Assembly: GCA_043812495.1 (NCBI GenBank) | Contig: JBDRMG010000002.1 | Span: forward strand, 4,890-68,889 | Reading direction: 5' to 3' | From: Candidatus Omnitrophota bacterium | GTDB lineage: Bacteria; Omnitrophota; Gorgyraeia; Zapsychrales; JBDRMG01 | Length of the DNA stretch: 64,000 bases | Part shown: one piece after another, positions 1 to 64,000 of the stretch | Numbering within the stretch: the first letter of the stretch is position 1 | How the letters are laid out: each line of letters begins with the position of its first letter | Notes under the pieces: generated by a model | Databases searched by the model: none | Seen by the model: the letters and a program-made list of their open reading frames with translations, nothing else | Told to the model about the DNA's origin: nothing | Made by a program: the position numbers and the translations under genes

Positions 1-129
1 CCAACCTACAAAGCCTTTGATTACCCTGAGATTTCTCGACGCCTGACGACCCAAGAATATGACGAAGCTGTTGTGTATGCTAAAAAGATGGGGTTAACCA
101 ATCTCGATATTCAAGGATACCCCTTTTAA
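1..129 (+). CDS. 3' end of upstream CDS of unknown function (frame 1, ...GYPF*)
   Basis: Open frame from position 1 to TAA at 127-129; no recognisable motif in the 42 aa. Confidence 0.4.
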   Translation, partial: PTYKAFDYPEISRRLTTQEYDEAVVYAKKMGLTNLDIQGYPF

Positions 130-144
130 TACCAATAAGGACCG

Positions 145-894
145 ATGTCGGCGATCAAAACAAAAAGAAAGAAACCGAAAGTCAGCCCGCAGATGAGCGC
201 CCTATCCAGGAAAGTCGGCATGGCGATCGGAGATTATGACATGCTCCAAGACGGCGATAAAGTCATTGTCGGCGTTTCCGGCGGCAAGGACAGCTTCACC
301 TTACTTGAGTTGCTGCTTTATCGTCAGACCTTTGCGCCGATTCATTTTGACCTGATGGCTGTTCATGTTGATTTTGGGATATTAGGCGAAAAAGTTGAAA
401 GATTAAAAGATTATTTTGAAAAGAGACAAATAAAATACCTTATCAAGAAAGTGGACCTGCTCAAAGGTAAGACATGGGAAGATATCGATTGTTTTTGGTG
501 TTCATGGAACAGGCGCAAAGTGTTTTTTCAAATCGCCCAACGGTTCGGATTCAATAAGCTTGCGCTGGGACATCATTTGGATGATATCGCCGAGACGATC
601 CTTCTGAATCTTTTTTTCCACGGAAATACAAGCGCTATGGTTCCCAAACAGGAGCTTTTTAACGGAAAATTAACGATCATAAGGCCTCTGGCCTATATCC
701 AAGAAAAAGAAACTGTGCATTTCATAAAAAGAAGAAAAGACCTTCAATACAGTGCATGCCAGTGCCCCAACAGCGATGTCTCCAAACGTAGGGTGATGAA
801 GAAGTTGATCAAAAAGCTGGAAAAGCAGGTTCCCTGCATCAGAGAGAATATTGTTAGAAGCATAAAAAGAATAAAAGAAGAGTATCTTCCCTGA
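145..894 (+). CDS. ttcA: tRNA 2-thiocytidine(32) synthetase TtcA (PP-loop ATPase)
   Basis: SGGKDS PP-loop motif, LSRKVGMAIGDYDML..GDKVIVGVSGGKDS aligns with E. coli TtcA N-terminus, CxxC motifs (CFWC, CQC). Confidence 0.85.
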   Translation: MSAIKTKRKKPKVSPQMSALSRKVGMAIGDYDMLQDGDKVIVGVSGGKDSFTLLELLLYRQTFAPIHFDLMAVHVDFGILGEKVERLKDYFEKRQIKYLIKKVDLLKGKTWEDIDCFWCSWNRRKVFFQIAQRFGFNKLALGHHLDDIAETILLNLFFHGNTSAMVPKQELFNGKLTIIRPLAYIQEKETVHFIKRRKDLQYSACQCPNSDVSKRRVMKKLIKKLEKQVPCIRENIVRSIKRIKEEYLP

Positions 895-981
895 AACCGA
901 TCACCCCTATCTTTCCCGGGAAATCATCAACGCCCTCAGGCGAAAAAATTATTGCCTTAAATATATGCCTTTGTTAAATTG

Positions 982-990
982 TGCTATAAT
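982..990 (+). promoter_or_regulatory. Extended -10 element TGCTATAAT upstream of membrane-protein gene
   Basis: TGnTATAAT consensus 30 nt upstream of ATG 1021; followed by ATTAAT x3. Confidence 0.35.
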
Positions 991-1020
991 TAAGAAAATT
1001 AATATTAATATTAATAAGAA

Positions 1021-2256
1021 ATGAATAAAAAGAATTTCTCCTCATTGCTGATCGCATTGTTGGTTATCTATTGCATTATTTCCCTTGTCCCCATTTGGAA
1101 CTCTCCCTACGCAAGACAATCAGATTTTCGTATTTATTACTATAGCGCGAAACTTTTTTTTGACGGACAGAATCCGTATGACATGTGGCTATTGTGCCCT
1201 ATCATTAAGATTGCGCATTGGTGCGCGTATGCCCCGGCCGCCCTATCCTTTTATAAGCCTTTTCTTTACTTTGATTTTGAGACAGCAACCAAAGTTTTCT
1301 TAATATTAAAAATTATTCTCCTCGTTGTATTATTGACTCTATGGAAGAAATATTTCTTGAAAGAAGACGCGGATTTATTCTTCTATTTTTTTTGCGTGTT
1401 CGCCTTCCACAGCACGTTTTATATTGATTTGATTTCCGGCAATATCAATCTATTGGAACAGTGTTTGTTATGGATTGGATTTTACTACTTTCTTATTCAT
1501 CGCTATGTGTTATTCGGGGCCTTTGTCGTCGCGGCGTCCAGCTTTAAGCTGGCACCCGTCGTCTTTCTCTGGCTTTATTTCTTGTCTGATGATCCTCAAA
1601 AGTGGAAACATTTCATTATTTTCAACCTTCTATTTGTTTTGTATTTTCTTATTCAATACGCCGTGAATCCTTACCTCTTTTCTCAATATGTCAGTCGGGT
1701 TATACAAACATTACCCGATAGCGGAAGAGTCTGCCCAGCGACCCTCCCTTTTCTAAAGGATTTATTCTGGCTGATAACTAAAAATTTTAGAACAGATTTA
1801 CCGGCAGAAAGAATGAAAGAATTGGCGCATCTGGTTGCAACAGGTGTAACGGCCATTATTTCCATTACCGTGATTCTTACGACACGTAAGGCGTTGAATC
1901 TTCTGAGATCTTTATCCGCTCGGGATAAGGACAAAATTGTTTTATTTCTCTTTTGCCTACTCTATGCCCTGATTCATCCTCGATTCAAGGACTATGCCTA
2001 TATTCTGCTTATTGTCCCGTCTTACTATATTCTCAAGCGTTCTATCTCTTTTAATTTCTATCCTGTGATTCTTATTCTTCCGCTATTGGCTTTTCATTCG
2101 ACATTACCCGGATTTAGAAAATTATTTCCTCTTCTCTGGGAATACTACCCGCTTGTGATTGTTTATGGTATTTGGAGTTTATATTTGGTTCATATTTTTC
2201 GCTTCAAAGCAACTTATCTTACAGGGGAACCTAAGAAGGAAGACCATCAAACATGA
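1021..2256 (+). CDS. Polytopic membrane protein, GT-C-like (possibly DUF2029/GT87 or O-antigen ligase-like)
   Basis: About 11 predicted TM helices, aromatic-rich, no soluble domain; first gene of glycan locus. Confidence 0.45.
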   Translation: MNKKNFSSLLIALLVIYCIISLVPIWNSPYARQSDFRIYYYSAKLFFDGQNPYDMWLLCPIIKIAHWCAYAPAALSFYKPFLYFDFETATKVFLILKIILLVVLLTLWKKYFLKEDADLFFYFFCVFAFHSTFYIDLISGNINLLEQCLLWIGFYYFLIHRYVLFGAFVVAASSFKLAPVVFLWLYFLSDDPQKWKHFIIFNLLFVLYFLIQYAVNPYLFSQYVSRVIQTLPDSGRVCPATLPFLKDLFWLITKNFRTDLPAERMKELAHLVATGVTAIISITVILTTRKALNLLRSLSARDKDKIVLFLFCLLYALIHPRFKDYAYILLIVPSYYILKRSISFNFYPVILILPLLAFHSTLPGFRKLFPLLWEYYPLVIVYGIWSLYLVHIFRFKATYLTGEPKKEDHQT

Positions 2257-4193
2257 AAGGCTTCTTTAAAAAGATTGGCATTATGAACAGCCTTGATGGC
2301 ATAGCGCTTGGCTTATGTACCTTCAACTTCTTTACCTGGATAAGTCTTTTGAGTTTCAAATATTACCATTTCGGCTATTACGATTGGGATTTGGCGCTTT
2401 ATGCGCAGGTGATGTGGAGCCTGACGCAAGGGAGCGCCCATACCTCGCTGTTTGGTATGAATTTCCTGGCCAATCATTCCCAATACATTGCTTTTTTTCT
2501 TGTCCCTATTTATTTTATCTTTAAGCATCCCATGACGCTGGTCGTTCTCAAGGTCTTATCCTATTGCGTCGGCGGGTTTGTTCTTTATTTAATAGCAAAG
2601 AAGAGCCTGAAGGAGATATGGGCCATTCTTTTCATGATTCTCTATCTGTGTTATCCGGCCAATATCTTTACCCTTATCTATGAGTTTCATTTTGAAACCC
2701 TTGCGATTGGCTTGCTGTTTCTGCTTTTTTATTTTTACCAAGAAAAGAGATTTACTCCCTTTTGTATCACCATGTTTTTTGTGGGGATGATTAAAGAAAA
2801 CTTACTTTTGATTATTGTCGCGTTTGGAATTTATGCCGTCTTCTTTAGAAAAGAGCAAAAATTAAGATGGAGCCTTGTCCCCTTGATTTTTGGCTTGATT
2901 ATTTTTTACATTTCTTTGTTTGTGGTGATGCCGGCCTTGCGGGAGCAATTACCTCAAGCCAACGCGTATTTGGGGCTTTACCGTGAATTGGGAGACTCAC
3001 CAAAGACAATCGCGCAGACCATGCTTTTTTCTCCGGCAAAAATCCTCGGCAAGGTCTTTGCGTCCAGAAATGTTTTCTATATCCAAGATTTGTTTGGCCC
3101 GTTGTTTTTAACCGCTTTTTTAAGTCCGCATATACTTTTCTTGGCTTCGCCGGTCTTATTGCAGCATATGTTGTCAGCCGCTTTTCAGGAACATACTATT
3201 TATTATCATTATGCCGCAACGATTGTTCCGTTTATTTTTCTTGCGTCGATCAACTCATTGAGATTGATTAAAGAAAAATTAAGTTCGTTAACCTATCATA
3301 CCGTATTAATTGTTACTATGATTCTTTGCGTTCTTAATTCTTTGAGTTATGGCCATGTCTTTAAAGATCGCATAGCCCAATGGAACGATCCTTTTGATTC
3401 TGTGCGATGGGACATGGTCAAGAAGGTGCCGCGGGACAGATCCCTCGTGGCAACCTTAAGCTTTTTGGGCGAGCTTTCCCAGCGCGAGAATATTTTCTCT
3501 CTGCATACGGTCTGGCAAGGGGCGAATGTTTTTACCGGAAAGAAACCATATCCGAGCCCCGAGCAAGTGGACTATGCCCTCATCGACTTCGATGATCCAT
3601 GGTTAATTCATGCATGGTCTGCAAAACCGCAGAAAACAGCCGAGAATATCGGGGCTTTCTTCTCAAAAAATGATTGGCGCGTTGTAGATGCGTTTGAAAA
3701 CATTGTCTTACTGAAGAAAGATGGCCAACAGAAGGATAAGCTTCTGGAAAAGGCATCAAAGCCCTTGGCGTCAATTGATGATTCTAAGGTTCTTTCTGTG
3801 GATGAAAATTTTGAGCTCATATCTTTTAACTTAGGGAAATCCATCGTCAAGGATAAACATTTTCTTCCCTTGACATTTTCTTGGAAATGCAATCGTCCGA
3901 TCAACGCTCACTATATTATGATTTTGGTTATTAAAAAAGATAATCAGCCCATTTGGGCACGACAAAGGAGAGTCGGATATGCTTATTATCCGACAATAGC
4001 CTGGGAAGAGGGCGACTATATAAAAGAAAATTATTGGATGCTTTTACCGCCAAATATCAAGCCGGGGATATATTCGGTTGAGACGGCCTTCTTGAAGTTT
4101 GGGCAAAAGAAATGGGCGAGTCTGCTGACTGCAGATTCCAAGCGAGTCAGTCAGGATGGATTCTTTAAGCTCGGAGAGGTTAAAATTCCGTAA
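2253..4193 (+). CDS. DUF2079-like GT-C-fold membrane protein with C-terminal periplasmic domain
   Basis: N-terminal YYDWDLALYAQVMWSLTQGS resembles DUF2079 signature; about 10 TM then ~250 aa soluble region; 4-nt overlap with upstream gene. Confidence 0.5.
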   Translation: MKGFFKKIGIMNSLDGIALGLCTFNFFTWISLLSFKYYHFGYYDWDLALYAQVMWSLTQGSAHTSLFGMNFLANHSQYIAFFLVPIYFIFKHPMTLVVLKVLSYCVGGFVLYLIAKKSLKEIWAILFMILYLCYPANIFTLIYEFHFETLAIGLLFLLFYFYQEKRFTPFCITMFFVGMIKENLLLIIVAFGIYAVFFRKEQKLRWSLVPLIFGLIIFYISLFVVMPALREQLPQANAYLGLYRELGDSPKTIAQTMLFSPAKILGKVFASRNVFYIQDLFGPLFLTAFLSPHILFLASPVLLQHMLSAAFQEHTIYYHYAATIVPFIFLASINSLRLIKEKLSSLTYHTVLIVTMILCVLNSLSYGHVFKDRIAQWNDPFDSVRWDMVKKVPRDRSLVATLSFLGELSQRENIFSLHTVWQGANVFTGKKPYPSPEQVDYALIDFDDPWLIHAWSAKPQKTAENIGAFFSKNDWRVVDAFENIVLLKKDGQQKDKLLEKASKPLASIDDSKVLSVDENFELISFNLGKSIVKDKHFLPLTFSWKCNRPINAHYIMILVIKKDNQPIWARQRRVGYAYYPTIAWEEGDYIKENYWMLLPPNIKPGIYSVETAFLKFGQKKWASLLTADSKRVSQDGFFKLGEVKIP

Positions 4194-4205
4194 AGCGAGG
4201 TGTGT

Positions 4206-5090
4206 ATGACAAAACAAATCATTTATGTAGCGCAGCTTCTGCGCATGAAGCAGTGGGTCAAGAATTTCTTCATCTTTTTTCCTTTGATTTTTGCGGGCCA
4301 GTTATTTCAAATTCAATCCGCTCTCGATACATTATTGACCTTTATAGCCTTCTGCTTGATTGCAAGCGGTGTTTATGTCTTCAATGATCTCTTGGACATC
4401 GAGAAAGACCGTTTGCATCCCAAGAAATCAAAACGGCCGCTTGCCAAGGGCCATGTCCATAAACCTTTGATTATCGGACTGATTCTCTTTCTTATATTGA
4501 TCGGCTTGGGTCTGTCAAGCTGGGTGGATCATGCCATATTTGCCATCGCGTCTCTCTATGTCCTTTTACATATTATTTATAATTTTTATGCCAAGAGAGT
4601 TGTCATCGTGGATGTGATGTTTGTCGCAGCGGGGTTTCAAATCCGTATTTGGGCCGGTTCTTTGGCGGCCGGAGTTTTTCCTTCGGAATGGCTTCAGATG
4701 TGTGTTTTTCTCTTAGCATTGTACCTGGGATTTACTAAAAGACGTTATGAGCTTTCAACCCTCAAGGAAGAGGCCGCGAATCACAGAAGAGTTTTGACAC
4801 ATTATACATCGTATCTTTTGGATCAGATCATTATTATCTGCTCGACTTTAACTGTTGTTTTTTATGGGCTTTATGTCTTGTCTCCCTCGGTAACCGAACG
4901 ATTGGGCAACAGTTATATGGTCTATTCGATGGTTTTTGTGATTTATGGCGTATTCCGTTACCTTTATTTGATTCATGTCAAGAAACTCGGGGATGATCCG
5001 GGAGACGTCATTTTCGGCGATTTTCCGTTATTGTTAAGTATTTTGCTTTGGTTCAGTTACATATTGATATTGTTTTACTTTCGAACGTAA
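4206..5090 (+). CDS. UbiA-family prenyltransferase, decaprenyl-phosphate 5-phosphoribosyltransferase (DPPR synthase)-like
   Basis: NDLLDIEKDRLHPKKSKRPLAKG matches NDxxDxxxD plus KRxRPxAxG of Rv3806c-type enzymes; polytopic; ATG 4206 has GAGG SD (GTG 4200 alternative). Confidence 0.7.
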   Translation: MTKQIIYVAQLLRMKQWVKNFFIFFPLIFAGQLFQIQSALDTLLTFIAFCLIASGVYVFNDLLDIEKDRLHPKKSKRPLAKGHVHKPLIIGLILFLILIGLGLSSWVDHAIFAIASLYVLLHIIYNFYAKRVVIVDVMFVAAGFQIRIWAGSLAAGVFPSEWLQMCVFLLALYLGFTKRRYELSTLKEEAANHRRVLTHYTSYLLDQIIIICSTLTVVFYGLYVLSPSVTERLGNSYMVYSMVFVIYGVFRYLYLIHVKKLGDDPGDVIFGDFPLLLSILLWFSYILILFYFRT

Positions 5091-5118
5091 AAGGTAGTTT
5101 GACGTTGAAAGCGGCATA

Positions 5119-6258
5119 ATGAAAAATAACGAAATTGATCTGAAGGCAGTCCTTCTTTCTTCAGGTTCCCTGAAAATTAAGCTGATCAAACTTGCGGATT
5201 TGCTTCTGGGCACTTTGATATGCTTGTTGATCAAAGGAAGAAAATTCTATGCTCCGGAAAATCTGCCTTGTGAAAGGCTGCTTGTTATCCGGCCGGGCGG
5301 GATAGGGGATGCCGTTTTTCTCCTTCCGCTTTTGCGTGAGCTCAAAAGACAAAGGCCGAATATGAGAATCGATATTCTCTGCGAGAAAAGGAATCATCAG
5401 ATTTTTCGATCTCAAAAGGAAGTCATCAACCGAATTTTTTGCTATGATGCTTGTGGTTCTTTTCTTAGCCTTTTCCAGAATACCTACGATGTTGTGATCG
5501 ATACCGAACAATGGCATTATTTTAGTGCCCTGATTTCGTATTTCCTCAAGCCAAAATGTGCGATCGGATTCGCCACAAGACCTTTGCGCGCAAAACTTTT
5601 TCATCAGAAAATAACGCTTGAGAGCGATGCGTATGAATTGTTGAATTTTCAAAGATTATTTACTCCGGTCTGTCCGGATATTCAAAAAGTTCAAGATATT
5701 GATACCAGCTTTCTTGTGTCGAATGAAAGCCAAGAATGGGCGCGGGATAAGATTCCCGAGAAAAGCATTTCGCTTTTTTTGGGAGCCAGTATTCCGGAAC
5801 GACGTCTGACCAAAGAGCAAAGCCTGGACATCATTCGGTTTATTCTCCAAAAAAAGTATGATGTTATTATTTTGGGAGGTCGTGATGTCCGAAAAGAATG
5901 CGAGGATATTGAGCGGGAAGTCTCCGATGATCGCTTGATGAATTTTGCCGGCAAAGTCTCGCTTGAACAAAGCGCGGCTTTGATTAAACAAAGCAAAGTG
6001 TTTGTCGGGCCGGATTCCGGTCTGATGCATCTGGCCTGTGCCGTCGGCACGCCCGTTGTGGCGATTTTCGGCCCCGGAAACTTAAAAAAATGGGGGCCGA
6101 GGGGCGATCCTCATACGGTGCTTACCGAGAATGTTTCTTGCTCACCGTGCACATGTTTTGGGTATACTGTGACGACATGTAAGAAGAGTTACCCATGTAT
6201 GCGAAATTTAAATATTGAGAATCTTAAGAAAACCATTAAAAAAAAGACAATCTTATAA
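5119..6258 (+). CDS. Glycosyltransferase family 9 (ADP-heptose:LPS heptosyltransferase-like)
   Basis: LLVIRPGGIGDAVFLLPLLRELKRQRP and C-terminal GPDSGLMHLA motifs typical of RfaF/RfaC. Confidence 0.8.
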   Translation: MKNNEIDLKAVLLSSGSLKIKLIKLADLLLGTLICLLIKGRKFYAPENLPCERLLVIRPGGIGDAVFLLPLLRELKRQRPNMRIDILCEKRNHQIFRSQKEVINRIFCYDACGSFLSLFQNTYDVVIDTEQWHYFSALISYFLKPKCAIGFATRPLRAKLFHQKITLESDAYELLNFQRLFTPVCPDIQKVQDIDTSFLVSNESQEWARDKIPEKSISLFLGASIPERRLTKEQSLDIIRFILQKKYDVIILGGRDVRKECEDIEREVSDDRLMNFAGKVSLEQSAALIKQSKVFVGPDSGLMHLACAVGTPVVAIFGPGNLKKWGPRGDPHTVLTENVSCSPCTCFGYTVTTCKKSYPCMRNLNIENLKKTIKKKTIL

Positions 6259-6265
6259 TTTCTTT

Positions 6266-7465
6266 ATGGATAAAGAAGCTGGAAAAAAGATCAAAATTCT
6301 ATTTGTTTCGCACAGCGCCCGGCTTTATGGGGCAGAACAGAGTCTGCTCTTATTTCTGACACATATGGATCGGGAGCGGTTTGAGCCTGTTGTGGTCATC
6401 CCGGAGGATGGACTTCTGGCAGATAGGCTTTGCGCGCTAAAAATAAAATATTATAAGATTAGATGTCCATGGTGGATTTCCGGTCGCAGGGGAATATTTC
6501 TATTTATTCTTAAGCTGATCTACAATTTTCTCATGGAAATTTATGTGACACTCCGCTTGACAAAAGTAATTTATACTGAAAAGCCAGACCTGGTCTACAC
6601 AAATACCATGGTCATTTTATCGGGCGCACTGGCAGCTCGCTTAACTCGCAAGCCACACGTTTGGCATTTGAGAGAAATCGTCATCGGTAATCAGAATTGG
6701 CAGTCATTTCTTCCAAAAAAATATCTTTTTAGCACAATCACGAAATTGTCAAAGATTGTGCTTATCGTGTCTTATGCTGTTAAAGAACAATTTTCTTCTG
6801 ACGGGCCAGAAGGGAAATTGAATGTCGTGGGCGACGCCGTAGAACCTATGCAAAACGAATTCCCTGCTTCTGATGATCAGGATTTGGGACTTCGGGATGA
6901 TGACTGGCTTATTGCGTTTGTCGGCTCTCTTCAAAAACTCAAAGCCCCAGATATTGCCATTAAAGCCTTTTGCGATGTTAAAAAGAAGTGTCCGAAGACT
7001 AAACTTTTGATCTTTGGAACCGGCGAGTACGCCTATAAAGAATATTTACAAAAACTTGTTAACGATTGCCTGCTGGACCAAGACGTTCTATTTCTCGGAT
7101 TTCGGTCCGATATCCATAATATTTTAAAAAATTGCAAGATATCTTTGCTTTGTTCGACCATGGAAGCATTTCCCCGGGCAGTCATTGAATCAATGAGCGC
7201 GGGGCTGCCGGTTATAGGGACAAATGTCGGCGGGATAAAAGAAATTATCCAAGACGGCGTTACTGGTTTCTTGGTTCCTGTTAACGATCCCAAGAGTGTG
7301 GCCGAGAAGATCATTGAGCTTTATGGTAATGAAGAGTTGTCCAGGTGCATGGGCTTGAAAGGCCAAGAAGTCATTTCTCAGCAGTACGGCGTCGATGACT
7401 ATGTCAGAAGAATCGAAAAAGAATGCTTGCTTGCTATTGCCGGTAAGCCTGATGCTCGTTTATAA
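6266..7465 (+). CDS. Glycosyltransferase family 4
   Basis: EAFPRAVIESMSAGLPVIGTNVGGIKEII (GT4 EX7E region); start moved to ATG 6266 after the GT9 stop. Confidence 0.75.
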   Translation: MDKEAGKKIKILFVSHSARLYGAEQSLLLFLTHMDRERFEPVVVIPEDGLLADRLCALKIKYYKIRCPWWISGRRGIFLFILKLIYNFLMEIYVTLRLTKVIYTEKPDLVYTNTMVILSGALAARLTRKPHVWHLREIVIGNQNWQSFLPKKYLFSTITKLSKIVLIVSYAVKEQFSSDGPEGKLNVVGDAVEPMQNEFPASDDQDLGLRDDDWLIAFVGSLQKLKAPDIAIKAFCDVKKKCPKTKLLIFGTGEYAYKEYLQKLVNDCLLDQDVLFLGFRSDIHNILKNCKISLLCSTMEAFPRAVIESMSAGLPVIGTNVGGIKEIIQDGVTGFLVPVNDPKSVAEKIIELYGNEELSRCMGLKGQEVISQQYGVDDYVRRIEKECLLAIAGKPDARL

Positions 7466-7549
7466 TGACTATTAATTTGATATTTCAACTTTTCAACCGA
7501 TATGTATTTTTGAGAAAATCATAATCATTCAAGGAAAAGAATTCCCTCA

Positions 7550-9592
7550 ATGAGCGATCGCAGACAATTAAAAATTTTGTTTTTAACACACTGGTATCCT
7601 GATAAAACTAATCCCGTCAATGGAATTTTTATACGAGAACACGCCATAGCGGCCAATCTCTATAATGATGTTATTGTCATTTACATTGATCCGACCGAGG
7701 ATTGCAGGAAGGGTATCTGGAGAATTATTTCAGATATGACGGAAGAAGGCGTGCGTACCATCCGCATGGCTCACAGAAAAGACGGCTTTAGGCTGTTTCT
7801 TCGTTTTTATAAAGCAGCAAGCTTTCTGGGAATTGTTGAGAAATTGAGACAGGAATCTTGGCATCCGGATCTTGTCCATGCCAATGAATATGCCGTCATA
7901 TTTCCGGCATGGTTGATCGGACGAAAATATAAAATCCCCGTCATCCTTAGCGAGCATTGCAGCGAATTCCCACTAAAATTAATCAGTGGTCTTAATGCCT
8001 GGTTGGTGCGATTTTTCCTCAATCGAATTAGCAGAATATTGCCCGTCAGCAAATTCTTAGAAAATGCAATTATTTCTTATGGAATTAAGACACCCTGCGA
8101 AATTGTGCCCAATATTATCCCCAACGATATTTTTTACCCTGCCGAAGAAAAGAAATCAAGACCGACGAAAGAAATGCTTTTTGTCGGCTATCTGAAGCCG
8201 ATCAAAGGATTGCCTTTTTTGTTTCGCGCTATCGCTTCGGTTTCCAAAAAAAGGAAGGATTTTGTTTTACGAATAGTGGGAGAAGGGGAAAGAGGCGATG
8301 AATACGCGCAAATGGTGCATGATCTTGGAATCGATGATTTCGTGAAATTCGAGGGCCGTAAGACAAAACCAGAAGTAGCACAATTAATGCGTGCATGCGA
8401 TTTTCTGGTTCATCCGAGTCAAATGGAGACATTCGGCGTTACGGTCGCTGAAGCTCTGATGTGCGGGAAACCTGTCCTTGCATCGTGCTTACCGGTATTC
8501 GAAGAAAAGATCAATGCCGCTAAAGGTGTTCTGGTCCCTTATGGTGATCTAACGGCTTTAGAGAACGCCATCATATATATGCTGGATCATTCAGAAGAAT
8601 ACAATGCTGATGAAATAGCTTCTTATGCACGTCAGCATTTTGCAAGGGATGTCGTTGGAAAAGAAATTCTTGGTGTTTATGAAGATATCTGTGAGAAGAA
8701 AGTCAAAGAGTATATAGCGGAACAATATTGGGAAGAAAGACTCCAAAACAATCTATCGCTTTCGGGTGTCGGTCACCAGAATTTTTCTTTAGAATATAAT
8801 ATTTGGATGTATCGCGCAAGGATGCGCATACTCGATCAATTCCTTAGAGACAATAGGATCGATGTCCAAGGAAGGAAAATATTGGACATAGGGACGGGTA
8901 CGGGATTCTATATTGATTATTGGTTTAAGAAGCATCCAGCGTCTGTTGTCGGACTGGACATCACGGCGAAGTCCGTCGATTATTTGCGAAATAAATATCC
9001 CCAATATCGTTTTATGAAGGCAAATATCTCACAAGAAAATCTCCCCCTTGACGAGAAATTTGATGTAATCACTGCTTTTGATGTCTTATTTCACATTGTC
9101 CACGATAATGAATTTCGGCAGGCGATTCACAATATTCATCAATTATCCCATTCACAAACAGACATCTTGATCATGGATAATTTTCTTAAGGAGAACAAGG
9201 AGGTTCGTTTTCATGAGAATGACAGAACGCTAGGTGATTATAAGAAAATTCTGAAAGAGCACGACCTGGAAGTCAAAAACATAACTCCTCTATTTTATTT
9301 CTTGAACGATCCTGTCGATATCAAGGGTATTTCCGGCCGATTTGAACGTTTTTGCATAAAAACAATCTGGCGCGTCAATGTTTTTATAGCTAAAGGGAGC
9401 GGAAGGCTTAGGGTCTGCGGAAGATCTGTTTCGTACGTCTGGGCAGCTTTTCTCTATGCTTGTGATTTGATTATGCTTAAAATGCGTCCGGTCGGTCCGA
9501 GTACCAAGTTGATGTTTGCAAAGAGAATTCCCTCCCATCCTGACCATAATGCAAAAGAACGAAGTGAAAATAATAGAAAGTCATATCGGTAA
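7550..9592 (+). CDS. Fusion: GT4 glycosyltransferase (N) plus class I SAM-dependent methyltransferase (C)
   Basis: N-terminal GT4 (ETFGVTVAEALMCGKPVLAS); C-terminal ILDIGTGTGFY methyltransferase motif I. Confidence 0.75.
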   Translation: MSDRRQLKILFLTHWYPDKTNPVNGIFIREHAIAANLYNDVIVIYIDPTEDCRKGIWRIISDMTEEGVRTIRMAHRKDGFRLFLRFYKAASFLGIVEKLRQESWHPDLVHANEYAVIFPAWLIGRKYKIPVILSEHCSEFPLKLISGLNAWLVRFFLNRISRILPVSKFLENAIISYGIKTPCEIVPNIIPNDIFYPAEEKKSRPTKEMLFVGYLKPIKGLPFLFRAIASVSKKRKDFVLRIVGEGERGDEYAQMVHDLGIDDFVKFEGRKTKPEVAQLMRACDFLVHPSQMETFGVTVAEALMCGKPVLASCLPVFEEKINAAKGVLVPYGDLTALENAIIYMLDHSEEYNADEIASYARQHFARDVVGKEILGVYEDICEKKVKEYIAEQYWEERLQNNLSLSGVGHQNFSLEYNIWMYRARMRILDQFLRDNRIDVQGRKILDIGTGTGFYIDYWFKKHPASVVGLDITAKSVDYLRNKYPQYRFMKANISQENLPLDEKFDVITAFDVLFHIVHDNEFRQAIHNIHQLSHSQTDILIMDNFLKENKEVRFHENDRTLGDYKKILKEHDLEVKNITPLFYFLNDPVDIKGISGRFERFCIKTIWRVNVFIAKGSGRLRVCGRSVSYVWAAFLYACDLIMLKMRPVGPSTKLMFAKRIPSHPDHNAKERSENNRKSYR

Positions 9593-10506
9593 TGGAGGTT
9601 ATATCACGGGTGAATGATAAAGAAAAAATATTTGAAGAATTTTATCGCTTAGCTGATTTTTATTATCAACAAAACCTAATCAAAGACGCCCAGAATTATA
9701 AAAAAGACTTTTCGGCGTTCTTGCTTTATTTGCACCATATAAAGACCTATGAATTATTAGCCCCCTTTTGTCGAGATAAGACAATACTTGATATTGGGTG
9801 TTTTCTTGGATACGGAGAGCCCTATATTGCCGAAGAGGCGAAAGAGGTTATAGCCATCGATAATAACAGGGGTGCCATTAATTTTGCAAGAAACCATTAT
9901 TCTTTGCCGAATGTTGATTTTAGAGTTGTTGATGCTAAACAATTACCTTTTGAGGATGAGTCGATAGATATTGTTCTGGCCGTACAGCTCATCGAACACA
10001 TTCAGCCCGGTGAAATAGAAGATTTCCTTAAGAAAATAAAGAAATTATTGCGGAAAGACGGTCAGCTTTTGCTTGTTACGCCAAACAGGGAATTTCGCCT
10101 ACTACCATTTCAGAAGCCTTTTAATCCGGAACATTTTCAGGAGTTTACGAAGAAAACACTTCATAAATCCTTAGAAAAGATTTTTGACAAGATTGAAATT
10201 AAAGGAATTTATGCAGCAAAATGGATAGAAGAGATTGAGCGGAAACGAGTTCGACGGTCACCTTTACATTTTTATATTAATGATCCGCTAATCCGCCTTC
10301 TGCGATATATTGTTCAAAAAACGGGTATATCACAAAAGAACAATGCTTTTTTCCAAAGAAAACAAAACGATAAAGAAACAGCTTATCCTTGCTTAGAATG
10401 GGATTTTGATGGGCTCTTAGAAAAACTTAGTGACAAAGATTTTTTTATCAAAAACGAGGCATCCAAGACAGCCTTAGACTTATTTTCTCTCTGCGCTAAG
10501 GATTAA
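9592..10506 (+). CDS. Class I SAM-dependent methyltransferase
   Basis: ILDIGCFLGYG motif I, DIVLAVQLIEH; TAATG stop/start overlap. Confidence 0.75.
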   Translation: MEVISRVNDKEKIFEEFYRLADFYYQQNLIKDAQNYKKDFSAFLLYLHHIKTYELLAPFCRDKTILDIGCFLGYGEPYIAEEAKEVIAIDNNRGAINFARNHYSLPNVDFRVVDAKQLPFEDESIDIVLAVQLIEHIQPGEIEDFLKKIKKLLRKDGQLLLVTPNREFRLLPFQKPFNPEHFQEFTKKTLHKSLEKIFDKIEIKGIYAAKWIEEIERKRVRRSPLHFYINDPLIRLLRYIVQKTGISQKNNAFFQRKQNDKETAYPCLEWDFDGLLEKLSDKDFFIKNEASKTALDLFSLCAKD

Positions 10507-10519
10507 GGGGAAAGAATCA

Positions 10520-11830
10520 ATGGCCGCTTTGCTGAAAAATAGTATAAAAATATTCTTTTCCCAGGTTGCTATATTAATAGGCGGGATTATTGGTTCTATT
10601 ATTTTAGCCAGAAGCTTAGGTCCGACAGGCCGTGGTATTTATGCATTGCTCATCCTGTTTCCAACCGTTATGTCTCAGTTATGTAATTTCGGAATTGGGG
10701 AAGCCAATGTTTACTTCGTAGGAAAGGATAACCGAAATCTTAATGTTGCCGTATCCATTTCATTTCTTGGTAGCGTTGCTTTTTCCTTAGTCGCTATTTC
10801 TCTGTTGCTCACTGTATCGCGCTTTGCTTTTTTTCAGAATTTTTTAATTGAAAATCTCATTACCCCTTTTCAATTTTGGGCAGCCATCGCCGTTCTCCCT
10901 TTGTTGCTGCTGGCGGAGTATCTTAAAACTATTTTCTTAGGGAAAGAAGAAATTACGGTTTATAATGTCATAAATCTTTCTTATGCTTTTATCGGATTGA
11001 TTAGTATTGTTGTGTTTGTCTTCATGCTTGGCTTTGGTGTCAATGGGGCCCTTACTGCGTATATTCTTTCAAGCGTTACCATTGCGGCCTTAACAGTAAT
11101 TCTTTTAAGAAAAATCATCCCGGGCCATTTCCTGTTTTCCAAGAAACAACTTGCAAGCTGGATTAAATTCGGGCTGAAAGGTTACTCCGGCAATCTTGCC
11201 CAATTACTTAATTATCGTTTGGATATGTTTTTAGTTGCGTTATTCCTCAATCCGTCGGCGGTAGGCTATTACAGCATAGCCGTTGCCTTTGCGGAAGGAC
11301 TCTGGATGATTCCGAGAGCTTTAGCAACGGCATTATTTCCGAGAATATCTGCTCTGAGTAACGCAAAAACCAACGGACCTACGGCACAAATTTCCCGGCA
11401 CAATTTCTTTGTGATAGGTGTCCTTTCCCTTCTGTGCGCTCTGTTTGTGCGCCCGATGATCGGACTGCTCTTCGGAGATTTATTTCTTCCTTCTGCTCAA
11501 CCGCTGCTGATTCTGCTTCCTGGCGTTGCCATATTCGGAGGAGCGCGGGTCTTGGCCTCTGATTTGTTTGGAAGAGGAAGGCCTGAGTTTGCAAGCTTTG
11601 CCGCATTTCTTTCTTTGGTGATTAATGTGGCGCTTAATCTCTATTTGATTCCCCGGTGGGGGATATCGGGTGCTGCGTTTGCTTCAACGATGGCCTATAG
11701 CGCCGCTGCCGCGTTGATATTCGTTGCCTACAAAAAAATATCGAAAGAATCATGGAAAAACATTTTATTCATTAAGAAGAGCGATTTTTCCGATTATAAA
11801 TATTTATTGCCATTTTTGAGACGTTCATGA
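10520..11830 (+). CDS. Polysaccharide/O-antigen flippase (Wzx, MOP superfamily)
   Basis: About 12 TM, Wzx-like N-terminus, length 436 aa, inside glycosyltransferase cluster. Confidence 0.7.
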   Translation: MAALLKNSIKIFFSQVAILIGGIIGSIILARSLGPTGRGIYALLILFPTVMSQLCNFGIGEANVYFVGKDNRNLNVAVSISFLGSVAFSLVAISLLLTVSRFAFFQNFLIENLITPFQFWAAIAVLPLLLLAEYLKTIFLGKEEITVYNVINLSYAFIGLISIVVFVFMLGFGVNGALTAYILSSVTIAALTVILLRKIIPGHFLFSKKQLASWIKFGLKGYSGNLAQLLNYRLDMFLVALFLNPSAVGYYSIAVAFAEGLWMIPRALATALFPRISALSNAKTNGPTAQISRHNFFVIGVLSLLCALFVRPMIGLLFGDLFLPSAQPLLILLPGVAIFGGARVLASDLFGRGRPEFASFAAFLSLVINVALNLYLIPRWGISGAAFASTMAYSAAAALIFVAYKKISKESWKNILFIKKSDFSDYKYLLPFLRRS

Positions 11831-11863
11831 AAAATTGATATTCCTTTTTAAGGTGCGTTGAAG

Positions 11864-12790
11864 ATGTCGATCCCTTTAGTTTCGATTATTATTCCTTCTT
11901 TTAACAGAGCAAAATTACTCCAAAGAGCGATACAGAGTGTCTTGCGTCAAACATATCAGAATTTTGAGGTGATTGTTGTTGATGATGCCTCAACCGATCA
12001 TACCCGGGAAGTTGTCCTGGGTTTTTCCGACCCGCGCCTTCGCTATATACGAAATGAGAAGAACCTCAAAGGACCCCGTTCGCGCAACATCGGCATTAAG
12101 CAGGCTAGAGGCGAATACATTTCTCTTTTGGATGATGACGACGAATTCCTGCCAGAAAAAATAGAAAAAGAAGTAAATAAATTCAGAGATGCGCCAGAAG
12201 AGGTGGGAGTTGTTTATTGCGGACACTCTTTTGTCGTTAATAATAAGATTGCCAAAATAATGCTTCCGCAATACCGTGGCGATGTTTCCGAAATAACATG
12301 GCGTCATCCTGTTTTGTCTCTGCCAGCCGCATTAATCAAGAAAAAATGTTTTGAAAAATCTGGTTTATTTGATGAAACATTTGTCAGCTGTCAAGATTGG
12401 GATCTATGGATACGCGTTGCCCAGCATTGTCGATTTGATTACATCAATGAGTCTTTATTGAATGTTTATATGCACGGAGGTGAAATATCTACTAATATTC
12501 AGAATCGCGTTTTCGGTATCGAAAGAATTTTGGATAAATACGCGTATGAGTATCAGAAAAGAAAGAAAACTCACTCCTTATTGCTAAAGAGACTCGGCTT
12601 TCTTTATCTCCTTAAAGGTGATCGTCCAAAGGGGAGTCAACGTTTTAAGGAATCTTTTTGTCGCGACCCTCTGGCCCTTCGGAATTATGTTATGTTTGTG
12701 TTGCTGCTTATTTCGGGCAGATCTCAAAAGATTGCGATTGGAAAATATGCAAAATTGATTCATCAAATCGGTGATATTACGTATTTTTAA
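11864..12790 (+). CDS. Glycosyltransferase family 2
   Basis: VSIIIPSFNRAKLLQRAIQSVLRQTY..EVIVVDDASTD, DDDDEF; ATG 11864 with AAGGTG SD. Confidence 0.85.
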   Translation: MSIPLVSIIIPSFNRAKLLQRAIQSVLRQTYQNFEVIVVDDASTDHTREVVLGFSDPRLRYIRNEKNLKGPRSRNIGIKQARGEYISLLDDDDEFLPEKIEKEVNKFRDAPEEVGVVYCGHSFVVNNKIAKIMLPQYRGDVSEITWRHPVLSLPAALIKKKCFEKSGLFDETFVSCQDWDLWIRVAQHCRFDYINESLLNVYMHGGEISTNIQNRVFGIERILDKYAYEYQKRKKTHSLLLKRLGFLYLLKGDRPKGSQRFKESFCRDPLALRNYVMFVLLLISGRSQKIAIGKYAKLIHQIGDITYF

Positions 12791-12806
12791 TGGCAATGAG
12801 CCCCTT

Positions 12807-13724
12807 ATGACCCAAGAGAATAAGAAAGTTTATATTGTGATCGTCAATTGGAACAACGCTTTAGTGACAATTGAGTGTCTTCGTTCTTTGGAAAATGTCT
12901 CATATCCAAACAAAGAAATTCACTTAATCGACAACGGCTCAAGCGATGATTCGCTGAGAATATTGGAGGATTATCGGCAGCAATCGCCGATAAAAGATAT
13001 TCTAACGCTCATTTCTCTTAAGGAAAATCTAGGCTTTGCGGGAGGAAACAATGTCGGCATCAAGATGGCGCTTGAGAGGGGTGCGGAGTATGTGCTTTTA
13101 TTGAACAACGATACCATTGTTACGCCGGATTTTCTGACTCAATTGGTTCAATCGGCTCAAACAATTCAAAATCTCGGCATTCTGGGGACAAAAATCAATC
13201 ATTATCCGGATAAGGACATTATCTGGTTTTCCCGAGGGAAAATTGATTATTTTCGCGGAGCTTTTTATCACATCAATAAGGAAAGAAAAAACTTGGTCGA
13301 TTCGGATTTTATTACGGGCTGTTTGATGTTTATTCCGGCAAGCGTCCTCCAGGACGTAAACCTCTTTGACGAACGATATTTTCTCAATGCGGAAGACGTT
13401 GATTTGTCTCAAAGAATCAAGAAAGCAGGATATAAGCTTGTCGTCAATCAAGATGCTGTTATTTACCATCAATTCAGCGCAAGTATGGGTGGGATTCATT
13501 CAAAAAGAAATCAATATTATTTCCACCGAAACAGAATGCTGTTTTTTTCCAAGAATCTGTTTGGACTCAAGAAATATTTATTTTTTTGTTTTCAGTTTAT
13601 TTTAGCAATCCCAGCTTGGCTATGTATTCAATTTATTCAAGGTCATTTTGTTTCAATACAAGGGGCCTGGCTCGGCTATGTTGATTATTTCAAAGGACGA
13701 TTTGGCCGAAGTCGATATTTTTAG
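12807..13724 (+). CDS. Glycosyltransferase family 2
   Basis: YIVIVNWNN..., IDNGSSDDS, LNNDT motifs; start ambiguous (12771 alternative). Confidence 0.8.
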   Translation: MTQENKKVYIVIVNWNNALVTIECLRSLENVSYPNKEIHLIDNGSSDDSLRILEDYRQQSPIKDILTLISLKENLGFAGGNNVGIKMALERGAEYVLLLNNDTIVTPDFLTQLVQSAQTIQNLGILGTKINHYPDKDIIWFSRGKIDYFRGAFYHINKERKNLVDSDFITGCLMFIPASVLQDVNLFDERYFLNAEDVDLSQRIKKAGYKLVVNQDAVIYHQFSASMGGIHSKRNQYYFHRNRMLFFSKNLFGLKKYLFFCFQFILAIPAWLCIQFIQGHFVSIQGAWLGYVDYFKGRFGRSRYF

Positions 13725-13776
13725 TTTATTATTACATAATCTTATAAATTGTGACCCTTAATTTTCTATCCATGTA

Positions 13777-14826
13777 ATGAAAATCGTTATTCTGCGACAT
13801 TCCATTCGTAATCGAGGAGGAGACCGGTTGGTCCTCGATTATTGCTCTTATCTTGCCGCCCAAGGGCACAAAATCGAATACTGGACCAACGAAGTGAGTA
13901 CTCCCTTTCGGATTGATCAAGCCATAAGCATTAAGCGCGTTCCGATCCCCGGTATTCTTGGGACAATGATTTTTACTCTTTTTAAGAAGTTTTCAGGCGA
14001 TATTGTTCTTGTTGACCTTATTATCATGGCCTGCCTGGCTTCGTTGCGCAACAAAAAGAGAATTCTTTATTTAGCCCAGGATTACGACGTGAAATATTAC
14101 AAGTTGGGGTTACTCAAAGCCTTGACCCGTTCTTGTTATTCTTTCGGCTTGAATAAATTGCAAATTATTACGGTTTGCGTCTCAGAAGGGCTCGCGGACA
14201 TATTAAAACAATACAAGCCTAAACAGATCAAGACGGTTTCAAACGGTGTCAATTTGAGCATATTTTATCGTGATGAAAAAGGAAGATATCAAAACCAAAA
14301 AGAGCGGCCTTTTGTCATTCTTTTATTTGCCCGCTCGGATTATCGAAAAGGTTTAGATATCGGTATCAGGGCCGTTAAGGAGCTCTATAAAATCCGCCCG
14401 GGGGATGATTGGGAATTCTGGACCATCGGAACCGCAAAGGTTGAGATTCCGACTATTCCGGCGATTAGGATAAAACCATTCGGTTTCCTAAAAACGGACG
14501 AAGAACTTAAGGATATTTTTAGCGCTGCGGATGTTTATTTAGTTCCTTCAAGAAGCGAAGGACTAAGCTTACTTTTACTCCAAGCCTTGGCCAGTCAATG
14601 TGCCGTTGTCGCGACAGAAGCTTCGCATATTCTTCATCACGAAACCAATGCTCTTGTAAGCGCTAATGAAGATTGGAAAGCTCTTGCTGAAAATGTGAAC
14701 CGCGTTCTCAATGACTTTTCATTGCGAAGCAAACTAAAAGAAAATGCACGCCGATTGGCAGAGCAATACAGCCTTGAAAAAAGCTGCGAGAAGTTTGAAG
14801 AAGTTATCACATCTTTCGGCATTTAA
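13777..14826 (+). CDS. Glycosyltransferase family 4
   Basis: C-terminal SRSEGLSLLLLQALASQCAVVAT GT4 motif. Confidence 0.7.
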   Translation: MKIVILRHSIRNRGGDRLVLDYCSYLAAQGHKIEYWTNEVSTPFRIDQAISIKRVPIPGILGTMIFTLFKKFSGDIVLVDLIIMACLASLRNKKRILYLAQDYDVKYYKLGLLKALTRSCYSFGLNKLQIITVCVSEGLADILKQYKPKQIKTVSNGVNLSIFYRDEKGRYQNQKERPFVILLFARSDYRKGLDIGIRAVKELYKIRPGDDWEFWTIGTAKVEIPTIPAIRIKPFGFLKTDEELKDIFSAADVYLVPSRSEGLSLLLLQALASQCAVVATEASHILHHETNALVSANEDWKALAENVNRVLNDFSLRSKLKENARRLAEQYSLEKSCEKFEEVITSFGI

Positions 14827-14924
14827 GAAAAAAAATCTTATATTGACAAATGTCCTTCAGGATTGTAACTTAATATTAAGTATACTTGAGTCAAGATGTT
14901 AGCCAAAATTCCAAATTCCTTATT

Positions 14925-14962
14925 ATGCGGCAGCCGGTGATTGCAGAAGGCTGCCCTTTTTG
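14925..14962 (+). promoter_or_regulatory. Stem-loop plus U-run in long cspA 5' leader (or terminator of upstream GT4 gene)
   Basis: cggcagcc..ggctgccc followed by TTTTTGTT; candidate TTGACA at 14853. Confidence 0.35.
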
Positions 14963-15005
14963 TTATAGAGACAACATTTAAGTATTCGAAGGAGGAACGA
15001 GACAC

Positions 15006-15212
15006 ATGGCCAAAGGAAAAGTGAAATGGTTTAATAATAAAAAAGGATATGGTTTTATCGCGGCGGAAACCGGTGAAGATGTTTTTGTGCATTTTAGCGA
15101 AGTCCAGGGGGACGGATATAAATCCCTCAACGAAGGAGATGCGGTTGAGTTTGACGTCGAAAAAGATCAAAGAGGTTTAAAAGCCAAGAACGTTGTGAAG
15201 GCTTCATCATAA
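15006..15212 (+). CDS. cspA: Cold-shock protein CspA family
   Basis: [18 protein letters not shown]..., RNP motifs, 68 aa, strong GAAGGAGG SD. Confidence 0.95.
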
Positions 15213-15243
15213 ATAAACGCAGCTAAAAAAGGAAGGAGTCATT

Positions 15244-15585
15244 ATGGAAAAGAACCAAGCTCAAACAATGGCCATGCTCTGCCATCTTCTGGCTTTGGCC
15301 GGATTCGTAATTCCTTTAGGTAATTTGCTCGGCCCGCTCATCTTATGGCAAATCAAAAAAGGCGAAGATCCCCTGATCGATGAAAACGGAAAAGAAGCTG
15401 TCAATTTTCAGATTTCTATGACCATCTATATGGCGGTCGCTTTTCTGCTTGTCTTTATCGTGATCGGCATACCTCTTTTGTTTGCTTTAGGGATTGCTAA
15501 TCTTGTCTTGGTGATCATTGCTTCGATCAAAACCAATAATGGCGAGAAGTTTGTTTATCCTTTGGCGATTCGATTGATTAAGTAA
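15244..15585 (+). CDS. DUF4870-family small membrane protein
   Basis: MAMLCHLLALAGFVIPLGNLLGPLILWQIKKGEDPLIDENGKEAV pattern typical of DUF4870. Confidence 0.6.
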   Translation: MEKNQAQTMAMLCHLLALAGFVIPLGNLLGPLILWQIKKGEDPLIDENGKEAVNFQISMTIYMAVAFLLVFIVIGIPLLFALGIANLVLVIIASIKTNNGEKFVYPLAIRLIK

Positions 15586-15589
15586 TTCT

Positions 15590-15713
15590 TTTCAATGAGA
15601 CCATGACTTATGGAGTCCGCCATTGATTCAGTGGCGGATGACATAAGTCATGAGGTCGAATTGACCCAGCACTAATTTTGCATGTCAATAGTGATCTAAA
15701 ATTAATGCTGGGG
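15590..15713 (-). repeat. REP/BIME-like composite element copy A
   Basis: CATAAGTCATG..TCCGCCATTGATTCAGTGGCGGA..CATAAGTCATG nested palindrome, CGAATTGACCC core, CCCAGCA..TGCTGGGG hairpin. Confidence 0.8.
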
Positions 15714-15722
15714 TAAAACAAA

Positions 15723-15773
15723 TTAAAGGGCAGAAACGAATTGCATGAGTGCACAAATGTTTCTGCCCTTTAA
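15723..15773. repeat. Perfect 15-bp stem with 21-nt loop (terminator or REP-like)
   Basis: TTAAAGGGCAGAAAC..GTTTCTGCCCTTTAA. Confidence 0.6.
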
Positions 15774-15798
15774 ATTTAACAAAAATAATTAGGCCAGA

Positions 15799-16716
15799 AT
15801 GAATTCTCATTTATCCATTTCCACAGCCTGGAATTATCAAGAAAACGGCGATATGCGTAAGATGCTTTTGGAGATGAAAGCGCTCGGCGTGCGCTTTCTA
15901 GAATTAGGCTACCAATTAAAAAAGAATGACCTGGAGAACATCATAAGCCTTTTGGATGAAGTCAATCTCTCCGTGAGCAATCTTCATAATTTTTGCCCTG
16001 TTCCTGATGATGAATCAACGAACAGGCATTATTCGGGTTATTATTATCTGACATCTCTCAATGACAATGAACGCCAAAAAGCTGTCCAATGGACCAAAAA
16101 CTCCATTGAGACTGCTGTGCGCGTTAAAGCCAAAGTTCTTGTCATTCACGCAGGCACGATCGAAGCCGGACAGAATCAAAGCCGGCAACTTTTGGATATG
16201 GTTAAGGATGGGCATGGGCAATCCGAAAATTTTCAGCGTTTGCAAAAAGAGGTTCTCGAAATTCGAAAGAAAAACAAGGATCCTTACATACAAGCTTTAA
16301 CGCAAAGTCTTAGCGAAATCATGCCTTATGCTAAGTCAAAGGGTGTCGTGATTGGCCTGGAAACACGTTACTATCCCATGGAAGTTCCAGACTTTGAAGA
16401 AATCGGTTATTGCTTGGAACTCTTTCGCGATCAGGGATTACTTTACTGGCATGATGTGGGTCACGCGGAAACGAACGAACGTTTGGGGATAACGCCGCAT
16501 TTGGATTTCCTCAATCAATACAAAAGTTCCCTGGTGGGTGTGCATTTGCACGGGATACGAGGATTAAAGGATCACCTGGCGCCTTTTGACGGGGATTTTG
16601 ATTTGACAAAAATCATGCTTTTTTTTGACGATCCTGTCATCAAAGTTATTGAGGCGCATCCGAGCGTCTCATCCCAACAGCTGCAAGAAGCTATTAAGAG
16701 GTTGTCTCTTCGATGA
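15799..16716 (+). CDS. Sugar phosphate isomerase/epimerase (xylose isomerase-like TIM barrel)
   Basis: VLVIHAG, GLETRY, HDVGHAE metal-binding pattern. Confidence 0.6.
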   Translation: MNSHLSISTAWNYQENGDMRKMLLEMKALGVRFLELGYQLKKNDLENIISLLDEVNLSVSNLHNFCPVPDDESTNRHYSGYYYLTSLNDNERQKAVQWTKNSIETAVRVKAKVLVIHAGTIEAGQNQSRQLLDMVKDGHGQSENFQRLQKEVLEIRKKNKDPYIQALTQSLSEIMPYAKSKGVVIGLETRYYPMEVPDFEEIGYCLELFRDQGLLYWHDVGHAETNERLGITPHLDFLNQYKSSLVGVHLHGIRGLKDHLAPFDGDFDLTKIMLFFDDPVIKVIEAHPSVSSQQLQEAIKRLSLR

Positions 16717-16740
16717 GGCCATGATGTGCAACTGAAACAT

Positions 16741-16890
16741 CGTTTACACTTATGCCTGCCTGCCGTCAGGCAGGGAGTCCGCCATTGATTCAGTGGCGGA
16801 TGATATAAGTCATCTGGCCGAATTGACTCCGCTGCTTTCTTGCGAAAGCAAGAAGCGGGGGATTAAGCAAATGCAATTATAATATTTCAA
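16741..16890 (-). repeat. REP/BIME-like composite element copy B
   Basis: TCCGCCATTGATTCAGTGGCGGA, CGAATTGACTCC core, GCTGCTTTCTTGCGAAAGCAAGAAGCGGGGG hairpin, rc head TTGAAATATTATAATTGCATTTGCTTAATC. Confidence 0.85.
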
Positions 16891-16920
16891 CAATCATTTC
16901 CGTCTATAATTGATTAATCT

Positions 16921-17379
16921 ATGAACCTATATCTTGTCCGCCACGGCGAAGCCGAAGCGGAACACATTGATCCCAAACACCCTTTGACCCAAAAAGGCCG
17001 GGAAGATGTCCGCAAGGTCGCTCATCAACTTAAAGAAAGAAATATCAGCGTTCCTGTGATTTACCATAGCGGAAAGAAAAGGGCGGAAGAGACCGCGCAA
17101 ATTATCGCTCAAACAATTAATCCAGAATGCCGGCTGGTCAAGAAGAACAATCTTTCGCCTAATGATGCGATTGAACCCATGGTTCAGGAAATTCAACAGT
17201 TAACGCAAGATTGCATGATTGTCGGGCACTTGCCTTTTGTTTCGAAATTAGCGTCCCAGATTCTCTGCGGTCATGAAGAAAGAAAAGTGATTCCCTTTCG
17301 GGCCGGTTGTGCGGCGATCCTGACTAGAGAAAAGGAAGAATGCTGGGAACTTAAGGAAATCATTTCCCCTTTTATGTGA
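16921..17379 (+). CDS. sixA: Phosphohistidine phosphatase SixA
   Basis: LYLVRHGEAE RHG motif, GHLP near C-terminus, 152 aa. Confidence 0.8.
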   Translation: MNLYLVRHGEAEAEHIDPKHPLTQKGREDVRKVAHQLKERNISVPVIYHSGKKRAEETAQIIAQTINPECRLVKKNNLSPNDAIEPMVQEIQQLTQDCMIVGHLPFVSKLASQILCGHEERKVIPFRAGCAAILTREKEECWELKEIISPFM

Positions 17380-17382
17380 ATT

Positions 17383-18318
17383 ATGTATTCTTTACCCGTC
17401 TTATTTCTGCAGCGCTTAAAAGAAATCCTTCCGCAAGAATATTTGCCTTGCGCCTTAAAAAGTTTTGAAAGTAATCCTTTGAGCGTACGGGTGAATACCC
17501 TGAAAACCAAAAGAGAAGACATTGTGAAATTTCTCGAACACGAGCATATTCATGTGCAGAAAATCCCATGGTACGCGGATGCCTTCTTGCTGAAGGACAT
17601 AACGAATCAGCAATACAATCAATGGGATGGCGTCAAAGATGGGCGAATCTATCGGCAGAGTTTATCGAGCATGATTCCGTCTTTGATCCTGGACCCCCAG
17701 CCCGGCGAAGTGATTCTTGATATGTGCGCGGCTCCCGGAAGCAAAACAACCCAAATCGCTTCTCTGATGAACAATCAAGGGGAGATCATTGCCACAGAGC
17801 GCGTCAAGAACCGTTTTTATAAATTAAAATCCGTGATTCAACTCCTTGGGGCGGAAAATGTAAAGTGTCAATTAATAGACGCAAGAAAGTTAAGGCCAAC
17901 GAACCGGCCTTTTGACCGTATTCTAGTGGATGCGCCCTGCGCAAGCGAAGGACGATTCAAAACATCTGAAAAAAAGTCTTTTGCCTACTGGAGCCCGCGG
18001 AAAATCAAAGAAATGGCCCATAAACAAAAAGGCCTCATGCTTGCCGCCAGCCGGCTCTTGAAGCCCGAAGGGACGCTTGTGTATTCGACGTGCTCTTTTG
18101 CGCCGGAGGAAAATGAAGCTGTGGTGGATTGGTTACTGCGTAAAACAGAAAAGACCATGCGGGTTGAACAAATCAATTTTCCGCTCATCAAAAGTTATCC
18201 GGCCCTGCACATTTGGCAGGATAAAGTTTTTGATGAATCTATATCCGGAACTTTACGGATGTTGCCGGATGAATATATGGAAGGATTTTTTGTTGCCAAA
18301 CTGAGAAAATGGAAATAA
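17383..18318 (+). CDS. NOL1/NOP2/Sun-family RNA cytosine-C5 methyltransferase (RsmB/RsmF-like)
   Basis: DMCAAPGSKT, DRILVDAPCASEG, TLVYSTCS motifs. Confidence 0.8.
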   Translation: MYSLPVLFLQRLKEILPQEYLPCALKSFESNPLSVRVNTLKTKREDIVKFLEHEHIHVQKIPWYADAFLLKDITNQQYNQWDGVKDGRIYRQSLSSMIPSLILDPQPGEVILDMCAAPGSKTTQIASLMNNQGEIIATERVKNRFYKLKSVIQLLGAENVKCQLIDARKLRPTNRPFDRILVDAPCASEGRFKTSEKKSFAYWSPRKIKEMAHKQKGLMLAASRLLKPEGTLVYSTCSFAPEENEAVVDWLLRKTEKTMRVEQINFPLIKSYPALHIWQDKVFDESISGTLRMLPDEYMEGFFVAKLRKWK

Positions 18319-18818
18319 TCGCTTTAATTATTTTATTGGTGTCCATCTTGAGCGGTTTTGTGGCGCTATTTTTCACGACCATTGGAACTCTTATTATTCT
18401 GATCGGTTCCGTGACGTACGCTTTCTTGACACACTTTGATATTATTACCGTCAAACAGCTCGTTATTTTATTTATACTCTATTTATTAGGCGAGACGCTG
18501 GAGAACTTCCTAGTTATTTTCGGCACCAAAAAGTTTGGCGCATCCAATTGGGCCGTGGCCGGCGCTTTCTTTGGCGGAATCATCGGAGCGCTCTTTGGTT
18601 TAGCCTTGTTTGGGGTGGGATTGGTTTTAGGGGCATTTTTAGGTATTTTTTTAGGAGCCTTTCTGGTTGAATTGATCATTCGCCGAGATTTACTGAAGTC
18701 GCTGAAAGCAGGAACCGGAGGAATCTTGGGAAGAGTCGGCTCCATTGTTGCCAAGGTGATTATTGCCTTTGTGATGATCGGTATTCTGGCATCCCGCATC
18801 ATCGCGTCTTATCGCTAA
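18309..18818 (+). CDS. DUF456-family membrane protein
   Basis: Four TM helices, glycine-rich GxxxG, DUF456 size/pattern. Confidence 0.5.
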   Translation: MEIIALIILLVSILSGFVALFFTTIGTLIILIGSVTYAFLTHFDIITVKQLVILFILYLLGETLENFLVIFGTKKFGASNWAVAGAFFGGIIGALFGLALFGVGLVLGAFLGIFLGAFLVELIIRRDLLKSLKAGTGGILGRVGSIVAKVIIAFVMIGILASRIIASYR

Positions 18819-18832
18819 AAAAGGGATAGAAA

Positions 18833-19582
18833 TTGGATTTTGCACAATTTCATTTTTTCGGATCGCTCAATGATTTTCTTACTTATCAGAAAAGAAACAG
18901 GTTGTTTCGGTATTTTTTTAAGGGAAATCCTGCTATCAAGGACGCGATAGAAGCCATCGGCGTTCCACACCCGGAAGTGGATTGCATTGTCACGAATGGT
19001 CGGTGCGTTGGGTTTTATTATCACCTTCAGCCACAGGATAAGGTCAGGGTTTATTCTCGGAAGCCGGAACCCAGGGTTAGGCCCATCAAGCATCTCAAAG
19101 CCAAACTCCTCAAGCATCCGCGATTTATTCTTGATTCCCATTTAGGCAAGCTTGCCCGCCATCTTCGGCTGCTTGGTTTTGATGTGCGCTATAAGAACTT
19201 TTTCCCGGATGAAGAAATCGTTGCCATCCATCAGGAAACGCGTCGTATTATTCTCACCAGAGATATTGGTTTATTGAAAAACAGAGTTGTCAAAAGAGGT
19301 TACTGGGTTAGGTCCTCTGATCCAAAGAAACAAATTCAAGAAATCATCAAAGAATTCAAACTCAAAACGAAGATCAAACCTTTTACGCTTTGCCTGGAGT
19401 GTAACGGCCGGATTACCAGGATCCCTAAATCGTGCGTTATCCATCGCTTGCCTCCGTTGACCAAAGAGGTTTATCAGCGTTTTTTTATCTGCCGGAAGTG
19501 TCAGAAAATCTATTGGCGCGGGGCCCATTATGCCCGGCTGTGTGGTTTTGTTCAGAAAGTTAAGAAGTATTCAATCCGTTAA
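18833..19582 (+). CDS. Mut7-C RNase domain protein (DUF82) with N-terminal Ub-like domain and C-terminal Zn ribbon
   Basis: ILDSHLGKLARHLRLLGFDV PIN-like motif; CLECNG...CRKC zinc ribbon. Confidence 0.7.
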   Translation: MDFAQFHFFGSLNDFLTYQKRNRLFRYFFKGNPAIKDAIEAIGVPHPEVDCIVTNGRCVGFYYHLQPQDKVRVYSRKPEPRVRPIKHLKAKLLKHPRFILDSHLGKLARHLRLLGFDVRYKNFFPDEEIVAIHQETRRIILTRDIGLLKNRVVKRGYWVRSSDPKKQIQEIIKEFKLKTKIKPFTLCLECNGRITRIPKSCVIHRLPPLTKEVYQRFFICRKCQKIYWRGAHYARLCGFVQKVKKYSIR

Positions 19583-19587
19583 AAACA

Positions 19588-20946
19588 ATGGATCTGAGAT
19601 TTTTCCAAGATTACTTTCTTCATATCATCAAGAATATGGTTGGGATGATATTCCTGATTGCGCTTTCCTTTGTCATCTATCTTGATGCCGACGCTCTCAA
19701 GCGGCAAGAGGAGACGGTGTACGATCAAACCCTTCACGCTTGTCCTATTACCTGGGCGGCGTGCATGCTTTTGTTATCTATTTTTACAACGCCGATCTAT
19801 CTTGTCAGAAGAAGTCATTTCTTCAGGAATTTTCGGCAGAAAGATGGTCCCGTTTATCCCCAAGGGTTAATCCCTGATTTAAAGATTTTAACCGACGCGA
19901 CCGGTATTCTTCTTTTGTTTTATCTAGCCATCTTATTCGCCAGTGGCCTTATTTTTATTTGGCCGGAATTCAGTCCTTGGATAAAATTTCCGCAGGAGTT
20001 GAAGATATTATTTTTTATCTTGCCTTCGGCTGTTTTGCTTGCGCTGATTTATGACGTCACGCGAAAACATCCTTATCCCGGATTTTTAAAGAGTGTCGAT
20101 TTCGCAAAGAAAGGGCAATCGTTTGTTGAGCTCTTCACGATTCCCTTTGTCGTCGGATTAATCTTAGCCGTTTCTTCCGCCTTTGTGATGATGTCAAGAA
20201 AGGTGATCCCTTCCACGCCCTTTACGCAAACGATCGATTCGATTCATAGCCCGACAGGACTTATGATGCTTCTGGGCCTGGCCCTTTTGATAGCGCCGTT
20301 AGCGGAGGAATTGATTTTCCGTGGATATTTCTTTGGAGTTCTTGAAAAATTCAAAGGAACGTCTTTTGCGGTTACGATCATCGCGATCGTCTTTACCTTA
20401 CTTCATGTGGGGCAATATTGGGGAGATTGGTTAGCAATTTTGATTGTGGCGATTCTGGGCTTTAGCCTGAGCGGTCTTCGCGCTTGGACCGGTTCAACCA
20501 TTGCGAGCACGGTGACCCACTACACGTATAATTTTCTCGTGACCCTTATCCCCATCAGCATGCTGATTTTTTCTCACACACCGTACGCACAATATCTGGC
20601 CGACTATCATAAACTCAATGCGAATCAAAAAGAAGAGCTTCTTCTTCAAAGCATAGAACAGAATCCCGATATTGCACCGGCCTACAATGATTTGGCCTGG
20701 CTCTATGCGCGGGAAAATAAGCATCTGGATAAAGCTCTTCGGTTAGCCGATCAAGCTCTCAAGAAGGATCCTGAGAATCGCGCCTTTCGGGACACAAAAG
20801 CAGAAGTCCTTTATCGGTTGAAGCGTTATCCGGAAGCCATTGCCATTGAAGAAAAACTTGTCTTAGAAGACCCCTCGGATTTCTTTGTACGGAAGCAATT
20901 AAAGAAAATGCAAGAAGAATGGCACGGGCAAAATACCAATCAATAA
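19588..20946 (+). CDS. CPBP-family intramembrane metalloprotease (CAAX/Abi) with C-terminal TPR repeats
   Basis: EELIFRGYFFG (EExxxR), FTLLHVGQY, HYTYNF motifs; TPR-like C-terminal 100 aa. Confidence 0.75.
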   Translation: MDLRFFQDYFLHIIKNMVGMIFLIALSFVIYLDADALKRQEETVYDQTLHACPITWAACMLLLSIFTTPIYLVRRSHFFRNFRQKDGPVYPQGLIPDLKILTDATGILLLFYLAILFASGLIFIWPEFSPWIKFPQELKILFFILPSAVLLALIYDVTRKHPYPGFLKSVDFAKKGQSFVELFTIPFVVGLILAVSSAFVMMSRKVIPSTPFTQTIDSIHSPTGLMMLLGLALLIAPLAEELIFRGYFFGVLEKFKGTSFAVTIIAIVFTLLHVGQYWGDWLAILIVAILGFSLSGLRAWTGSTIASTVTHYTYNFLVTLIPISMLIFSHTPYAQYLADYHKLNANQKEELLLQSIEQNPDIAPAYNDLAWLYARENKHLDKALRLADQALKKDPENRAFRDTKAEVLYRLKRYPEAIAIEEKLVLEDPSDFFVRKQLKKMQEEWHGQNTNQ

Positions 20947-20996
20947 GAAAGTGAATAGTTTGCGGAAGGATGCTTGCGGGAGAAAGAAGATTTATC

Positions 20997-21425
20997 TTAT
21001 CGATATGCGAGCGCTTGCATGCGCTTGATCAGTTTTTCTGTTTCAATCGGCTTGGTGATAAATTCGTCCCAGCCCATATTATAATTTTCCATGAGAGAGT
21101 CTTTATAGGCCGTCACCATGATGATGCGCGTGGGATGTACGGGCTTACTCTTTGCGGTTTCTTCAAAAGACCTGATCGATCGAAGAACTTCGAAGCCATC
21201 AGGACCCGGCATGGTGATATCCAGCAGAATAAAATCAAAGGGTTTTTTCTTTTTGATCGCCTTTTGATAAGCCTCAAGGGCCTTTTCGCCCGTCTCAACG
21301 GTTGTGCACACGGCCACAGAGGAAAGAGCCTTCAAGAGTTCGGCGCGCGCTTGGAGGTCATCCTCGGCGAGAAGAACGTTCCATTTGACAGGGTATTTTT
21401 TTGTACGTTCAACCATGATCAACAT
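20997..21425 (-). CDS. Single-domain response regulator (CheY-like receiver)
   Basis: LLAEDD, DFILLDITMPGPDGFEVLRSIR, conserved K; start uncertain (TTG 21455 or ATG 21425). Confidence 0.75.
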   Translation of the reverse strand: MLIMVERTKKYPVKWNVLLAEDDLQARAELLKALSSVAVCTTVETGEKALEAYQKAIKKKKPFDFILLDITMPGPDGFEVLRSIRSFEETAKSKPVHPTRIIMVTAYKDSLMENYNMGWDEFITKPIETEKLIKRMQALAYR

Positions 21426-21594
21426 TAGATTAGCTCTCAAAAAATGCCTTGTCAATATATTCGTCAGCTTTGATGGCCCGTAGTATCGACCGAAAAGATT
21501 GCCCGTTAGCCTTTTTTCTTGTTTGTTGCGCCAATAGGCGCTAAAATAACCATAATGATTTTTACTTATCGGATAAGAAAACGAAAGGAGTGTA

Positions 21595-22080
21595 ATGGCC
21601 GGTTTCTTAGATCGCTTCAGAACGAATGTTGTTTTGAGTGTTTACAAAGAACAATCACCGTCGCCCCAAACGCAAGAGTTGAATGACAAAATTGCCCTTG
21701 GTGTTTTATTATGGGTTGTCGCGGAAGCGGATGAAAAGTTTCTCCCTGAGGAAAAAGACAAAATCAAGGACATCTTAAGTTCTCATGGGCATATGTCCAG
21801 CGATGAAATGTCGATTATTCTTGGTTCCATCGAGCAAGCGGCCAAGGAAAGAATTGATCTGTATCATTTTACGCGCGAAGTCAGTCAAGATCTTCGCTAT
21901 GAGGCCAAAATCATTATTCTTGAAAATCTTTTTAGAGTGGCCTGCGCTGATGGCGATCTTGACCACAATGAAAACGAGCTTATTCGCAAGATTGCCGGTC
22001 TTCTAAGAGTGGATCATAAAGATTTTATTGAAGCCAAGATAAAAATTAAGAAAGAGTCTAATTTACCGACTCTTGAATGA
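21595..22080 (+). CDS. TerB-family (tellurite-resistance TerB-like) protein
   Basis: Two TerB-like half repeats (ADEKFLPEEKDKI, ACADGDLDHNENELIRKIAGLL). Confidence 0.55.
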   Translation: MAGFLDRFRTNVVLSVYKEQSPSPQTQELNDKIALGVLLWVVAEADEKFLPEEKDKIKDILSSHGHMSSDEMSIILGSIEQAAKERIDLYHFTREVSQDLRYEAKIIILENLFRVACADGDLDHNENELIRKIAGLLRVDHKDFIEAKIKIKKESNLPTLE

Positions 22081-22187
22081 AATATTTTGATTGTATTTGC
22101 TGAAAACTCCCGCACCAATTATAAAATAATTGGTGCGGGAGTCAATTCGCACTTTCAACTTGCGTTCACTATAGTTCCGCAAGTTGT
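22079..22187 (+). repeat. REP/BIME-like composite element copy C
   Basis: Head GAAATATTTTGATTGTATTTGC, CCCGCACC..GGTGCGGG hairpin, AGTCAATTCG core, CAACTTGCG..CGCAAGTTG hairpin, terminal GCTCATTGGAAGGAGG = SD for tatA. Confidence 0.8.
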
Positions 22188-22400
22188 GTGCTCATTGGAA
22201 GGAGGATCATCATGAGGCTGGGTATTTGGGAACTTCTCATTATTTTTGGCGTGATTTTGATTTTATTCGGTGCCAAAAGGCTTCCTGAAATTGGCCAGGC
22301 GCTGGGCAAGGCGATCCGGGAATTTAAAAAAGCAGGCCAGGATCTCGGGGACGATTCCAAAGAAAAAACGAAAGAAGATCACGGTGAAGACAAAGCCTGA
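22188..22400 (+). CDS. tatA: Twin-arginine translocase TatA/E
   Basis: MRLGIWELLIIFGVILILFGAKRLPEIGQALGKAIREFKKA canonical TatA. Confidence 0.9.
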   Translation: MLIGRRIIMRLGIWELLIIFGVILILFGAKRLPEIGQALGKAIREFKKAGQDLGDDSKEKTKEDHGEDKA

Positions 22401-23103
22401 TCAGCTCACCTTTAGCGAACATTTGGAAGAGTTAAGAGGGCGTCTGATCAAGGTGCTTGTGACTTTGGCCGTTTGTTGCTTTATCGTTGCTTTTTATGTC
22501 GACAAAATACTCACCTTTTTTATTCGACCCATCGGAACTCTTATTTTCACGTCACCCGCCGAAGCGTTCTTGGCCCATATGACTCTGATTTTTGTTGGGG
22601 GTTTTACCCTCAGCGTTCCTATTACACTTTATCAGGGATGGCAATTTATGGTTTGCGGGTTAACAACCAAAGAAAAAAGGTATGCCTTTTTCTTTGTTCC
22701 GCTATCAACAACATTCTTTCTTCTTGGGCTTCTGTTTGGTTATTTTGTCATACTGCCTATCGCCTTAAAATTTTTGTTAGGCTTTTCTAATTCAATGATT
22801 CGACCGATGATTACGATCGGGAATTATGTTTCTTTTGTGTGCGCGATTGTTCTTGTCTTCGGTCTTGTTTTCCAATTTCCCCTGGGGATTCTTTTTCTGA
22901 CAAAACTGGGTCTTGTCCGTCCGTCTTTTCTTATCGAAAAAAGACGCTACGCGATTGTTCTTATATTTATTATCAGTGCTTTATTGACGCCGCCTGATTG
23001 CATCACGCAGCTTCTTATGGCCGGTCCTTTAATACTTTTATATGAACTGAGCATTTTCTTATCAAAAGTCTTCTATCGTTCCAACTTGACTAGAGAAGAT
23101 TGA
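22384..23103 (+). CDS. tatC: Twin-arginine translocase TatC
   Basis: LTFSEHLEELRGRLIKVLV canonical TatC N-terminus, six TM; GTG 22384 chosen so overlap with tatA is minimal (ORF open from 22270). Confidence 0.8.
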   Translation: MKTKPDQLTFSEHLEELRGRLIKVLVTLAVCCFIVAFYVDKILTFFIRPIGTLIFTSPAEAFLAHMTLIFVGGFTLSVPITLYQGWQFMVCGLTTKEKRYAFFFVPLSTTFFLLGLLFGYFVILPIALKFLLGFSNSMIRPMITIGNYVSFVCAIVLVFGLVFQFPLGILFLTKLGLVRPSFLIEKRRYAIVLIFIISALLTPPDCITQLLMAGPLILLYELSIFLSKVFYRSNLTRED

Positions 23104-23155
23104 GATATCATCAAACGGATATTAAGAACCATGATCAAGGCTAAGAAAGAAAACG

Positions 23156-25324
23156 ATGAAAAGATTTAATACATTTGAAGGGGTTTTCACGCCAAGCCTC
23201 CTTAGCATCCTCGGCGTTATTATGTATTTGCGCCTTGGATGGGTTATCGGAAGCGTCGGTCTCGGTTGGGCCCTGGTGATTATTTGTCTTGCCAATTTGA
23301 TCACCTTATCAACGGCCTTGTCCTTGTCTTCGATCGTGACCAATATTCGTATCGGGACAGGCGGCGCTTACTCTGTCATTACAAAATCTCTCGGTTTGGA
23401 AATCGGGGGAGCCATCGGTATTCCGCTTTATTTATCTCAGGCGATTTCTGTGGCCTTTTACGTTGTCGGTTTTACGGAATGCTGGCATTCGGTGTTTCCT
23501 TACCATAATTTCTTCGGCGTAAGCCTGATCACCTGGGCGTTGATTCTTATTATTTCTTACACAAGCGCCAAATTGGCATTTCGCATCCAATATGCCATTA
23601 TGGCCCTCATCGGACTCTCGTTGGTATCAATCGTATTGAGCCCTCAGTCTTTTACGCATAATCCTGTGATTTGGCCGTCGTTTCAGGCCGGAAATTTCTG
23701 GATGGTGTTTGCTATTTTCTTTCCGGCGGTCACGGGTTTTCTAGCTGGAGCCACAATGTCCGGTGAATTAAATGATGCCAGGCGCAGCATTCCCCGCGGA
23801 ACTTTAAGCGCTGTATTGGTCGGATTCGTCATTTATATCGGCTTAGCCATTTGGCTTAGCCGGCATGTATCCGCAAACGATCTTGCGGCCAACAAATCTA
23901 TTCTGATTGATCTTGGCCGGTGGAAATGGGCCATCATCGCAGGCATCATGGGAGCGACGTTGTCTTCGGCCATCAGCATGTTTGTCGCATCCCCTCGGAC
24001 GCTTTTGGCTCTGGGTAAGCATAAAACCGTTCCTTTGTCATCGTCCATGGCACGGATGAATAAAAAAGGCGAACCGACAACAGCCATTCTTTTTACCGCA
24101 TTGTTATCTCTGATTACTTTGCTTTTTGGTACTCTGGATAATGTCGCTGGTTTGCTAACGATGTTTTTCTTAATTACCTATGGCATGATTAATCTCTCCG
24201 TTTTTATCGAACAGAGCATCGGATTGGTGAGTTTCCGTCCGAGTTTCCGGATTCCACAATTAATTTCATTTTTAGGCAGCGCTGGTTGCTTTGTTTTGAT
24301 GTTTTTTATCAATGCGAAATTCAGCCTCATTGCGATCCTGACGATCGTCTTGATCTTCTGGTATTTGGTCAAAAGAGAAATGAAGACCTACTCACCGGAT
24401 GTGCGCAGCGGTCTTTTGGTTTTTGGAGCGGAACAATTGGCCAAAATGGCCGCTGGCCTTCCGTATCATCCTAAAATCTGGAAACCCAATGTCCTTGTTT
24501 CCATTAAGGAGTCGGACGATCTTCCCGAGATCATGAAATTCTTAAAATCCGTTGTTCTGCCCAACGGCCGCATTCTGGCTTTTCAAATTATAGAGAAAGC
24601 AAAACGAGAAAAGATGTTTTCGATGGGAGTTTCTTCGCCAAAGGAAAGAGAAAAGGCGAAGATCGAGCGAGAGAAGATCGCAGCCCGATTAACTTCCATC
24701 ACTCAGCCGTTAAAGGATGAAGGATTGTTTGTAGCCAATATGGTCATCGAGTCAGCGGATTTTATCACGGGAACCAAAGCAGTTATTCAGTCTCTCAGAG
24801 GAACTTTCTTCCCGCCCAATACGCTTTTTCTGACATTGACAGAAGACCGAAAGCAGGATAACATGGTTGAGCATGTTGTTCGGGATGCCGAAGATGAAGG
24901 GTTAGGGATTATTATTCTCTTAAGACATCCTGCGGTCGGTTTTGGACGCCAGAAGGTGGTTAATTTATGGATCAGGCGACAAAGTCCTAATCTGGATTTG
25001 TCTATTCTCATCGCTCTTCAGCTTGAGAAAAATTGGGATGGCTATACACGGATTATTCAAATCGTGGACAATGAGCAAGAAAAGCTCGAAGCGATGTCCT
25101 ATCTGGATCATCTTAAGGAGTTGATGCGCATGTCCGGGGATACCCAGATCAAAGTCATGGTCGGTAATTTCAAGGAGATTCTCGGCCAGGTCCCCCCAGC
25201 CGATATGAATATTTTCGGCATGCCCCTAGAGCCCGATATGGCCATGATTCGCGAGATTTCCTCAAAAATTCAAACGTCCGTACTTTTCTTAAGAGATTCC
25301 GAGCACGAAAAGGCTACAGCCTGA
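23156..25324 (+). CDS. APC-superfamily permease, cation-chloride cotransporter (SLC12)-like with C-terminal cytoplasmic domain
   Basis: FEGVFTPSLLSILGVIMYLRLGWVIG N-terminal signature, about 12 TM plus ~300 aa soluble tail. Confidence 0.65.
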   Translation: MKRFNTFEGVFTPSLLSILGVIMYLRLGWVIGSVGLGWALVIICLANLITLSTALSLSSIVTNIRIGTGGAYSVITKSLGLEIGGAIGIPLYLSQAISVAFYVVGFTECWHSVFPYHNFFGVSLITWALILIISYTSAKLAFRIQYAIMALIGLSLVSIVLSPQSFTHNPVIWPSFQAGNFWMVFAIFFPAVTGFLAGATMSGELNDARRSIPRGTLSAVLVGFVIYIGLAIWLSRHVSANDLAANKSILIDLGRWKWAIIAGIMGATLSSAISMFVASPRTLLALGKHKTVPLSSSMARMNKKGEPTTAILFTALLSLITLLFGTLDNVAGLLTMFFLITYGMINLSVFIEQSIGLVSFRPSFRIPQLISFLGSAGCFVLMFFINAKFSLIAILTIVLIFWYLVKREMKTYSPDVRSGLLVFGAEQLAKMAAGLPYHPKIWKPNVLVSIKESDDLPEIMKFLKSVVLPNGRILAFQIIEKAKREKMFSMGVSSPKEREKAKIEREKIAARLTSITQPLKDEGLFVANMVIESADFITGTKAVIQSLRGTFFPPNTLFLTLTEDRKQDNMVEHVVRDAEDEGLGIIILLRHPAVGFGRQKVVNLWIRRQSPNLDLSILIALQLEKNWDGYTRIIQIVDNEQEKLEAMSYLDHLKELMRMSGDTQIKVMVGNFKEILGQVPPADMNIFGMPLEPDMAMIREISSKIQTSVLFLRDSEHEKATA

Positions 25325-25393
25325 CCGCAGAAACCCTCTCTAAGAGCCCTCTGATTTTGAATTAGCAATTTTTCTGTTGCATTTATTATTTTT

Positions 25394-25421
25394 TTGACTA
25401 CAATAAAGCATTAATTATAGT
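25394..25421 (+). promoter_or_regulatory. Candidate sigma70 promoter (TTGACT-16-TATAGT)
   Basis: Hexamers at 25394-25399 and 25416-25421 upstream of ORF 25449. Confidence 0.3.
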
Positions 25422-25448
25422 GGTTGGGTCAATTTCAAAGGAGGGTCC

Positions 25449-25679
25449 ATGAAGATCGCAGAGCTCAAATGGTTGTTAAAAGACAAGCGCGTCCAAGAGG
25501 AGATCAATAAACACCTTTGGATTGAAAGTCAAAAAGCAGGGTATGATATTGGCATTGCCCGTGCCACCGATGAATGGCTCAAGCTTTATGCCGAGGGATG
25601 GATGAAATATCATACACCCGAGAAGTTGAAGAGCAAAGAGACTTCAGCCAAGAAAGTTAAAGTCAAAGCCAAGAAATAA
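25449..25679 (+). CDS. Small conserved hypothetical protein (76 aa, lysine-rich tail)
   Basis: Good SD GGAGGG, intact ORF followed by strong terminator; no family recognised. Confidence 0.5.
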   Translation: MKIAELKWLLKDKRVQEEINKHLWIESQKAGYDIGIARATDEWLKLYAEGWMKYHTPEKLKSKETSAKKVKVKAKK

Positions 25680-25701
25680 AACCTCAAGAAAAAAATAAAA
25701 T

Positions 25702-25730
25702 GGACAGGTCGCGACCTGTCCATTTTTTTA
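25702..25730 (+). terminator. Rho-independent terminator
   Basis: GGACAGGTCGCGACCTGTCC followed by TTTTTTTA. Confidence 0.85.
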
Positions 25731-25742
25731 TTAGGTTAATAG

Positions 25743-25772
25743 AAAACCCTCTAAGAATTCTTAGAGGGTTTT
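25743..25772. terminator. Bidirectional terminator-like perfect palindrome
   Basis: AAACCCTCTAAGAATTCTTAGAGGGTTT with A-run upstream and T-run downstream. Confidence 0.7.
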
Positions 25773-25795
25773 CCTTATGATATATTTAACTCAAG

Positions 25796-25840
25796 TTATT
25801 TCTTCTTCTTCTTTGCTACTTTTTTCTTTTTCTTTACCAT
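25796..25840 (-). CDS. Tiny lysine-rich ORF MVKKKKKVAKKKKK (14 aa), speculative
   Basis: AAAGGGGTGAG SD 6 nt upstream of ATG on minus strand; followed by the palindromic terminator. Confidence 0.2.
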   Translation of the reverse strand: MVKKKKKVAKKKKK

Positions 25841-26013
25841 CCTGCTCACCCCTTTCTTATAAAATTTTTATAAGAATTTAATTACCTTATTTTTATCTTA
25901 ACACACATGATGTGAGATGCAAAAGTTATTTTAAATATTTTTAAAGGAAAATTATTTCACTAAAACCTTTTTCTTGTTTCGCGAAAAACACAGAGGTACA
26001 ATGGTCAACGAAG

Positions 26014-27138
26014 ATGAAATCAAAAGCCATAAAAACAAAGTCCCTCTACATCCATATTCCTTTCTGCAAAAAGAAATGTTATTTCTGTTCTTTTGTCATT
26101 TCCGTAGGCAGCGAACATTATGCGGATGACTACCTCGCATGCCTTAACAAAGAGGCACAGCGTTATCGGGGCGAGCGCATTGCAACCCTTTACATCGGAG
26201 GAGGCACGCCCAGCCGTCTTCAGCCCAATCAATTAAAACAAATGATTGATTTCATCAAACATAATTTCAAATTCTCGCGCCGATGCGAATTTACAATAGA
26301 AGTTAATCCCGACGATATTGACGTTGATAAGGCTCGGTGCATCAAGGATCTCGGCATCAATCGTGTTAGTTTAGGCGCGCAATCGTTTAACCAAAGCACT
26401 CTCAAATACCTGGGAAGAACGCATAGCTCAAGCGATAACGAAAGGGCCTTTCGTATCTTGCGTAAGGTTGGTTTTCGCAATATTAATCTGGATCTCATTT
26501 ACGGTTTTCCTCATCAAACGCCAGAAGAAATAAAAAATGACGTGCGCCGTTTGACCGAACTTGAAAGCGAACACGTTTCCCTTTATACGCTCACCATAGA
26601 AGAAAAAAGCAGATTTCATATCAAGAAGATACAGTTGCCCAGTCAAGAAATACAAGCGAAGCAATATGTTCTTGTGAAAAAACTTCTTCAAGAAGCCCAT
26701 TTTCATCAATACGAAGTGAGCAACTTTGCTAAGAAAGGAAAAGAATCCAAACACAATCTCATTTATTGGAGCGGCGGAAATTATATTGGTCTTGGTGTTG
26801 GCGCTCATTCTCATTTGGATGGCCGACGATTCTGGAATGTTTCCGGTCTTCATCCTTATATGCGATTGGTGAAGAACGATCAGCAACCCCTGGAAGGTCA
26901 AGAACGGTTAACATCCTACGAACAGTTTCTGGAGTGTCTGTGTTTCGGGTTGCGCATGAACAAGGGAGTGGACCTTTTATCTCTTGAGAAGCGTTTCCAT
27001 TGCGTCTTGGATAAGAAACGAAGAGAGCTGGTCGATCATCTCACTACAAGTCAATACCTCAGAAAGGAAAGACATCATCTGAAAGCGACAAACAGAGGAC
27101 AGCTTGTTTTAGATGAGATATGCGCGCGATTGATTTAA
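26014..27138 (+). CDS. hemW: Radical SAM heme chaperone HemW (HemN-like, oxygen-independent coproporphyrinogen oxidase family)
   Basis: LYIHIPFCKKKCYFCSF CxxxCxxC radical SAM motif, HemN C-terminal domain. Confidence 0.85.
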   Translation: MKSKAIKTKSLYIHIPFCKKKCYFCSFVISVGSEHYADDYLACLNKEAQRYRGERIATLYIGGGTPSRLQPNQLKQMIDFIKHNFKFSRRCEFTIEVNPDDIDVDKARCIKDLGINRVSLGAQSFNQSTLKYLGRTHSSSDNERAFRILRKVGFRNINLDLIYGFPHQTPEEIKNDVRRLTELESEHVSLYTLTIEEKSRFHIKKIQLPSQEIQAKQYVLVKKLLQEAHFHQYEVSNFAKKGKESKHNLIYWSGGNYIGLGVGAHSHLDGRRFWNVSGLHPYMRLVKNDQQPLEGQERLTSYEQFLECLCFGLRMNKGVDLLSLEKRFHCVLDKKRRELVDHLTTSQYLRKERHHLKATNRGQLVLDEICARLI

Positions 27139-27201
27139 AAAAAGACACTACGCGGGATTTTTCTGGGCCATTCTTAATGAGGGTGAAAGATTTGTCCCAA
27201 C

Positions 27202-27549
27202 TTATTGAAAAAGAAGAAAATAATGAAATCTAGAGAATGGCCCTGAGGTTCTTTCATGCACCCTAAATAAGAAAGAACCATTTTTATCCTTTGGAATGAA
27301 AATCTGATGACATTCATTGCAGAAATATTGCTTGCTCCAGACGCCGGCAATCTTTTTGTATTTGGCGATATCTTTTGTGAACTTGCGTACAATGAGCCTC
27401 AACGTTAAAAAAAAGTGAATACCAATAAAAAATGTTAATCCCAAGGAAATAAGAAAGTACGTTTTCTCTCCCAAACGCCCGATAATCAGTGATCCCACGG
27501 AAAGCCAGGACAATAAAAGCGCCATCGAGACAATGATTCCCGCCGGCAA
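27202..27549 (-). CDS. Hypothetical small membrane protein
   Basis: Two TM helices; only ORF in this gap, weak support. Confidence 0.3.
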   Translation of the reverse strand: MPAGIIVSMALLLSWLSVGSLIIGRLGEKTYFLISLGLTFFIGIHFFLTLRLIVRKFTKDIAKYKKIAGVWSKQYFCNECHQIFIPKDKNGSFLFRVHERTSGPFSRFHYFLLFQ

Positions 27550-27784
27550 ACTGGTTTTGGGTTCTTCCGGAGGCGTCAGTTTCTTAAGAAGCCTTTGCTT
27601 TTGCCGTTCACTTAGACCTTGCGTTTTATCAGCGATCGAATTCTCGTTAAATAATTTCCGACCCGCGCCTTTGGATTTTAATGTTTAGTGCACATAGGCG
27701 GTTGAATCGATATCATTGCCTTGACAATAGGGATATTCTAGTTCTCTATCAAACCTCATGTTCTCTTTATTCGTTGTTCGTAAT

Positions 27785-28903
27785 TTATAATGAGATATTA
27801 TTGGCTTGTGCGATGATTTTGCTTTTTACGAATAAGACGTTGAGAGAATCGTTGATCATTGCGCGGTATTCTTTTTTCATGGAAAGCGAAGGAAAGATGT
27901 GATGCGCTTTCTTGAGTAAGCCGGTCATTTTGCGTAAACTATAAGACAGACTTCCCGACTGAATCAATATCTTCCGTATCGCCATAAGATCGGCATAGGT
28001 TTTTTTGTTTTTCTCAAAATAATAAAGGAATTGTTTTTTTTGGCGGCCCTTCAAGTGTTCGTAAGCATGACAGGTCAGAATCGTTTTCTTTGACTCCGCT
28101 AAGTCGCTCAGGATAGATTTTCCGATATTCTTTTGAGAATCGAAAATACCTAAAATATCATCCTGGATTTGAAAGGCTTGACCAAGATAACTTCCGAAGC
28201 GTGACAGGCGTTGAGTTTCTCTTTGAGAGGCGCCGGCAAGAATTGCCCCCACCACAAGAGGGCATTCAAAAGTATAACGCGCGGTTTTCAGCCGATACGT
28301 CAGAAGAACGTCTTTTTGTGAAACATTCTGGATTTTCTTAACACCCTGCAAGACATCGATAAATTCTCCGATGGCCGTAAAAGCGGCTGTCCGGATAAAA
28401 TATTTCAACGCTTTTTCTTTGCGCAAGGGGTCTTCCCGGATGGATAGAAAGGCATCGATGGCTAAAGAATAAAGGATGTCGCCTGTGACAATGCTTAAAT
28501 CATAGCCGAGTTTATCCTGTTCTTTTGTCTTGGCGGCTTTGCGCAAAAGCCGGTGCATGGTCGGCTGACCTCGCCGCAAGTCCGATCGGTCGATGATGTC
28601 ATCGTGGACGAGCATGAAAATATGCAAAAGCTCCATGCAGGTGGAGGCATCATAAAGACTTCGAGAGGGACCATTCTTTTTATGTTTATACCCTTGATAG
28701 CTTAGAATGAGAAGGAGAGGACGAATCCGTTTTCCTTTTCGCAAGGCATAGTCCTTGATGCTTTCATAAAGGATAGGATCCACTTGATGCAAATAATAAT
28801 CATGGCGAATTTTATTGAGGAATTTCTCAAGATGCTGGTCAATGTGTTTAATGATCGTTTTGAGCACAGCCACTATCGTAACATAGCCTGGCCCGGTGTT
28901 CAA
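27785..28903 (-). CDS. Polyprenyl diphosphate synthase (IspB/GGPPS family)
   Basis: LLHIFMLVHDDIIDRSDLRRGQPT (first DDxxD) and FQIQDDILG (second); N-terminal start may be downstream of 28903. Confidence 0.85.
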   Translation of the reverse strand: MNTGPGYVTIVAVLKTIIKHIDQHLEKFLNKIRHDYYLHQVDPILYESIKDYALRKGKRIRPLLLILSYQGYKHKKNGPSRSLYDASTCMELLHIFMLVHDDIIDRSDLRRGQPTMHRLLRKAAKTKEQDKLGYDLSIVTGDILYSLAIDAFLSIREDPLRKEKALKYFIRTAAFTAIGEFIDVLQGVKKIQNVSQKDVLLTYRLKTARYTFECPLVVGAILAGASQRETQRLSRFGSYLGQAFQIQDDILGIFDSQKNIGKSILSDLAESKKTILTCHAYEHLKGRQKKQFLYYFEKNKKTYADLMAIRKILIQSGSLSYSLRKMTGLLKKAHHIFPSLSMKKEYRAMINDSLNVLFVKSKIIAQANNISL

Positions 28904-28976
28904 CTTTCATTTCATAACCCGAAGGCAAGAAAGAGGAAAAATGATGGTATTTTCATAGAAGTGATATTAAACTTAA

Positions 28977-29010
28977 ATGAGGAGTCGGGGTGTTTTCCCC
29001 GACTCCTCAT
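28977..29010. promoter_or_regulatory. Perfect 14-bp palindrome in divergent intergenic region
   Basis: ATGAGGAGTCGGGG-tgtttt-CCCCGACTCCTCAT. Confidence 0.5.
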
Positions 29011-29181
29011 CCCGAGGAACGAAGTGACGAGGGATCTCATGAGATCCTTCAGCCCTTTGGGCTTCAGGATGACCAGTCGGAGGAGCACGGCAGAAAACTC
29101 CCCGACTGGTCACTTAAATAGAGAAGGTAAAAAGTTAATTCTTCAAAGTTCGAAAGTCAAAGTAACGGAAAGAAGGAAGTC

Positions 29182-29871
29182 ATGAGAAAAATAATCTTAG
29201 GCCTAGGGATTCTCTTCTTGGCCTGCCCCTTTGTTTTTGGTGATACGGTTTATTTGAAGAACGGAAGAAAACTTGAGGGAACAATCACTCAAAAAACAGA
29301 AACCGCTGTGAAAATCAATGTCCGCGGAATCGACCTGACCTATTATCAAGATGAAATCGAGAGAATAGAGCAAAGCGCGGCTTCCGCACCGATCGAACCA
29401 AAACCTTTCACGTCTTATCCTTCAGGCTTAAAGGATTCTCGTCCGCAAGATTTTGGATCCCCTCAGCCCCTTGTTCCCTTAGAGAGCAAGGGCCTTCAAC
29501 CGTTTTCTTCCGGCGACCAGGCCGAATCTCAGGTGAGAAAAAAAGGATTGGTCCTGGAACTCATTGAAGCCAGCGGAACACGGGACGGCCTCAATAGCAT
29601 GCTCTCTGAAATCATGGCTCAGGCTAATGAAGAAGAGAAAGCGATGCTGCGGCAAGTCATCGATATTAACGAAATTCTTTTGGCGGTGGTGCCGGTCTAC
29701 GAAAAATACTTTTCACAGGACGAATTGGAAACCATTGTCCAGTTTTATAAAAGCTCGGCGGGAAAAAAGTTTATGCAGTTCGCTCCTCAGATTATGGAAG
29801 AGAGCGCCAATAAGGTCACAGAGCACATTCAGAACAAAGTCGGTGCTTTAATCCCCGAAACGACGCCCTAA
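29182..29871 (+). CDS. Secreted DUF2059-domain protein
   Basis: Signal peptide; C-terminal region (MLSEIMAQANEEEKAMLRQVIDINEIL...YEKYFSQDELETIVQFYKSSAGKKF) resembles DUF2059. Confidence 0.5.
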   Translation: MRKIILGLGILFLACPFVFGDTVYLKNGRKLEGTITQKTETAVKINVRGIDLTYYQDEIERIEQSAASAPIEPKPFTSYPSGLKDSRPQDFGSPQPLVPLESKGLQPFSSGDQAESQVRKKGLVLELIEASGTRDGLNSMLSEIMAQANEEEKAMLRQVIDINEILLAVVPVYEKYFSQDELETIVQFYKSSAGKKFMQFAPQIMEESANKVTEHIQNKVGALIPETTP

Positions 29872-29890
29872 GCGGAATCAAATTACCATC

Positions 29891-31084
29891 ATGGATTCTT
29901 CTCTGCGAACAAAAAAAATTGTCTTAGCCGAAGGCGAGAATATTATCGCCGAAATTCTTCCTCAATTCTTAAAACCAATGGGATATGAGGTGATGATCTC
30001 TCGTGATGGAGCCAGCGCTCTGGAGATGATCAAGAAAGAACTCCCCGATCTTATTATCGCCGACAGCGATCTTGACAAAATTGACGGGTTCACTCTTTGT
30101 AAAATTCTCAAAAGCATTTTTATCACAGCCTATATTCCCATTATTCTCTTGATTGATAAGAAAAAAATCCGAAAGAAAGTCTTGGAAATTCAGGAAGGGA
30201 TTGATGACTACATTTTTAAGCCGCCGGATCCCATTGATTTGCAAGTGAGGCTGGAAATGGCCCTCAGGCGCTCGGATCATCAAATCCATGCCAATTCATT
30301 GACGCGTTTACCCGGCAACAAAGCCATTGAAATAACCATCCGCGCGCGTCTTCAAAATGAAAGACCTTTTTCTTTTATGTATCTGGACATCAATAATTTC
30401 AAATCGTTTAATGACACATACGGATATGTTCGCGGAGACGGAGTGATTATGCAAGTCAGCCGCATCATGATGCGTTGCGTGTCGAAGCTCGGAAACCCGA
30501 ATGATTTTGTCGGACATATCGGCGGAGATGATTTTGTGGTCGTGACAACACCCCCCAACGAACGAAAGATTGCGGCAGCGATCATCGCGGAGTTTGATCG
30601 GCTGATTCCTCTTCATTATAACGAAGAGGATCGGATGATGGGATACCTCGCGGTGAAGGACAGGCAAAATCGTGAAATCAAAGCGCCTCTGATGGGGATT
30701 TCCATTACCATTGTGAACAACACGTTCCGTAAAATCCACAATATGATTGAGCTAACCGAAATGGCTTCAGAAATTAAGTCATATATCAAAACATTCGGAG
30801 GCAGCGGATACCTCATCAACCGCCGCAGCACAATTGATCAGAATAAATTACAGAGACCAAAAACAGATCTCCGAAGAATTCTGGAATCCTCCCTCTATAA
30901 TAGGGAAGCCGGCCATGCCTTACCTATAGGCCAACGGCTTCTTCAGGCTAATCTCATCAACAGAGAGCAGCTTGACGAAGCCCTTGTCGAACATTGGTCA
31001 AGTCGCAAATTGCTTGGCCAAACGCTCATCAAGATGGGTGTAATTACTAATAGTGATTTAGAGCCGTTTTTCTCAAAATTCTAA
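29891..31084 (+). CDS. Response regulator: REC plus GGDEF-like (GGDDF variant) plus C-terminal GspE/T2SSE-N-like domain
   Basis: LIIADSDLDKIDGF receiver; YLDINNFKSFNDTYGYVRGDGV...IGGDDFVVV; C-terminal LLQANLINREQLDEALVEHWSSRKLLGQTLIKMGVITNSDLE. Confidence 0.7.
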   Translation: MDSSLRTKKIVLAEGENIIAEILPQFLKPMGYEVMISRDGASALEMIKKELPDLIIADSDLDKIDGFTLCKILKSIFITAYIPIILLIDKKKIRKKVLEIQEGIDDYIFKPPDPIDLQVRLEMALRRSDHQIHANSLTRLPGNKAIEITIRARLQNERPFSFMYLDINNFKSFNDTYGYVRGDGVIMQVSRIMMRCVSKLGNPNDFVGHIGGDDFVVVTTPPNERKIAAAIIAEFDRLIPLHYNEEDRMMGYLAVKDRQNREIKAPLMGISITIVNNTFRKIHNMIELTEMASEIKSYIKTFGGSGYLINRRSTIDQNKLQRPKTDLRRILESSLYNREAGHALPIGQRLLQANLINREQLDEALVEHWSSRKLLGQTLIKMGVITNSDLEPFFSKF

Positions 31085-31192
31085 GAAAACTAAACCTCAC
31101 TTCCGATCTCTCCAATAAATACACAACACGAAGCAGGACAATAAGTTACCGCCCAATAAAAAGGTTATTTCTCGTTTATTTTTTCTTTTTGT

Positions 31193-31221
31193 TTGACCTT
31201 GATATCATTTTTTGATATATT
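31193..31221 (+). promoter_or_regulatory. Candidate sigma70 promoter for pur operon (TTGACC-17-TATATT)
   Basis: Hexamers with 17-nt spacer about 50 nt upstream of purB ATG. Confidence 0.35.
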
Positions 31222-31269
31222 AGGCGCGTTCAAATTGAGCCAACTTTTGCAAACAAAGGAGTTAAAAAC

Positions 31270-32562
31270 ATGATTGAACGCTACACCCTATCGAAAATGG
31301 GCAATGTGTGGTCGGAAAAGCACAAAATGGATATCATGCTCAAGATCGAAATCCTGGCCTGCGAAGCCATGAGCAAATTGGGCTTGATCCCCAAAGCGGC
31401 TCTTGAAAAAATCAGGAAAAAAGCCAAATTTGATGTCGATGAGGTGAAGCGAATAGAAGAGAAAACAAAGCATGATGTGGTTGCCTTAATTGTCAACATC
31501 GGAGAAAGCATAGGACCTGAAGCGCGCTATCTTCACATGGGGCTCACGTCTTCGGATATTCTGGATACGGCTCTTTCGATCCAGTGCGTTGATGCAAGCA
31601 ACATTTTGATTTCTGATATAAAGAAACTGCTCAACGCCCTTAAGGTGATGGCCAAGAAATATAAGGATACCATTTGCGTAGCGAGGACGCATGGCGTTCA
31701 CGCCGAGCCTACGTCTTTTGGATTGAAGGTAGCCGTCTGGTATGATGAAAACCGCCGGAATCTGGAACGCCTGGAACAAGCCAAGGAAATGATGCGTGTT
31801 GGCAAGCTTTCCGGAGCTGTGGGAACATATGCCAATGTCGATCCTTTTGTGGAAGAATATGTGTGTGAAAAGCTAGGTCTTAAGCCGGCAAATGTAGCCA
31901 CCCAAATTATCCAAAGAGATCACCATTGCCAATTCATGACGACACTGGCTATCGTCGGGTCAACCTTAAACAAAATCGCGACCGAGATCAGGTTGCTTCA
32001 GAAAACGGAAGTGTTGGAAGTCGAAGAACCATTCTTTAAAGGACAAATAGGCTCTTCGGCCATGCCGCATAAAAGGAACCCCGTGACCTGCGAGCGGGTC
32101 TCCGGTTTGTCGCGTATCTTGCGTGCCAATGCCCAAGCGGCCTTTGAAAACATCAATCTCTGGCATGAACGCGATATTAGCCACTCTTCGGTAGAACGCA
32201 TTATTATTCCGGACAGCACGCTCGTTTTGAACTATATGTTCAGCAAGATTATTCCGATTCTCGAAGGGCTTTTGGTTTATCCCAAGAATATGATTACGTC
32301 GTTAACAAAAACCCGCGGCCTGGTCCACTCCCAAAGAATCCTTCTTGAGTTAATGAAAAAGGGGCTCACACGTGATGATGCTTATGCTATTATTCAGCGT
32401 TGCGCCATGCAGGTTTGGCAGGAGACATCTGATTTTAAAGATGTCCTCAACCGTGATCGCAAATTAAGAAAATATCTCACAACGGCCGACTTGGATAAAT
32501 TGTTTGACGTCAAATACTATATACGCCACAGGGACAAAATCTATAAAAAGGTAGGTTTATGA
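31270..32562 (+). CDS. purB: Adenylosuccinate lyase
   Basis: MIERYTL..., HAEPTSFGLK, fumarate lyase signature GSSAMPHKRNP. Confidence 0.95.
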   Translation: MIERYTLSKMGNVWSEKHKMDIMLKIEILACEAMSKLGLIPKAALEKIRKKAKFDVDEVKRIEEKTKHDVVALIVNIGESIGPEARYLHMGLTSSDILDTALSIQCVDASNILISDIKKLLNALKVMAKKYKDTICVARTHGVHAEPTSFGLKVAVWYDENRRNLERLEQAKEMMRVGKLSGAVGTYANVDPFVEEYVCEKLGLKPANVATQIIQRDHHCQFMTTLAIVGSTLNKIATEIRLLQKTEVLEVEEPFFKGQIGSSAMPHKRNPVTCERVSGLSRILRANAQAAFENINLWHERDISHSSVERIIIPDSTLVLNYMFSKIIPILEGLLVYPKNMITSLTKTRGLVHSQRILLELMKKGLTRDDAYAIIQRCAMQVWQETSDFKDVLNRDRKLRKYLTTADLDKLFDVKYYIRHRDKIYKKVGL

Positions 32563-33266
32563 TGGAAAGAAAACAGTCTATTTACGAAGGCAAGGCCAAG
32601 ATTCTTTATGAAACAGATTCTCCCGATTATTTAATTCAGTATTTTAAGGATGACGCGACCGCGTTTAACGCAAAGAAAAAAGGAACCATCAAAGAAAAAG
32701 GAATTATCAACAATAAAATTTCTTCCAAAATATTCGAATACCTCGAGCAGCATGGAATTCCGACTCACTTTGAGAAGATGCTCAGCGATCGGGAAATGCT
32801 CGTTAAGCGCGTGACCATTGTTCCCGTTGAGGTAATTATTCGGAACATTGCCGCGGGTTCTCTATGCAAAATGTTGAATCTTGAAGAAGGAAAAAAATTA
32901 GCATGTCCGACGTTAGAATATTGCTACAAGGAAGATTCGCTCAACGATCCTTTGATCAATGAATACCACATTCTGGCTCTTGAGCTGGCCACAGCGGATG
33001 AAATCGAGACCATCAAGAATTATGCTTTTAAGATCAACACACTCATGCAGAAATTTTTCTCAGCCGTCAATGTGGATTTGGTGGATTTTAAGCTTGAATT
33101 CGGCAGAAACAAAGGCCGGATTATTCTGGCGGACGAGATTTCTCCTGACACCTGCCGTCTGTGGGAAAAGGGGACCGGCCGCAGGTTGGACAAAGACCGA
33201 TTCCGCAGAGATCTCGGTAATATCGAGGAAGCCTATCAGGAAATGTTAAGCAAAGTAACGCAGTAA
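32559..33266 (+). CDS. purC: Phosphoribosylaminoimidazole-succinocarboxamide synthase
   Basis: LYEGKAKILYETD N-terminus, SAICAR synthetase length 235 aa. Confidence 0.95.
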   Translation: MMERKQSIYEGKAKILYETDSPDYLIQYFKDDATAFNAKKKGTIKEKGIINNKISSKIFEYLEQHGIPTHFEKMLSDREMLVKRVTIVPVEVIIRNIAAGSLCKMLNLEEGKKLACPTLEYCYKEDSLNDPLINEYHILALELATADEIETIKNYAFKINTLMQKFFSAVNVDLVDFKLEFGRNKGRIILADEISPDTCRLWEKGTGRRLDKDRFRRDLGNIEEAYQEMLSKVTQ

Positions 33267-33407
33267 TCGTTTCCTTTGGATTTATTCTCCTTCGCCTTTC
33301 AAATGGAGCATAATGGTAAAGGCTTCGGAGAATCATTCAAAGTAGGATATTCTACGAAGTTCTCCTTCGCTAAAGTTCGACTTCGCTCTTCGAGCTTCGT
33401 CGAAATT

Positions 33408-33690
33408 TCGCCGAAGCATGAAATGCGAAGGCGGACTTCGGAGGAATCCTTCGGAGTCCGCCAATGAAACAATGGCGGACGAAGAAGGACATATGCTATC
33501 GTTTCCATTGGTTATGCGAAGTAGAATGACTCTTCGACACAAGCATTCTTCCACCGCGGCCTCTCGTTTCAATGAGGCCCGCACTTATGAAACGATAGTG
33601 AACATAAGTGCGAGGCCGAATTGACCCCCACACCAATTATGAAATAATTGGTGTGGGGGATAAAATAAATACAATTATAATATTTCCTTT
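33408..33690 (-). repeat. REP/BIME-like composite element copy D plus extra CGAAG/CTTCG palindromes
   Basis: TCCGCCAATGAAACAATGGCGGA, CATAAGTGCG, CGAATTGACCCCC core, CACACCAATT..AATTGGTGTGGGGG hairpin, rc head GGAAATATTATAATTGTATTTAT. Confidence 0.8.
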
Positions 33691-33735
33691 TAAAGAGAGG
33701 CCCGCATAATTTCAACACAGGTTTAGAACAACGCG

Positions 33736-36630
33736 ATGATTTGGCGAGTCGAAATAAAAGATAAAGAAGGTGTTTTTGATGCCGCAGGCGAAAGCACAAA
33801 AAAAGCTATCTTTGATCTCGGTATCCGCTCAATATCTCATGTGCGCGTCATCTCCGTTTTCTTGATTGAAGGCAACTTAAGCCGCGCACAGATTCAAACG
33901 ATCTGCGAAGAGCTCCTGGTGGATAAAATCATCCAGGAGTATTCTTTTTGCCCCAATCAAGAAACCGCTATTCCCTCCGCTCGTACTCCCTTTATTGTCG
34001 AAATCGCTTATCATCCCGGCGTCATGGATCCCGTGGAGGCCTCAACGCTCAAAGGTATCCGTGACCTTGACATTGAAGGCGTCCAAGCGGTTCATACGGC
34101 CAGAAAATATATTCTTGATGGCGATCTTGCGGAAGATGACCTTGATGTGATTGTCAACAAGGTTCTTTCCAATAAATTGATCCAGCATGTGGTGCGCACA
34201 CCTTTGAAGGAAACAAAGAAGATTTCTCAAGAAAAACATATTGATGTTTTTACGGTTGATCTGCTCAAAGCCAATAACAAAAAGTTATTGCGCATCAGTA
34301 AGGAAGGGCAGCTTTTTCTTAATCTCAAAGAAATGAAGGCCATCCAGGCTTATTTCAAGAAACTTAAGCGAAATCCCACCGATTGCGAGCTCGAGACCAT
34401 TGCGCAGACTTGGAGCGAACATTGTTACCATAAGACCTTTCGCGGCGACATCCGTTATACAAGCGAGGAGAACGGAAAGAAGAAGACCCAATTGATCCGC
34501 AGCTTATTGAAAAGCACCATCATGAAGGCCACCAAGGAAATAGGAAAGTCCTGGTGCGTTTCTGTTTTTCATGACAATGCCGGCGTGATTAAATTTGACG
34601 CAGACATGCATGTCTGCTTTAAAGTGGAAACCCATAATCATCCTTCGGCTCTAGAGCCTTTTGGCGGGGCCAATACCGGTATCGGCGGGGTCATTCGCGA
34701 TGTTCTGGGCACCGGGCTCGGCGGAAAGCCCATTTGTAACACCGATGTTTTTTGTTTTGCGCCGCCGGATTATCCATTCGACCGTTTGCCCGAAGGGACG
34801 CTGCATCCCAAAAGGATTATGAAAGGCGTGGTCAGCGGCGTGCGTGATTACGGAAATAAAATGGGCATTCCCACGGTCAACGGAGCCATTATCTTTGATG
34901 AACGATTTGTAGGAAATCCTTTGGTGTATTGCGGGACCGTAGGTTTGATTCCCAAGGATTGTGTTAAGAAAAAAGCCCTCAAAGGAGATTTGATTGTCGC
35001 GGTGGGCGGGCGCACCGGCCGGGACGGTATTCACGGAGCGACATTCTCTTCGGGAGAATTGACGCATGAATCCGAGCATATTTCATCCGGCGCGGTTCAA
35101 ATCGGTGATCCCATTCAGGAGAAAAAGGTGCTGGATGTTTTGATGCAGGCCAGGGATCGGCATCTCTATAGTGCGATCACGGATTGCGGGGCCGGCGGTT
35201 TCTCAAGCGCAGCCGGTGAAATGGGCCAAGAATTGGGCTGCAAGATTGATTTAGACAAGGCGCCTTTGAAGTATGAGGGACTAAGCTATACGGAGATTTG
35301 GATTTCTGAATCTCAAGAAAGAATGGTGCTTGCCGTCCCCAAGAAAAATATTAAGGCCTTGCTGAAGATTTTTGCGGATGAAAATGTCGAAGCCACCGTG
35401 ATTGGAGAATTTACCGGGACAAAACGATTAGAACTATTTTTTCATGGCCGAAAGGTCGCTAGCCTTGATATGAATTTCTTGCATCAGGGGCCGCCGCGAG
35501 GAACTCAAGAGGCCCTCTGGGCAAAACCCAAAAGCAAAGAACCAAAAATTTCCTGTCCGGATAACCTGACGAACAAATTATACGAAATCCTTTCCCATTA
35601 TAATGTATGCTCCAAAGAATGGGTGATCCGCCAATATGATCATGAGGTGCAAGGGACAAGCGTCATTAAATCTTTGGTCGGCCCGGCGGGTATAGGGCCT
35701 TGCGACGCGAGCGTGATTCGTCCCAAGCTGAATTCTTCCAAGGCCATTGCCATTTCTAACGGAATCAATATCCGTTTTGGCATGATTGATCCGTTCTGGA
35801 TGGCTGCCTCGTGCATTGATGAAGCGATTCGGCAGATTGTGGCTGTGGGCGGAAACCCTGAGCGCATCGCGATTTTGGATAATTTCTGCTGGGGCAACCC
35901 GGACAAAAAAGACCGTCTGGGATCAATGGTCCGAGCGGCTTTGGGCTGTTATCAAACCGCCCTCGGTTACCAAGTTCCTTTTATATCAGGCAAAGATAGT
36001 TTGAATAATGAGTACGCGGATAAGGGAAAGCTGATTTCTATTCCCGGCACTCTTTTGATTTCCGCGATCGGCATTGTGGACGATGTCTCTAAAACCTTGA
36101 CCATGGATTTCAAGAAAGACGGGAACCTTATTTATCTCATCGGTGCGACCTCGGATGAGCTCGGGGGCTCCATTTATTATGATACCTATCGCGCACTTGG
36201 GAAAAACGTTCCTTTAGTGAATACAAAAAAAGGTCAAAAGTTATTTAAAGCGATGCATCGGGCAAGTCAAAAAGGATTACTTCAATCGGCGCACGATTGT
36301 TCCGAAGGCGGGCTTGGGGTGGCCCTTGCGGAGATGTGTTTCGCGGGACAGCTTGGCGCATCCGTCTTTCTCAAAGATGTTCGTTGTCAAGGCGGGCTCA
36401 AGAGAAATGATGCCATTCTTTTCAGCGAATCTAATACGCGGTTTGTGGTTGAGGTTGCGGCTAAAGACCGAAAGGCCTTTGAGCGCATTTTTGACACAAT
36501 ACCTTGCGGTTTAATCGGATGCGTTAGCTCAAAAAAGGTATTTACTGTTTACGGTTTAGATGGTAATGTTTGTGTTGTGAGCAATATTGATTCTCTAAAG
36601 AATGCGTGGCAAAAGACACTGGATTGGTAA
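33736..36630 (+). CDS. purL: FGAM synthase II PurL with two N-terminal PurS-like domains
   Basis: Residues 1-75 and ~85-155 PurS-like (GVFDAAGES.., HPGVMDPVEAS..); remainder canonical PurL (AIR synthase-related ATP-grasp-like repeats, GGAN, DxGAGG). Confidence 0.9.
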   Translation: MIWRVEIKDKEGVFDAAGESTKKAIFDLGIRSISHVRVISVFLIEGNLSRAQIQTICEELLVDKIIQEYSFCPNQETAIPSARTPFIVEIAYHPGVMDPVEASTLKGIRDLDIEGVQAVHTARKYILDGDLAEDDLDVIVNKVLSNKLIQHVVRTPLKETKKISQEKHIDVFTVDLLKANNKKLLRISKEGQLFLNLKEMKAIQAYFKKLKRNPTDCELETIAQTWSEHCYHKTFRGDIRYTSEENGKKKTQLIRSLLKSTIMKATKEIGKSWCVSVFHDNAGVIKFDADMHVCFKVETHNHPSALEPFGGANTGIGGVIRDVLGTGLGGKPICNTDVFCFAPPDYPFDRLPEGTLHPKRIMKGVVSGVRDYGNKMGIPTVNGAIIFDERFVGNPLVYCGTVGLIPKDCVKKKALKGDLIVAVGGRTGRDGIHGATFSSGELTHESEHISSGAVQIGDPIQEKKVLDVLMQARDRHLYSAITDCGAGGFSSAAGEMGQELGCKIDLDKAPLKYEGLSYTEIWISESQERMVLAVPKKNIKALLKIFADENVEATVIGEFTGTKRLELFFHGRKVASLDMNFLHQGPPRGTQEALWAKPKSKEPKISCPDNLTNKLYEILSHYNVCSKEWVIRQYDHEVQGTSVIKSLVGPAGIGPCDASVIRPKLNSSKAIAISNGINIRFGMIDPFWMAASCIDEAIRQIVAVGGNPERIAILDNFCWGNPDKKDRLGSMVRAALGCYQTALGYQVPFISGKDSLNNEYADKGKLISIPGTLLISAIGIVDDVSKTLTMDFKKDGNLIYLIGATSDELGGSIYYDTYRALGKNVPLVNTKKGQKLFKAMHRASQKGLLQSAHDCSEGGLGVALAEMCFAGQLGASVFLKDVRCQGGLKRNDAILFSESNTRFVVEVAAKDRKAFERIFDTIPCGLIGCVSSKKVFTVYGLDGNVCVVSNIDSLKNAWQKTLDW

Positions 36631-36658
36631 GCCATAGTCAAACAGGAAAGGTAAGAGA

Positions 36659-37339
36659 ATGAAAAATCGAAGAAGCGTTAAGGATGATTACAATCTCGAA
36701 GATCCCTGGCGGATATTTCGCATTATGGCCGAATTTGTGGATGGGTTTGATACGCTTTCTCAAATCGGTCCGGCGGTCACCATCTTTGGATCTGCAAGAC
36801 TCAAAAAAAATCACAAATATTATCAAGTCGCTGTTCGCACGGCTTATCTTCTGGCGAAAGAAGGGTATGCTGTGATCACGGGCGGCGGTCCCGGCATTAT
36901 GGAAGCAGGCAACAAAGGCGCTTCGATGGCCAAGGGCCAATCGATAGGGTTGAATATCGATTTACCTTTTGAGCAAATTCCCAACAAGTACATCAATCTG
37001 ATGATGCATTTTCATTATTTTTTCTGCCGGAAGGTGATGTTTGTTAAATACGCCAAGGCCTTCGTTATTTTTCCCGGCGGATACGGGACCTTGGATGAAT
37101 TCTTTGAAAGCATCACGCTTATCCAAACCAAACGCATGGAGCGTTTTCCCGTTATTCTTGTAGGAAAGAAGTATTGGGTCGATTTAGCGGATTGGCTGAA
37201 ACGTTTTGTGTTAAAAGAGAACTGTATCAGCGCAAGCGATTTCGATATTTTCAAGATTGTCGATAAGCCCGAAGAAGTCGTGAAGGTCATTAAGGATTTT
37301 TATAAGCACGGCAAAAACAATCATGCCAAAAAAAGTTAA
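36659..37339 (+). CDS. LOG-family protein (TIGR00730, cytokinin riboside 5'-monophosphate phosphoribohydrolase-like)
   Basis: TIFGSAR, GGGPGIMEAGNKGA, PGGYGTLDE motifs. Confidence 0.85.
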   Translation: MKNRRSVKDDYNLEDPWRIFRIMAEFVDGFDTLSQIGPAVTIFGSARLKKNHKYYQVAVRTAYLLAKEGYAVITGGGPGIMEAGNKGASMAKGQSIGLNIDLPFEQIPNKYINLMMHFHYFFCRKVMFVKYAKAFVIFPGGYGTLDEFFESITLIQTKRMERFPVILVGKKYWVDLADWLKRFVLKENCISASDFDIFKIVDKPEEVVKVIKDFYKHGKNNHAKKS

Positions 37340-38135
37340 AGTTGTCGTCTTAAGAACGGCCGGAACCAATTGCGATCAGGAAACGGTTTTTGCTTTCCAA
37401 AGCGTTGGGGCCGATGTTGATTTGGTCCATATCAACAAATTTTTCAAAGGCGAGAAGAGACTTAAGGATTATCAAATTCTGGCTTTGCCGGGTGGGTTTA
37501 CCTATGGGGATGATATCGCGGCCGGACGGATTTTGGCCAATGAATTGCGCCTGAAACTCGGCGATGACCTGCGCGCCTTTATTCAAGAAGGCAAATTAAT
37601 CATCGGTATTTGCAACGGTTTTCAGGTGATGGTCAAGGCCGGCCTTTTGCCGGGTACGATGAATGGCCAAAGAAATTCTGGCCGGGATTTTGCTCAGAGG
37701 GCAACACTCATGATCAATGATTCAGGGAAGTTCGAAGATCGATGGGTGCATTTGAAACCCGCCGGTCATTGCGTCTGGACCGAAGGCATGGAAGAACCTG
37801 TTTCTTTTCCCGTGGCTCACGGGGAGGGAAAGTTTGTTTGCCAAGATGCAAAGACTCTTAAAAGCCTCAAAGACGACGGTCAGGTTATTTTCCGTTATTG
37901 TGACCCGTTGGGTGGTGATCCCGTTTATCCGGAGAATCCTAACGGGAGCGTTGATCATATTGCCGGCATCACTGATTCAACCGGGCGCGTCTTTGGCCTG
38001 ATGCCGCATCCGGAACGGCATTTTCTCTCGACGCAGCATCCGGCCTGGACGCGTTTAAAAAAGAAGACACGATTTGGGGATGGCGCGCGCATTTTTCATA
38101 ACGGTGTGGATTACGTTAAGAAAAATTTATTATAG
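37323..38135 (+). CDS. purQ: FGAM synthase I, glutamine amidotransferase subunit
   Basis: KVVVLRTAGTNCDQE, GICNGFQ catalytic Cys, HPER. Confidence 0.9.
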   Translation: MPKKVKVVVLRTAGTNCDQETVFAFQSVGADVDLVHINKFFKGEKRLKDYQILALPGGFTYGDDIAAGRILANELRLKLGDDLRAFIQEGKLIIGICNGFQVMVKAGLLPGTMNGQRNSGRDFAQRATLMINDSGKFEDRWVHLKPAGHCVWTEGMEEPVSFPVAHGEGKFVCQDAKTLKSLKDDGQVIFRYCDPLGGDPVYPENPNGSVDHIAGITDSTGRVFGLMPHPERHFLSTQHPAWTRLKKKTRFGDGARIFHNGVDYVKKNLL

Positions 38136-38154
38136 TTTATGTTGGAAAAATCTT

Positions 38155-38206
38155 GAACGCAGATCAACGCAGATCAACGCAGATCCAACGCAGATTTACG
38201 CAGATT
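38155..38206. repeat. Tandem repeat, five units of ~10 bp (AACGCAGATC)
   Basis: aacgcagatc aacgcagatc aacgcagatcc aacgcagattt acgcagattc. Confidence 0.9.
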
Positions 38207-38487
38207 CTTTTTTCGATTCAATTTGCGACCATTCGCGTTTGATCTGTCCCTCGCTTCTTGTGGTTCGACTCTCGCTCACCATCCTGAGCGAAAGTCGAAG
38301 GACTCGGGACTCCGAGCGAAAAGCGAGGAGGAAAATCCGCGTTTAAAGACATTTTTTCATTATTGGTCTTTTCCTTATTAATGGAACAGTCAATAATATT
38401 CTCTCTATACGAGAAAGAAGACCTAATATTGACTTCCACCGTTCCTTTAATAAAGAGAAAGTCAATAAGAACTACTATAAATTATCC

Positions 38488-39489
38488 ATGAAAAATAAGA
38501 TAACATACAAAAATAGCGGTGTGGACATTCAAAAGGCTAATCGCTTTGTCGCTTCCATCGAACGCATGATTGCCGGCACGCAAGCGTCAGCTGTCCTCAA
38601 GAGAAAAGGAAGCTTCGGAAGCTTATTTGCTTTTGATAATAAAAAATACCGCGAGCCTGTTTTGGTCTCCTCAGCAGATGGCGTGGGAACAAAACTGATG
38701 ATCGCGAATTTGGCCGGCAAACACGATACCGTCGGCATTGATTGCGTGGCGATGAATGTGAACGATATTCTCTGCTGCGGGGCCAAGCCTTTATTTTTCT
38801 TGGATTATGTAGCTTGCGGAAAAATTCATCCCAAAGTCCTCAAAGACGTACTCAAGGGAATTGTGTGGGGATGCCAACAAGCCGGATGCAGCTTGATCGG
38901 AGGCGAGACAGCTGAGATGCCGGGTATTTACAAAAAAGAAGACTATGACCTGGCCGGATTTACGGTTGGCGTTGTTGAAAAGAGCCGCATGATCGACGGT
39001 TCAAAAATTCAGGCCGGCGACAGACTGATTGGTCTTGCATCGAACGGACTGCATTCCAACGGTTTTTCTCTGGTACGAAAGATTCTTTCTAAGAAACAGC
39101 AAAAGACAATGGCCCAAGAGCTCCTTAGGCCGACAAAAATTTATGTTCAGCCGGTTTTAGGTTTACTTACCGAATTTTCTATACGAGGAATGGCGCATAT
39201 TACGGGCGGTGCTTTTTATGAAAAATTAACAAAAATTATACCGCAAGGCCTATGCTGCGCGATCGACCAAGGAAGCTGGCCTGTCCCAAAGATTTTTGAA
39301 ATGCTTCGCGCCCAAGGCTGCCTTTCTACGAGGGAAATGTTTACCACCTTTAATATGGGTATCGGTATGGTCCTTGTGGTTCGCCCTAAAGATAGTGAAT
39401 CTGTCAGACGATATCTGCAAAAACAAAAAATACAATCATGGGACATCGGTGAGGTTGTTAAGAATCGTCAAGGAAAGATTAAATTATGA
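38488..39489 (+). CDS. purM: Phosphoribosylformylglycinamidine cyclo-ligase (AIR synthetase)
   Basis: YKNSGVDIQKANRFV N-terminus, PurM N/C domains. Confidence 0.95.
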   Translation: MKNKITYKNSGVDIQKANRFVASIERMIAGTQASAVLKRKGSFGSLFAFDNKKYREPVLVSSADGVGTKLMIANLAGKHDTVGIDCVAMNVNDILCCGAKPLFFLDYVACGKIHPKVLKDVLKGIVWGCQQAGCSLIGGETAEMPGIYKKEDYDLAGFTVGVVEKSRMIDGSKIQAGDRLIGLASNGLHSNGFSLVRKILSKKQQKTMAQELLRPTKIYVQPVLGLLTEFSIRGMAHITGGAFYEKLTKIIPQGLCCAIDQGSWPVPKIFEMLRAQGCLSTREMFTTFNMGIGMVLVVRPKDSESVRRYLQKQKIQSWDIGEVVKNRQGKIKL

Positions 39490-40775
39490 ATGTTCTTGTC
39501 ATCGGTTCCGGCGGCCGTGAGCACACCTTAGTTTGGAAAATACAACAGAGCCCAAAGGTCCAAAAGATTTATTGCGCTCCCGGGAACGGCGGGATCGCTC
39601 AAATCGCCGAGTGCGTCGATATTAAAGCCGAGAATATTCCGCAACTTTTGGAGTTCGCTTCGCAACAATCGATTGATCTTGTTGTGGTTGGGCCGGAGGC
39701 ACCCTTGGTGGAGGGAATCGTCGATGCCTTTGAAGAGAAAGGATTTAAAATTTTTGGACCGTCCCAATATGCTTCCCAGTTGGAAGGCAGCAAGGTTTTC
39801 GCTAAGGAATTTATGAGGCGTTACCATGTTCCGACGTCTGATTTTGAAAGCTTTGAAAATTATGATGAAGCGGTGAATTTCGTTCAAGAAGCTGATTTTC
39901 CTCTGGTGATCAAGGCCGATGGTCTTGCGGCAGGAAAAGGTGTTATGATTTGCCAAAGCCGAAAAGAAGCTCAAGAGGCCCTTGATGACATCATGAAGAA
40001 GAAGATTTTTAAAGACGCGGGTAACAGAGTAATCATCGAAGAGTGTCTGATCGGTGAAGAAGCTTCTATGTTAGCCATTAGTGATGGGTCCGGATTTATC
40101 ATGCTTGATTCCTCGCAGGATCACAAACGGATTTTTGATGAAGATCAAGGACCAAACACCGGCGGTATGGGAGCGTATTCCCCGGCTCCGGTGATTTCCC
40201 AAAGATTAAGCCGGCAAATCGCGCAGACCGTCATTGCCCCCGTGATCGAGGGCATGAAGGAAGAAGGGTATCCTTTTAAAGGAGTTCTTTATGCCGGTTT
40301 GATGATTACGGACAAAGGGCCTTATGTCCTTGAATTCAATGTCCGTTTTGGTGATCCCGAGACACAGGCTGTTTTACCGCGATTAAAAAATGACCTCATC
40401 GATATTATGCTTGCAAGCTGTTACGGCTCATTAAAGAATACCAAACTGCAATGGGACAAAAGAGCGTGTGTGTGCGTTGTGATGAGTTCCCGCGGTTATC
40501 CGGGAAATTATGAAAAAGGAAAAGAAATTACCGGACTGGATGAGGTTTTAAAAGAACAAGACACCATGGTTTTTCATGCGGGAACAAAGCAGGACAAAGA
40601 CAAGATCATCACGTCCGGCGGGCGTGTTTTGGGTGTGACAAGTCTTGGTGAAGGCATACAGGGCGCGATCGCAAGCGTCTATCATTCCGTAGAGAAGATT
40701 CATTTCGACGGATGTTTTTTCCGCAGAGATATTGGCGCTAAAGCGCTCAAGCACACTAATAAAGCCACTGTTTGA
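39486..40775 (+). CDS. purD: Phosphoribosylamine-glycine ligase
   Basis: MNVLVIGSGGREHTLVWKI, ATP-grasp. Confidence 0.95.
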   Translation: MNVLVIGSGGREHTLVWKIQQSPKVQKIYCAPGNGGIAQIAECVDIKAENIPQLLEFASQQSIDLVVVGPEAPLVEGIVDAFEEKGFKIFGPSQYASQLEGSKVFAKEFMRRYHVPTSDFESFENYDEAVNFVQEADFPLVIKADGLAAGKGVMICQSRKEAQEALDDIMKKKIFKDAGNRVIIEECLIGEEASMLAISDGSGFIMLDSSQDHKRIFDEDQGPNTGGMGAYSPAPVISQRLSRQIAQTVIAPVIEGMKEEGYPFKGVLYAGLMITDKGPYVLEFNVRFGDPETQAVLPRLKNDLIDIMLASCYGSLKNTKLQWDKRACVCVVMSSRGYPGNYEKGKEITGLDEVLKEQDTMVFHAGTKQDKDKIITSGGRVLGVTSLGEGIQGAIASVYHSVEKIHFDGCFFRRDIGAKALKHTNKATV

Positions 40776-40815
40776 TTTGGCGTCAATTCTTCATCAAGAG
40801 AATGAGGAGAAGAAA

Positions 40816-41034
40816 ATGAAGAAAAGAACTTTCAGGTTTTTGTCTTTGTTACTATTTCTTTCTTTGCTTTTCGTTTCCCAAGCTTTATTCTTTGTTCAAC
40901 CTGGCATTGCCAGAAACAGACCTTACCCACCGCCGCCCCCCAGCGCACCCCATCTTACCAAGCCTACGGATCCAAATTTCGATGGCATCTATTTCGTTGA
41001 CTGGACAGATATAGGGGGTCAGGTCTCGACTTGA
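40816..41034 (+). CDS. Small secreted proline-rich hypothetical protein; C-terminus runs into REP
   Basis: ATG with GAGGAG SD, signal peptide MKKRTFRFLSLLLFLSLLFVSQA, PPPPP; last codons lie inside REP R1. Confidence 0.3.
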   Translation: MKKRTFRFLSLLLFLSLLFVSQALFFVQPGIARNRPYPPPPPSAPHLTKPTDPNFDGIYFVDWTDIGGQVST

Positions 41035-41042
41035 CGACATGT
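41015..41042 (+). repeat. RAYT-associated REP copy R1
   Basis: GGGGGTCAGGTCTCGACTTGACGACATG; imperfect palindrome GTCAGGTC/GACTTGAC. Confidence 0.8.
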
Positions 41043-41096
41043 CTTTCAAAAAAGGGGACAGCGCCCTTTAATTTAGTACGTACAGCATCAAACCTG

Positions 41097-41123
41097 GGGT
41101 CAGGTCTCGACTTGACGACATGT
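41097..41123 (+). repeat. RAYT-associated REP copy R2 (direct repeat of R1)
   Basis: GGGGTCAGGTCTCGACTTGACGACATG identical to R1. Confidence 0.85.
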
Positions 41124-41130
41124 TAATCAT

Positions 41131-41139
41131 TTGATATAA
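41131..41139 (+). promoter_or_regulatory. Extended -10 TGATATAAT upstream of RAYT
   Basis: TGnTATAAT about 75 nt upstream of ATG 41213. Confidence 0.3.
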
Positions 41140-41212
41140 TTTTTTAAAGTATTTTGCGGATACTTAATGAACAATATCTATACAAAAAGCATCAGAAGGA
41201 TAACAGAAATTT

Positions 41213-42190
41213 ATGGCAAGACCTGTACGGTTATTATTCGAAGGAGCGTATTATCATGTCATCAATCGAGGGCAAAGTAAACGTGAAGTATTTTTGGATG
41301 AAAAAGATTATGAAGCCTTCCTTAAAGTAATAAGAGAAACCTGTCAGACATACAAGGTCAATGTTGTTGCCTATTGCTTAATGCGCAATCACTATCATCT
41401 CATCGTGTACACGCCAAATGCTAATTTACCTGGTTTTATGAGACAGTTAGGCGGTGTGTATACCCAATTCTTTAATCGAAAATACAAACAAGATGGGCCG
41501 TTATTTAAAGGTCGCTATAAGGCGATTGTTGTGCAAGAGGGCAGTTATCTGCTTCGACTTATACGATACATACATAAGAATCCGATACGGGCAAAGATCG
41601 TTGAGCGATTAGATAAATATCGATATTCAAGTCATGGCTTTTACACAAAAGAAAAAGAAAGTGAATGGCTCAAATTCAAAGATATATTAAAAGGGCAATG
41701 GAGAAAGCTGCAAAATTTTAAAAAGGCTTATCTTGATTTTATGAAAAAGGAGGATCAAGAGCTTGAGGAGTACTTGCAGGAAAAAAGCCGCAAGGCCACC
41801 GATGCCATCATCCTTGGAGACGATGAATTTACGGACACAATTAAAATGAACTATCTCCATGGAAAAAGAGTGTACGGGGATGTGCCTCAAGCCAAGCACA
41901 TAAAAGATGAGATGTGTTTTAAAAAAGTTAAGCGAGAGATTATAAAAGAATTTAAGATAGAAGAAGAGATGTTGTATATTTCTAAGCGGGGTAAGGAAAA
42001 TCTAGCGAGACTCTTGGCCATCGGATTGTTAAGGGAATGTAGCGGTATGACCTATAGAGGTATTGGATATGCTCTTCGAATTGAAAGCTATAAAAGTGTT
42101 GCCAAGTATGCGCAGAGGATGAAAGGTCGGTACTTAAAAGACCAGAGGATCAAGAATCTGTTTGATAGGTTGAAGGTGAGATGTATCTAA
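41213..42190 (+). CDS. REP-associated tyrosine transposase (RAYT, IS200/Y1-transposase-like HuH) with DnaA-domain-IV-like C-terminal HTH
   Basis: YHVINRGQ, MRNHYHLIV (HuH), catalytic Y region (YKAIVVQEGSYLL..YIHKNP); C-terminal LARLLAIGLLRECSGMTYRGIGYAL resembles DnaA C-terminal; flanked by inverted REPs. Confidence 0.8.
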   Translation: MARPVRLLFEGAYYHVINRGQSKREVFLDEKDYEAFLKVIRETCQTYKVNVVAYCLMRNHYHLIVYTPNANLPGFMRQLGGVYTQFFNRKYKQDGPLFKGRYKAIVVQEGSYLLRLIRYIHKNPIRAKIVERLDKYRYSSHGFYTKEKESEWLKFKDILKGQWRKLQNFKKAYLDFMKKEDQELEEYLQEKSRKATDAIILGDDEFTDTIKMNYLHGKRVYGDVPQAKHIKDEMCFKKVKREIIKEFKIEEEMLYISKRGKENLARLLAIGLLRECSGMTYRGIGYALRIESYKSVAKYAQRMKGRYLKDQRIKNLFDRLKVRCI

Positions 42191-42206
42191 GTCGAGACCT
42201 GACCCC
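42181..42206 (-). repeat. RAYT-associated REP copy R3 (inverted)
   Basis: GTCGAGACCTGACCCC is the reverse complement of GGGGTCAGGTCTCGAC; overlaps the RAYT stop codon. Confidence 0.8.
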
Positions 42207-42356
42207 TTATTTTTGGGCTTGCCTGCGGTAGACAGGTTAAAACCGGTCCTTTGTTAAAGTTGTTTTCACAGAGTTGTCTTTGCCGGAAAAAATTCATAAG
42301 ACAGATCAACAAATCCAGTATATAATTGAATAAAAATTGATCAAGGAGGACATCAC

Positions 42357-42842
42357 ATGAAAGCTCAGATTGCGATTGTTATGGGAAGCGCATCCGACAT
42401 GCCGACTATGAAAGAAGCTGCTTTGCTTTTAAAAGAATTTAATGTTGCCTTTGAAATGAAAGTTCTTTCGGCGCACCGCGTTCCTGATCAAACCGCTAGC
42501 TTCGCCAAAAATCTCAAGAAACGGGATATTAAAATTGTGATCGCGGGTGCCGGAGGCTCAGCGGCCTTAGCGGGATTCATTGCGAGCCTTACGCCACTGC
42601 CCGTCATCGGGATTCCCATTGAAACATCTTCGCTCAATGGTTTGGATTCTTTATTATCGACCGTGCAAATGCCGTCCGGTGTTCCGGTGGGTACGGTGGC
42701 GATCGGAAAATCCGGCGCGAAAAACGCAGCCCTCTTGGCCTTAAGGATTCTTGGTTTGTCGGATAGAAAAATCCAGGAAAAGTTAGAAAAATACAAGAAA
42801 CAAAGGGCTGAGCAAATCCTCAAGACAAAGGTTAAAATTTGA
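42357..42842 (+). CDS. purE: N5-carboxyaminoimidazole ribonucleotide mutase
   Basis: IAIVMGSASDMPTMKEAALLLKEF, AGGSAALAG canonical PurE. Confidence 0.95.
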   Translation: MKAQIAIVMGSASDMPTMKEAALLLKEFNVAFEMKVLSAHRVPDQTASFAKNLKKRDIKIVIAGAGGSAALAGFIASLTPLPVIGIPIETSSLNGLDSLLSTVQMPSGVPVGTVAIGKSGAKNAALLALRILGLSDRKIQEKLEKYKKQRAEQILKTKVKI

Positions 42843-43039
42843 GGGCCATTTTTAACTAGGGTGATGAATATTTCATAATTTAAAGTAAGATAAATAGATA
42901 AAGAAAATTATTGCATGGCCCTGATTCCTGAGATTTTATGAGATTTCAGTCATGATTTTTTCGATAAGATTATCGCTGTAATCTTCATGAATCACCGTAA
43001 TCAGGTTCTTTCGTACAACCTAAACAGAAAGAACCAAAT
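42843..43039 (+). repeat. ~190-bp repeat family X, copy 1 (GGGCCATT..ATGGCCCTGATT..GTAATCAGGTTCTTTC)
   Basis: Shares blocks with 46908-47076; terminal GGTTCTTTC..GAAAGAACC hairpin. Confidence 0.7.
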
Positions 43040-44110
43040 TTGAAGACAAAAGTTCTCACTATCCACCCGACGTATCCGGAATTAGACCGTATCGCCGAAT
43101 GCGCCCAGGTGATTCGAAACGGCGGCCTTGTAATTTTTCCGACAGAAACTGTTTATGGCGTAGCCGCCAATTTTGAGAATAAGAAAGCGATGAAACGGCT
43201 GCAAAAAGTCAAACGCCGGCAGCCTGGTAAACCCTTTTCGATCCTTGTCCCGTATAAAGAAAGAATCGATGAGTTGGCGGCGATCAGCGATCACCGGGTT
43301 TATAAATTGATCGATGAATTCTGGCCCGGACCGTTGACAGTTGTCGTTCCCGAGAAAAAGCAAGAGGGCAAAACGATCGGCCTGCGTATGCCGCAAAATA
43401 ATATCGCTCTTCATTTGGCTCAAGAGGCGCGGTGTTCTTTGGCGGCTCCTTCTGCGAATGTTGAAGGACAGCATCCGCCGATTACATGCCAAGAGGCTTT
43501 GAAAAATCTCCAAGGAGAAGTGGAAATCGCGATTGACGGAGGTCCGACTGTTCTGGGGAAGGCGTCGACCGTTGTGGATATGACTAATCCGTTAGCGCCA
43601 AAAATATTACGCAAAGGCCCACTGACAGAAGAAGATATTAATCAGGTGCTTAAAAAGAAAATTATTCTTTTTGTTTGCACGGGAAACAGCTGCCGCTCGG
43701 TCATGGCGGAGTATCTTCTCAAAGACAAGTTCAAGAACAGAGAGAACCTGGATATTATTTCAGCCGGAACCAGTGTTTTTGTCAGTTCCACGGCAAGCGC
43801 GAATACCATTTGTATTCTTCAAAAAGAAGGGATTGATGCTACGCGCCATCGGTCCCGACCCATGCATCGCATCATGATCAAAAAAGCGGATTTGATTTTT
43901 ACGATGACCCGCGCGCAGCGGGATCAAATCACGCAGCAAGCGCCTGATGTGAAAAATCGCGTGTATCTTCTAAAAGAATTTGGTAATATGTTGACAAGTC
44001 AAGAAGCGCAATTGGATATTCCTGATCCTATCGGGGGCACGACGTCTGTGTACGAGGAATGTCTGTTAACCATTAAGGAGGCTATCCAGCGGATAGTGAA
44101 ATTGATTTGA
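43040..44110 (+). CDS. Fusion: L-threonylcarbamoyladenylate synthase TsaC/YwlC (Sua5/YrdC) plus low-molecular-weight protein-Tyr/Arg phosphatase (YwlE-like)
   Basis: VIFPTETVYGVAANF..KPFSILV (YrdC) and ILFVCTGNSCRSVMAEYLLK (CX5R P-loop); TTG start. Confidence 0.85.
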   Translation: MKTKVLTIHPTYPELDRIAECAQVIRNGGLVIFPTETVYGVAANFENKKAMKRLQKVKRRQPGKPFSILVPYKERIDELAAISDHRVYKLIDEFWPGPLTVVVPEKKQEGKTIGLRMPQNNIALHLAQEARCSLAAPSANVEGQHPPITCQEALKNLQGEVEIAIDGGPTVLGKASTVVDMTNPLAPKILRKGPLTEEDINQVLKKKIILFVCTGNSCRSVMAEYLLKDKFKNRENLDIISAGTSVFVSSTASANTICILQKEGIDATRHRSRPMHRIMIKKADLIFTMTRAQRDQITQQAPDVKNRVYLLKEFGNMLTSQEAQLDIPDPIGGTTSVYEECLLTIKEAIQRIVKLI

Positions 44111-44562
44111 TGATTTATATCGGGGCGGATCACCGCGGTTATCGGTTAAAGAACAAAATTAAGAATTTTCTGACACAAAAAGGTTTTTCTGTCGTTGATG
44201 TGGGTGCCTTTACGGATCAGAAAAGCAGCGATTATCCGAAGATTTCCTTCAAGGTGGCCCAAAAAGTGGCTCAGGACCGTAACGCCAAGGGTATTTTGAT
44301 TTGTATGACAGGAATCGGCAACAGTATCGCGGCGAACAAAGTACGCGGTATTCGCGCCGCTCTTTGCTATAACAAAACAGCGGCTCGTTTGTCCCGTCAA
44401 CATAACGATGCGAATGTCCTCGTGCTTGGATCAAAATTTGTTCATCCTAAAGAAATCATGGGGATTGTCTCTGTCTGGCTTAAAACAGAATTTGAGGGCC
44501 AGCGCCACCAGAGACGCGTCAACCAAATTAAGGCCATTGAAAGAAAATGCGCTAAAGCATAG
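44107..44562 (+). CDS. rpiB: Ribose-5-phosphate isomerase B
   Basis: MMIYIGADHRGYRLKNKIKNFL, LacAB_rpiB family. Confidence 0.9.
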   Translation: MMIYIGADHRGYRLKNKIKNFLTQKGFSVVDVGAFTDQKSSDYPKISFKVAQKVAQDRNAKGILICMTGIGNSIAANKVRGIRAALCYNKTAARLSRQHNDANVLVLGSKFVHPKEIMGIVSVWLKTEFEGQRHQRRVNQIKAIERKCAKA

Positions 44563-44565
44563 TAG

Positions 44566-44783
44566 AAATAGTATTTTTATATTTGTTTGACCCCCCGCCC
44601 CGCTTCTTGCTTCCGCCTGTCTGCCGACAGGCAGGCAAGAAAACAGCGGGGCGAGGTCAATTCGACCTTATAACTTATGTTCCGTCAATTCGATTTCATC
44701 GAATTGGCGAGACCTCGTCAGAAAATTTATAAAAAGACGGGCGCTTCACTCCATAAGTAATGGTCTCATTGATCGGAGGAATT
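44566..44783 (+). repeat. REP/BIME-like composite element copy E (beta subtype)
   Basis: CCGCTTCTTGC..GCAAGAAAACAGCGGGG, GAGGTCAATTCGACC core, TTCGATTTCATCGAA hairpin, terminal GGTCTCATTGATCGGAGG = SD for glyA. Confidence 0.8.
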
Positions 44784-46031
44784 ATGCAACACTTGAAGAA
44801 AGTCGACCAAGATGTTTACCGGGCTATTCAAGATGAAATCAGGCGTCAGAATGATAATTTAGAGTTAATCGCAAGCGAAAACTTTGTTTCACTGGCTGTT
44901 TTGGAAGCCCAAGGGAGCGTCATGACCAATAAGTACGCTGAAGGGTATCCTTCGGCGCGCTGGTACGGCGGTTGCCAGAATGTGGATGTGGCTGAGCGCT
45001 TGGCCATTGAGCGAGCCAAGAAATTATTCGGCGCAGAACATATCAATGTTCAACCGCATTCAGGCTCTCAGGCCAACATGGCCGTTTACTATTCCGTCTT
45101 AAATACCGGCGACACGCTCATGGCTATGGATTTGGCCTGCGGCGGTCATTTAACACACGGACACAAGATCAATTTTTCCGGACGAACCTACAAAATCGTG
45201 ACCTATGGGGTCCATCCAAAAACAGAGAAAATTGATTTTGACGAAGTCAGAGAAAAAGCCAAGAAATACAAACCGCGTATGATCATGGCCGGTGCCTCGG
45301 CCTATTCTCGCTCGATCAACTTTAAAAAGTTTAAAGAAATTTGTTCTTTGGTCGGGGCTTATTTTGCCGTGGATATGGCCCATATTGCAGGTTTGGTAGC
45401 CGTCGGACTTCATCCCAATCCTGTGCCTTATGCGGATTTTGTAACAACGACAACGCATAAAACTTTGCGTGGTCCGCGCGGGGGCATGATTCTCTGCAAG
45501 AAGGAATACGCGAAGAAAATTGACATGACGGTCTTTCCCGGTATCCAGGGCGGGCCGCTGATGCACGTAATTGCCGCTAAGGCCGTAGCTTTTAAAGAAG
45601 CCTTACGCAAAGATTTTAAAGGTTACCAGGCGCAGATTATCAAAAACGCGCAGGCCTTGTCCGATGAGCTTTCTGGCTGCGGTTATCGCATTGTTGCCGG
45701 CGGGACCGACAATCACCTTTTAATGGTTGATCTCAGATCCAAAGACATTACGGGAAAAGACGCGGCTCATTTGTTGGATCAGGTACGCATCACGGTCAAC
45801 AAGAATTTGATTCCGTTTGATCCTCAAAGTCCGATGGTCACAAGCGGAATTCGCCTGGGCACGCCGGCCTTAACGACGCGGGGAATGAAAGAAAAAGAGA
45901 TGAGATTGATTGCCCATCTGATTGACGAAGCGATTCTATCGCGTCATGACGAGAAAGCCCTTAGCCGGGTACGGAAAAAAGTTGATGGCCTAACCAAAAA
46001 GTTCCCTATTTACAGAAATTTACGCGCATGA
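44784..46031 (+). CDS. glyA: Serine hydroxymethyltransferase
   Basis: Canonical SHMT ([23 protein letters not shown]-Lys region); ATG 44784 preferred because the repeat-borne GGAGG SD precedes it. Confidence 0.95.
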
Positions 46032-46489
46032 AATGTCCCGCCTGTTCCTATAAAGAAACGAAAGTCGTGGATTCGCGTTTAAGCAGCGAAGGAACGTCGG
46101 TACGCAGGCGTCGCGAATGCCTCAAATGCGAGAAACGCTTTACAACGTATGAATATATCGAAGAAGTTCCTTTGATGGTTGTCAAGCGCGATAGCCGGCG
46201 CCAGGCTTTTGACCAGAAGAAAATCATTGCCGGCATTGTCAAGGCCTGCGAGAAGCGGCCCGTGAGTATCGACCAAATCGAGAAGTTGACTTTGGCGATT
46301 GAGCGTGACATCCAAAAGAGGTTTGAGAGGGAAGTCAGTTCCAAAGATATCGGAGAGATGGTGATGGAAAAGCTGGCCACTCTCGATGAAGTCGCCTATG
46401 TACGTTTCGCGTCCGTGTACCGGCAGTTTCGCGACGTGAATCAGTTTATGAAGGAATTGAAGGTCATTCTTGATAAGGAAAAAAAGTAA
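46028..46489 (+). CDS. nrdR: Transcriptional repressor NrdR
   Basis: [17 protein letters not shown] zinc ribbon, ATP-cone. Confidence 0.9.
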
Positions 46490-46502
46490 AGGGTCGTTTT
46501 TA

Positions 46503-46907
46503 ATGATTCAAGTTGAGTTGACAAAAATTATCATTGACGAGAAAAGACAGGATCAGATCATCGTTCTTAAAGAAAAAGACGGATCACGGCAATTTCCGAT
46601 TGTTATAGGGTTTCTGGAGGCCTCCAGCATTAAGCTCAAACTCTCGGGAATGAAGGTTCCCCGGCCCATGGCCCATGACTTATTGGCCGCCACCATCAAG
46701 GGCCTGGGGGCCAAGCTTGAGAAAATCATCATCGATCAACTCATCAGCAATACTTTTCACGCCAAATTGGTCTTAAAGACTGCGGATGGTTCGGAGCGCG
46801 TCATTGATGCCAGGCCCTCCGATAGCATTGCGCTCGCCGTGCGCACGAACGCGCCCATATTTGCCGAAGAAGAAGTTCTCGAGAAAGCGTCGTTTTTTAA
46901 GACGTAA
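46503..46907 (+). CDS. Bifunctional nuclease (BFN/DUF151) family protein
   Basis: PIVIGFLEASSIKLKLSGMKVPRPMAHDL characteristic of DUF151. Confidence 0.7.
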   Translation: MIQVELTKIIIDEKRQDQIIVLKEKDGSRQFPIVIGFLEASSIKLKLSGMKVPRPMAHDLLAATIKGLGAKLEKIIIDQLISNTFHAKLVLKTADGSERVIDARPSDSIALAVRTNAPIFAEEEVLEKASFFKT

Positions 46908-47076
46908 CAAGGGGGCCATTCTTATTTGGATTAATAAATATTTTAAAATATTGGGAAAGACAAATAGATGATAAAAAGATTGAATGGCCCTGATTGCACA
47001 GATTGCATTAGATTACACAGATATTCACATCTGTGCAATCTGTTCCTAAATCGGTGTAATCAAGGTTCTTTCATTT
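46908..47076 (+). repeat. ~190-bp repeat family X, copy 2
   Basis: GGGGCCATT..AAATAGATGATAAA..ATGGCCCTGATT..GTAATCAAGGTTCTTTC; internal GATTGCACAG..CTGTGCAATC hairpin. Confidence 0.7.
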
Positions 47077-48541
47077 GTTCCATTTGCCCATGAAAACCTT
47101 CGCTTCATCTCTCTATCAAAGTCCTCAGTTCAAAATCATCCAGAACATTGCCAAGAAAAAGAAGATTAAAATCTATCTGGTGGGTGGATTCTTACGCGAC
47201 TGTCTTCTCAAGCGCGAATGCTTTGATTACGATTTTGCCGTTTCCCGCGGGGCTCTTGACGTGGCCAAAACATTCGCTAGAAAAATCAAAGGGGCGTTTG
47301 TGTTGCTGGATCATGAGCGCGGTTGCGGACGTGTCGCTAAGAAACAAGGCGAGCGGCTTTGGACGTTTGATTTTGCCGATTTTCGGGAAAAGACATTAAG
47401 AAAAGACCTTGCCCATCGGGATTTTACCATCAATACGTTGTGCGTTGACTTAGAAGAGCTTGATCAAAAAAGCGACATGACCGACATCTTGTTTGATTAC
47501 GAACATGGCCTGAAAGATTTAAAACAAAAAACAATTAGAATGGTCAGTGCGCGCAGTTTTCAAGACGACCCCCTGCGTATGATCCGTGCGTTTAGTCATC
47601 GGGCATTATTGGATTTTAAAATTGAGGCGAAGACTTTGCGGCAGATTAAGAAAGACAAAAGCTCTATTAAAGAGGTGTCTTTCGAGAGAATACGCGATGA
47701 ATTTTTTAAAATCTTATCGTCTCCTCGGGCTGCGCAGACTCTTAAAGAGATGGATCGCGTTGGACTCCTTGAGCAATTCATTCCTCAGATTTACGTGATG
47801 TACCGCGTGAAACAGGGCGGTTATCATCATTTGGATGTCTGGGCCCATAGCCTGGAAGCCGTCCGTCAGTTAGAAAAATTGATTCCCGAAATCAAAAACA
47901 ATCAAGATATCATGGGTTATATTCAAGAGCCGCTTGTGACGGGACGCAGCCGTTTGAGCTTGATGAAATTGGCCGTGCTTTTACATGATATCGGAAAACC
48001 GGATGCGCGAAAACGAAGAGGGCAAAGGACCTATTTTTACGGCCATGAGAGAATCGGCCGAAATATCGCGCGTCCCATCGCGCAGCGGTTAAAGCTATCA
48101 ACGAAGGAATGCTATGCGCTTGAAGACATGATCCTTTGGCATCTTCGCCCCGGATATCTATCCAATTTCAAACAACCCTCGCAAAGGGCTATCTTTCGGT
48201 TCTTACGAGACGCCAAGGACGAAGCTGTGAGCATTCTCCTTTTGTCCTGGGCGGACCAAAGGGCAACGCGCGGTCCTTTGACCTCAAGCTATGACCAAAA
48301 GCATCATGAGAAAATCGTGAAACAGCTTATCCAGTTGTATTTTGATAAGAAAAAAGAAAAACCCCTGATTCGCCTGATTAACGGCCATGATTTAATAAGG
48401 AAATTAAAACTCAAACCGTCACCCCTTTTTGCTAAAATTCTATCTGAGGTCGAAGAGCGCCAGGCCATGGGAAAAATCAAGACAAAGCGAGAGGCGCTGG
48501 ATTGCGCGCGAAAAATCGCTCAAAAGGCCGGACCATCATGA
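47075..48541 (+). CDS. CCA tRNA nucleotidyltransferase / poly(A) polymerase family with HD domain
   Basis: IYLVGGFLRDCLL..DYDFA head domain, LLHDIGKP HD motif. Confidence 0.8.
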   Translation: MFHLPMKTFASSLYQSPQFKIIQNIAKKKKIKIYLVGGFLRDCLLKRECFDYDFAVSRGALDVAKTFARKIKGAFVLLDHERGCGRVAKKQGERLWTFDFADFREKTLRKDLAHRDFTINTLCVDLEELDQKSDMTDILFDYEHGLKDLKQKTIRMVSARSFQDDPLRMIRAFSHRALLDFKIEAKTLRQIKKDKSSIKEVSFERIRDEFFKILSSPRAAQTLKEMDRVGLLEQFIPQIYVMYRVKQGGYHHLDVWAHSLEAVRQLEKLIPEIKNNQDIMGYIQEPLVTGRSRLSLMKLAVLLHDIGKPDARKRRGQRTYFYGHERIGRNIARPIAQRLKLSTKECYALEDMILWHLRPGYLSNFKQPSQRAIFRFLRDAKDEAVSILLLSWADQRATRGPLTSSYDQKHHEKIVKQLIQLYFDKKKEKPLIRLINGHDLIRKLKLKPSPLFAKILSEVEERQAMGKIKTKREALDCARKIAQKAGPS

Positions 48542-49374
48542 AGATCAAAGACACGGATATCAAGATTATTCAATCGGGTATGACGCAAGCGGCAACCGAA
48601 GCTATTGTCGTATCGGACAAAAGACAAAATGAGTTATCTCCTCCATCGCCTAGCCGGCTGATCACGGTAGCTGATATTATGAATAAGGATAGATTGTCTT
48701 TGGAAGAAAGAATCCGCCAGGCGACGGCTGCAGCGCTTCAAACAGCTCAAGAACAAAAAATGAAATCCATAGGTTTTCCATCCTTGGGTTGCCCTGATCC
48801 AAAAGTCCCGGCGCGGGCATCGGCCAAAATTATGACGCAGGAAATTATCAAATATCTGAGGACAAACGAAGCAACTCTCAAAGAAATCATTTTTTACGTT
48901 AACGACGAAGAATTATTTCGAGTTTTTGATAAAACCATCAAAGGCTATGTGGTTCATTTACTGGATCCATTTGCGCGACCCTATTGTACGGTTGATGCGA
49001 TTATTGAATACCAAAACGGAATCATTTTAATCGAGCGCTCTAACCCGCCTTTTGGGTGGGCTCTGCCCGGAGGTTTTGCGGATTATGGCGAAAGCTTGGA
49101 AGATGCGGTCAAGCGCGAGGCGAAGGAAGAGACCAATCTCGACCTTCTGGGCTTAAAGCAATTTCACACGTACTCGCAACCAGATCGGGATGAACGATTT
49201 CATACTGTTTCGACTGTTTTTGTCGCTCAAGGTCAAGGCGAGGCAAAATCCGGGGATGATGCACAGAATCTTAAAATTGTTGCATTCGATGACCTGAAAA
49301 AGATGGATTATGCGTTCGATCACAGAAAGATTATCGAGGATTATCTGGAAAGTAAAACCCCCCACCACTTTTAA
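48538..49374 (+). CDS. Macro-like domain plus NUDIX hydrolase fusion
   Basis: N-terminal KSIGFPSLGCPD macro-like; C-terminal Nudix box GGFADYGESLEDAVKREAKEETNL; last codons lie inside repeat F. Confidence 0.65.
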   Translation: MKIKDTDIKIIQSGMTQAATEAIVVSDKRQNELSPPSPSRLITVADIMNKDRLSLEERIRQATAAALQTAQEQKMKSIGFPSLGCPDPKVPARASAKIMTQEIIKYLRTNEATLKEIIFYVNDEELFRVFDKTIKGYVVHLLDPFARPYCTVDAIIEYQNGIILIERSNPPFGWALPGGFADYGESLEDAVKREAKEETNLDLLGLKQFHTYSQPDRDERFHTVSTVFVAQGQGEAKSGDDAQNLKIVAFDDLKKMDYAFDHRKIIEDYLESKTPHHF

Positions 49375-49591
49375 AAATGGCTGCAAGACCAAAAACGACG
49401 GGATTTTTGGAACAGATACGTTTTATTTCAAAAGAACGCTTTATTACTAAAAGTGGTGGGGGGTTCAATTCGGCTCGCAACTTACGTTTCCGTCAAAATC
49501 AAAGATTTTGACGAGATCTCGCCAATGGCATTAATGCAATTGGCGGACACTTGCGTTCCGTAAGTTGCGGCGTCATTGAAGGAGGGTTGCC
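49356..49591 (+). repeat. REP/BIME-like composite element copy F
   Basis: ACCCCCCACCACTTTT..AAAAGTGGTGGGGGG hairpin, TTCAATTCGG core, GCAACTTACG..CGTAAGTTGC hairpin, terminal GTCATTGAAGGAGG = SD of 49592 gene. Confidence 0.8.
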
Positions 49592-50005
49592 ATGGGAAAT
49601 ATCAAAGTTCTTGTCGCGGATGATGAAAAAGATGTGCGTGAACTCATGGAAAAGAAAATCTCTCTTGCCGGCTATGAGGTGGTGACAGCCTGCGACGGAC
49701 AGGAGGCCTGGGAGAAAATCCAAAGCGAGAATCCGGACGTCATTCTGCTGGATTTGAAAATGCCCAGGATGGACGGATTTGAGGTTCTTAAGAATTTGAG
49801 AGAAAATCCGCCTTCGGCCAAGTGGCAACCTGTGATTATTATTTCGGCCCTCAATGAGCTTGAAGATATGAAGAAAGGATTTGATCTCGAAGCCGATCAC
49901 TATCTTACAAAGCCCTGCGAAATGGAAGATGTCCTTAAAGGCATTCGCTTTATGCTGACACTGATTCCTCAGCGCAGGCCCAGAGTTGACAAACAAAAAA
50001 GCTAA
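49592..50005 (+). CDS. Single-domain response regulator (receiver)
   Basis: VLVADDE, ILLDLKMPRMDGFEVLKNLR, conserved K. Confidence 0.8.
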   Translation: MGNIKVLVADDEKDVRELMEKKISLAGYEVVTACDGQEAWEKIQSENPDVILLDLKMPRMDGFEVLKNLRENPPSAKWQPVIIISALNELEDMKKGFDLEADHYLTKPCEMEDVLKGIRFMLTLIPQRRPRVDKQKS

Positions 50006-50007
50006 AA

Positions 50008-51081
50008 ATGAAAATCGGAATCATTGGCTTGCCCCAGGTGGGCAAAAAAACTTTATTTGAGCTTTTGACGGGCGATAAGCTTGATTCTCAAGCGTATGGC
50101 GCGCAGGCTGAAATCAGAATGGGCGTTGTGAAGATCCGAGACAACCGTTTTTCTGAGCTGGTCAAGATGTACCAGCCTAAGAAAATCGTACCGGCCAGCA
50201 TTGATGTCATTCTCCTGCCCAAGTTCGATCAAGAAACGGTTCAAAGCGGTGAATTCGCTAAGTCTTTGGAGCTGTGCGATGCTCTTTGTCATATTGTCCG
50301 TGCCTTTAGCGACGAATCCATTTTTCATGTGGAAGGAAGCGTTGATCCGCAAAGGGACATCGACAGCGTTTTTACAGAGCTCGTCTTGTGCGATTTGATT
50401 CTGGTTGAGAAGCGCCTGGAGCGCATCACCAAAGAGCTCATGAATAAATCGACGCCGGCCCAGCAAAAAGAAAAAGAAATTTTAATGCGGATGAAAGAAC
50501 TTCTGGATCGCCATATCCCTCTGACCGGTTGTCCTCTGAGCGAAGATGAGAAGAAAATCATGTCCACATATAAGTTTCTGACCAAAAAACCCATGATTAT
50601 TGTTTTGAATGCGGATGAAAACAAATTGTCCGATTTAACGCTGATCCGTCAGATTCAAGAAAAGTATAAAGACCAAGCCATCAAGGTGATGCAGATTTCA
50701 GCGAAAATCGAGACAGAGCTGTCCGCGTTGGATCCTGCCGAGCAAGAAACATTTTTAAAAGAACTCAACATCAAAGAATCGGCCCTCAATCAATTGACGC
50801 GTCTTTATTACGAAATTTTAGGGTTGATGTCTTTCTTTACGGTCGGGCCCAACGAGGTTCATGCCTGGATGATCCGCAAAGGAATCCCTGCCCCTGAAGC
50901 GGCCGGCACCATTCATTCAGATATGCAAAGAGGTTTTATTCGGGCCGAGATCATGAAGTCGCAGGAGCTTTTGGCGGCCGGCAGTGAAACAAAACTCAAG
51001 GAGGCGGGCAAAGTATTGATCAAAGGGAAAGACTATATCGTCGAAGACGGCGATGTGATATTTGTCCGGTTTAATGTATAA
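50008..51081 (+). CDS. ychF: Ribosome-binding ATPase YchF (Obg-like)
   Basis: MKIGIIGLPQVGKKTLF, C-terminal TGS domain. Confidence 0.9.
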   Translation: MKIGIIGLPQVGKKTLFELLTGDKLDSQAYGAQAEIRMGVVKIRDNRFSELVKMYQPKKIVPASIDVILLPKFDQETVQSGEFAKSLELCDALCHIVRAFSDESIFHVEGSVDPQRDIDSVFTELVLCDLILVEKRLERITKELMNKSTPAQQKEKEILMRMKELLDRHIPLTGCPLSEDEKKIMSTYKFLTKKPMIIVLNADENKLSDLTLIRQIQEKYKDQAIKVMQISAKIETELSALDPAEQETFLKELNIKESALNQLTRLYYEILGLMSFFTVGPNEVHAWMIRKGIPAPEAAGTIHSDMQRGFIRAEIMKSQELLAAGSETKLKEAGKVLIKGKDYIVEDGDVIFVRFNV

Positions 51082-51221
51082 GGAAATATTACAGTTGTAT
51101 TTGCTTAATTCCCCGCTTCTTGCTTTCGCAAGAAAGCAGCGGGGTCAATTCGTCCTTATGACTTATGTCGTCCGCCACTGAATCAATGGCGGACTCCATA
51201 AGTCATGGCCTCATTGAGATG
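51082..51221 (+). repeat. REP/BIME-like composite element copy G
   Basis: Head GGAAATATTACAGTTGTATTTGCTTAAT, CCCCGCTTCTTGC..GCAAGAAAGCAGCGGGG, GTCAATTCG, CATATG..TCCGCCACTGAATCAATGGCGGA..CATAAGTCATGG, CCTCATTGAG. Confidence 0.9.
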
Positions 51222-52046
51222 ATAAAGATTATCGCGATTATTCTTTGTTCTGTTTTTGCGTTCGTCCTTTTTGTACGGACGCTTGAGCATACAAGTATTT
51301 TTTTTCCGACCCGCTCCATCACATTCACTCCGCAAGATATTAACTTAGCTTTTGAAGATATTATTTTCCCAAGCCATGGACTTTCTCTGAACGGTTGGTT
51401 GATCAAAGCCCCGAATGCCCGCTCAACGCTTCTATTTTTTCATGGTAATGCCGGAAATTTAAGTCATCGGCTGGAAAAAATTCAAATGTTCCATCGCATG
51501 AGTTTAAATGTTTTTATTATCGATTATCGGGGCTATGGAAAAAGCCAGGGACGTCCCAGCGAACAAGGCCTGTATCAAGATGCTCTGAGCGCTTATGATT
51601 ATCTCGCGAGTCGAAGCGATATCGACCAAAATAATATTATTGTTTATGGCGCCTCCTTAGGAAGCGTAGTAGCGATTGATTGTGCGACCAAAAGAAAAAT
51701 GGCCTGTTTAATTGTTGATTCCGCTTTCTCAAGCGCGGCCGATATAAGCCGGAGAATCTATCCGTTTATTCCCGTGTGGCTATTGAGAACGAAAATGGAC
51801 TCTGTATCAAAAATTCAATCTATTTTTGTTCCCAAGCTGTTCATCCACAGCCGCGATGATGAAATTGTGCCGATTGAATTAGGCCGCAGGTTATTTGATC
51901 AAGCTCCTTTGCCAAAGAAGTTTATCGAAATCCGCGGAGGGCATAACACCGGCTACGGTGAATCGGAAAAAGAATTTACGCAAGGGATACAATCATTTCT
52001 TGAGGAACTCAATCTTCTCAATGAGGCCAATATTTACGGAGTGTAA
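51219..52046 (+). CDS. Alpha/beta hydrolase (serine hydrolase with N-terminal TM anchor)
   Basis: LFFHGNAGN, GASLGS nucleophile elbow, D and H downstream; ORF-track start at 51165 lies in the repeat and is rejected. Confidence 0.7.
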   Translation: MIKIIAIILCSVFAFVLFVRTLEHTSIFFPTRSITFTPQDINLAFEDIIFPSHGLSLNGWLIKAPNARSTLLFFHGNAGNLSHRLEKIQMFHRMSLNVFIIDYRGYGKSQGRPSEQGLYQDALSAYDYLASRSDIDQNNIIVYGASLGSVVAIDCATKRKMACLIVDSAFSSAADISRRIYPFIPVWLLRTKMDSVSKIQSIFVPKLFIHSRDDEIVPIELGRRLFDQAPLPKKFIEIRGGHNTGYGESEKEFTQGIQSFLEELNLLNEANIYGV

Positions 52047-52215
52047 CGCCCGCCCATTTTCCTAATATTAGGCGAGGTCTCGCCCATTCGATAAAATCGA
52101 ATAGGCGGAACGTAAATAGACGGCCGAATTGACCCCCGCACCTTTTATCTATTCAAATATATTTAAATCGTGCGATGTTAAGATATTTGAACGAGAAAAA
52201 GGTGCGGGGGTATAA
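52047..52215 (-). repeat. REP/BIME-like composite element copy J (beta subtype)
   Basis: CCGAATTGACCCCC core, CCCCGCACC..GGTGCGGGGG, TTCGATAAAATCGAA hairpin and GGCGAGACCTCGCC shared with copy E. Confidence 0.75.
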
Positions 52216-52250
52216 AGAAAATAAAATCTGATTATTTCTTTTTTGAGGGC

Positions 52251-53459
52251 ATGGCCATGGGTAATTTATTAAGAACAAAATCCAGAAACATCATTGATTC
52301 TAAGAATCGGATCGTTCGCTTGCGGGGCGTTAATCTCGGCGGATGGCTGATGATGGAAGGTTACATCCTTCATTCGCTCAATTGTCCCGAGCAGTATTAT
52401 AAAAAGAGATTTGCAAACGCCTTGGGCCAAAAGGCGCTTCGTGAGTTTGAAAAGTCTTTTCGTGATCATTTTATTCAAGAAAAAGACATACGCCTGATTG
52501 CCAAAAATGGATTCAATTGCCTGCGCGTGCCGTTCCATTTTGGTTTGATAGAACAAAAACCCTATCGATATAATGAAAAAGGCGTGGCTTATCTTGACCG
52601 CGTGATCCGCTGGGCCCAGAAACACAATTTATGGGTCATCCTGGATCTTCATGCCGCTCCCGGTGCCCAAAATAGAGACTGGCATGCGGATAGTTTAGGG
52701 AAGGCCGATTTATGGACAAAAAAATCTAATCAGGACAGGACCCTTGCTTTTTGGGGATTTCTCGCTGATCGATACAAAAATAATGAAACCGTGGCCGGTT
52801 ATGACCTTTTGAATGAATCTGAAGTTAACGACGCGTCCATTTTGAATCGATTCTATAAGAAACTCATTGAAAGAATACGACAGATTGATCCACATCATAT
52901 GATATTTGTGGAAGGTAACATATGGGCGACCGATTTGCATTGTCTCGATACATTCGACGACGATAATCTGGTTTTAAGCGCCCACATGTATTTTCCGCTT
53001 GAACTGACGTTCAATTTTGTTCCCCACTTATCCTATCCGTTGCGTTATCGCGGTCAGACATGGAATAAAAACGTGCTTAAGAAATATTTGGCCAAGTACG
53101 ACGCGCTTGCGCAAACAAGATCCCGTCCCATTTTTATCGGAGAATTCGGCGTCAACGGCCGGCAGGGAAAATATAACGAACACCTCTGGGTCAAGGATAT
53201 CGTCTCTTGTTTTAAGGAATTCGGATTTCATTGGACCTACTGGACCTACAAGGCCGTTAAAAATAATGTTTTTCCTGACGGATTATTCAGCTCTATGGAC
53301 AATCCTCCCTGGGTGAACCGTCAAGGGGCCGATATGGGGATGGCGACATATCCTGCTTGCTGGCCCAAGTATAAGAAAGAAATGATTCGTTCTTGGCAGA
53401 CGGATGCCTTTTGCCCGAACATAAAAGTATTAGAGGTTCTTAAAGATGCATGTGAATAA
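52251..53459 (+). CDS. Glycoside hydrolase family 5 (cellulase-like)
   Basis: GVNLGGWLMMEGY, LLNESE acid/base region, IGEFGV nucleophile. Confidence 0.75.
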   Translation: MAMGNLLRTKSRNIIDSKNRIVRLRGVNLGGWLMMEGYILHSLNCPEQYYKKRFANALGQKALREFEKSFRDHFIQEKDIRLIAKNGFNCLRVPFHFGLIEQKPYRYNEKGVAYLDRVIRWAQKHNLWVILDLHAAPGAQNRDWHADSLGKADLWTKKSNQDRTLAFWGFLADRYKNNETVAGYDLLNESEVNDASILNRFYKKLIERIRQIDPHHMIFVEGNIWATDLHCLDTFDDDNLVLSAHMYFPLELTFNFVPHLSYPLRYRGQTWNKNVLKKYLAKYDALAQTRSRPIFIGEFGVNGRQGKYNEHLWVKDIVSCFKEFGFHWTYWTYKAVKNNVFPDGLFSSMDNPPWVNRQGADMGMATYPACWPKYKKEMIRSWQTDAFCPNIKVLEVLKDACE

Positions 53460-54249
53460 AATCTCAAGCGCTTCCAATCCGCGACTCAAACAAGTTGTAC
53501 GCTTGAGAGACAAAAAGACGCGGGAAGAAACCCATTTGATGATTGTGGAAGGAGAAAAAGAGATTCTGCGTGCACAAGATGCCGGTATCTGCTTTCAGGA
53601 GATTTATTTATGCCCGGATTATTCTGAATCTCATCCAGAAAAGAATATATTGAAGGAAATTCCGACCGAAGACACGGAGTGTTTTGAAATAACAAAAATG
53701 GCCTTTGACAAGATTGCCTACGGCGATCGGCACGAAGGGATTTTGGCTATCTGCCGGCAGCCTCAAAAAGAACTTAAGGATATGAAGATCGCCGAGTCTC
53801 CTTTGATTGTCGTTTTGGAGGATGTGGAGAAGCCGGGAAATTTAGGCGCTATTCTTCGCACATGCGACGCCGCCGGGGTTAATGGCGTTATCCTCTGTGA
53901 GGAGAAAACAGATATTTACAATCCCAACACTATTCGCGCAAGCCTAGGTGCTGTTTTTACTGTATTTGTCGCGAAGAGCTCCAATCAGGAGGCTTGTAAA
54001 TATTTAAAACAAAATAATGTCGCCATTTGCTCTGCCAGCCCCGAGGCTGAGTCTATTTATGATCAGAGCGATTTAACGGGCTCTTTGGCCATTGTTTTTG
54101 GCAGTGAGCAAAAGGGCGTCAGTGATTTTTGGATGAGCCAATCCCATCAAAGAATCAAAGTTCCTATGCAGGGAAAAGTTGATTCTCTCAATGTTTCGGT
54201 GACAGCCGCCATCATTATTTATGAAGCCGTCAGACAAAGAAGAAAATAA
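53446..54249 (+). CDS. TrmH/SpoU-family RNA 2'-O-methyltransferase (RlmB-like)
   Basis: SpoU substrate-binding N-domain, EDVEKPGNLGAILRTCDAAG, FGSEQKGVS. Confidence 0.8.
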   Translation: MHVNKISSASNPRLKQVVRLRDKKTREETHLMIVEGEKEILRAQDAGICFQEIYLCPDYSESHPEKNILKEIPTEDTECFEITKMAFDKIAYGDRHEGILAICRQPQKELKDMKIAESPLIVVLEDVEKPGNLGAILRTCDAAGVNGVILCEEKTDIYNPNTIRASLGAVFTVFVAKSSNQEACKYLKQNNVAICSASPEAESIYDQSDLTGSLAIVFGSEQKGVSDFWMSQSHQRIKVPMQGKVDSLNVSVTAAIIIYEAVRQRRK

Positions 54250-54955
54250 ACAGCGATTGCAAGTTTTTTTATCTCATAACGGGGCTTGTTCGCGCCGAAA
54301 AGCCATGCAATTGATCTTTGAGGGATGCGTGACAGTCAATGGCCGGGTTATCCGAGAACCTTCTACCCGGATTGACCCCGCTGCGGATAAGATTTATTTA
54401 AACGCAGAGCGAATCCAAGAAAAATCATTCACGTATATTCTTCTGCATAAACCCAAAGGCTATATCACAACATCGTCTGACCCCTTTGCCAAGAAAAAGG
54501 TTTTTGATTTGTTACCCAAAGGCTTTGCGCATCTTTTTTGTGTCGGGCGGCTGGACAAGGATACCGAAGGGTTGCTGCTTCTGACGAATGACGGTGATTT
54601 GGCCTATACCTTGACTCATCCAAAATTCGCTATTCAAAAAGTATATATTGTTGAAATTCAAGGACTATTGACGCCAAAGCAAAAAGACCAATTACAAAAT
54701 GGCATAACGATCGACGGCCAGAAGACTTCACCATGTGTTATTGCAAAGATTCATCAGGACAAAGGCAGGACGCATTTTTTGATGACAATCCACGAGGGTC
54801 GTAAGCGGCAAATTCGAAGAATGCTTGAAGCCCTCGGGCATAACGTCTGCAATCTCAAAAGAATAAAACAAGGGCCGATCGAATTAGGAAATTTACCGGT
54901 CGGTCAATGGCGTGCACTTGAAGCTAATGAAATCGCTGATTTAAAGAAACTATGA
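54221..54955 (+). CDS. RsuA/RluB-family rRNA pseudouridine synthase with S4 domain
   Basis: RLQVFLSHNGACSRRKA S4; VGRLDKDTEGLLLLTNDG catalytic Asp. Confidence 0.85.
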   Translation: MKPSDKEENKQRLQVFLSHNGACSRRKAMQLIFEGCVTVNGRVIREPSTRIDPAADKIYLNAERIQEKSFTYILLHKPKGYITTSSDPFAKKKVFDLLPKGFAHLFCVGRLDKDTEGLLLLTNDGDLAYTLTHPKFAIQKVYIVEIQGLLTPKQKDQLQNGITIDGQKTSPCVIAKIHQDKGRTHFLMTIHEGRKRQIRRMLEALGHNVCNLKRIKQGPIELGNLPVGQWRALEANEIADLKKL

Positions 54956-56895
54956 TTACGATTACAAATCTTTCAAAGAATTTTGATCAACGGCTTCTTC
55001 TTAAGGATGTTTCCCTGGGTATTTTTCCTAATGAGAAAATAGGACTAACGGGTCCCAATGGAACCGGGAAAACAACCCTTTTTTCGATTATCTTAGGAGA
55101 ACTTGAGCCGTCGGCCGGAACCGTCCAGGTTCAGAAGAATATTCGCATCGGCTATCTTCCCCAAGAGGCAAAATTCGATTCCGAGCGGACCTTAATTCAA
55201 GAATTGACATCCGGGGATGAGCGTATGCGGGGGCTGATTCGGGAAAAGCGGCAACTCGAGGATGAAAATAAAGCCGATACCGAGCGCTACGGCGACGTCG
55301 TCCATGAGTTGGAGTTATTGGGCATTTATAATCTTGAACATAAAGCCGAGAAAATCCTCTCGGGCTTGGGTTTTAGCCAAAGGGATTTTCAGCGGCCTAT
55401 TAATCATTTAAGCGGTGGTTGGCGCATGCGCGCTTTATTAGCTAAATTGTTGACCTACGATTATGATTTGCTTCTTTTAGATGAGCCCACCAATTATCTG
55501 GATTTGCCGGCAACCCTTTGGCTTAAGGATTTCCTATCTCATTATCCTGGGACTTTCGTTATTATTTCGCATGACAAAGTTTTCTTAAATGAAGTCACCA
55601 ATTACACCATTATTTTAGAAGACGGCCGGATGACAAAAGCAAAAGGCAATTATGAGCAGGTTGAGGCTGAAAAAGAGAACAGGCTTAAGTTTCTTGAAAA
55701 AAAGAAGAAAGAGGTCGATAAGAAACGTCAGCAATTGGAACGGTTCGCTCAGCGTTTCCACGCTCAACCCAATCGCGCGGCCGCGGTCAGAAACAAACGA
55801 AAGATGATCGAGCGTCTGGAAAATATCGAATTACCGCCTGAGAGAAAAAGCATCAAAGATTTTACGTTTGCATCGCCCGAGAGCAGCGGCTATAACGTGA
55901 TAACCTTGGAGCATGTCCAAAAATCTTATGGGGAAATTGAAGTCTATAAGGACATCAATCTGGAAATAACGCGCAAACAAAAGGTTTGCCTTGTGGGCGC
56001 CAATGGCGCCGGCAAATCAACACTAATGAAAATACTGGCCGGCATCGTTGATGTTGACGCGGGCGTAAGAAAACTGGGCTATCAGGTCGATGTCGGTTAT
56101 TTTTCGCAAACACGCCTCGATGTTCTTCATCCTGAGCGAACGGCTTTTGATGAGGTCGTTTCGGCGGCACCGGCGGGCATGCCGGCTGTACAGGTCAGAA
56201 CTCTTTTGGGTATTTTTAATTTTCACGGAGACGATGTCTTTAAGCAGGTCAAAATACTTTCCGGCGGAGAAAAGAGCCGTGTGATTCTGGCTAAATTATT
56301 GATTAATCCGCCGAATTTTATTTTATTAGATGAACCGACAACGCATTTGGATATTGACGGTGTCGAAGCGCTCACCAAGGCGTTTAAGAAATATGACGGG
56401 TCATTATGTTTTATCAGCCATGATTTATTCTTTATTAGAGAGATTGCCAATACCATCATTGAAGTTGACCAAGGTTGCCTGAAGGTTTTTCCGGGCCGTT
56501 TTCAATATTATTTGGATAAGAAGAAAGAAAAGGAAGATTCCCATAAAAAAGAAAAACAAGCTCTGAAGATGCAGCAAAACAATGAGCAGGTAAAAAAGAA
56601 GAAGAAAGAGAAAATTAATGAAGCTGCTCTGCGTCTGCACAAACAACATCGAGAGGCGCTCAAAAGGCTATTCGACATTAAGCAGGTCATCAGTCATTAC
56701 AAGAAGGAAAAAAGTGATCTTGAAACAGAGAGTTACGTCAAGGCCAGAGTTCTTTCGCAGCCGTTTAAGACAAGAGATCAGCAAATGCTTAAAGAATACG
56801 GCCAGCGCCTGAAGGCCATTGACAAACGCATCAAAGAGATCAACAAAGAGATTGATAAATTAATAAAAGAGCGCGATAATATTCAAAACACTTGA
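54952..56895 (+). CDS. ABC-F family ATPase (Uup/EttA-like, two ABC domains plus K/E-rich coiled-coil tail)
   Basis: Two Walker A (GPNGTGKTT, GANGAGKST), two LSGG signatures, no TM domain. Confidence 0.85.
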   Translation: MITITNLSKNFDQRLLLKDVSLGIFPNEKIGLTGPNGTGKTTLFSIILGELEPSAGTVQVQKNIRIGYLPQEAKFDSERTLIQELTSGDERMRGLIREKRQLEDENKADTERYGDVVHELELLGIYNLEHKAEKILSGLGFSQRDFQRPINHLSGGWRMRALLAKLLTYDYDLLLLDEPTNYLDLPATLWLKDFLSHYPGTFVIISHDKVFLNEVTNYTIILEDGRMTKAKGNYEQVEAEKENRLKFLEKKKKEVDKKRQQLERFAQRFHAQPNRAAAVRNKRKMIERLENIELPPERKSIKDFTFASPESSGYNVITLEHVQKSYGEIEVYKDINLEITRKQKVCLVGANGAGKSTLMKILAGIVDVDAGVRKLGYQVDVGYFSQTRLDVLHPERTAFDEVVSAAPAGMPAVQVRTLLGIFNFHGDDVFKQVKILSGGEKSRVILAKLLINPPNFILLDEPTTHLDIDGVEALTKAFKKYDGSLCFISHDLFFIREIANTIIEVDQGCLKVFPGRFQYYLDKKKEKEDSHKKEKQALKMQQNNEQVKKKKKEKINEAALRLHKQHREALKRLFDIKQVISHYKKEKSDLETESYVKARVLSQPFKTRDQQMLKEYGQRLKAIDKRIKEINKEIDKLIKERDNIQNT

Positions 56896-56935
56896 AAATA
56901 TGCGCTGATCCGACAAGACACCATCGGAGGTTGAG

Positions 56936-57328
56936 ATGTTGAGAATGTGTTCCCTTATAGCGTTCGTTATTTTTCTCTCAGGATGCGCCAAAGTTTCGCA
57001 TCTGCAAGAACTTTTGACACTCAAGACCTATTCGGATAATCAGGGACTTCAAGACCAATATGTTCAAGAGCAGGATGAAAAATTTGCAAAACTTTTGGGC
57101 GCGATCAAAGAGAAACGTATCCAGGATTATCCCAGCAAAAAGTCATTTCTTAAGAATTTCGGCGATCCGATATTCACAAAAGTCGTTAATAAAAATAATC
57201 AAAATGTTGAACAGTGGCTTTATCGTTATGCGCAGAAATATTTCAATTCCCCGAAAGTGTATGCGTATTTCGATTCTTCGGGTCAACTCATTGATTGGTC
57301 ACTCGAAGAACCGATTCAAAAGGAATAA
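56936..57328 (+). CDS. Hypothetical lipoprotein
   Basis: Lipobox FLSGC after signal peptide. Confidence 0.5.
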   Translation: MLRMCSLIAFVIFLSGCAKVSHLQELLTLKTYSDNQGLQDQYVQEQDEKFAKLLGAIKEKRIQDYPSKKSFLKNFGDPIFTKVVNKNNQNVEQWLYRYAQKYFNSPKVYAYFDSSGQLIDWSLEEPIQKE

Positions 57329-57333
57329 GGAAG

Positions 57334-57624
57334 ATGGCGCGTATCAAAATTGAAAAACCCTCAGAGCAAGAACGCAAGAAACTTGGTATTCCCGATACAC
57401 CCCAAAATACCGCCCAGTGGTCTATCTGGGAATGCGCACCCAGCGCATTTGACTGGCAGTATTCAGACGAAGAAATTGCTTATATCTACGAAGGAAAAGT
57501 GAGAGTCAGAACGGATCAGGGAGAGATTGAGATTAACAGAGGAGATCTTGTGACCTTCCCCAAAGGTCTAAAATGTCGTTGGCAGGTTTTAGAACCTGTT
57601 AAAAAGGTCTATCAATTCCGATAA
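57334..57624 (+). CDS. Cupin-domain protein (DUF861/cupin_3-like)
   Basis: YIYEGKVRVRTDQGEIEINRGDLVTFPKG typical small cupin; AAGGAAG SD. Confidence 0.6.
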   Translation: MARIKIEKPSEQERKKLGIPDTPQNTAQWSIWECAPSAFDWQYSDEEIAYIYEGKVRVRTDQGEIEINRGDLVTFPKGLKCRWQVLEPVKKVYQFR

Positions 57625-57655
57625 GATATTTCAATGACGATAAGAGAGGATTCCT

Positions 57656-57796
57656 ATGAAACCATCCAAAAAACCGAAATACCGGCTTGATCCGAAGAAA
57701 TTTGAACCTACCGCGGAAAAACAAAAGAAGGAGAAAGACTGGTCCGGCTCAGATATATTCGATGAAATCAAACGGTCAAAATCCTACCGAAGATAG
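57656..57796 (+). CDS. Small basic hypothetical protein (46 aa)
   Basis: AGAGAGGA SD, MKPSKKPKYRLDPKK...; not in ORF track (<60 aa). Confidence 0.25.
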   Translation: MKPSKKPKYRLDPKKFEPTAEKQKKEKDWSGSDIFDEIKRSKSYRR

Positions 57797-57798
57797 CC

Positions 57799-58479
57799 TT
57801 GGCCCATTTGCAGACAAGAAAGATTCTAGAAAAGATCTATCAGCAGCTGTTGAATGCCTTCGGTCCTCAAGAATGGTGGCCTGCCGATTCCTGTTTTGAA
57901 GTCATGATCGGCGCCATCTTGACGCAAAACACCAATTGGAAGAATGTTGAGAAGGCCATTGCGAACTTACGCAAGCGAGATTTGCTGACTTTTACGAAGC
58001 TTGATCGCCTTTCTGTCCGCCAACTGGCAGCGCTGGTTAAACCCGCCGGATATTACAATATCAAGAGTCAAAGAATCAAAGAGTTCCTTGCTTTTATGCG
58101 CAAGGAATATAAGGGTGATGTCCGCGCTATGGCGAAAACAGAGTGCTTGAAACTACGAGGACAATTATTGAGCGTCAAAGGCATCGGGCCGGAGACCGCT
58201 GATTCTATTCTTCTATACGCATTGAATAAGCCCATCTTTGTCGTAGATGCCTACACAAAAAGAATACTTTTACGGCATCATCTTATCAGCACGCAAGCGG
58301 ATTATCCGACCATCCAGAACTTTTTTATGCAGCATATTAAGAAGGAAGCAGAAATCTATAATGAATATCACGCGCTTCTCGTCCGCTGCGCAAAAGAATT
58401 TTGCAGGGCCACTCCCTTATGCGAAGCTTGTCCATTGAACAAGACAAAGTATTACGCAAAACCGCTCTGGAACAATTAA
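57799..58479 (+). CDS. HhH-GPD / endonuclease III-family DNA glycosylase with C-terminal 4Fe-4S
   Basis: GPQEWWPA, HhH (LLSVKGIGPETADSILLYAL), catalytic D in VVDAYT, CRATPLCEACPL; TTG start. Confidence 0.7.
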   Translation: MAHLQTRKILEKIYQQLLNAFGPQEWWPADSCFEVMIGAILTQNTNWKNVEKAIANLRKRDLLTFTKLDRLSVRQLAALVKPAGYYNIKSQRIKEFLAFMRKEYKGDVRAMAKTECLKLRGQLLSVKGIGPETADSILLYALNKPIFVVDAYTKRILLRHHLISTQADYPTIQNFFMQHIKKEAEIYNEYHALLVRCAKEFCRATPLCEACPLNKTKYYAKPLWNN

Positions 58480-58524
58480 CTATGGCAGTTCTTTACAGCC
58501 GTTTTCTGATACCATATAATGAAG

Positions 58525-58662
58525 AAATAGTAAATTCTTATTTGCTGTACCCAGCCCGCCACTGAATCAATGGCGGGCTGGGTCAATTCGCGCATATGAT
58601 TTACATTCTCCCGTCTTAAAGCCGGGATCATGTAAATCATGCGCTCATTGAAGAGAAGAAAG
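58525..58662 (+). repeat. REP/BIME-like composite element copy H1 (gamma subtype)
   Basis: CCAGCCCGCCACTGAATCAATGGCGGGCTGGG, GTCAATTCG, GCGCATATGATTTACA..TGTAAATCATGCGC, CTCATTGAAGAGAAGAAAGAGGAGGG. Confidence 0.85.
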
Positions 58663-58673
58663 AGGAGGGAAAT

Positions 58674-58829
58674 ATGATCTGTTCTATACCATATGAAATA
58701 TTCACGGATGTACAGCTCTTAGGAATTCTGGGTGTCAGTATATTTTTTGTCATCTGGATTGTTTTCGTTCCGATTGTGATCACGGCTCGATTAGAGAAAA
58801 TCATTAAGCTCTTGGAAGAAAAGAAATAA
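58674..58829 (+). CDS. Small hydrophobic protein (51 aa, one TM) between direct repeats
   Basis: AGAGGAGGG SD from repeat H1, MICSIPYEIF..GILGVSIFFVIWIVFVPIVI.., followed by hairpin terminator. Confidence 0.4.
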   Translation: MICSIPYEIFTDVQLLGILGVSIFFVIWIVFVPIVITARLEKIIKLLEEKK

Positions 58830-58849
58830 TTTCTTAAGAACGGTGGATG

Positions 58850-58893
58850 TGAAAAGCGGCCCGCCAATGAATCATTGGCGGGCCGCTTTTTCC
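58850..58893 (+). terminator. Terminator-like hairpin built from REP core
   Basis: GCGGCCCGCCAATGAATCATTGGCGGGCCGC plus TTTTTCC. Confidence 0.6.
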
Positions 58894-58894
58894 T

Positions 58895-59030
58895 TACTGA
58901 AGGAAATAGTAAAATTTTAATTTGACGTACCCCGAGTCCGCCACAAACTTTGGCGGACTCGGGGTCAATTCGCGCATATGATTTATACTCCCTATCAGTC
59001 GCATAAATCATGCGCTCATTGAAAAGAATG
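58895..59030 (+). repeat. REP/BIME-like composite element copy H2 (gamma subtype)
   Basis: CCCCGAGTCCGCCACAAACTTTGGCGGACTCGGGG, GTCAATTCG, GCGCATATGATTTATA..TATAAATCATGCGC, CTCATTGAAAAG. Confidence 0.85.
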
Positions 59031-59041
59031 ATCAAATCATA

Positions 59042-60211
59042 TCAGGAGATCTCAGAAAGGAGATTATATCGTGGTTCCAATTCCCCAAGAAATTTGAGAT
59101 TGAATGTTCTAAAGAAAACGGGAATCGGCAGAAACAGGAAATTGACCGATAGAAAAAGAAGGAATAAAAAAATTCCTCCCAAAATAGCAAAAATAACTCC
59201 GAGGATGACTTGCAGAGTCGAAGGGAGTAAATTAAGCGCAAAGTAAATGGCAAATCCCAGAAGAACCACGAGGAAGCCGACAATAAGCAAAATTATTAGA
59301 CCGATGATCATAGCTAAAATGCTTCCGGCGATAGCAAAACCCATGCATATCAGAAGATAAAGCAAAATTTCTTTCAAATTTATCTTAAGAAGAACAAATG
59401 CCTCTGGCCATGCGCGCATAATGCTAATATTATTTTTAAACATAATAGGGAGGACAAAATTTTGAACAAACCAATGAATGAGCATGCTCACAATAAAAAG
59501 GAAGGCAAAGATAAAGAGAAAGGGGGCCGCTATGCCAAGAATCCTAAAGAAACCAATCTCTGAGGCGTGCTCAAAAACTCCGGCCTGACTCAAAGATTGA
59601 AAACATCCAAAACCAAGACCGGCAAAAAGGACAAGAAACACCAAACCAAAGACAAGATTCCATAGAAAATAAGACGTCCCAAGTCCCCTCAGTTGAATAA
59701 ATGGCTGTTTAATATTGACCTTATTTTTAATAATATCGTCCAAGAAGACAAAAAAGAAGATGCTTCCGATCCAGGCAAGCAGCATCACTAGTATAGAAAC
59801 AAAAAGAATCACTATCCCCCCAATGGCAAGAACAATAGGATTGGATTTGATCGACTCAATCATCTGTTTAAATTCGTCTAGACCTGAAGAGGCTGCCAGA
59901 TGAACAAATTTCTTCTCTTCCATGACATCTGAAGCTAAGTGAAAATCTGGCGTTGAAAGCTGCCAAGAGGTTTCCGTTTCCGAGGGTGCCGAATCTCTTT
60001 TCTGAAAGAAATTTCCGCCGCCGTTTCCGCCGCCAATAGACAGCTGTCCTGAAAGCCAGGCGATCAAAGCCAGAGTGACCCATTTCCTGAGATTAAAGGG
60101 TTGGAAAAGAATGGTTTTTGTTCTTTCAAAAGAGAACTTAATAATGGGGCTAAAATCGATTTTCATATTTTCATGATAACACTTGAGAAAAACAATGCAA
60201 ACAATTTTCAT
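59042..60211 (-). CDS. Hypothetical polytopic membrane protein with Gly-rich N-terminal region
   Basis: About 7-8 TM helices, GGGNGGGN segment; no family recognised; start could be internal ATG (60166). Confidence 0.5.
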   Translation of the reverse strand: MKIVCIVFLKCYHENMKIDFSPIIKFSFERTKTILFQPFNLRKWVTLALIAWLSGQLSIGGGNGGGNFFQKRDSAPSETETSWQLSTPDFHLASDVMEEKKFVHLAASSGLDEFKQMIESIKSNPIVLAIGGIVILFVSILVMLLAWIGSIFFFVFLDDIIKNKVNIKQPFIQLRGLGTSYFLWNLVFGLVFLVLFAGLGFGCFQSLSQAGVFEHASEIGFFRILGIAAPFLFIFAFLFIVSMLIHWFVQNFVLPIMFKNNISIMRAWPEAFVLLKINLKEILLYLLICMGFAIAGSILAMIIGLIILLIVGFLVVLLGFAIYFALNLLPSTLQVILGVIFAILGGIFLFLLFLSVNFLFLPIPVFFRTFNLKFLGELEPRYNLLSEIS

Positions 60212-60279
60212 ATTTTTAACCCATTGTTGCCGGATGGAGAATCTGATATAATGACGTTGCCATTGTGCGCGATAGGAAG

Positions 60280-60660
60280 ATGAAAAATATCAAAATACAA
60301 TTAGGCACATTAGAGGTTATCGCGCGCCTGAACGGTTCGGCCACGGCCGGCAGGATTTGGGATGCCCTGCCTTTAGAGTCTTTGACGAGTCTCTGGGGTG
60401 ATGAGATTTATTTTCCGATTCCTGTTAAATGCAAAATTGAGGAAGGGTTCGCCAAAGACGTTGTGGATATCGGTGATATTGCCTATTGGCCCGAGGGAAA
60501 ATGTTTTTGTATCTTCTTTGGGCAGACACCGGTGAGCAAACCCGGCGAAATCCGTCCGGCAAGCGCCGTAAACCTCATCGGAAAAATAGAAGGCAACTGG
60601 GAGCCGCTCAAGAAAGTGAAAGAAAACGAGAAGGTTATTATCAAAGAATTAAAGGAATAG
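60280..60660 (+). CDS. Cyclophilin-like fold family protein (DUF369/Cyclophil_like-type)
   Basis: ARLNGSATAGRIWDALPLES...GDIAYWPEGKCFCIFFGQTP; AGGAAG SD, TGATATAAT extended -10 at 60243. Confidence 0.5.
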   Translation: MKNIKIQLGTLEVIARLNGSATAGRIWDALPLESLTSLWGDEIYFPIPVKCKIEEGFAKDVVDIGDIAYWPEGKCFCIFFGQTPVSKPGEIRPASAVNLIGKIEGNWEPLKKVKENEKVIIKELKE

Positions 60661-60676
60661 AATCCAGAAAGTTTCC

Positions 60677-61684
60677 ATGAATCATCTGATGCTCATCATT
60701 ATTGCTGCCGTTGCCATCTTGCTTGCCGTGATTATTATGCTGATCATTCATTTAAGCAGAATGAATCACCAGCTTTCTACACAATTGGCGAATACAATGG
60801 ATAAGCAATTGGAAACGATGCGCGGCGAGCTCAATGCCCGGCTCAATGAGACCAGCCGTGCCATTGCCGAGACCCATAAAACGGTTGGTGAACGGTTGGA
60901 TAATGCGACAAAAATTTTCGGGACCGTTGCCACAAGTCTCGGGCAGCTTCAGGAGGCCAACAAAAGGCTTTTGGAAGTCGGTCAGGATATTGCGAGCCTG
61001 CAGGAACTTTTACGCGCCCCCAAATTTCGCGGAGAAATCGGCGAAACCATGCTGGAAAATATTTTGGCGCAGGTCTTACCTAAGGATCATTTCGAATTAC
61101 AGTATCATTTTAAGACCGGCGATGCGGTGGATGCGGTCATCAAGCTGGCCGACCATCTGGTGTGCATTGATTCAAAATTTTCCTATGAGAATTTCAAAAA
61201 GATGATTGAAGCGGACCATGAGGACGAAAAGGCTTCTTATCAGAAAAAGTTTATTAAGGACGTCAAAAATCGCATTGACGAAATTTCCGCGAAATATATT
61301 CTCCCCGATGAAAGAACATTTGACTTTGCCCTGATGTACATTACGGCCGAAAATGTTTATTACGAGACGATCATCAAAGGCGATTTTCTTAGCTATTCAT
61401 TGTCCAAGAAAGTGGTCCCCGTTTCTCCGAATACCTTTTATGCTTACCTGCAAGTGATTTGTTTGGGTTTGCGGGGAATGAAAATTGAAAGCAATGTGCA
61501 GAAAATTATCGCCAGTTTGAATCAGCTTCAAGGGGACTTAAAGAAATTTGACGAGTCCTTTAAAGTCGTCGGCAGCCATATTCGCAATGCCGCCACAAAA
61601 TACACCGAAGCAGAGAAGAAGCTTGAAAGATTTTCGGATAAATTAATCAGCGTTGAACAGAGTAAGCAAATCGAAGCTCTCTAA
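60677..61684 (+). CDS. rmuC: DNA recombination protein RmuC
   Basis: N-terminal TM, coiled coil, LRAPKFRGEIGETMLENIL and DAVIKLADHLVCIDSKF RmuC signature. Confidence 0.85.
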   Translation: MNHLMLIIIAAVAILLAVIIMLIIHLSRMNHQLSTQLANTMDKQLETMRGELNARLNETSRAIAETHKTVGERLDNATKIFGTVATSLGQLQEANKRLLEVGQDIASLQELLRAPKFRGEIGETMLENILAQVLPKDHFELQYHFKTGDAVDAVIKLADHLVCIDSKFSYENFKKMIEADHEDEKASYQKKFIKDVKNRIDEISAKYILPDERTFDFALMYITAENVYYETIIKGDFLSYSLSKKVVPVSPNTFYAYLQVICLGLRGMKIESNVQKIIASLNQLQGDLKKFDESFKVVGSHIRNAATKYTEAEKKLERFSDKLISVEQSKQIEAL

Positions 61685-61709
61685 TCTTGCCAAGGCACCC
61701 AAATATTTC

Positions 61710-62453
61710 ATGCCCCCAAAAGAAAAACTCAATCGTCAAAAAATCTTGGGAAGACTTCAGAATTTCTTTGGTAAAGACGTGTTTGTTTTTGTAAGCGAGC
61801 GGCCGGTGGACTTTTCTCTGGCCAAAAGTGCTCCCTTGTTTTCTTCGCAACAGAAGAACTTATTCAAGAGAAGGGGAAGCCTTAAGTTTTCGCGCGTCTT
61901 GAATATTCGGCAAATTCACGGATGCCGTATTCTTTGCGTGACAGGAGAAAATGATTGGCCCCAAAGAAAAATAAGGAGAGCCGACGGCCTGATGACATGC
62001 GCGTCCCATATTCCCTTGGCGGTTCGGATAGCCGATTGCTTGAGCATTTTCATGTTTGATCCAAAGACGAAAACAATTGCCCTCGTTCATGCGGGTTGGC
62101 GTGGAAGCCGAAAGCAGATAGCCAAGAAAGCCGTTCTTCTTATGAAAAGAAAATTTGGCGCCAGAGCGGAAAATTTAAAAATTACTTTTGGCCCGTGCAT
62201 ACGGTCTTGCTGCTATCAGGTGAGCGTTCCATTTAAGAATTATTTTCCTCGCGAAGTGAAAAAAAGAAACAATCAATACTATTTGGATTTACCTTTGGTC
62301 AACAAGAATCAATTAATCCAAGCAGGCGTAGAAAAAAGAAACATTTTTGATAGCCGGCTTTGCACCTTTTGCGATCAACATTTTTTCTCCTTTCGCCGGC
62401 AAGGAAAGAAAGCCGGACGCATGATTTCGCTGATTATGAGAAAATCTTCGTGA
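61710..62453 (+). CDS. yfiH: YfiH/PgeF (DUF152, Cu-oxidase_4) purine-nucleoside phosphorylase/laccase-domain protein
   Basis: IALVHAGWRG, FGPCIRSCCYQV, C-terminal CTFC motif. Confidence 0.85.
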   Translation: MPPKEKLNRQKILGRLQNFFGKDVFVFVSERPVDFSLAKSAPLFSSQQKNLFKRRGSLKFSRVLNIRQIHGCRILCVTGENDWPQRKIRRADGLMTCASHIPLAVRIADCLSIFMFDPKTKTIALVHAGWRGSRKQIAKKAVLLMKRKFGARAENLKITFGPCIRSCCYQVSVPFKNYFPREVKKRNNQYYLDLPLVNKNQLIQAGVEKRNIFDSRLCTFCDQHFFSFRRQGKKAGRMISLIMRKSS

Positions 62454-62530
62454 CAGGCTTAAAAAGAGAACGCGTGTAGCAATTCCCCTTTTTCTATGGC
62501 ATAATCAAGGTAGAAGGTCATTCTTTATAG

Positions 62531-62688
62531 TTGAAATATTATAATTGTATTTGCTTAATCCCCCGCCTCACCAAAATTGTTAAACAATTTTGGTGGGCGA
62601 GGTCAATTCGTCCATATGACTTATGTCGTCCGCCACTGAATCAATGGTGGACTCCATAAGTCATGGCCTCATTGAAAGGACGTCAAAG
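62531..62688 (+). repeat. REP/BIME-like composite element copy I
   Basis: Head TTGAAATATTATAATTGTATTTGCTTAATC, CCCGCCTCACCAAAATTG..CAATTTTGGTGGGCGAGG, GTCAATTCG, CATATGACTTATG..TCCGCCACTGAATCAATGGTGGA..CATAAGTCATGG, CCTCATTGAAAGGA = SD of cutA. Confidence 0.9.
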
Positions 62689-63000
62689 ATGAATATCGTT
62701 ATTTTCATAACGGCTAAAAATAAAAAAGAAGCTGTAAAAATTTGCCAAGCTCTTCTTAAGAAAAAACTTATTGCGTGCGCTAATGTGATAGACAGCGTCG
62801 AATCTTTCTTCTGGTGGCAGGGCAAGATTGATCGGGCAAAAGAAACACTCTGTGTCTTGAAGTCCAAAAAGCGGCTTCTTAAAGAGATTACACAAACAGT
62901 GAAGTCTTTACACAGCTATGATGTCCCCGAGGTCATTGCTTTGCCCATCATCGGAGGCCATAAGCCTTATCTTGATTGGGTGAACCAGTCGGTCCAATAA
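62689..63000 (+). CDS. cutA: Divalent-cation tolerance protein CutA
   Basis: MNIVIFITAKNKKEAVKICQALLKKKLIACANV..., 103 aa; ORF-track N-terminus MSSATESM... is repeat-encoded and rejected. Confidence 0.85.
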   Translation: MNIVIFITAKNKKEAVKICQALLKKKLIACANVIDSVESFFWWQGKIDRAKETLCVLKSKKRLLKEITQTVKSLHSYDVPEVIALPIIGGHKPYLDWVNQSVQ

Positions 63001-63014
63001 GTGAGTCAAAAATC

Positions 63015-63515
63015 ATGAGAAAAATATTTTCTACTCTAGTCATTGTTCTTTTATTGTTCTTTGTGTTCACCCCTTCGTTTGCCATGGGCCAACTTTTCTT
63101 CTTTGGGAATTCCCTAGAAGGCAAACCAGCTCCCGATTTTACATTATCTACAACCAGCGGTCAAAAGTTGAACATGACGGCCGTCCGGGAAGGAAAAAGC
63201 GCCATTATCTTTTTCTGGGCCACGTGGTGCCCTCATTGTCGCTCGGCTCTTAATGAACTGAACCAAAAAGAAAAGGACATTCAACAGCAGGGCATTAAGC
63301 TCATGGTTGTTGATTTAGGCGAGTCATCAAAGGTCGTCAGCGCGTATCAAAAGAAATATAACATCACGATTGATATGTTTCTTGATACGGATTCGGCTTT
63401 GGGGGAGACCTACAATATTATTGGCGTACCGACCTTCTTTTTGGTGGACGCAAAAGGCATTGTTCGCTCTGTCGGACACGCTTTACCCGATGACTACGCG
63501 CGCTTCTTAAAGTAA
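63015..63515 (+). CDS. Secreted thioredoxin-fold TlpA/ResA-like thiol-disulfide oxidoreductase
   Basis: Signal peptide, WATWCPHC active site. Confidence 0.8.
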   Translation: MRKIFSTLVIVLLLFFVFTPSFAMGQLFFFGNSLEGKPAPDFTLSTTSGQKLNMTAVREGKSAIIFFWATWCPHCRSALNELNQKEKDIQQQGIKLMVVDLGESSKVVSAYQKKYNITIDMFLDTDSALGETYNIIGVPTFFLVDAKGIVRSVGHALPDDYARFLK

Positions 63516-63530
63516 TTGCCCTACGCCCGC

Positions 63531-64000
63531 ATGACAAAAGAAAATCAAACAGCAAATTTAAGCCTCTTGACCGATCTTTATGAGCTGACCATGGCGGCCA
63601 GCTATTTTAAACACAAGAGAGGCTGCCTGGCCTCTTTTGATCTATTTATCAGAAACCTTCCGGAACAAAGATCTTTTTTTCTCGCCGCGGGTCTAGCCGA
63701 TATCATTTCCTTTCTTGCAAAGTTTAGATTCGACGGAGATTCTATCCGCTATCTGAAGAGCTTGGGGATTTTTTCCAGTGAATTTCTCGAATTCCTGAAG
63801 AACCTGAGATTTCGCGGCAGCTTATGGGCGGTACCCGAGGGCACGGTTGTTTTTCCTAATGAGCCGCTCATCCGTATTGTTGCGCCGATTATTGAGGGCC
63901 AGCTATTGGAAAGCTATCTTTTAAATACGATCAATCTGCAAACCACGATTGCCACAAAGGCCGTCCGCGTTGTTACGGCGGCCAAGGGAAAAAGTGTTTT
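63531..64000 (+). CDS. pncB: Nicotinate phosphoribosyltransferase, 5'-partial (continues beyond window)
   Basis: LTDLYELTMAASYF..., open frame to end of window. Confidence 0.7.
   Translation, partial: MTKENQTANLSLLTDLYELTMAASYFKHKRGCLASFDLFIRNLPEQRSFFLAAGLADIISFLAKFRFDGDSIRYLKSLGIFSSEFLEFLKNLRFRGSLWAVPEGTVVFPNEPLIRIVAPIIEGQLLESYLLNTINLQTTIATKAVRVVTAAKGKSV

Follow-up and report, generated by a model that had tools for sequence, protein, structure and literature searches.

The stretch of DNA analysed here (the window, 64,000 nt read on the + strand) carries three membrane-protein genes whose products most likely synthesise a lipid-carried ribose and, outside the cytoplasm, link it to a surface polysaccharide. 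On balance, we favour the interpretation that together they add a lipid-linked pentofuranose derived from PRPP, as in the glycosylation modules described by Kelly et al. (2024). The window covers positions 4,890-68,889 of JBDRMG010000002.1 (GCA_043812495.1, a Candidatus Omnitrophota MAG).

Organization of the locus

The module (1021-5090, + strand) consists of three closely packed genes encoding a GT87, a DUF2079 and a UbiA-fold protein, and the reading frames originally predicted at 1021-2256, 2253-4193 and 4200-5090 were all recovered. The three genes have hundreds of homologues and are real protein-coding genes rather than chance matches. There is a TTGTTA...TATAAT-like sequence in the gap upstream of the module; a consensus promoter scan showed no enrichment in comparison with shuffled sequence, and the promoter listed here is presumed.

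895..1020, +, presumed promoter region, AT-rich intergenic (126 nt gap after a TtcA-like gene at 145-894)
1021..2256, +, GT87-family GT-C glycosyltransferase, PimE-like, first gene of the operon (411 aa; Pfam GT87)
2253..4193, +, DUF2079 (PF09852) protein, GT-C-fold membrane glycosyltransferase with periplasmic domains, proposed pentofuranosyltransferase (646 aa)
2370..2396, +, FGYYDWDLA motif after TM1 of the DUF2079 protein, candidate catalytic acids D44/D46 (coordinates verified)
3735..4190, +, C-terminal beta-sandwich of the DUF2079 protein (residues ~495-646), putative glycan-binding module (all-beta in the AF2 model)
4200..5090, +, polyprenyl-phosphate 5-phosphoribosyltransferase, PPPRS/DPPR-synthase type, UbiA fold (296 aa)
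4383..4451, +, Mg2+/PRPP-binding motif, NDLLDIEKD...KSKRP loop (translation verified; residues matched to Rv3806c)
5119..6258, +, GT9 (heptosyltransferase family; Pfam Glyco_transf_9, 101.5 bits), recurrent neighbour of the DUF2079-UbiA pair
6215..14826, +, block of polysaccharide assembly genes (Pfam, NCBIfam), as follows
6215-7465, +, GT4
7550-9592, +, GT4 and methyltransferase fusion
9592-10506, +, methyltransferase
10520-11830, +, Wzx-like MOP flippase
11858-12790, +, GT2
12771-13724, +, GT2
13777-14826, +, GT4

The NCBI annotation starts the UbiA-fold gene at the ATG at 4206, giving a protein of 294 aa.

The locus, predicted to be of the LPS type with GT9, GT4, GT2, methyltransferase and Wzx genes downstream of the module, is of the LPS/O-antigen type, and the Pfam and NCBIfam assignments of these genes agree with the prediction. 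The genes from 6215 to 14826 probably build the acceptor glycan. One GT2 is TuaG/WcaA-like and the other rhamnosyltransferase-like, and neither shows likeness to a polyprenyl-phosphate-sugar synthase. Within the operon, the PPPRS alone is recognisable as a synthase of a lipid-linked monosaccharide.

The UbiA-fold protein

HMM searches with UbiA, DUF2079 and GT87, the check proposed with the original prediction, placed all three proteins above the Pfam cut-offs. The 4200-5090 protein scores 87.3 bits with Pfam UbiA (cut-off 34.2) and 252.6 bits with NCBIfam NF008977 (decaprenyl-phosphate phosphoribosyltransferase; curated cut-off 234), in comparison with 47 bits or less for each of the quinone, heme or archaeal-lipid prenyltransferase models, MenA, UbiA and heme O among them. 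Its sole relative in the PDB is Rv3806c (8j8j; E 9e-27), to which it aligns over the full length with 28.9% identity, and this search gave no match to any other UbiA-family structure.

Twelve of 15 functional residues of Rv3806c are identical in the synthase (R22, K28, Y70, N73, D74, D77, D81, K87, R90, Y138, K143 and K191, Rv3806c numbering) and three are conservatively replaced (Q135 by H, Y157 by F and K208 by R). According to the Rv3806c structure paper, the 5-phosphate and K/R-cluster residues separate PRPP use from prenyl-diphosphate use; these are among the residues kept, and the kept functional residues are essentially invariant across 120 synthase homologues. The peptide quoted in the original prediction, NDLLDIEKDRLHPKKSKRPLAKG, is encoded at 4383-4451. 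Residues N62, D63, D66, D70, K76 and R79 of this loop correspond to N73, D74, D77, D81, K87 and R90 of Rv3806c and are invariant or nearly so in the same 120 homologues. Taken together, the model scores and the conservation of the tested catalytic and PRPP-binding residues bear out the description of this protein as DPPR-synthase-like.

The GT-C-like membrane proteins

The 2253-4193 protein matches Pfam DUF2079 with 153 bits (cut-off 28.2) and has ~10 hydrophobic segments. The AF2 model (pLDDT 94.4, pTM 0.93) predicts with high confidence a GT-C fold with a C-terminal beta-sandwich, and its top Foldseek matches in the PDB are all GT-C proteins (STT3/OST, ArnT 5f15, AglB, PglB and ALG9/12; E 2e-5 to 1e-3). 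In an alignment of 68 DUF2079 homologues D46, H75 and E182 are invariant and D44 is present in at least 90%; no full-length Omnitrophota copy has lost any of the four, and this holds for either member of a tandem pair. Lipid-phosphate-sugar-dependent GT-Cs such as ArnT have this fold and acidic motif. Foldseek aligns the beta-sandwich with the Ig-like folds of NPC2, MD-2 and RhoGDI and also with the O-antigen-binding Wzt CBM (8dky/6o14; E ~1e-2, TMt ~0.48), and the modelled domain probably binds glycan. There are also orthologues of ~490 aa that lack it.

The 1021-2256 protein scores 35.4 bits with Pfam GT87 (cut-off 25). PimE (9dm5), a polyprenyl-phosphate-mannose-dependent mannosyltransferase of GT87, is its closest solved relative: it is the only PDB match of the family profile (E 8e-7) and the best Foldseek match of the AF2 model (pLDDT 87.4; TM 0.63-0.72). 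The family-invariant D35 aligns with the N-terminal Asp of PimE (D58), at an overall identity of ~16%. Unlike that of PimE, the acceptor cannot be phosphatidylinositol mannoside. Family profiles and predicted folds thus agree with the prediction that both membrane proteins upstream of the synthase are GT-C-like.

Gene linkage and accessory genes

In 17 of 20 informative Omnitrophota loci the gene immediately upstream of UbiA, in the same orientation and often with an overlap, encodes a DUF2079 protein. Tandem DUF2079 copies, all with the motif intact, occur in six loci. Among 24 Omnitrophota loci, 12 have a GT9 gene one to three genes downstream of UbiA, and a thirteenth has one at another place in the flank. 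Synthase homologues outside the Omnitrophota (40-45% identity) are in unrelated contexts (TlyA, GHMP kinase and amino-acid kinase in Chloroflexota). Viewed from the DUF2079 side, two of three sampled homologues have no UbiA gene within 6 kb, and the DUF2079 genes of Streptomyces have no adjoining synthase. Because homologues occur without UbiA, Streptomyces included, the DUF2079 family as a whole is not tied to the lipid-linked ribose donor.

As predicted, no DprE1/DprE2-like gene was found in the 64 kb window, either by Pfam (all ORFs of at least 150 aa except three short ones within the final 7 kb and, for the first 16 kb, the main smaller ORFs as well) or by phmmer probes (all six-frame ORFs of at least 50 aa). 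Nor is there a DprE1-like gene within 10 kb of the synthase in any of 84 loci of the same UbiA clade. A 5-phosphatase (HAD PRP or PAP2) and a small flippase (GtrA/SMR/EamA) were likewise not found in the window, a gap that the original prediction does not mention; in the comparator systems both adjoin the synthase. There is no linked epimerase here or in the related loci and therefore D-ribofuranose is most likely the transferred sugar. These absences favour a ribose donor, in line with the prediction, but a 64 kb stretch of an incomplete MAG is too little to decide between ribose, arabinose and xylose.

Proposed pathway

Sequence evidence strongly supports the first step, in which the UbiA-fold enzyme would transfer ribose-5-phosphate from PRPP to polyprenyl phosphate at an active site on the cytoplasmic side, giving polyprenyl-P-ribofuranose-5-P. 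We infer that a phosphatase encoded elsewhere would strip the 5-phosphate and that the lipid-linked ribofuranose would then be flipped to the periplasmic face. The fold, conserved acidic motif and gene linkage of the DUF2079 protein suggest that it would use the D-x-D in its first periplasmic loop to move the pentofuranose onto a surface glycan, most likely the LPS core or O-chain made by the adjacent GT9/GT4/GT2/methyltransferase/Wzx genes. The GT87 protein, whose role is less certain, is translationally coupled to DUF2079 and may act as a second periplasmic GT-C, either transferring a further pentofuranose from the shared donor or drawing on a polyprenyl-P-hexose synthesised by enzymes encoded elsewhere.

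Alternative interpretations

That the UbiA protein is instead an aromatic, quinone or heme prenyltransferase (MenA/UbiA/CyoE type) unrelated to glycans is suggested by its superfamily and by the JGI label '4-hydroxybenzoate polyprenyltransferase' on some homologues. The model scores, PDB match, PRPP-specific residues and position inside a glycan locus effectively refute this, and we give it almost no weight. It is unlikely that the same module transfers another sugar, polyprenyl-P-ribose being epimerised before transfer by enzymes encoded elsewhere (a DprE1/DprE2-type pair giving arabinofuranose, or an SDR giving xylofuranose). One added epimerase gene can switch Ribf to Xylf and the GT-C is promiscuous (PMC11127046), other phyla have a full Araf set adjoining the synthase, and the window is 64 kb of a contig of roughly 70 kb. 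However, epimerase genes adjoin the synthase in the comparators, and none turned up in the window or within 10 kb in the 84 loci. We consider it similarly improbable that DUF2079 and UbiA are adjacent through conserved synteny yet uncoupled, with DUF2079 using another lipid-linked donor or acting as a polymerase or ligase and the synthase product feeding a different acceptor pathway. The pair does lie at a conserved housekeeping boundary (FtsH-FolP-DacA-PdxJ-AcpS-carbohydrate kinase-QueH), in Ca. Aceula meridiana, as elsewhere, the same position has DUF2079 but no UbiA, and the family has no characterised member. The same-strand arrangement with overlapping or nearly overlapping reading frames in most loci argues against this, as do the fold and acidic motif, and in 17 of the 20 loci there is no other candidate donor consumer beside the synthase.

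The place of GT87 is far more finely balanced. There is close to, but slightly under, an even chance that it stands outside the pentose module as a PimE-like enzyme that takes a polyprenyl-phosphate hexose (e.g. mannose) from an unlinked GT2 for an independent decoration of the LPS core. No GT87 homologue was found in the other 83 UbiA loci sampled, making it unique to the window among 84. Two sampled homologues lie among lipid A/core genes (L087) and directly after an AglJ/PpgS/DPM-like GT2 (L088), with no UbiA gene near either, and the closest structures are PimE and Dol-P-Man-dependent enzymes. Because of this uniqueness and of the homologues that sit without UbiA, the ribose donor is only a possible substrate of GT87; of the two GT-C partners predicted for the synthase, only DUF2079 is consistently linked. 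Conversely, the GT87 stop codon overlaps the DUF2079 start (ATGA), a second DUF2079 copy fills the GT87 slot in six related loci, and the locus has no recognisable polyprenyl-P-hexose synthase. Azospirillum has a natural GT87-HAD-UbiA fusion protein, which means that a domain of the GT87 family can be devoted to a PRPP-derived lipid donor, and so can partner the synthase. Mycobacterial AftC is likewise a GT87 member, with decaprenyl-P-arabinose as its donor, and this also counts against a separate role.

Comparison with known systems

The preferred reading, a PRPP-fed pentofuranose module, belongs to a pathway type first demonstrated in 2024 by the biochemistry of a PPPRS and GT-C pair in an O-antigen locus (PMC11127046). 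In these widespread systems a PRPP-dependent polyprenyl-phosphoribose synthase, a flippase and a GT-C add periplasmic pentofuranoses (Kelly et al., PNAS 2024). For alpha-ribofuranosylation in Citrobacter youngae O1 these are ORF15 (PPPRS-PRP), ORF14 (flippase) and ORF12 (GT-C/GT136) (PMC11127046). The Omnitrophota locus likewise has a PRPP-dependent UbiA-fold synthase homologous to Rv3806c, a GT-C with a TM bundle and C-terminal beta-sandwich (as in ORF12) and an O-antigen-type setting without an epimerase, hence the predicted ribofuranose; polyprenyl phosphate would be charged in the cytoplasm before periplasmic transfer. It differs in that the synthase is standalone (296 aa) without a fused HAD phosphoribose phosphatase, no small flippase adjoins the pair, the GT-C is Pfam DUF2079 whereas ORF12 is EpsG-like in CDD, and a second GT-C (GT87) appears to be co-transcribed. 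Additionally, the C. youngae genes are a serotype-specific accessory, whereas the pair holds a conserved genomic position in many Omnitrophota.

The mycobacterial decaprenyl-phospho-arabinose pathway (Rv3806c, Rv3807c, DprE1/DprE2 and Emb/Aft GT-Cs) has in common with the window a full-length Rv3806c homologue with the same catalytic and PRPP-binding residues, GT-C enzymes downstream in the pathway and mycobacterial members of GT87 (PimE). In contrast, the synthases are only 28.9% identical, the PAP2 phosphatase and DprE1/E2 are missing, the organism is of Gram-negative type with an LPS-like locus, and the GT-C is DUF2079 rather than GT53/GT85/GT89. The Omnitrophota enzyme probably decorates a glycan, unlike arabinan polymerisation in mycobacteria. 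The original label 'mycobacterial-type' fits less well than a Citrobacter-type ribofuranose side-chain system. Nor is the pathway 'unusual', as it matches widespread three-component systems (PMC11127046) and close relatives of the synthase are present in at least 424 species-representative genomes.

Arabinofuranose modules are found on Rhizobium/Cereibacter plasmids (HAD-UbiA, GtrA, FAD oxidoreductase, SDR and a polytopic protein), and there is a Chondrinema module of PPPRS, FAD oxidoreductase, SDR and a GT39-like protein. In the proteobacterial/Bacteroidota modules a homologous synthase (32-39% identity) is also clustered with polytopic GT-C candidates. Unlike in the window, the phosphatase, flippase and epimerase pair all adjoin it, and none of the GT-C candidates fits the DUF2079 or GT87 profile from the Omnitrophota. 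Finally, undecaprenyl phosphate-bound ArnT (GT83), which acts in the aminoarabinose modification of lipid A, ranks with the closest structural matches to the DUF2079 model, and it too transfers a polyprenyl phosphate-linked pentose to LPS on the periplasmic side. The ArnT donor, however, is the product of a GT2, ArnC, whose substrate is a UDP-sugar and not PRPP, and the DUF2079 and ArnT proteins have no detectable sequence similarity.

In summary, the concept of the pathway is already known. The Omnitrophota version differs in having a GT-C partner from the uncharacterised DUF2079 family, in having no linked phosphatase, small flippase or epimerase and in the conserved position of the pair in many members of the phylum.

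Gene organization of the locus

A mycobacterial-type lipid-linked pentose donor module had been predicted within an LPS-type glycan locus of this genome. ORF calls, Pfam and NCBIfam bore out the genes, coordinates and downstream gene set of the original prediction in every particular, and the UbiA peptide that it quoted is encoded at window 4383-4451. The module consists of three genes, and the products of all three have NCBI entries at 100% identity:

1021-2256, + strand, GT87 protein, 411 aa
2253-4193, + strand, DUF2079 protein, 646 aa
4200-5090, + strand, UbiA-fold synthase, 296 aa (294 aa if the ATG at 4206 is used)

The stop of the GT87 gene and the start of the DUF2079 gene share an ATGA overlap and the gap between the DUF2079 and UbiA genes is only 6-12 nt, so the three genes form the head of an operon. 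They are separated from the preceding TtcA-like gene by a 126-nt AT-rich gap. Downstream, as far as 14826, the order is GT9, GT4, a GT4-methyltransferase fusion, methyltransferase, a Wzx-like MOP flippase, two GT2 genes and GT4. The polyprenyl-phosphoribose synthase (PPPRS) and GT-C genes are therefore clustered within a glycan biosynthesis locus, which is the core definition of the pentofuranose systems of Kelly et al. (2024). The fusion protein (680 aa, window 7550-9592, + strand) joins GT4 to a class I SAM methyltransferase and is followed by the second, standalone methyltransferase; it predicts a methylated sugar in the glycan. A small membrane protein lies beyond the cluster:

15244-15585, DUF4870 small membrane protein

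The remaining genes of the window are housekeeping genes (purine biosynthesis, RpiB, polyprenyl synthetase and RNA-modification enzymes). Within the purine-biosynthesis run, purD-like (39486-40775) and purE-like (42357-42842) genes flank an ORF of 325 aa (41213-42190, + strand) that encodes an IS200-like Y1 transposase domain. A 356-aa protein (43040-44562, + strand) combines a Sua5/YciO/YrdC domain with a low-molecular-weight phosphotyrosine phosphatase domain, and is followed directly, with overlapping reading frames, by an RpiB-type ribose-5-phosphate isomerase. A 290-aa fusion of Macro and NUDIX hydrolase domains (48502-49374, + strand) suggests ADP-ribose processing. Scans of the window for promoters and terminators gave results no better than shuffled sequence, and tRNA and Rfam scans gave no matches.

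The UbiA-fold protein resembles DPPR synthases

The synthase scores 252.6 bits against the NCBIfam model for decaprenyl-phosphate phosphoribosyltransferase (NF008977, curated cut-off 234), compared with at most 47 bits against the models for 4-hydroxybenzoate, heme O, archaeal-lipid and EboC-type prenyltransferases. Its sole PDB match is the mycobacterial enzyme Rv3806c (8j8j), over the full length (E 9e-27, 28.9% identity). The cryo-EM structure of Rv3806c lists the residues that bind Mg2+, the pyrophosphate of PRPP (a K/R cluster), ribose, the 5-phosphate and decaprenyl phosphate, and its phosphoribose site has no counterpart in UbiA enzymes that use prenyl diphosphate (PMC10994848). Twelve of these 15 functional residues are identical in the synthase; at the remaining three positions the change is conservative (in Rv3806c numbering, Q135 to H, Y157 to F and K208 to R). 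The Mg2+ motif N-D-x-x-D-x-x-x-D is present as N62, D63, D66 and D70 (Rv3806c N73, D74, D77 and D81) and the K/R cluster as R15, K76, R79 and K132 (Rv3806c R22, K87, R90 and K143); both sets are invariant or nearly so among 120 homologues. In the ribose/5-phosphate site, K21 and Y59 correspond to Rv3806c K28 and Y70, Q135 is now H and Y157 is now F. Phenylalanine at position 157 is also found in some mycobacteria (PMC10994848).

Taken together, these data place the protein with the DPPR synthases, as predicted, and not with MenA, UbiA or heme O prenyltransferases; judged by sequence, it agrees with the DPPR/PPPR synthase family in every feature tested. We therefore reject the reading of the UbiA protein as an aromatic prenyltransferase. 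The protein has no additional domain in its 296 aa.

Both membrane proteins have GT-C features

The DUF2079 protein scores 153 bits against Pfam DUF2079 and has no EpsG match at E<=0.01. Our literature searches found no functional study of DUF2079 (PF09852), and searching the PDB with the family profile gave no sequence relative. An AlphaFold2 model built from 68 homologues (pLDDT 94.4, pTM 0.93) was compared with the PDB using Foldseek. The 13 best matches are all GT-C enzymes (probability 1.0, TM 0.33-0.50, E 2e-5 to 1e-3) and include STT3/OST, ArnT with bound undecaprenyl phosphate, AglB, PglB, ALG9 and ALG12. The protein has about 10 hydrophobic segments, within the 7-13 transmembrane helices of GT-C enzymes. 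Residues D46, H75 and E182 are invariant in the family and D44 is at least 90% conserved; D44 and D46 lie in the motif YYDWDLA directly after TM1 (residues 13-38), where GT-C enzymes have their catalytic acid. Residues ~495-646 of the model form a beta-sandwich resembling Ig-like domains that bind lipids or glycans, among them the Wzt CBM that binds O antigen.

This architecture parallels that of ORF12, the GT-C of the Citrobacter youngae ribofuranose system, in which 11 transmembrane helices are combined with a small periplasmic domain following TM1 and, at the C terminus, an Ig-like CBM. However, ORF12, which founded GT136, is EpsG-like according to CDD and the window protein matches DUF2079 only, so the DUF2079 protein is probably outside GT136. 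The Kelly paper was the only one on GT136 found in our literature searches. Nor did the DUF2079 protein match any GT-C candidate from five PPPRS loci used for comparison.

The GT87 protein scores 35.4 bits against Pfam GT87 (PF09594, cut-off 25), a family to which AftC belongs. Its family profile matches only the mycobacterial PimE in the PDB (9dm5, E 8e-7), and the family-invariant D35 aligns opposite PimE D58, which we take to be the catalytic residue. The model (pLDDT 87.4), compared with the PDB by Foldseek, is nearest to PimE (TM 0.63-0.72), followed by the Dol-P-Man-dependent GPI mannosyltransferase I and ALG6. GT-C signatures, the lack of which would have counted against the original prediction, are thus found in both membrane proteins: in the fold and motif of the DUF2079 protein, and in the Pfam match and PimE-like fold of the GT87 protein.

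The role of the GT87 protein is less clear-cut. No homologue of its gene occurs in any other UbiA locus sampled (84 loci including the window). The gene occupies the slot that is held in some related loci by a second DUF2079 gene. One sampled GT87 homologue lies among lipid A/core genes and the other directly after an AglJ/PpgS/DPM-like GT2, and there is no UbiA gene near either. These contexts argue for caution in assigning its role.

An Azospirillum oryzae plasmid (NZ_CP054616.1, L089:7982-10879) encodes a 965-aa protein, WP_149199112.1, in which GT87 (101-347), HAD (498-606) and UbiA/PPPRS (705-930) domains are fused; the adjacent gene encodes a 124-aa EamA-family transporter. The two genes effectively supply a complete pentofuranose pathway as a single polypeptide and a flippase. 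The fusion is an independent 'Rosetta stone' pairing GT87-type enzymes with the PPPRS-made donor and demonstrates that a GT-C of the GT87 family can be devoted to it. Comparison of the window GT87 subfamily with the GT87 domain of the fusion was non-significant in both hhalign and hmmsearch, so the fusion is a precedent at the level of the family only.

No linked epimerase, phosphatase or small flippase

To look for the other components of such a pathway, a Pfam scan covered the window ORFs of at least 150 aa, except for three short ORFs in the final 7 kb, and, within the first 16 kb, the principal smaller ORFs as well. All six-frame ORFs of at least 50 aa were searched with phmmer, using probes from complete comparator modules (DprE1-like FAD oxidoreductase, SDR, HAD-IB phosphatase and GtrA), comparator GT-Cs and the Omnitrophota c61 and c27 proteins. 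None of the probes had a match within the window.

By Pfam and phmmer, the 64-kb window has no DprE1/DprE2 epimerase pair, as had been predicted, and no HAD or PAP2 5-phosphatase, fused or separate. It also has no small flippase of the 4-TM MATE/SMR, GtrA or EamA type, the GtrA probe being blank; the only transporter of the locus is the Wzx-like MOP protein (436 aa). Two neighbouring genes were considered as the missing phosphatase or epimerase and rejected for want of support: the His_Phos_1 gene at 16921, which is SixA (16921-17379), and a xylose-isomerase-like TIM-barrel protein (15799-16716). Neither GT2 of the locus resembles a polyprenyl-phosphate-sugar synthase, so within the operon only the PPPRS is recognizable as an enzyme that makes a lipid-linked monosaccharide.

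A few related Omnitrophota loci do have HAD-like genes. Two proteins that the window lacks recur near the DUF2079-UbiA pair, often encoded next to each other: a HAD-like one of 250 aa (three loci), which could be a candidate for the missing phosphoribose phosphatase, and a soluble one of ~455 aa without a Pfam match (five loci).

HAD-like and ~455-aa proteins in related Omnitrophota loci (L numbers denote sampled loci)
L008:4901-7001
L012:10816-12971
L009:12157-14354
L016:11629-12996
L011:41-1186

The DUF2079-synthase pair is conserved in Omnitrophota

A scan of species-representative genomes, made with the UbiA alignment, yielded at least 424 confirmed relatives. Among the best 80 of these at least 424 loci, those at 51% identity or more are from Omnitrophota, and the next, at 39-45%, are from Zixibacteria, Binatia, Ignavibacteria, Margulisbacteria, Myxococcota, Chloroflexota and others; ORFs were called in all of the sampled loci and searched with family HMMs. 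A DUF2079 gene lies immediately 5' of the UbiA gene on the same strand in 17 of the 20 Omnitrophota loci with usable upstream sequence, and a GT9 gene is found one to three genes 3' of UbiA in half of the Omnitrophota loci (12/24). Typically, one side of the pair is bordered by a conserved block of housekeeping genes (FtsH-FolP-DacA-PdxJ-AcpS-carbohydrate kinase-QueH) and the other by a polysaccharide cluster that varies. Six of the 17 loci (L008, L009, L012, L013, L015 and L016) have tandem DUF2079 genes at positions -2 and -1 to UbiA. Both copies of all six pairs keep D44, D46, H75 and E182, suggesting that a single donor serves two different transfer reactions.

The linkage is asymmetric. 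When sampled from the DUF2079 side, one of three homologues has the order DUF2079-UbiA-GT9-Wzx; the other two, both more divergent, have no UbiA gene within 6 kb. In one of these two, from Ca. Aceula meridiana (GCA_030765185.1, L097:6001-7869), the DUF2079 gene occupies the same slot after FtsH-FolP-DacA-PdxJ-AcpS-carbohydrate kinase, and a methyltransferase-GT2 fusion follows where UbiA would be expected, so DUF2079 is not always coupled to the synthase. Streptomyces DUF2079 genes show no linkage to a synthase, and in the sampled loci outside Omnitrophota this DUF2079 subfamily was not seen adjoining one.

Synthase homologues in Chloroflexota adjoin TlyA, GHMP kinase and amino-acid-kinase-family genes, and those in Ignavibacteria adjoin exosortase genes. 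The arrangement TlyA-like methyltransferase, UbiA, GHMP kinase and amino-acid-kinase-family gene recurs in loci L035-L084 (mostly Chloroflexota/Anaerolineae; synthase homologues at 40-45% identity) with no adjacent GT-C; several of these synthase ORFs are longer and may be fusions or have over-extended starts. In archaea, homologues at 33-42% identity occur in a Methanosarcinales MAG (L058) and on haloarchaeal megaplasmids (H5, H6, H8 and H26; Natronococcus, Haloterrigena and Halostagnicola). Two of the four haloarchaeal plasmid genes carry an annotation as DPPR synthase, a third is annotated as UbiA-family and the fourth has no annotation. A single record in the phage collection matches the synthase: MT837543.1, an unverified 6.6-kb bacteriophage contig from human faeces, with a homologue at 37% identity (L092:898-1773). 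This fits the idea of phage-borne seroconversion modules put forward by Kelly et al.

Comparison with known pentofuranose systems

Kelly, Duong, Nothof, Lowary and Whitfield (PNAS 2024) showed biochemically that the O antigen of C. youngae O1 gains alpha-ribofuranose side chains in the periplasm (PMC11127046). The synthase, a PRPP-dependent homologue of Rv3806c, is fused to a HAD phosphatase; the other parts are a small flippase and the GT-C that founded GT136. One added SDR leads to xylofuranose, DprE1/E2 homologues go with arabinofuranose systems, and pentofuranose systems are widespread, including for glycans of unknown structure (PMC11127046). Several plasmid loci that we sampled fit this picture, as does that of Azospirillum: Lactococcus has a polytopic protein, PPPRS, HAD-IB phosphatase and GtrA; Rhizobium and Cereibacter have a HAD-UbiA fusion, GtrA, FAD oxidoreductase, SDR and a polytopic protein; and Chondrinema has PPPRS, FAD oxidoreductase, SDR and GT39-like proteins.

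The window module shares with these systems a PPPRS and GT-C in a glycan locus but differs in having no linked phosphatase or flippase. It also differs from the mycobacterial DPA pathway, and because DprE1/E2 and a PAP2 phosphatase are both absent from the window, the module is not the mycobacterial arabinose pathway. Ribofuranose is the favoured transferred sugar, since no epimerase is linked in the window of this incomplete genome or in the 84 related loci, none of which has a DprE1-like gene within 10 kb of the synthase.

Proposed pathway and its significance

A pentofuranose glycosylation module fed by PRPP is the best-supported reading of the whole and, in our judgement, somewhat probable; the analysis is computational throughout and its genome scope is 64 kb of an incomplete MAG. 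On the cytoplasmic face, the synthase would load ribose-5-phosphate onto polyprenyl phosphate, a step for which the sequence evidence is strong. An unlinked phosphatase and a flippase would then bring polyprenyl-P-ribofuranose to the periplasm, where the DUF2079 protein, going by its fold, conserved motif and gene linkage, would move the sugar onto a surface glycan. The likely acceptor is the product of the adjacent genes, an LPS core or O chain. The GT87 protein may make a second pentofuranose addition or use another lipid-linked sugar, with about equal likelihood.

The pathway concept has been published, NCBI annotates the genes one by one, and the pathway itself will be no surprise to a specialist. 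According to the literature searches made, the conserved DUF2079-PPPRS pairing across Omnitrophota, the DUF2079 function that it implies and the stripped-down architecture are undescribed. We suggest tentatively, as possible rather than probable, that DUF2079 (PF09852) is an unrecognized GT-C family using polyprenyl-phosphate-pentofuranose and forms, with a standalone PPPRS, a minimal two-gene module at a fixed chromosomal position in many Omnitrophota. This functional prediction is concrete and testable. If correct, it would provide a sizeable DUF family, none of whose members is characterized or solved, with its first function open to test: the transfer of pentofuranosyl units from a lipid donor derived from PRPP. 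The pathway would also be possible in a stripped-down form of synthase and GT-C only, which leaves the removal of the 5-phosphate and the flipping of the donor to be explained.

The recently defined pentofuranose side-chain pathway would then reach an uncultured phylum, with D-ribofuranose predicted on the Omnitrophota cell surface. If the two-gene module is real, the sugar would be installed without a dedicated flippase or phosphatase, and ribofuranose, or ribose-5-phosphate if no phosphatase acts, would belong to the core make-up of the Omnitrophota LPS or envelope and would not be a decoration that varies with serotype.

Follow-up and report, generated by a model that had tools for sequence, protein, structure and literature searches.

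Origin of the hairpin repeats between genes

In this stretch of DNA from an uncultured Omnitrophota bacterium (64,000 nucleotides, hereafter the window), the same hairpins recur between genes. What are these repeats, and what brought them there? They form a previously undescribed, new family of small mobile hairpin repeats. The element comprises an AT-rich head, a variable hairpin (P1, CCCC..GGGG), the core GGGGTCAATTCG, a second hairpin (P2) and the end CTCATTGA. With at most one mismatch allowed, the core has 12 matches in the window versus 0.41 expected. The match at 54368, inside a gene, is due to chance and is not an element. The remaining 11 are real modular copies, located within 15.6-62.7 kb, and no copy is found in 1-15 kb. 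A covariance model (CM) trained on relatives' copies recovers 10 of these 11 at E <= 3e-4. Copy 2, with its core at 16819, does not score above chance (11.7 bits, E 0.97), owing to large insertions in its P2, and was accepted by eye.

P2 is the constant module, a hairpin GGGG | TCAAT-TC-G ... C-TC-ATTGA that occurs in subtypes. P1 is GC-clamped and falls into several recurring classes, with conserved asymmetric bulges and loops. The head, which contains TATAAT-like hexamers, is present in 9 of the 11 copies and was never found apart from the element. The hairpin modules combine as mosaics, in either orientation: this genome adds the AT-rich head, and other genomes add an inverted second P2 copy (P0), yielding P0-P1-P2 mosaics. 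At full length, a P0-P1-P2 copy forms a long inverted repeat whose ends are TCAA(A)TGAG...CTCATTGA. The same mini-hairpins recur within P1, within P2 and alone.

A sequence-only reading of the window had proposed at least 11 copies and this modular layout, and both were recovered here. It had also closed the repeat with AGGAG. The end CTCATTGA does belong to the element, but AGGAG is, at the two junctions tested, the Shine-Dalgarno sequence (SD) of the downstream gene. The unusually high density that it had noted holds for this genome: elements cover 2.3% of the window and explain 9 of the 21 listed gaps longer than 90 nt between genes (median gap of the genome, 27.5 nt), the tenth and eleventh copies of that tally falling in gaps that the gene list used does not resolve.

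Position of the copies relative to genes

The orientation is reversed in four of the 11 copies in the window; these are located in 3' UTRs or extend into the ends of coding sequences. Copy 1 (15592-15712, minus strand; P1 and alpha P2 without head; CM 48.7 bits, E 2.8e-9, and fold) is in the 3' UTR of the plus-strand DUF4870 gene, between the stop codon and an intrinsic terminator seen as an inverted repeat at 15720-15776. In copy 2 (16710-16888, minus strand; head, class B P1 and alpha P2 with two nested extra hairpins; identified from the core match, sequence reading and head), the terminal TCGATGAGG contains the stop codon TGA of the plus-strand gene 15799-16716. Copy 4 (33569-33686, minus strand; head, class C P1 and short P2; CM 68.6 bits and junction comparison) lies in the purC-purL gap. 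Copy 8 (52018-52238, minus strand; head, class E P1 and beta P2, reversed; CM match) separates the hydrolase and GH5 cellulase genes, and the hydrolase ORF terminates inside it. More generally, reversed copies adjoin or overlap stop codons.

On the plus strand, copy 3 (22079-22198; head, P1 and short P2; CM 58.8 bits) stands directly 5' of the tatA SD and ATG, with AAGGAGGATCATCATG after the element and TatC next. Copy 5 (44565-44772; head, P1 with a nested CCTGTCTGCCGACAGGCAGG hairpin and beta P2; CM match), between rpiB and glyA, ends 2 nt 5' of the native glyA SD. Copy 6 (49357-49579; long class D P1 and beta-like P2; CM match) lies between a NUDIX gene and a response-regulator gene, and the NUDIX ORF now terminates within the 5' arm of P1. 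Copy 7 (51083-51217; head, class B P1 and alpha P2; CM 65.2 bits) occupies exactly the space from the ychF TAA to the G-ATG of the hydrolase gene. Copy 9 (58524-58651; head, P1 made of the CCGCCACTGAATCAATGGCGG mini-hairpin and gamma P2; CM 65.1 bits) is in the 5' UTR of a 51-aa ORF, 3' of a promoter-like TTTACA-17-TATAAT (promoter scan; 58492-58520). Copy 10 (58903-59022; head, P1 and gamma P2; CM 65.6 bits), read on the minus strand, is located between the stop of the DUF7544 gene (59042-60211, minus strand; Pfam) and a bidirectional terminator at 58852-58890 (inverted repeat), which is itself a true terminator formed by one of the family's mini-hairpins. Copy 11 (62533-62675; head, P1 and alpha P2; CM 55.5 bits) is 5' of cutA (Pfam CutA1).

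Of the family's 78 canonical ends, 41 are followed within 2 nt by an SD and then a start codon, and 6 touch the start codon directly. Many highly expressed genes have a copy 5' of them, including those for ribosomal proteins, RpoA, RpoB, GroES, Rho and EF-P. Canonical promoters are observed just 5' of elements at three further loci (L062, L011 and L048), as in the window at 58492-58520. No link was found between P1 type and downstream gene. Some copies sit inside other structures: P1-P2 in the T-loop of partial tRNA-Glu copies, and P0-P1 at the 5' end of group I introns in tRNA genes.

Empty junctions in syntenic relatives and spread of the family

Three syntenic relatives (L093-L095; SHMT 76-79% identical) contain no element in 63.75 kb. 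Five orthologous junctions measure 0-60 nt in them, with a single exception (180 nt, in one relative), as compared to 137-469 nt in the window. The purC-purL gap is 469 nt in the window versus 57-180 nt in the relatives; the empty rpiB-glyA sites span 27-47 nt, with a conserved GGAGGAAnnATG; the NUDIX/response-regulator junction is 11 nt in L093; the ychF/hydrolase junction in L094 reads TAA-G-ATG; and in the relatives the hydrolase and GH5 genes overlap or are 4-29 nt apart. Therefore, the window copies are lineage-specific insertions, which fill the space from a stop codon to the next gene's native SD or start codon. Native SDs are conserved, two ORFs of the window now extend into the element, and the relatives' genes keep their own SD at the five element-free junctions. 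Comparison of filled and empty sites revealed no target-site duplication or defined target motif, and no transposition event was seen. At rpiB-glyA, the original spacer (18-38 nt in relatives) is missing from the window, which simple insertion does not explain.

An exact-pattern scan returned 79 loci, 67 of which carry 101 CM matches. These 67 correspond to about 50 assemblies labelled Omnitrophota, a few being labelled Ratteibacteria or Planctomycetes. The remaining 12, which come from other phyla, fail to fit the CM, and 131 kb of other metagenome loci gave no CM match. Hence, the family is genome- and phylum-wide. Local segmental duplication, which the sequence-only reading had set against its own proposal, is ruled out because about 50 species-level Omnitrophota genomes carry the family.

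A RAYT-like transposase gene with flanking hairpins

The window also carries an intact RAYT-like HUH/Y1 transposase gene (41213-42190, plus strand, 325 aa; PF01797, E 1.3e-16), which had been overlooked although it lies within the region spanned by the repeats. Enzymes of this type mobilise such repeats in other bacteria. The best NCBIfam match is the REP-associated tyrosine transposase model NF047646, at 69.1 bits (below its curated cut-off of 80) versus 24.9 bits for the IS200 model. Aligned with E. coli RayT, the protein has an intact HUH motif and catalytic Tyr, and its C-terminal region resembles the DnaA C-terminal domain. A tblastn comparison with E. coli RayT detected no similarity, and solved structures gave no sequence match. 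The gene is itself inserted between purD and purE, which overlap in L093.

Two direct copies of a REP-type hairpin, GGGGTCAGGTCTCGACTTGAC, precede the gene (41016-41035 and 41097-41116, plus strand), and an inverted copy (42186-42205, minus strand) overlaps its stop codon. Inverted hairpins (GGGGTCAAGTCTCGACTTGAC) with a 5' GGGGTCAA bracket the gene in six Omnitrophota genomes: that of the window, L097/L098, L099, L100, L101 and L102. The arrangement of the window recurs in L097, L099 and L100 and, with motif variants, in L101 and L102; in L097 the hairpins also form dispersed REPIN doublets. In all six loci, tnpB is absent beside the gene. Two loci, the window and L099, contain both the RAYT-like gene and P1-P2 elements.

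The flanking hairpins and P2 share the 5' GGGGTCAA and a closing TTGA, and the base of P2 agrees with GGGG-TCAAGTCTCGACTTGA-C, the simple REP hairpin on either side of Omnitrophota RAYT-like genes. The two are not identical: GGGGTCA(A), TC and the closing TTGA are the only common parts. Because they have so little in common, the link between enzyme and substrate is one of analogy, and the gene product is a candidate mobiliser of the repeats.

DNA palindrome or RNA structure

The hairpins are conserved as structures. Paired cells amount to 88.9-89.7%, versus 32-47% in slid controls, and double-change cells number 226 and 655, versus 81 and 195 in shuffles, a strong covariation. In forward P2 copies, G·U and A·C are equally frequent (24 each), and the seed alignment has 15 G·U versus 18 A·C. 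Since G·U is no commoner than A·C, a DNA-level palindrome fits better than a selected RNA, although this wobble test is too weak to exclude RNA-level function. The earlier suggestion of elements selected for RNA or DNA structure is tipped towards DNA. The precision with which about half of the copies abut an SD (0-2 nt), together with the asymmetric bulges and loops of P1, could reflect an RNA-level function.

Nature of the elements

The repeats probably belong to the REP/REPIN/BIME kind of palindromic DNA, as small elements that are non-autonomous and confined to the candidate phylum Omnitrophota. The spread of the family, the insertions, the mosaics in either orientation and a RAYT-like Y1 gene with GGGGTCAA...TTGA hairpins support the sequence-only proposal of REP/BIME/ERIC/Correia-type mobile palindromes. 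A vertically inherited cis-acting RNA leader, i.e. a regulatory or translation-enhancing 5' UTR structure or a site for an RNA-binding protein at many Omnitrophota genes, would account for the SD-flush ends, the highly expressed neighbours, the upstream promoters, the covariation and the conserved P1 loops. However, it is unlikely given the five junctions that, in the three relatives, lack the element yet keep their SD, the four reversed copies, the absence of G·U excess, the indifference of P1 type to the downstream gene and the fact that nothing in Rfam resembles the family. Transcription terminators or attenuators of coincidental sequence likeness would also be stable GC-clamped hairpins between genes, and the mini-hairpin at 58852-58890 does terminate. 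Yet no T-tract follows P1 or P2, many copies lie within ribosomal-protein and other operons immediately 5' of an SD, and real terminators, where present, are a separate hairpin 3' of the element, making this reading highly improbable.

Two other kinds of mobile DNA have to be weighed. The long inverted repeats of full-length P0-P1-P2 copies, found between genes in both orientations, recall a classical MITE, an internally deleted DDE transposon (Correia- or RUP-like) with P0/P2 as terminal inverted repeats for a cut-and-paste transposase. Against this stand the lack of target-site duplication at any filled-versus-empty site, the one-armed (P1-P2) state of most window copies, which nevertheless look intact, and the absence of a DDE transposase from the window. 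Moreover, each arm is a hairpin with an insertion-tolerant apex, as fits recognition of a folded single strand, and the window encodes a Y1 enzyme whose gene has matching flanks; a MITE origin thus appears slightly less likely even than an RNA leader. Derivatives of IS200/IS605 (palindrome-associated transposable elements), as opposed to REPs tended by a domesticated single-copy RAYT, would share the enzyme superfamily (PF01797), a dependence on hairpins without inverted ends or duplications, and a transposase gene that is itself an insertion. This origin is doubtful, about as much so as the leader: the RAYT model outscores the IS200 model (69 versus 25 bits), the hairpins are inverted around the gene in RAYT-like fashion, tnpB is missing at all six loci, and no conserved 4-5 nt target sequence is found 5' of the elements.

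On the REP-like reading, nested hairpins have enlarged the P2 'loop'. The enzyme encoded at 41213-42190 may recognise the hairpin foot, GGGG with TCAA/TTGA, and move the elements as folded single-stranded DNA, preferably into single-stranded hairpin loops and tolerated junctions. After insertion, transcripts of the neighbouring genes would include them as closed stem-loops of the 5' or 3' UTR. In that position they would be at least tolerated, because closed hairpins would leave the SD free and hold stop and start close. They may even stabilise or punctuate mRNA, like REP, ERIC or Correia elements.

Comparison with known systems

Neisseria Correia elements are inverted repeats of about 100-150 nt that make up about 2% of the genome; they commonly lie just 5' of genes, are co-transcribed, can give rise to promoters and serve as substrates of RNase III (PMC2649163, PMC5039591). 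The window elements take up a comparable share of the window, and their head carries TATAAT-like hexamers, but the 26-bp terminal inverted repeats, TA target duplication and IHF site of Correia elements were not seen here. Enterobacterial ERIC/IRU is an imperfect palindrome found in intergenic regions that are transcribed; it is conserved across genera and varies in size through internal insertions, and pneumococcal BOX is modular (boxA-boxB(n)-boxC) and predicted to be highly structured (PMC2229807, PMC3049150). The Omnitrophota family combines an ERIC-type palindrome and its insertion variants with BOX-type modularity; it differs in having no sequence similarity to either and a candidate enzyme in the window. 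To our knowledge, no transposase is associated with ERIC or BOX.

E. coli BIMEs, described by Gilson, Bachellier and colleagues, are reportedly mosaics of palindromic units in alternating orientation, with a limited set of linker motifs. P0 and P2 would correspond to the units, and the P1 classes and head to the linkers. There is no sequence relationship, however, and the Omnitrophota linkers are themselves long hairpins.

A close parallel is with the REP/REPIN and RAYT systems of E. coli and Pseudomonas (PMC3116915, PMC3337134). In contrast to these, the Omnitrophota foot motif is GGGGTCAA instead of GTAG, dispersed units measure 95-225 nt and contain nested hairpins, versus 20-40 nt for REP, and doublets have their motif sides inward across P1. 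The enzyme, of about 325 aa, has a DnaA-C-like tail and a score under the curated RAYT threshold, the hairpins beside its gene are not the same as the dispersed copies, and copies are SD-flush, not only in 3' UTRs. In both systems, nonetheless, the hairpins are short and extragenic and carry a conserved 5' motif at their foot (PMC3116915, PMC3337134). They also share singlets and inverted doublets, high copy number with long persistence in the lineage, insertion without terminal duplications and an HUH/Y1 transposase gene bracketed by inverted hairpin copies.

Anatomy of the element and its copies in the window

With at most one mismatch allowed, the core GGGGTCAATTCG has 12 matches in the window, against 0.41 expected. 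Reading the flanks at these matches left 11 real copies with a single common layout, all within 15.6-62.7 kb, which confirms the composite palindromic family of at least 11 copies claimed by the sequence-only reading. In 9 of the 11 copies, the element opens with an AT-rich head, GAAATA(T/G)TAnAAT..TATTTG, which was not found apart from the element. The first hairpin, P1, has a CCCC/GGGG foot and a stem that varies between copies. It is directly abutted by a second hairpin, P2, of the form TCAAT-TC-G NNN (inner stem ACTTAYG...CRTAAGT, variable apex) NNN C-TC-ATTGA, whose foot, 5' GGGG-TCAAT, is invariant. A covariance model seeded from relatives in other genomes recovers 10 of the copies at E <= 3e-4. 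The eleventh has a P2 with two extra hairpins and scores at chance level (11.7 bits, E 0.97); it was accepted by eye.

Overall, the elements make up 2.3% of the window bases and, with a median intergenic gap of 27.5 nt, explain 9 of the 21 listed gaps longer than 90 nt. No tRNA genes were found in the window. Rfam gave no match at gathering thresholds and, in E-value mode, only chance hairpin matches to miRNA models. A tRNA-like or riboswitch-like RNA was rejected on these grounds.

Occurrence in other genomes

Scanning one genome per species for the exact pattern gave 79 loci. Sixty-seven of them, from about 50 assemblies labelled Candidatus Omnitrophota (with a few Ratteibacteria or Planctomycetes bins), hold 101 hits to the model, with a G+C content of 35-60%, which argues against a local duplication confined to the window. 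The remaining 12 loci, which come from other phyla, are not matched by the model, and it had no hit in 131 kb of unrelated metagenome loci. A metagenome scan with YchF for close relatives that would give empty sites at base level returned only 40-51% relatives, carrying no elements, and viral contigs gave two chance matches only. Exact look-ups of three window proteins gave no match, in the case of SHMT owing to a misplaced start codon. None of the fetched loci resembles the window closely in its DNA, so the shared element is either ancient or widespread.

In many genomes, the element takes a longer form, P0-P1-P2, in which an inverted copy of P2 (P0) precedes P1; some of these copies have two P1 hairpins between the arms. 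Such doublets appear as overlapping plus- and minus-strand hits to the model in L066, L009, L010, L012, L034, L071, L029 and L075, all loci fetched from other genomes.

Pairing and covariation

In the seed alignment, 88.9% of the cells are paired, versus 32-44% when the partners are slid, and double-change cells number 226 versus 81 in shuffles. The 101 hits behave in the same way (89.7% paired versus 38-47% slid; 655 double-change cells versus 195). The basal stem covaries in the P0 copies too (TAAAT/ATTTA, TAAGT/ACTTA, CACAT/ATGTG). A structure selected as RNA is expected to tolerate G·U far better than A·C. In P2, G·U is no more frequent than A·C (15 vs 18 in the seed alignment; 24 vs 24 in the forward copies), which points to Watson-Crick palindromy maintained at the DNA level. 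These alignment-based counts were used in place of a strand-asymmetry test on MFE folds, which was dropped because it is confounded by refolding. An excess of T·G in the P1 foot was discarded as an ascertainment artefact of the search pattern. An alternative fold, with TCAATTCG and an upstream GAATTTGA extending P1, was also considered; covariation favours separate P0 and P2 hairpins, and the complementarity of the two motifs is trivial since P0 is the reverse complement of P2.

P1 classes recur in distant genomes, for example class A (..AAAATTTTCTTCGATAATTTT..) and class B (3' bulge AAAGC). The loops of each class are asymmetric and conserved, and its orientation relative to P2 is fixed; hence P1-P2 is one unit and not two independent palindromes.

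Filled and empty gene junctions

Three Omnitrophota genomes (L093-L095), whose SHMT, the glyA product, is 76-79% identical, are syntenic with the window over 32.5-57 kb, in the order purC-purL...rpiB-glyA-nrdR...NUDIX-RR-ychF-hydrolase-cellulase, RR being a response-regulator gene. Run without filters, the model detects no element in 63.75 kb of these relatives, whereas the matching stretch of the window has five. Between ychF and the hydrolase gene, L094 reads TAA-G-ATG and the window TAA-(136-nt head+P1+P2)-G-ATG. Here, translationally coupled codons are split by 136 nt of hairpins without an SD, and the downstream ORF is intact. The rpiB-glyA junction measures 27-47 nt in the relatives, with a conserved GGAGGAAnnATG, and 221 nt in the window, where the element ends 2 nt before the same SD. 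From NUDIX to RR, the spacing is 11 nt in L093 and 217 nt in the window, and the NUDIX ORF now ends inside P1. The hydrolase and cellulase genes overlap or lie 4-29 nt apart in the relatives; in the window they are separated by 204 nt holding a reversed copy, inside which the hydrolase ORF now ends. Finally, purC and purL are 57-180 nt apart in the relatives and 469 nt apart in the window. As the relatives' junctions are empty, the window copies are lineage-specific insertions, dispensable for the neighbouring genes. The idea that the SD is part of the element was rejected for glyA and RR, where the relatives keep the same SD without the element.

Position relative to genes

Among 78 elements with a canonical 3' end, 41 are followed 0-2 nt after ...CTCATTGA by an SD, then a start codon and ORF; in 5 others the SD is 3-12 nt away, and 6 directly abut the start codon. 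The downstream genes are very diverse (L11, L7/L12, L22, S5, S7, RpoA, RpoB, GroES, Rho, EF-P, glutamine synthetase, ATP synthase c, tatA, glyA and others), and no link between P1 type and downstream gene was found in this sample, which holds few orthologues. On the other side, reversed copies lie against or overlap the preceding gene's stop codon, as does the P0 end of the full-length form. Six window copies face a downstream gene (22103, 44590, 49353, 51107, 58546 and 62562) and four follow a stop codon (15592, 16716, 52018 and, on the minus strand, 58926), two of the latter lying between the stop codon and a separate intrinsic terminator. The copy at 33569 is within the 469-nt structured gap. 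A role of the head as a sigma-70 promoter was not adopted: TATAAT-like hexamers occur in both directions without a conserved -35, and for the copy at 58546 a better promoter lies upstream of the head.

The SD-flush 3' ends could result from purifying selection, the spacer between stop codon and SD being the only free space. Another possibility is target preference. A third, by analogy, is a host benefit, in which the element would keep the SD unpaired, bring stop and start close in space, or protect mRNA ends; benefits of this type have been described for REP, ERIC and Correia elements (PMC2229807, PMC2649163).

The elements also mislead gene callers, as several ORFs have their first or last codons within them. 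For glyA, the longest-ORF call is 8 codons too long, beginning at an in-frame ATG at 44760 in the 3' strand of P2; the true start, used by the deposited protein (415 aa), is at 44784, after the SD. ORF calls for the NUDIX gene, the hydrolase gene and the gene at 15799-16716 are likewise artefactually extended into elements.

Possible insertion into hairpin loops

A mini-hairpin, CCGCCACTGAATCAATGGCGG, occupies seven window sites: the P2 apex in four cases, P1 in one, a terminator stem, and one site where it stands alone. Together with a second mini-hairpin, CCTGCCTGCCGGCAGGCAGG, its coordinates are 15617, 16779, 33458, 51172, 58556, 58861 and 62630, and also 16755 and 44616; the terminator with a mini-hairpin as its stem is bidirectional (58852-58890). 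CCTGCCTGCCGGCAGGCAGG recurs within P0, P1 or P2, not only in the window but also in the elements of several other genomes (L005, L025, L066, L073). In addition, two fetched loci, L019 and L038, each hold a partial tRNA-Glu copy whose T-loop (TTC^AAAT) is interrupted by a P1-P2 unit. These split tRNA 3'-end copies (CCGGTTC^AAATCCGGTTGGGG..) are found downstream of tRNA-Glu genes, at 7432-7900 in L019 and 6105-6380 in L038. The 137-nt P1-P2 unit of L019 forms a tandem array across an assembly gap, and the run of Ns in this array illustrates how the elements break assemblies. In two further loci (L069 400-880 and L074 4400-4800), the anticodon loop of a tRNA gene holds a group I intron whose initial ~130 nt are a P0-P1 unit, and the tRNA 3' half follows the intron. 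The L069 intron is called by Rfam (RF00028, 74 bits); that of L074 was inferred from sequence. Insertions into hairpin loops would be expected from a mechanism acting on folded single strands.

A candidate RAYT-like transposase

Annotation of the remaining long gaps identified an ORF at 41213-42190 (plus strand, 325 aa) as a Y1 transposase (PF01797), inside the coordinates that the sequence-only reading gave for the family. Its neighbours are purD and purE, two genes that overlap in L093; the ORF is thus an insertion relative to the syntenic relatives. The best NCBIfam model, 'REP-associated tyrosine transposase' (RAYT), scores 69.1 bits, below its cut-off of 80; the IS200 model scores 24.9 bits. 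In an alignment with E. coli RayT, the HUH histidines (H60, H62) fall on EHMHC and the catalytic tyrosine (Y119, IRYIHKNP) on YIYINP; the C-terminus bears a weak resemblance to DnaA domain IV. The protein has 1072 homologues at E <= 1e-10; the closest are 53-64% identical, about 325-330 aa long, combine PF01797 with PF08299 and are largely labelled Omnitrophota. A tblastn search with E. coli RayT gave no match in 818 kb of fetched DNA. RAYTs differ from IS200/IS605 TnpA in being single-copy, vertically inherited genes without tnpB. The RAYT-like gene is present once in the 64 kb, and no tnpB adjoins it in the six loci where it is flanked by hairpins; on the other hand, as said, the gene is an insertion relative to the syntenic relatives.

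A hallmark of RAYT systems is a gene flanked by inverted copies of the genome's own dispersed REP. Two GGGGTCAGGTCTCGACTTGAC copies precede the transposase gene, and an inverted copy overlaps its stop codon. Inverted hairpins flank the RAYT-like gene in six genomes, the window and five other Omnitrophota, with the variants GGGGTCAAGTCTCGACTTGAC-TACA in L097/L098, GGGTCAAGTCTCTACTTGAC in L099 and L100, GGGGTCAAGTCTCAACTTGC in L101 and GGGGTCAAATCTTTTCTTGAC in L102, there in six tandem copies. The flanking hairpin has a 7-bp stem preceded by GGGG. It has in common with P2 a 5' GGGGTCAA, then TC and a closing TTGA; the window's flanking hairpins share with the dispersed P2 only GGGGTCA..TC..TTGA. 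On sequence grounds, P2 looks like a flanking REP whose loop has been replaced by a long nested hairpin. L099 carries a RAYT-like gene and a diverged P1-P2 element together. In L097, the flanking hairpin is also found at four further sites within 16 kb, as dispersed inverted doublets that correspond to REPINs as defined previously (PMC3116915).

Just upstream of the transposase gene is a 100-aa ORF (40732-41034) whose N-terminus is signal-peptide-like; it matches no family, and its end falls within the first flanking REP hairpin. The relatives' purD-purE junction lacks this ORF. In L102, the order is a small HTH_Tnp_1 ORF, the RAYT-like gene and, directly downstream of the latter, the six tandem hairpins (GGGGTCAAATCTTTTCTTGACTGCA, 1348-1590).

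Other repeats and structured gaps

A second, unrelated intergenic repeat, GGGCCAT...(AT-rich)...ATGGCCCTGATT..hairpin..AATCARGTTCTTTC, has two copies with 76% mean column identity (42843-43039 and 46908-47074). They occupy the purE>sua5 and BFN>polyA polymerase junctions, where the syntenic relatives show an overlap or about 20 nt. The 352-nt purQ-purM gap (38136-38487) holds 4.9 tandem copies of AACGCAGATC (38156-38205), then a strong hairpin, CCCTCGCTTCTTG...GCGAGGAGG; purQ and purM overlap in L093. Between divergent genes, a palindrome cluster at 28960-29120 (AAATGAGGAGTCGGGG..CCCCGACTCCTCAT, then CCCGAGGAACGAAGTGACGAGGGATC..GATCC...) folds at -100.6 kcal/mol over 278 nt, and akin CCGAGGGATC motifs adjoin elements in the fetched loci L005, L007 and L052. 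The 302 nt between purC and element copy 4 (33267-33568) are very strongly structured (-114.4 kcal/mol) and include the mini-hairpin CCGCCAATGAAACAATGGCGG. An 83-aa minus-strand ORF called in it matches no family and is unlikely to be a gene; an sRNA or decayed repeats could account for this stretch.

Interpretation and comparison with known systems

The elements are best read as a new REP/BIME-like family. The mobile palindrome of this type proposed from the window sequence gains support from insertions absent in syntenic relatives and from a family spread over about 50 assemblies. The RAYT-like enzyme would probably move the elements in trans, and the copies would be co-transcribed as closed stem-loops at cistron boundaries. 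A much broader reading, to which we give a low probability, joins an ancient, phylum-wide REP-RAYT-type partnership, an enzyme with an acquired DnaA-type DNA-binding tail, a REP grown into a three-hairpin cassette that enters single-stranded hairpin loops, and host co-option as intercistronic punctuation. If it were true, the cassette would insert into other element copies, into T-loops of tRNAs and into the P1 loop of a group I intron, and the cassette, flush with the ribosome-binding site or on the start codon, would define or protect mRNA ends. Such a punctuation role would explain why the elements end so precisely at the SD and why the asymmetric P1 classes are conserved.

In Omnitrophota, uncultured and ultra-small bacteria whose genomes are tightly packed, the elements illustrate how intra-operon insertions of 100-225 nt are tolerated by a streamlined genome: they are closed hairpins that fit precisely between one gene's stop codon and the ribosome-binding site of the next. 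To our knowledge, REP/RAYT-type systems have been studied almost only in Proteobacteria and nothing was known of Omnitrophota repeats; a literature search found no mention of the motif or of any repeats in this phylum. The window yields the repeat family together with a covariance model that detects it, sites that are clearly filled here and empty in relatives, and, on the same contig, an enzyme that may mobilise the family, which makes a direct biochemical test possible.

Two other kinds of hairpin-bearing DNA were weighed against the REP/BIME-like family. Integron attC sites carry R''-L''...L'-R' boxes (GTTRRRY), run in uniform orientation in a cassette array and have an integrase nearby. 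The elements show no such boxes, occur in both orientations and have no integrase present; the genes that flank them are housekeeping genes, syntenic with the relatives. A MITE of the Correia type is defined by terminal inverted repeats together with a target-site duplication. Most window copies are one-armed only, and neither a target-site duplication nor a conserved target sequence was found at the five filled-versus-empty junctions, so that the element does not match this definition.

The comparison with REP/REPIN-RAYT systems is closer. In these systems the RAYT binds and cleaves the REP as single-stranded DNA; here, the lack of a wobble bias points to pairing at the DNA level. In REPINs, inverted doublets are the replicating unit and singlets are decay products; the P0-P1-P2 copies are such doublets, in an orientation that differs from that of the L097 REPINs. 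As in REP/REPIN-RAYT systems, the same genome encodes an HUH/Y1 enzyme (PF01797, with the HUH and Tyr residues, at a RAYT score below cut-off), and dispersed extragenic hairpins share a conserved 5' foot motif, here the P2 foot, present with covarying stems in 101 hits at 67 loci.

Follow-up and report, generated by a model that had tools for sequence, protein, structure and literature searches.

Small hairpin-forming intergenic repeats of Omnitrophota lie between stop codons and ribosome-binding sites, mostly in sense orientation

In a 64-kb stretch of Omnitrophota DNA (the window, meaning the whole stretch that was analysed), a small hairpin-forming element that had not been described before occurs 11 times, with 7 copies on the + and 4 on the − strand. 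Copies of this repeat fill the entire short gap from the stop of the preceding gene to the ribosome-binding site (RBS) of the next one; they are overwhelmingly in sense orientation, and their invariant 3' box is flush with the native Shine-Dalgarno (SD), or with the start where the gene has no SD. The copies probably belong to an Omnitrophota-wide family of small non-coding hairpin intergenic repeats, a miniature mobile DNA of the REP/BIME/REPIN kind, and such a family would be new and unusual in its gene polarity. No Rfam family matches the repeat, and our literature search found no paper describing it.

Two hairpins make up each window copy: P1, which is variable and GC-rich, and P2, which is long. 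In 7 of the 11, an AT-rich head of 27 nt stands ahead of P1. P1 lies directly 5' of P2 with zero gap and was found in 127 of 133 copies among the matches listed. The foot of P2 is invariant (GTCAATTCG…CTCATTGA), and CTCATTGA was seen 17 times in the window where 3.3 occurrences were expected, far above chance; a covariance model recovered 7 window copies at E<1e-10. The P2 core is an imperfect hairpin of 57-120 nt. At its base, a TCAAT/ATTGA helix of 5 bp is followed by a UC/UC loop (2x2) and by a second helix, GNNC/GNNC, of 4 bp; above these the 5' strand has a bulge of 2 nt, and an additional helix of ~10 bp leads to a variable tip, which often holds further small palindromes. The window copies are as follows, with the supporting evidence in brackets.

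15592..15712, − strand: copy A; P2 15592-15665, P1 15665-15712, without head; 3' box 6 nt past the stop of the + gene 15244-15585 (model R1, 61.2 bits; fold).
16774..16894, − strand: copy B, truncated; head (1 mismatch) with TATAAT, P1 and the P2 5' arm with nested small palindromes, without the P2 3' arm and 3' box; head 27 nt ahead of the + gene start at 16921 (repeat families D1/D7, I1).
22079..22198, + strand: copy C; head 22079-22105, P1 22107-22141, P2 22141-22198; 3' box in the variant form CTCATTGG, followed by AAGGAGG and by tatA (Pfam TatA_B_E), whose ATG is at 22212; upstream, a TerB gene with its stop at 22080 (R1, 64 bits; fold).
33569..33692, − strand: copy D; P2 33569-33625, P1 33625-33659, head 33660-33686 (3 mismatches) with TATAAT, extended to 33692 by repeat pair I11; neighbours purC (end 33266) and a purS-purL fusion (start 33736), both by Pfam (R1, 62.4 bits; fold).
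44565..44772, + strand: copy E; head 44565-44591, P1 44593-44656, inside which a CTGCC..GGCAGG palindrome is nested, long-form P2 44656-44772 with an interior of 100 nt; then TCGGAGG and the glyA ATG at 44784 (Pfam SHMT); upstream rpiB stop at 44562 (regex and stem test; fold).
49464..49579, + strand: copy F; long-form P2 with variant boxes TTCAATTCG / GTCATTGA, without head or canonical P1; AGGAGG follows, and a response-regulator receiver gene (Pfam Response_reg) has its ATG at 49592 (stem test; fold).
51083..51217, + strand: copy G; head 51083-51109, P1 51111-51144, P2 51144-51217; hydrolase ATG at 51219, 1 nt on, without SD; upstream ychF-like gene stop at 51081 (R1, 58.1 bits; fold; Pfam neighbours).
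52018..52238, − strand: probably copy J of the earlier note; long P2 52018-52133, containing the final 9 codons and stop of the + hydrolase gene (end 52046), P1 52133-52210, head 52212-52238, ending 13 nt ahead of the + GH5 gene start at 52251 (repeats I3, I12; fold).
58550..58651, + strand: copy H1; P1 58550-58582, which is also one of the copies of the small palindrome CCGCCACTGAATCAATGGCGG, P2 58582-58651, without head; GAGGAGGG follows, and a 51-aa ORF starts with the ATG at 58674 (R1, 64.4 bits; fold).
58930..59022, + strand: copy H2; P1 58930-58964, P2 58964-59022; no + gene follows; ahead of the copy lies the 3' end of a gene on the minus strand, 59042-60211 (Pfam DUF7544) (R1, 67.4 bits).
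62533..62675, + strand: copy I; head 62533-62559 (0 mismatches) with TATAAT, P1 62562-62602, P2 62602-62675; then AAGGA and the cutA ATG at 62689 (Pfam CutA1) (R1, 59.3 bits).

An earlier note on this DNA stated that every + copy ends at a + strand start codon. This holds for six of the seven, which lie 1-22 nt before a real ATG, and fails for H2; the six element/start junctions that it quoted are all exact, and the gene identities were confirmed by Pfam. The ATG lies at the following distances from the final base of the conserved 3' box (..TCATTGA/G): 13 nt for C-tatA, 11 nt for E-glyA, 12 nt for F-response regulator, 1 nt for G-hydrolase, 22 nt for H1-51-aa ORF and 13 nt for I-cutA. None of the four minus copies (A, B, D and 52018-52238) precedes a − strand gene, again as claimed; their 3' box looks onto the end of the + gene upstream, lying 6 nt past its stop in A and overlapping its final codons in the 52018 copy. 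With 4 of 11 window copies antisense, there is no strict strand rule. The biases in start-codon distance and orientation, for which a wider check had been proposed, both persist in about 150 independent copies from other genomes, drawn among the matches listed from Omnitrophota MAGs and metagenomes (in the GTDB set 9 MAGs, 8 of them labelled Omnitrophota, gave 9 copies; the metagenome scan gave at least 120 loci). Among these matches, both flanking genes ran in the direction of the element in 81 cases and both ran opposite in 7 (92% sense), and the free spacer between element and SD or start had a median of 0 nt. Two copies lie 1 and 5 nt upstream of tRNA 5' ends (L096 and L020), so the association is with RNA starts and not with translation alone. 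In other genomes an inverted variant arm, L, can overlie the upstream stop codon, giving the order [stop]-L-P1-P2-[RBS]; this layout, [stop]-L-P1-R-[RBS] with P2 as the R arm, occurs in ~18 loci, and L arms also occur alone, directly 3' of stop codons.

Between close relatives (90-95%-identical genomes), copies have been inserted, lost, tandemly duplicated and exchanged. Orthologous sites are empty in one genome and filled in another for L087/L035 (92-96% identity), for the nusG-rplK junction (empty in L096 and L128, filled in L056), and for L083/L074, L089 and L107 vs L091, and L091/L107. One unit stands against two in L043/L037, L116/L135 and L098/L070, and in L045/L108, whose genomes are ~94% identical, different subfamilies occupy the same site. 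Copy density is likewise patchy, with 11 per 64 kb in the window and 0 in 52 kb of L147-149, and at 70-82% identity only about 4-5 of 12 orthologous junctions are occupied. Such patchy occupation, together with the swapping of subfamilies at one site, gives no support to the suggestion of a shared gene-specific regulatory 5' UTR. The empty/filled pairs revealed neither a target-site duplication nor a defined target motif. The fold itself is strongly maintained: P2 pairing reaches 97.2% against ~30% in slid controls, both sides vary in 10 of 19 pairs, and 180 compensatory cells were counted against 56 in shuffles. G·U accounts for 1.3% of pairs, with equal frequency on either strand, which is a DNA-like signature. 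In L031/L140, P2 is ~95% identical and the flanks ~80%; retained copies that are better conserved than flanking coding DNA also fit selection for an RNA function or concerted evolution.

The REP and BIME elements of enterobacteria and the REPINs of Pseudomonas are mobilised by RAYT (Y1 HUH) transposases (PMC3116915, PMC3337134, PMC5581495). With these the Omnitrophota repeat shares high-copy extragenic imperfect palindromes of two inverted arms and a spacer, able to fold as ssDNA or as mRNA, the association with other motifs in mosaics and tandem arrays, discrete subfamilies per genome, insertion/excision polymorphism and the presence of RAYT-type genes in the same genomes. In contrast, it has no GTAG tetranucleotide, its invariant part is the hairpin foot with an asymmetric bulge, and P1 is an obligatory companion hairpin; it is also strongly sense and RBS-flush, whereas the REPINs so far described were reported to be randomly distributed in extragenic space (PMC3116915). 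Correia (Neisseria) and ERIC (enterobacteria) elements are similarly gene-adjacent, co-transcribed non-coding mobile repeats of ~100-150 bp, present or absent between strains, with hairpins that can affect mRNA processing or expression, but they have no sequence similarity to the Omnitrophota repeat. Correia elements further have defined terminal inverted repeats, a TA target duplication and an IHF site and can create promoters (PMC2649163), none of which was found in the Omnitrophota repeat.

The window also contains a candidate mobilising enzyme.

41213-42190, + strand: RAYT-type Y1 (HUH) transposase gene, 325 aa (Pfam Y1_Tnp, E=1.3e-16).
41015..42206: transposase region flanked by the repeat GGGGTCAGGTCTCGACTTGAC, in direct orientation at 41015 and 41096 and in inverted orientation at 42183-42206 (repeats D16, I13).

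The best NCBIfam match of this protein is a REP-associated tyrosine transposase, below its cutoff, and an identical protein is recorded as 'transposase [Candidatus Omnitrophota bacterium]'. The window gene and its homologues carry one kind of flanking repeat, different from P2, which in the homologues is GGGGTCAAGTCTCGACTTGAC, and no transposase gene flanked by P2-type hairpins was found. In the related Omnitrophota L141, GGGGTCAAGTCTCGACTTGAC also makes dispersed REPIN doublets, so that a classical REPIN/RAYT pair fills stop-to-start gaps likewise, and the foot of this repeat type (GGGGTCAAgTC) resembles that of P2 (GGGGTCAAtTC). A 228-aa Y1 family adjoins P2 in L044; elsewhere it has GTAG-type flanks with no P2 nearby. 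We infer a link between the RAYT-like gene and the P2 repeats along the following lines. The invariant foot would be the recognition site of a conserved protein acting on folded single-stranded DNA, for which a Y1/HUH transposase such as the RAYT-like one of the window is the likeliest candidate. Co-transcribed sense copies would fold into stable stem-loops immediately upstream of the translation start and leave it accessible, making insertion tolerable, and these stem-loops may stabilise or delimit the downstream message. A putative RNA-level role, for example as an intercistronic stabiliser or processing hairpin, is possible.

A doubtful but arguable alternative is that the copies are a selected RNA-level 'operon punctuation' module, working through its hairpins as parts of a polycistronic transcript. 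On this view, the upstream message would have its 3' end shielded by the L arm that overlies the stop, and the R arm (P2) at the RBS would serve the downstream message as a 5'-terminal stabiliser or insulator. Cleavage within the hairpins, or between them, would fall to an endonuclease such as RNase III. Spread of the DNA as a repeat may continue all the same, with copies retained for function. The strict polarity relative to genes, the two-armed layout and the lone L arms, the copies before tRNAs and the conservation of retained copies beyond that of neighbouring coding DNA all speak for this module. The intercistronic sites of phage T7 are RNase III processing hairpins, and the ~20-bp interrupted helix of the repeat resembles such substrates. 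The repeat may work like these sites, or like 5' stem-loops that stabilise bacterial mRNAs, in having a ~20-bp helix with an internal loop between cistrons and just upstream of the RBS, a likeness of working only; those are unique fixed sites in one genome, whereas the repeat is dispersed, polymorphic and divided into subfamilies. That RNase III can bind or cut the hairpins of a repeat has a precedent in Correia elements (PMC2649163). However, the element is dispensable, since close relatives have the same junctions, genes and RBS without a copy, and the sparse occupation of orthologous junctions and the antisense window copies also count against the module. The near absence of wobble pairs, with no strand asymmetry, is unusual for a selected RNA structure.

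The earlier note itself favoured a portable leader cassette that brings an SD, and sometimes a -10 box, to the downstream gene. Its mobile, modular and intergenic aspects stand, but donation of either signal does not, and the model is largely refuted and in our view very improbable. In its favour, the SD starts 0-2 nt past TTGA in 72 of 140 copies among the matches listed, and the filled L074 has a new AGGAGG after the element where the empty L083 uses an SD inside the upstream gene. However, homology between copies ends at TTGA, which places the SD outside the repeat unit: the following sequence differs (GGAGG at 0 nt, AGGAGG at 1 nt, TCGGAGG and others), with SD offsets spanning 0 to 8 nt. 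Among the matches listed, 23 of 140 copies (~16%) abut a start codon without any SD, including those of rpsJ, rplK, infA, dnaJ and rpmG. Where close relatives have an empty orthologous site, the same SD (or SD-less start) is already there (L091 vs L107, L087 vs L035), and at nusG-rplK the insertion parts rplK from an SD embedded in nusG with no SD gained. As for the -10 box, a perfect TATAAT is indeed present in three heads (B, D and I), as claimed; two of these (B and D) are on minus copies, and the motif that bears it, ATTATAAT, is its own reverse complement. The head is restricted to this genome, being absent from 146 of 146 other loci among the matches listed, no -35/-10 pair was called in any head, and promoter-like sites were not enriched (32 found, 32.9 expected). 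We infer that the SD belongs to the gene and that the element provides neither SD nor promoter.

A protein-binding regulatory RNA site, such as a boxB-boxA-like NusB/NusE antitermination signal, is highly implausible. It is suggested by the 3' box GCUCAUUGA, which follows a hairpin and presumably resembles boxA GCUCUUUA, a likeness we take as a lead only, and by the occurrence of the element before tRNA genes as well as mRNAs; against this, the box is base-paired in the conserved hairpin foot whereas boxA acts single-stranded, and there are hundreds of dispensable, polymorphic copies, some of them antisense. That the elements are attC-like folded recombination sites of a cassette system is scarcely conceivable: P2 may be likened to integron attC in its folded architecture (paired foot, unpaired central spacer, second short helix, extrahelical bases, variable terminal structure) and in its position between co-directional ORFs near the next start, but the foot differs in sequence from the RYYYAAC/GTTRRRY core sites, no integrase lies nearby, and the gene content contradicts the idea, as the neighbours are syntenic housekeeping genes (nusG-rplK, rpsJ, dnaK, tRNAs) and not cassettes.

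With regard to the REP-like reading that we prefer, it may be added as a counterpoint that 92% sense orientation is not a prediction of a purely selfish model.

Eleven copies of one modular element were identified in the window, concordantly by covariance model, repeat finding and reading by eye, and within these 64 kb all of them are intergenic or overlap gene ends only. A full copy, oriented 5' to 3' along the element, comprises an AT-rich head (GAAATATTATAATTGTATTTGCTTAAT), present in 7 window copies, then P1, a GC-rich and highly variable hairpin of 33–78 nt, and directly 3' of it P2, a long hairpin bounded by a 5' box with the consensus GTCAATTCG and a 3' box, CTCATTGA. The folding z-scores of the copies were -4 to -8. 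P2 stands on a 5-bp foot helix (TCAAT/ATTGA). Above it follow a UC/UC internal loop, symmetric and 2x2, then 4 bp of helix (GNNC/GNNC), a bulge of 2 nt in the 5' strand and a helix of about 10 bp, closed by a tip that measures between 9 and about 75 nt. Small palindromes are frequently nested in this tip, GTCCGCCACTGAATCAATGGCGGAC and CTGCC..GGCAGG being examples. The window copies were as follows, with the spacing between 3' box and ATG given where a gene follows:

Copy C, + strand, before tatA (13 nt)
Copy E, + strand, before glyA (11 nt)
Copy F, + strand, before a receiver-domain gene (12 nt)
Copy G, + strand, before an alpha/beta-hydrolase gene (1 nt)
Copy H1, + strand, before a 51-aa ORF (22 nt)
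Copy H2, + strand
Copy I, + strand, before cutA (13 nt)
Copy A, - strand
Copy B, - strand, without the 3' arm
Copy D, - strand
Copy at 52018-52238, - strand

For three head-bearing + strand copies (C, E and G), only 0–2 nt separate the head from the stop codon upstream, and therefore the element is the whole intergenic region there. The alpha/beta-hydrolase ORF (51219-52046) enters the 3' box of the reverse element (52018-52046) and terminates inside it, so that its last nine codons and stop are element-derived. A further sequence, GTCAATTCTTCATCAAGAGAATGAGGAG at 40781-40815, immediately 5' of the ATG of a small secreted-protein ORF, was undetected by the covariance model; with a 5' box, a short stem and ..AATGA+GGAG, it has the appearance of a P2 foot that is minimal or decayed. 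Both families of small palindrome, GTCCGCCACTGAATCAATGGCGGAC (15625-15650, 16778-16802, 33455-33479, 51171-51195, 58553-58579 and 62629-62653) and CTGCC..GGCAGGCAGG (16755-16773 and 44598-44625), are nested in P2 tips, act as P1 itself (H1) or stand free, and the second is also seen in unrelated copies from metagenomes, again in P2 tips (L035, L049 and L016; L-numbers denote comparison loci from other MAGs and metagenomes). Their recurrence suggests that the hairpin loops may themselves be insertion sites.

The element was also searched for in other genomes. A one-genome-per-species scan with a subfamily-specific pattern returned 20 loci, among which the true element was found in 9 MAGs (8 Omnitrophota and one labelled Planctomycetia), the other 11 being chance matches; with 8 of 9 true matches in Omnitrophota MAGs, the element offers a sequence-defined marker of the phylum. 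A metagenome scan, in which the boxes and a few stem positions were fixed and the 3' stem strand was left free, gave at least 120 loci, with the full hairpin in about 125 of the 127 matches listed; the viral contigs scanned held no copy. Across 72 distinct P2 sequences, pairing was kept in 97.2% of cells, 10 of 19 pairs were changed on both sides, and 180 compensatory cells were observed vs 56 ± 6 in shuffles, while sliding the partner strand lowered pairing to about 30%. Because the search pattern left the 3' stem strand unconstrained, this covariation is independent evidence for the P2 structure. G·U made up 1.3% of pairs, at the same frequency on either strand, and such scarce, strand-symmetric G·U is more in keeping with hairpins of DNA, or with sequence copied recently, than with an old structured RNA. 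Rfam 15 covariance models, self-cleaving ribozymes included, returned nothing at gathering score over the whole window, and at E<=5 only generic hairpin (miRNA-precursor) matches between 44.5 and 63 kb; the literature search found no description of these boxes or of Omnitrophota repeats.

The copy search was strand-symmetric and blind to gene positions. At least about 150 copies were found elsewhere, nearly all between genes. A same-strand start codon of an ORF of at least 60 aa lay within 40 nt downstream in 104 of the 145 evaluable copies listed, and most of the remaining copies stand before small genes (rubredoxin, rpmG), a further tandem unit or a tRNA; the element ends 5 nt from tRNA-Met in L020 and 1 nt from tRNA-Trp in L096. 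The earlier note had stated that every + strand copy ends at a + strand start codon, which held for six of the seven, with exact junctions, but not for H2, which faces the 3' end of a - strand gene. Its remark that the - strand copies have no - strand gene ahead was confirmed; their 3' box points to the end of the upstream + strand gene, with a gap of 6 nt for copy A. The bias in orientation and distance toward starts was borne out across copies: among the matches listed, both flanking genes were co-directional with the element in 81 cases vs both opposed in 7, and the free spacer from TTGA to the Shine-Dalgarno (SD) or start had a median of 0 nt (interquartile range 0–1). Element-to-start distances fell into two modes: junctions that have an SD gave 9–16 nt, and those in which TTGA touches or overlaps the ATG gave -1 to +1 nt. 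The spacing from upstream stop to P1 was 41 nt, and the left spacing exceeded the right in 79 of 81 cases.

This left-hand space is taken up by heads and by units that are older or partial; about 18 loci have in it an inverted P2 variant, the L arm, which reads TAAGTGAG-GNNC…GNNC-GAACTTA on the sense strand with the foot TAAGT/ACTTA. The L arm sits directly on the upstream stop, the TAA/TGA of its box being that gene's stop codon, and the full composite is thus [stop]-L-P1-P2-[RBS], where RBS is the ribosome-binding site. These counts are covariance-model hits; a regular expression under-called the arm (6 found). Composites occur in L083, L098, L040, L105, L023, L064, L021, L046, L110, L115 and L095, and the arm alone in L114, L062, L073, L045 and L096; the window holds no L arm.

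The earlier note had read the element as a mobile leader cassette, or a strongly selected regulatory module, that appears to donate an SD and possibly a -10 box. Mobility was upheld by empty and filled sites, but a leader supplying RBS or promoter was unsupported. Sequence similarity among copies is absent beyond TTGA, and directly after it the 140 copies listed carry GGAG (27), A+GG(A/G)G (34), AAGG (11), the start codon (23) or another sequence (45); SD-less genes behind the element include rpsJ, rplK, infA, dnaJ and rpmG. The empty site L087 reads tRNA-TTTAGAT-ATG, and L035, 92–96% identical, has an element of about 200 nt ending TTGA-ATG, neither with an SD. The empty site L091 reads AAGGGGGG-N5-ATG, and the same site in L107 has the element followed by GGAGG-N7-ATG. 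At nusG-rplK, stop and start overlap or are 1 nt apart in empty genomes, with the SD within nusG, and in L056 118 nt are inserted between the genes with no new SD. Since orthologous empty sites carry the same SD or the same SD-less start, the SD is native and not supplied by the element. As for the promoter, none of the heads gave a -35/-10 call, three of the seven contain TATAAT, promoter-like sites in the region were at shuffled expectation, and heads were found in none of the other loci examined (matches listed). The best sigma-70-like site of 44000-63500 (TTTACA-17-TATAAT, 11/12, at 58492-58520) lies about 30 nt 5' of H1 P1 (58550), and H1 could therefore stand in a primary 5' UTR instead of between cistrons.

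Evidence of movement came from orthologous sites: five comparisons of empty with filled sites, three cases of differing copy number and one in which a subfamily was replaced. Relatives differ in unit number (L043/L037, L116/L135 and L098/L070), partial 3' arms are found 5' of full units, and L045 and L108, whose flanks are 93–95% identical, carry different P2 subfamilies at one junction. At 70–82% flank identity, about 4–5 of 12 orthologous junctions were occupied in both genomes, and retained copies were better conserved than the adjoining genes (in L031/L140, P2 about 95% vs flanks about 80% identity). As to the terminal inverted repeats expected of a transposase-dependent miniature element (MITE), P2 offers only its 5-bp foot as inverted ends, and the composite L-P1-R has inverted hairpin arms. 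No target-site duplication was visible in the empty/filled pairs, which are 72–96% identical, so that short duplications could be hidden; nor was a target motif readable, the left junctions all being stop codons by necessity and the pairs too diverged. The inserted DNA begins 0–5 nt past the stop and ends at the RBS. Because inserts span stop to RBS, start-codon proximity partly follows from the very short gaps. Insertion into such gaps leaves the orientation of the element unexplained, and the sense polarity of about 92% is its most interesting feature.

Considering these results, the best-supported interpretation is that the element represents a new REP/BIME/REPIN-like family of miniature mobile DNA. 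Like REPs and REPINs, it consists of short imperfect palindromes in high copy at extragenic positions and is present or absent at orthologous sites; P2 resembles a REPIN in that two inverted arms around a variable tip form a hairpin, and the composite is a BIME-like mosaic. E. coli-type REPs have a conserved GTAG 5' of the palindrome, whereas P2 lacks it, its 5' box being GTCAATTCG, and GTAG flanks were found only at an unrelated 228-aa Y1 (HUH-type) transposase gene of L148 and L149. A single-copy REP-associated Y1 transposase (RAYT) flanked by the dispersed repeat, as in REPIN-RAYT systems, was not found for P2 in the window or at the other Y1 loci examined. Unlike REPINs (PMC3116915, PMC5581495), the element is strongly sense-polar. 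It shares co-transcribed hairpins adjoining genes with Correia and ERIC elements, but the terminal repeats, promoters and TA duplication of those elements are missing (PMC2649163). The fold is also reminiscent of integron attC. That candidate was rejected, as the P2 boxes differ from the attC core sites (RYYYAAC / GTTRRRY), and the neighbours are syntenic housekeeping genes, whereas cassette genes adjoin an integrase. A hammerhead ribozyme was likewise rejected: the - strand TCAATGAG..CGAATTGAC is superficially core-like, but it lacks the CUGAUGA/GAAA residues essential to the hammerhead core and matched no model. A NusB/NusE antitermination site would need a single-stranded boxA that agrees with the one in the organism's rRNA leader; the candidate box is base-paired in the conserved hairpin, and the sequences examined contain no rRNA operon.

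As to the enzyme, the window contains a gene with a REPtron-like layout (41015-42206):

41213-42190, RAYT-like Y1 transposase gene, 325 aa, Y1_Tnp domain and weak DnaA-C-like tail
41015 and 41096, GGGGTCAGGTCTCGACTTGAC flanking repeats, direct, upstream of the gene
42183-42206, GGGGTCAGGTCTCGACTTGAC flanking repeat, inverted, overlapping the 3' end of the gene

The top NCBIfam model of the 325-aa protein is 'REP-associated tyrosine transposase' (69 bits, under the cutoff of 80), and an identical protein is recorded as 'MAG: transposase [Candidatus Omnitrophota bacterium]'. Its homologues are common, the top-scoring named ones being mostly from Omnitrophota, and have flanks of the same kind. 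The flanking 24–28-nt repeat is distinct from P2 and within the window was found only there. The two have only the foot GGGGTCAA.TC in common, GGGGTCAAgTC…cTTGA in the flank repeat being similar to GGGGTCAAtTC…aTTGA in P2, and this likeness provides a lead that might tie the RAYT-like enzyme to P2. Neither the window gene nor any other Y1 locus examined was flanked by P2. The small secreted-protein ORF upstream of the gene ends within the first GGGGTCAGGTCTCGACTTGAC repeat. In L141, another Omnitrophota genome, the flank repeat also forms dispersed inverted doublets, that is, classical REPINs, exactly filling stop-to-start gaps:

L141, 2167-2228, 4596-4709, 7279-7334 and 15269-15316, REPIN doublets
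L146, 170-238, REPIN doublet

Since these L141 REPINs share the flank repeat of the RAYT homologues, REP/RAYT biology operates in Omnitrophota. The 228-aa Y1 beside P2 in L044 was rejected as mobiliser, as its relatives are GTAG-flanked, keep a syntenic tyrS-brnT position and have no P2 within 52 kb. This family occupies a conserved tyrS-[Y1]-brnT position (L148, 9880-10723; L149, 9364-10207), the inverted repeats flanking it open with canonical GTAG (GTAGACAGTTTACGTAA), and it has the look of a domesticated RAYT passed on vertically.

In a REP-like family, the invariant P2 hairpin foot would be the handle for a conserved DNA-processing protein, and the family would persist in stop-to-RBS gaps as the only sites that a compact genome allows, where the transcribed copies would fold aside. 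The polarity may come from a strand-specific insertion mechanism tied to transcription or replication; GC skew in the compared loci tracks the coding strand, and because of this confounding replication-strand and gene-strand orientation are inseparable. Selection against antisense copies is another possible source. A third is selection for a function in the RNA, where the element would serve between cistrons as a stabiliser, an insulator or a processing signal; this seems to us rather unlikely. Slightly more doubtful still is the proposal that Omnitrophota have domesticated a REP-like repeat genome-wide as an intercistronic cassette, [stop]-L-P1-R-[RBS], which cuts or insulates polycistronic transcripts. 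The 3' hairpin would then cap the upstream message and the 5' hairpin would open the downstream one, flush to the RBS or leaderless AUG; if true, this would account for both the sense polarity of about 92% and the zero-nucleotide spacing.

Under the REP-like reading, strict gene polarity is unpredicted by existing REPIN/RAYT models. If the polarity is functional, mobile DNA would here have become operon punctuation; if it stems from the mechanism of insertion, it would point to a transposase able to read signals of transcription or translation. Hardly any of the abundant Omnitrophota have been cultured, and to our knowledge nothing is known about the expression of their compact operons. The element provides a natural insertion series, at single-nucleotide resolution, in stop-to-RBS gaps of essential genes (rplK, rpsJ, infA, dnaK), showing the amount of structured RNA tolerated at such junctions. 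Furthermore, its repeats will break Omnitrophota MAG assemblies and mislead start-codon calls, several ORF calls running into the element.

Within the window (1-64000), which contains no tRNA gene, the + strand carries almost every sizeable ORF, the sole confirmed - strand gene lying at 59042-60211, and cumulative GC skew climbs almost monotonically, which suggests one replichore with extreme gene co-orientation. Elsewhere, the element also occurs at tRNA introns. In L059 (35-460), the anticodon loop of a tRNA-Asp(GUC) is interrupted by a group I intron (Rfam RF00028, 72.6 bits), and a reverse-oriented P2+P1 lies exactly at the 5' exon/intron border, its foot helix using the exon bases GUCAA. 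The same tRNA-intron-element layout was found in L123 and L055, with a second tRNA-Asp and an apparent tRNA-Glu.
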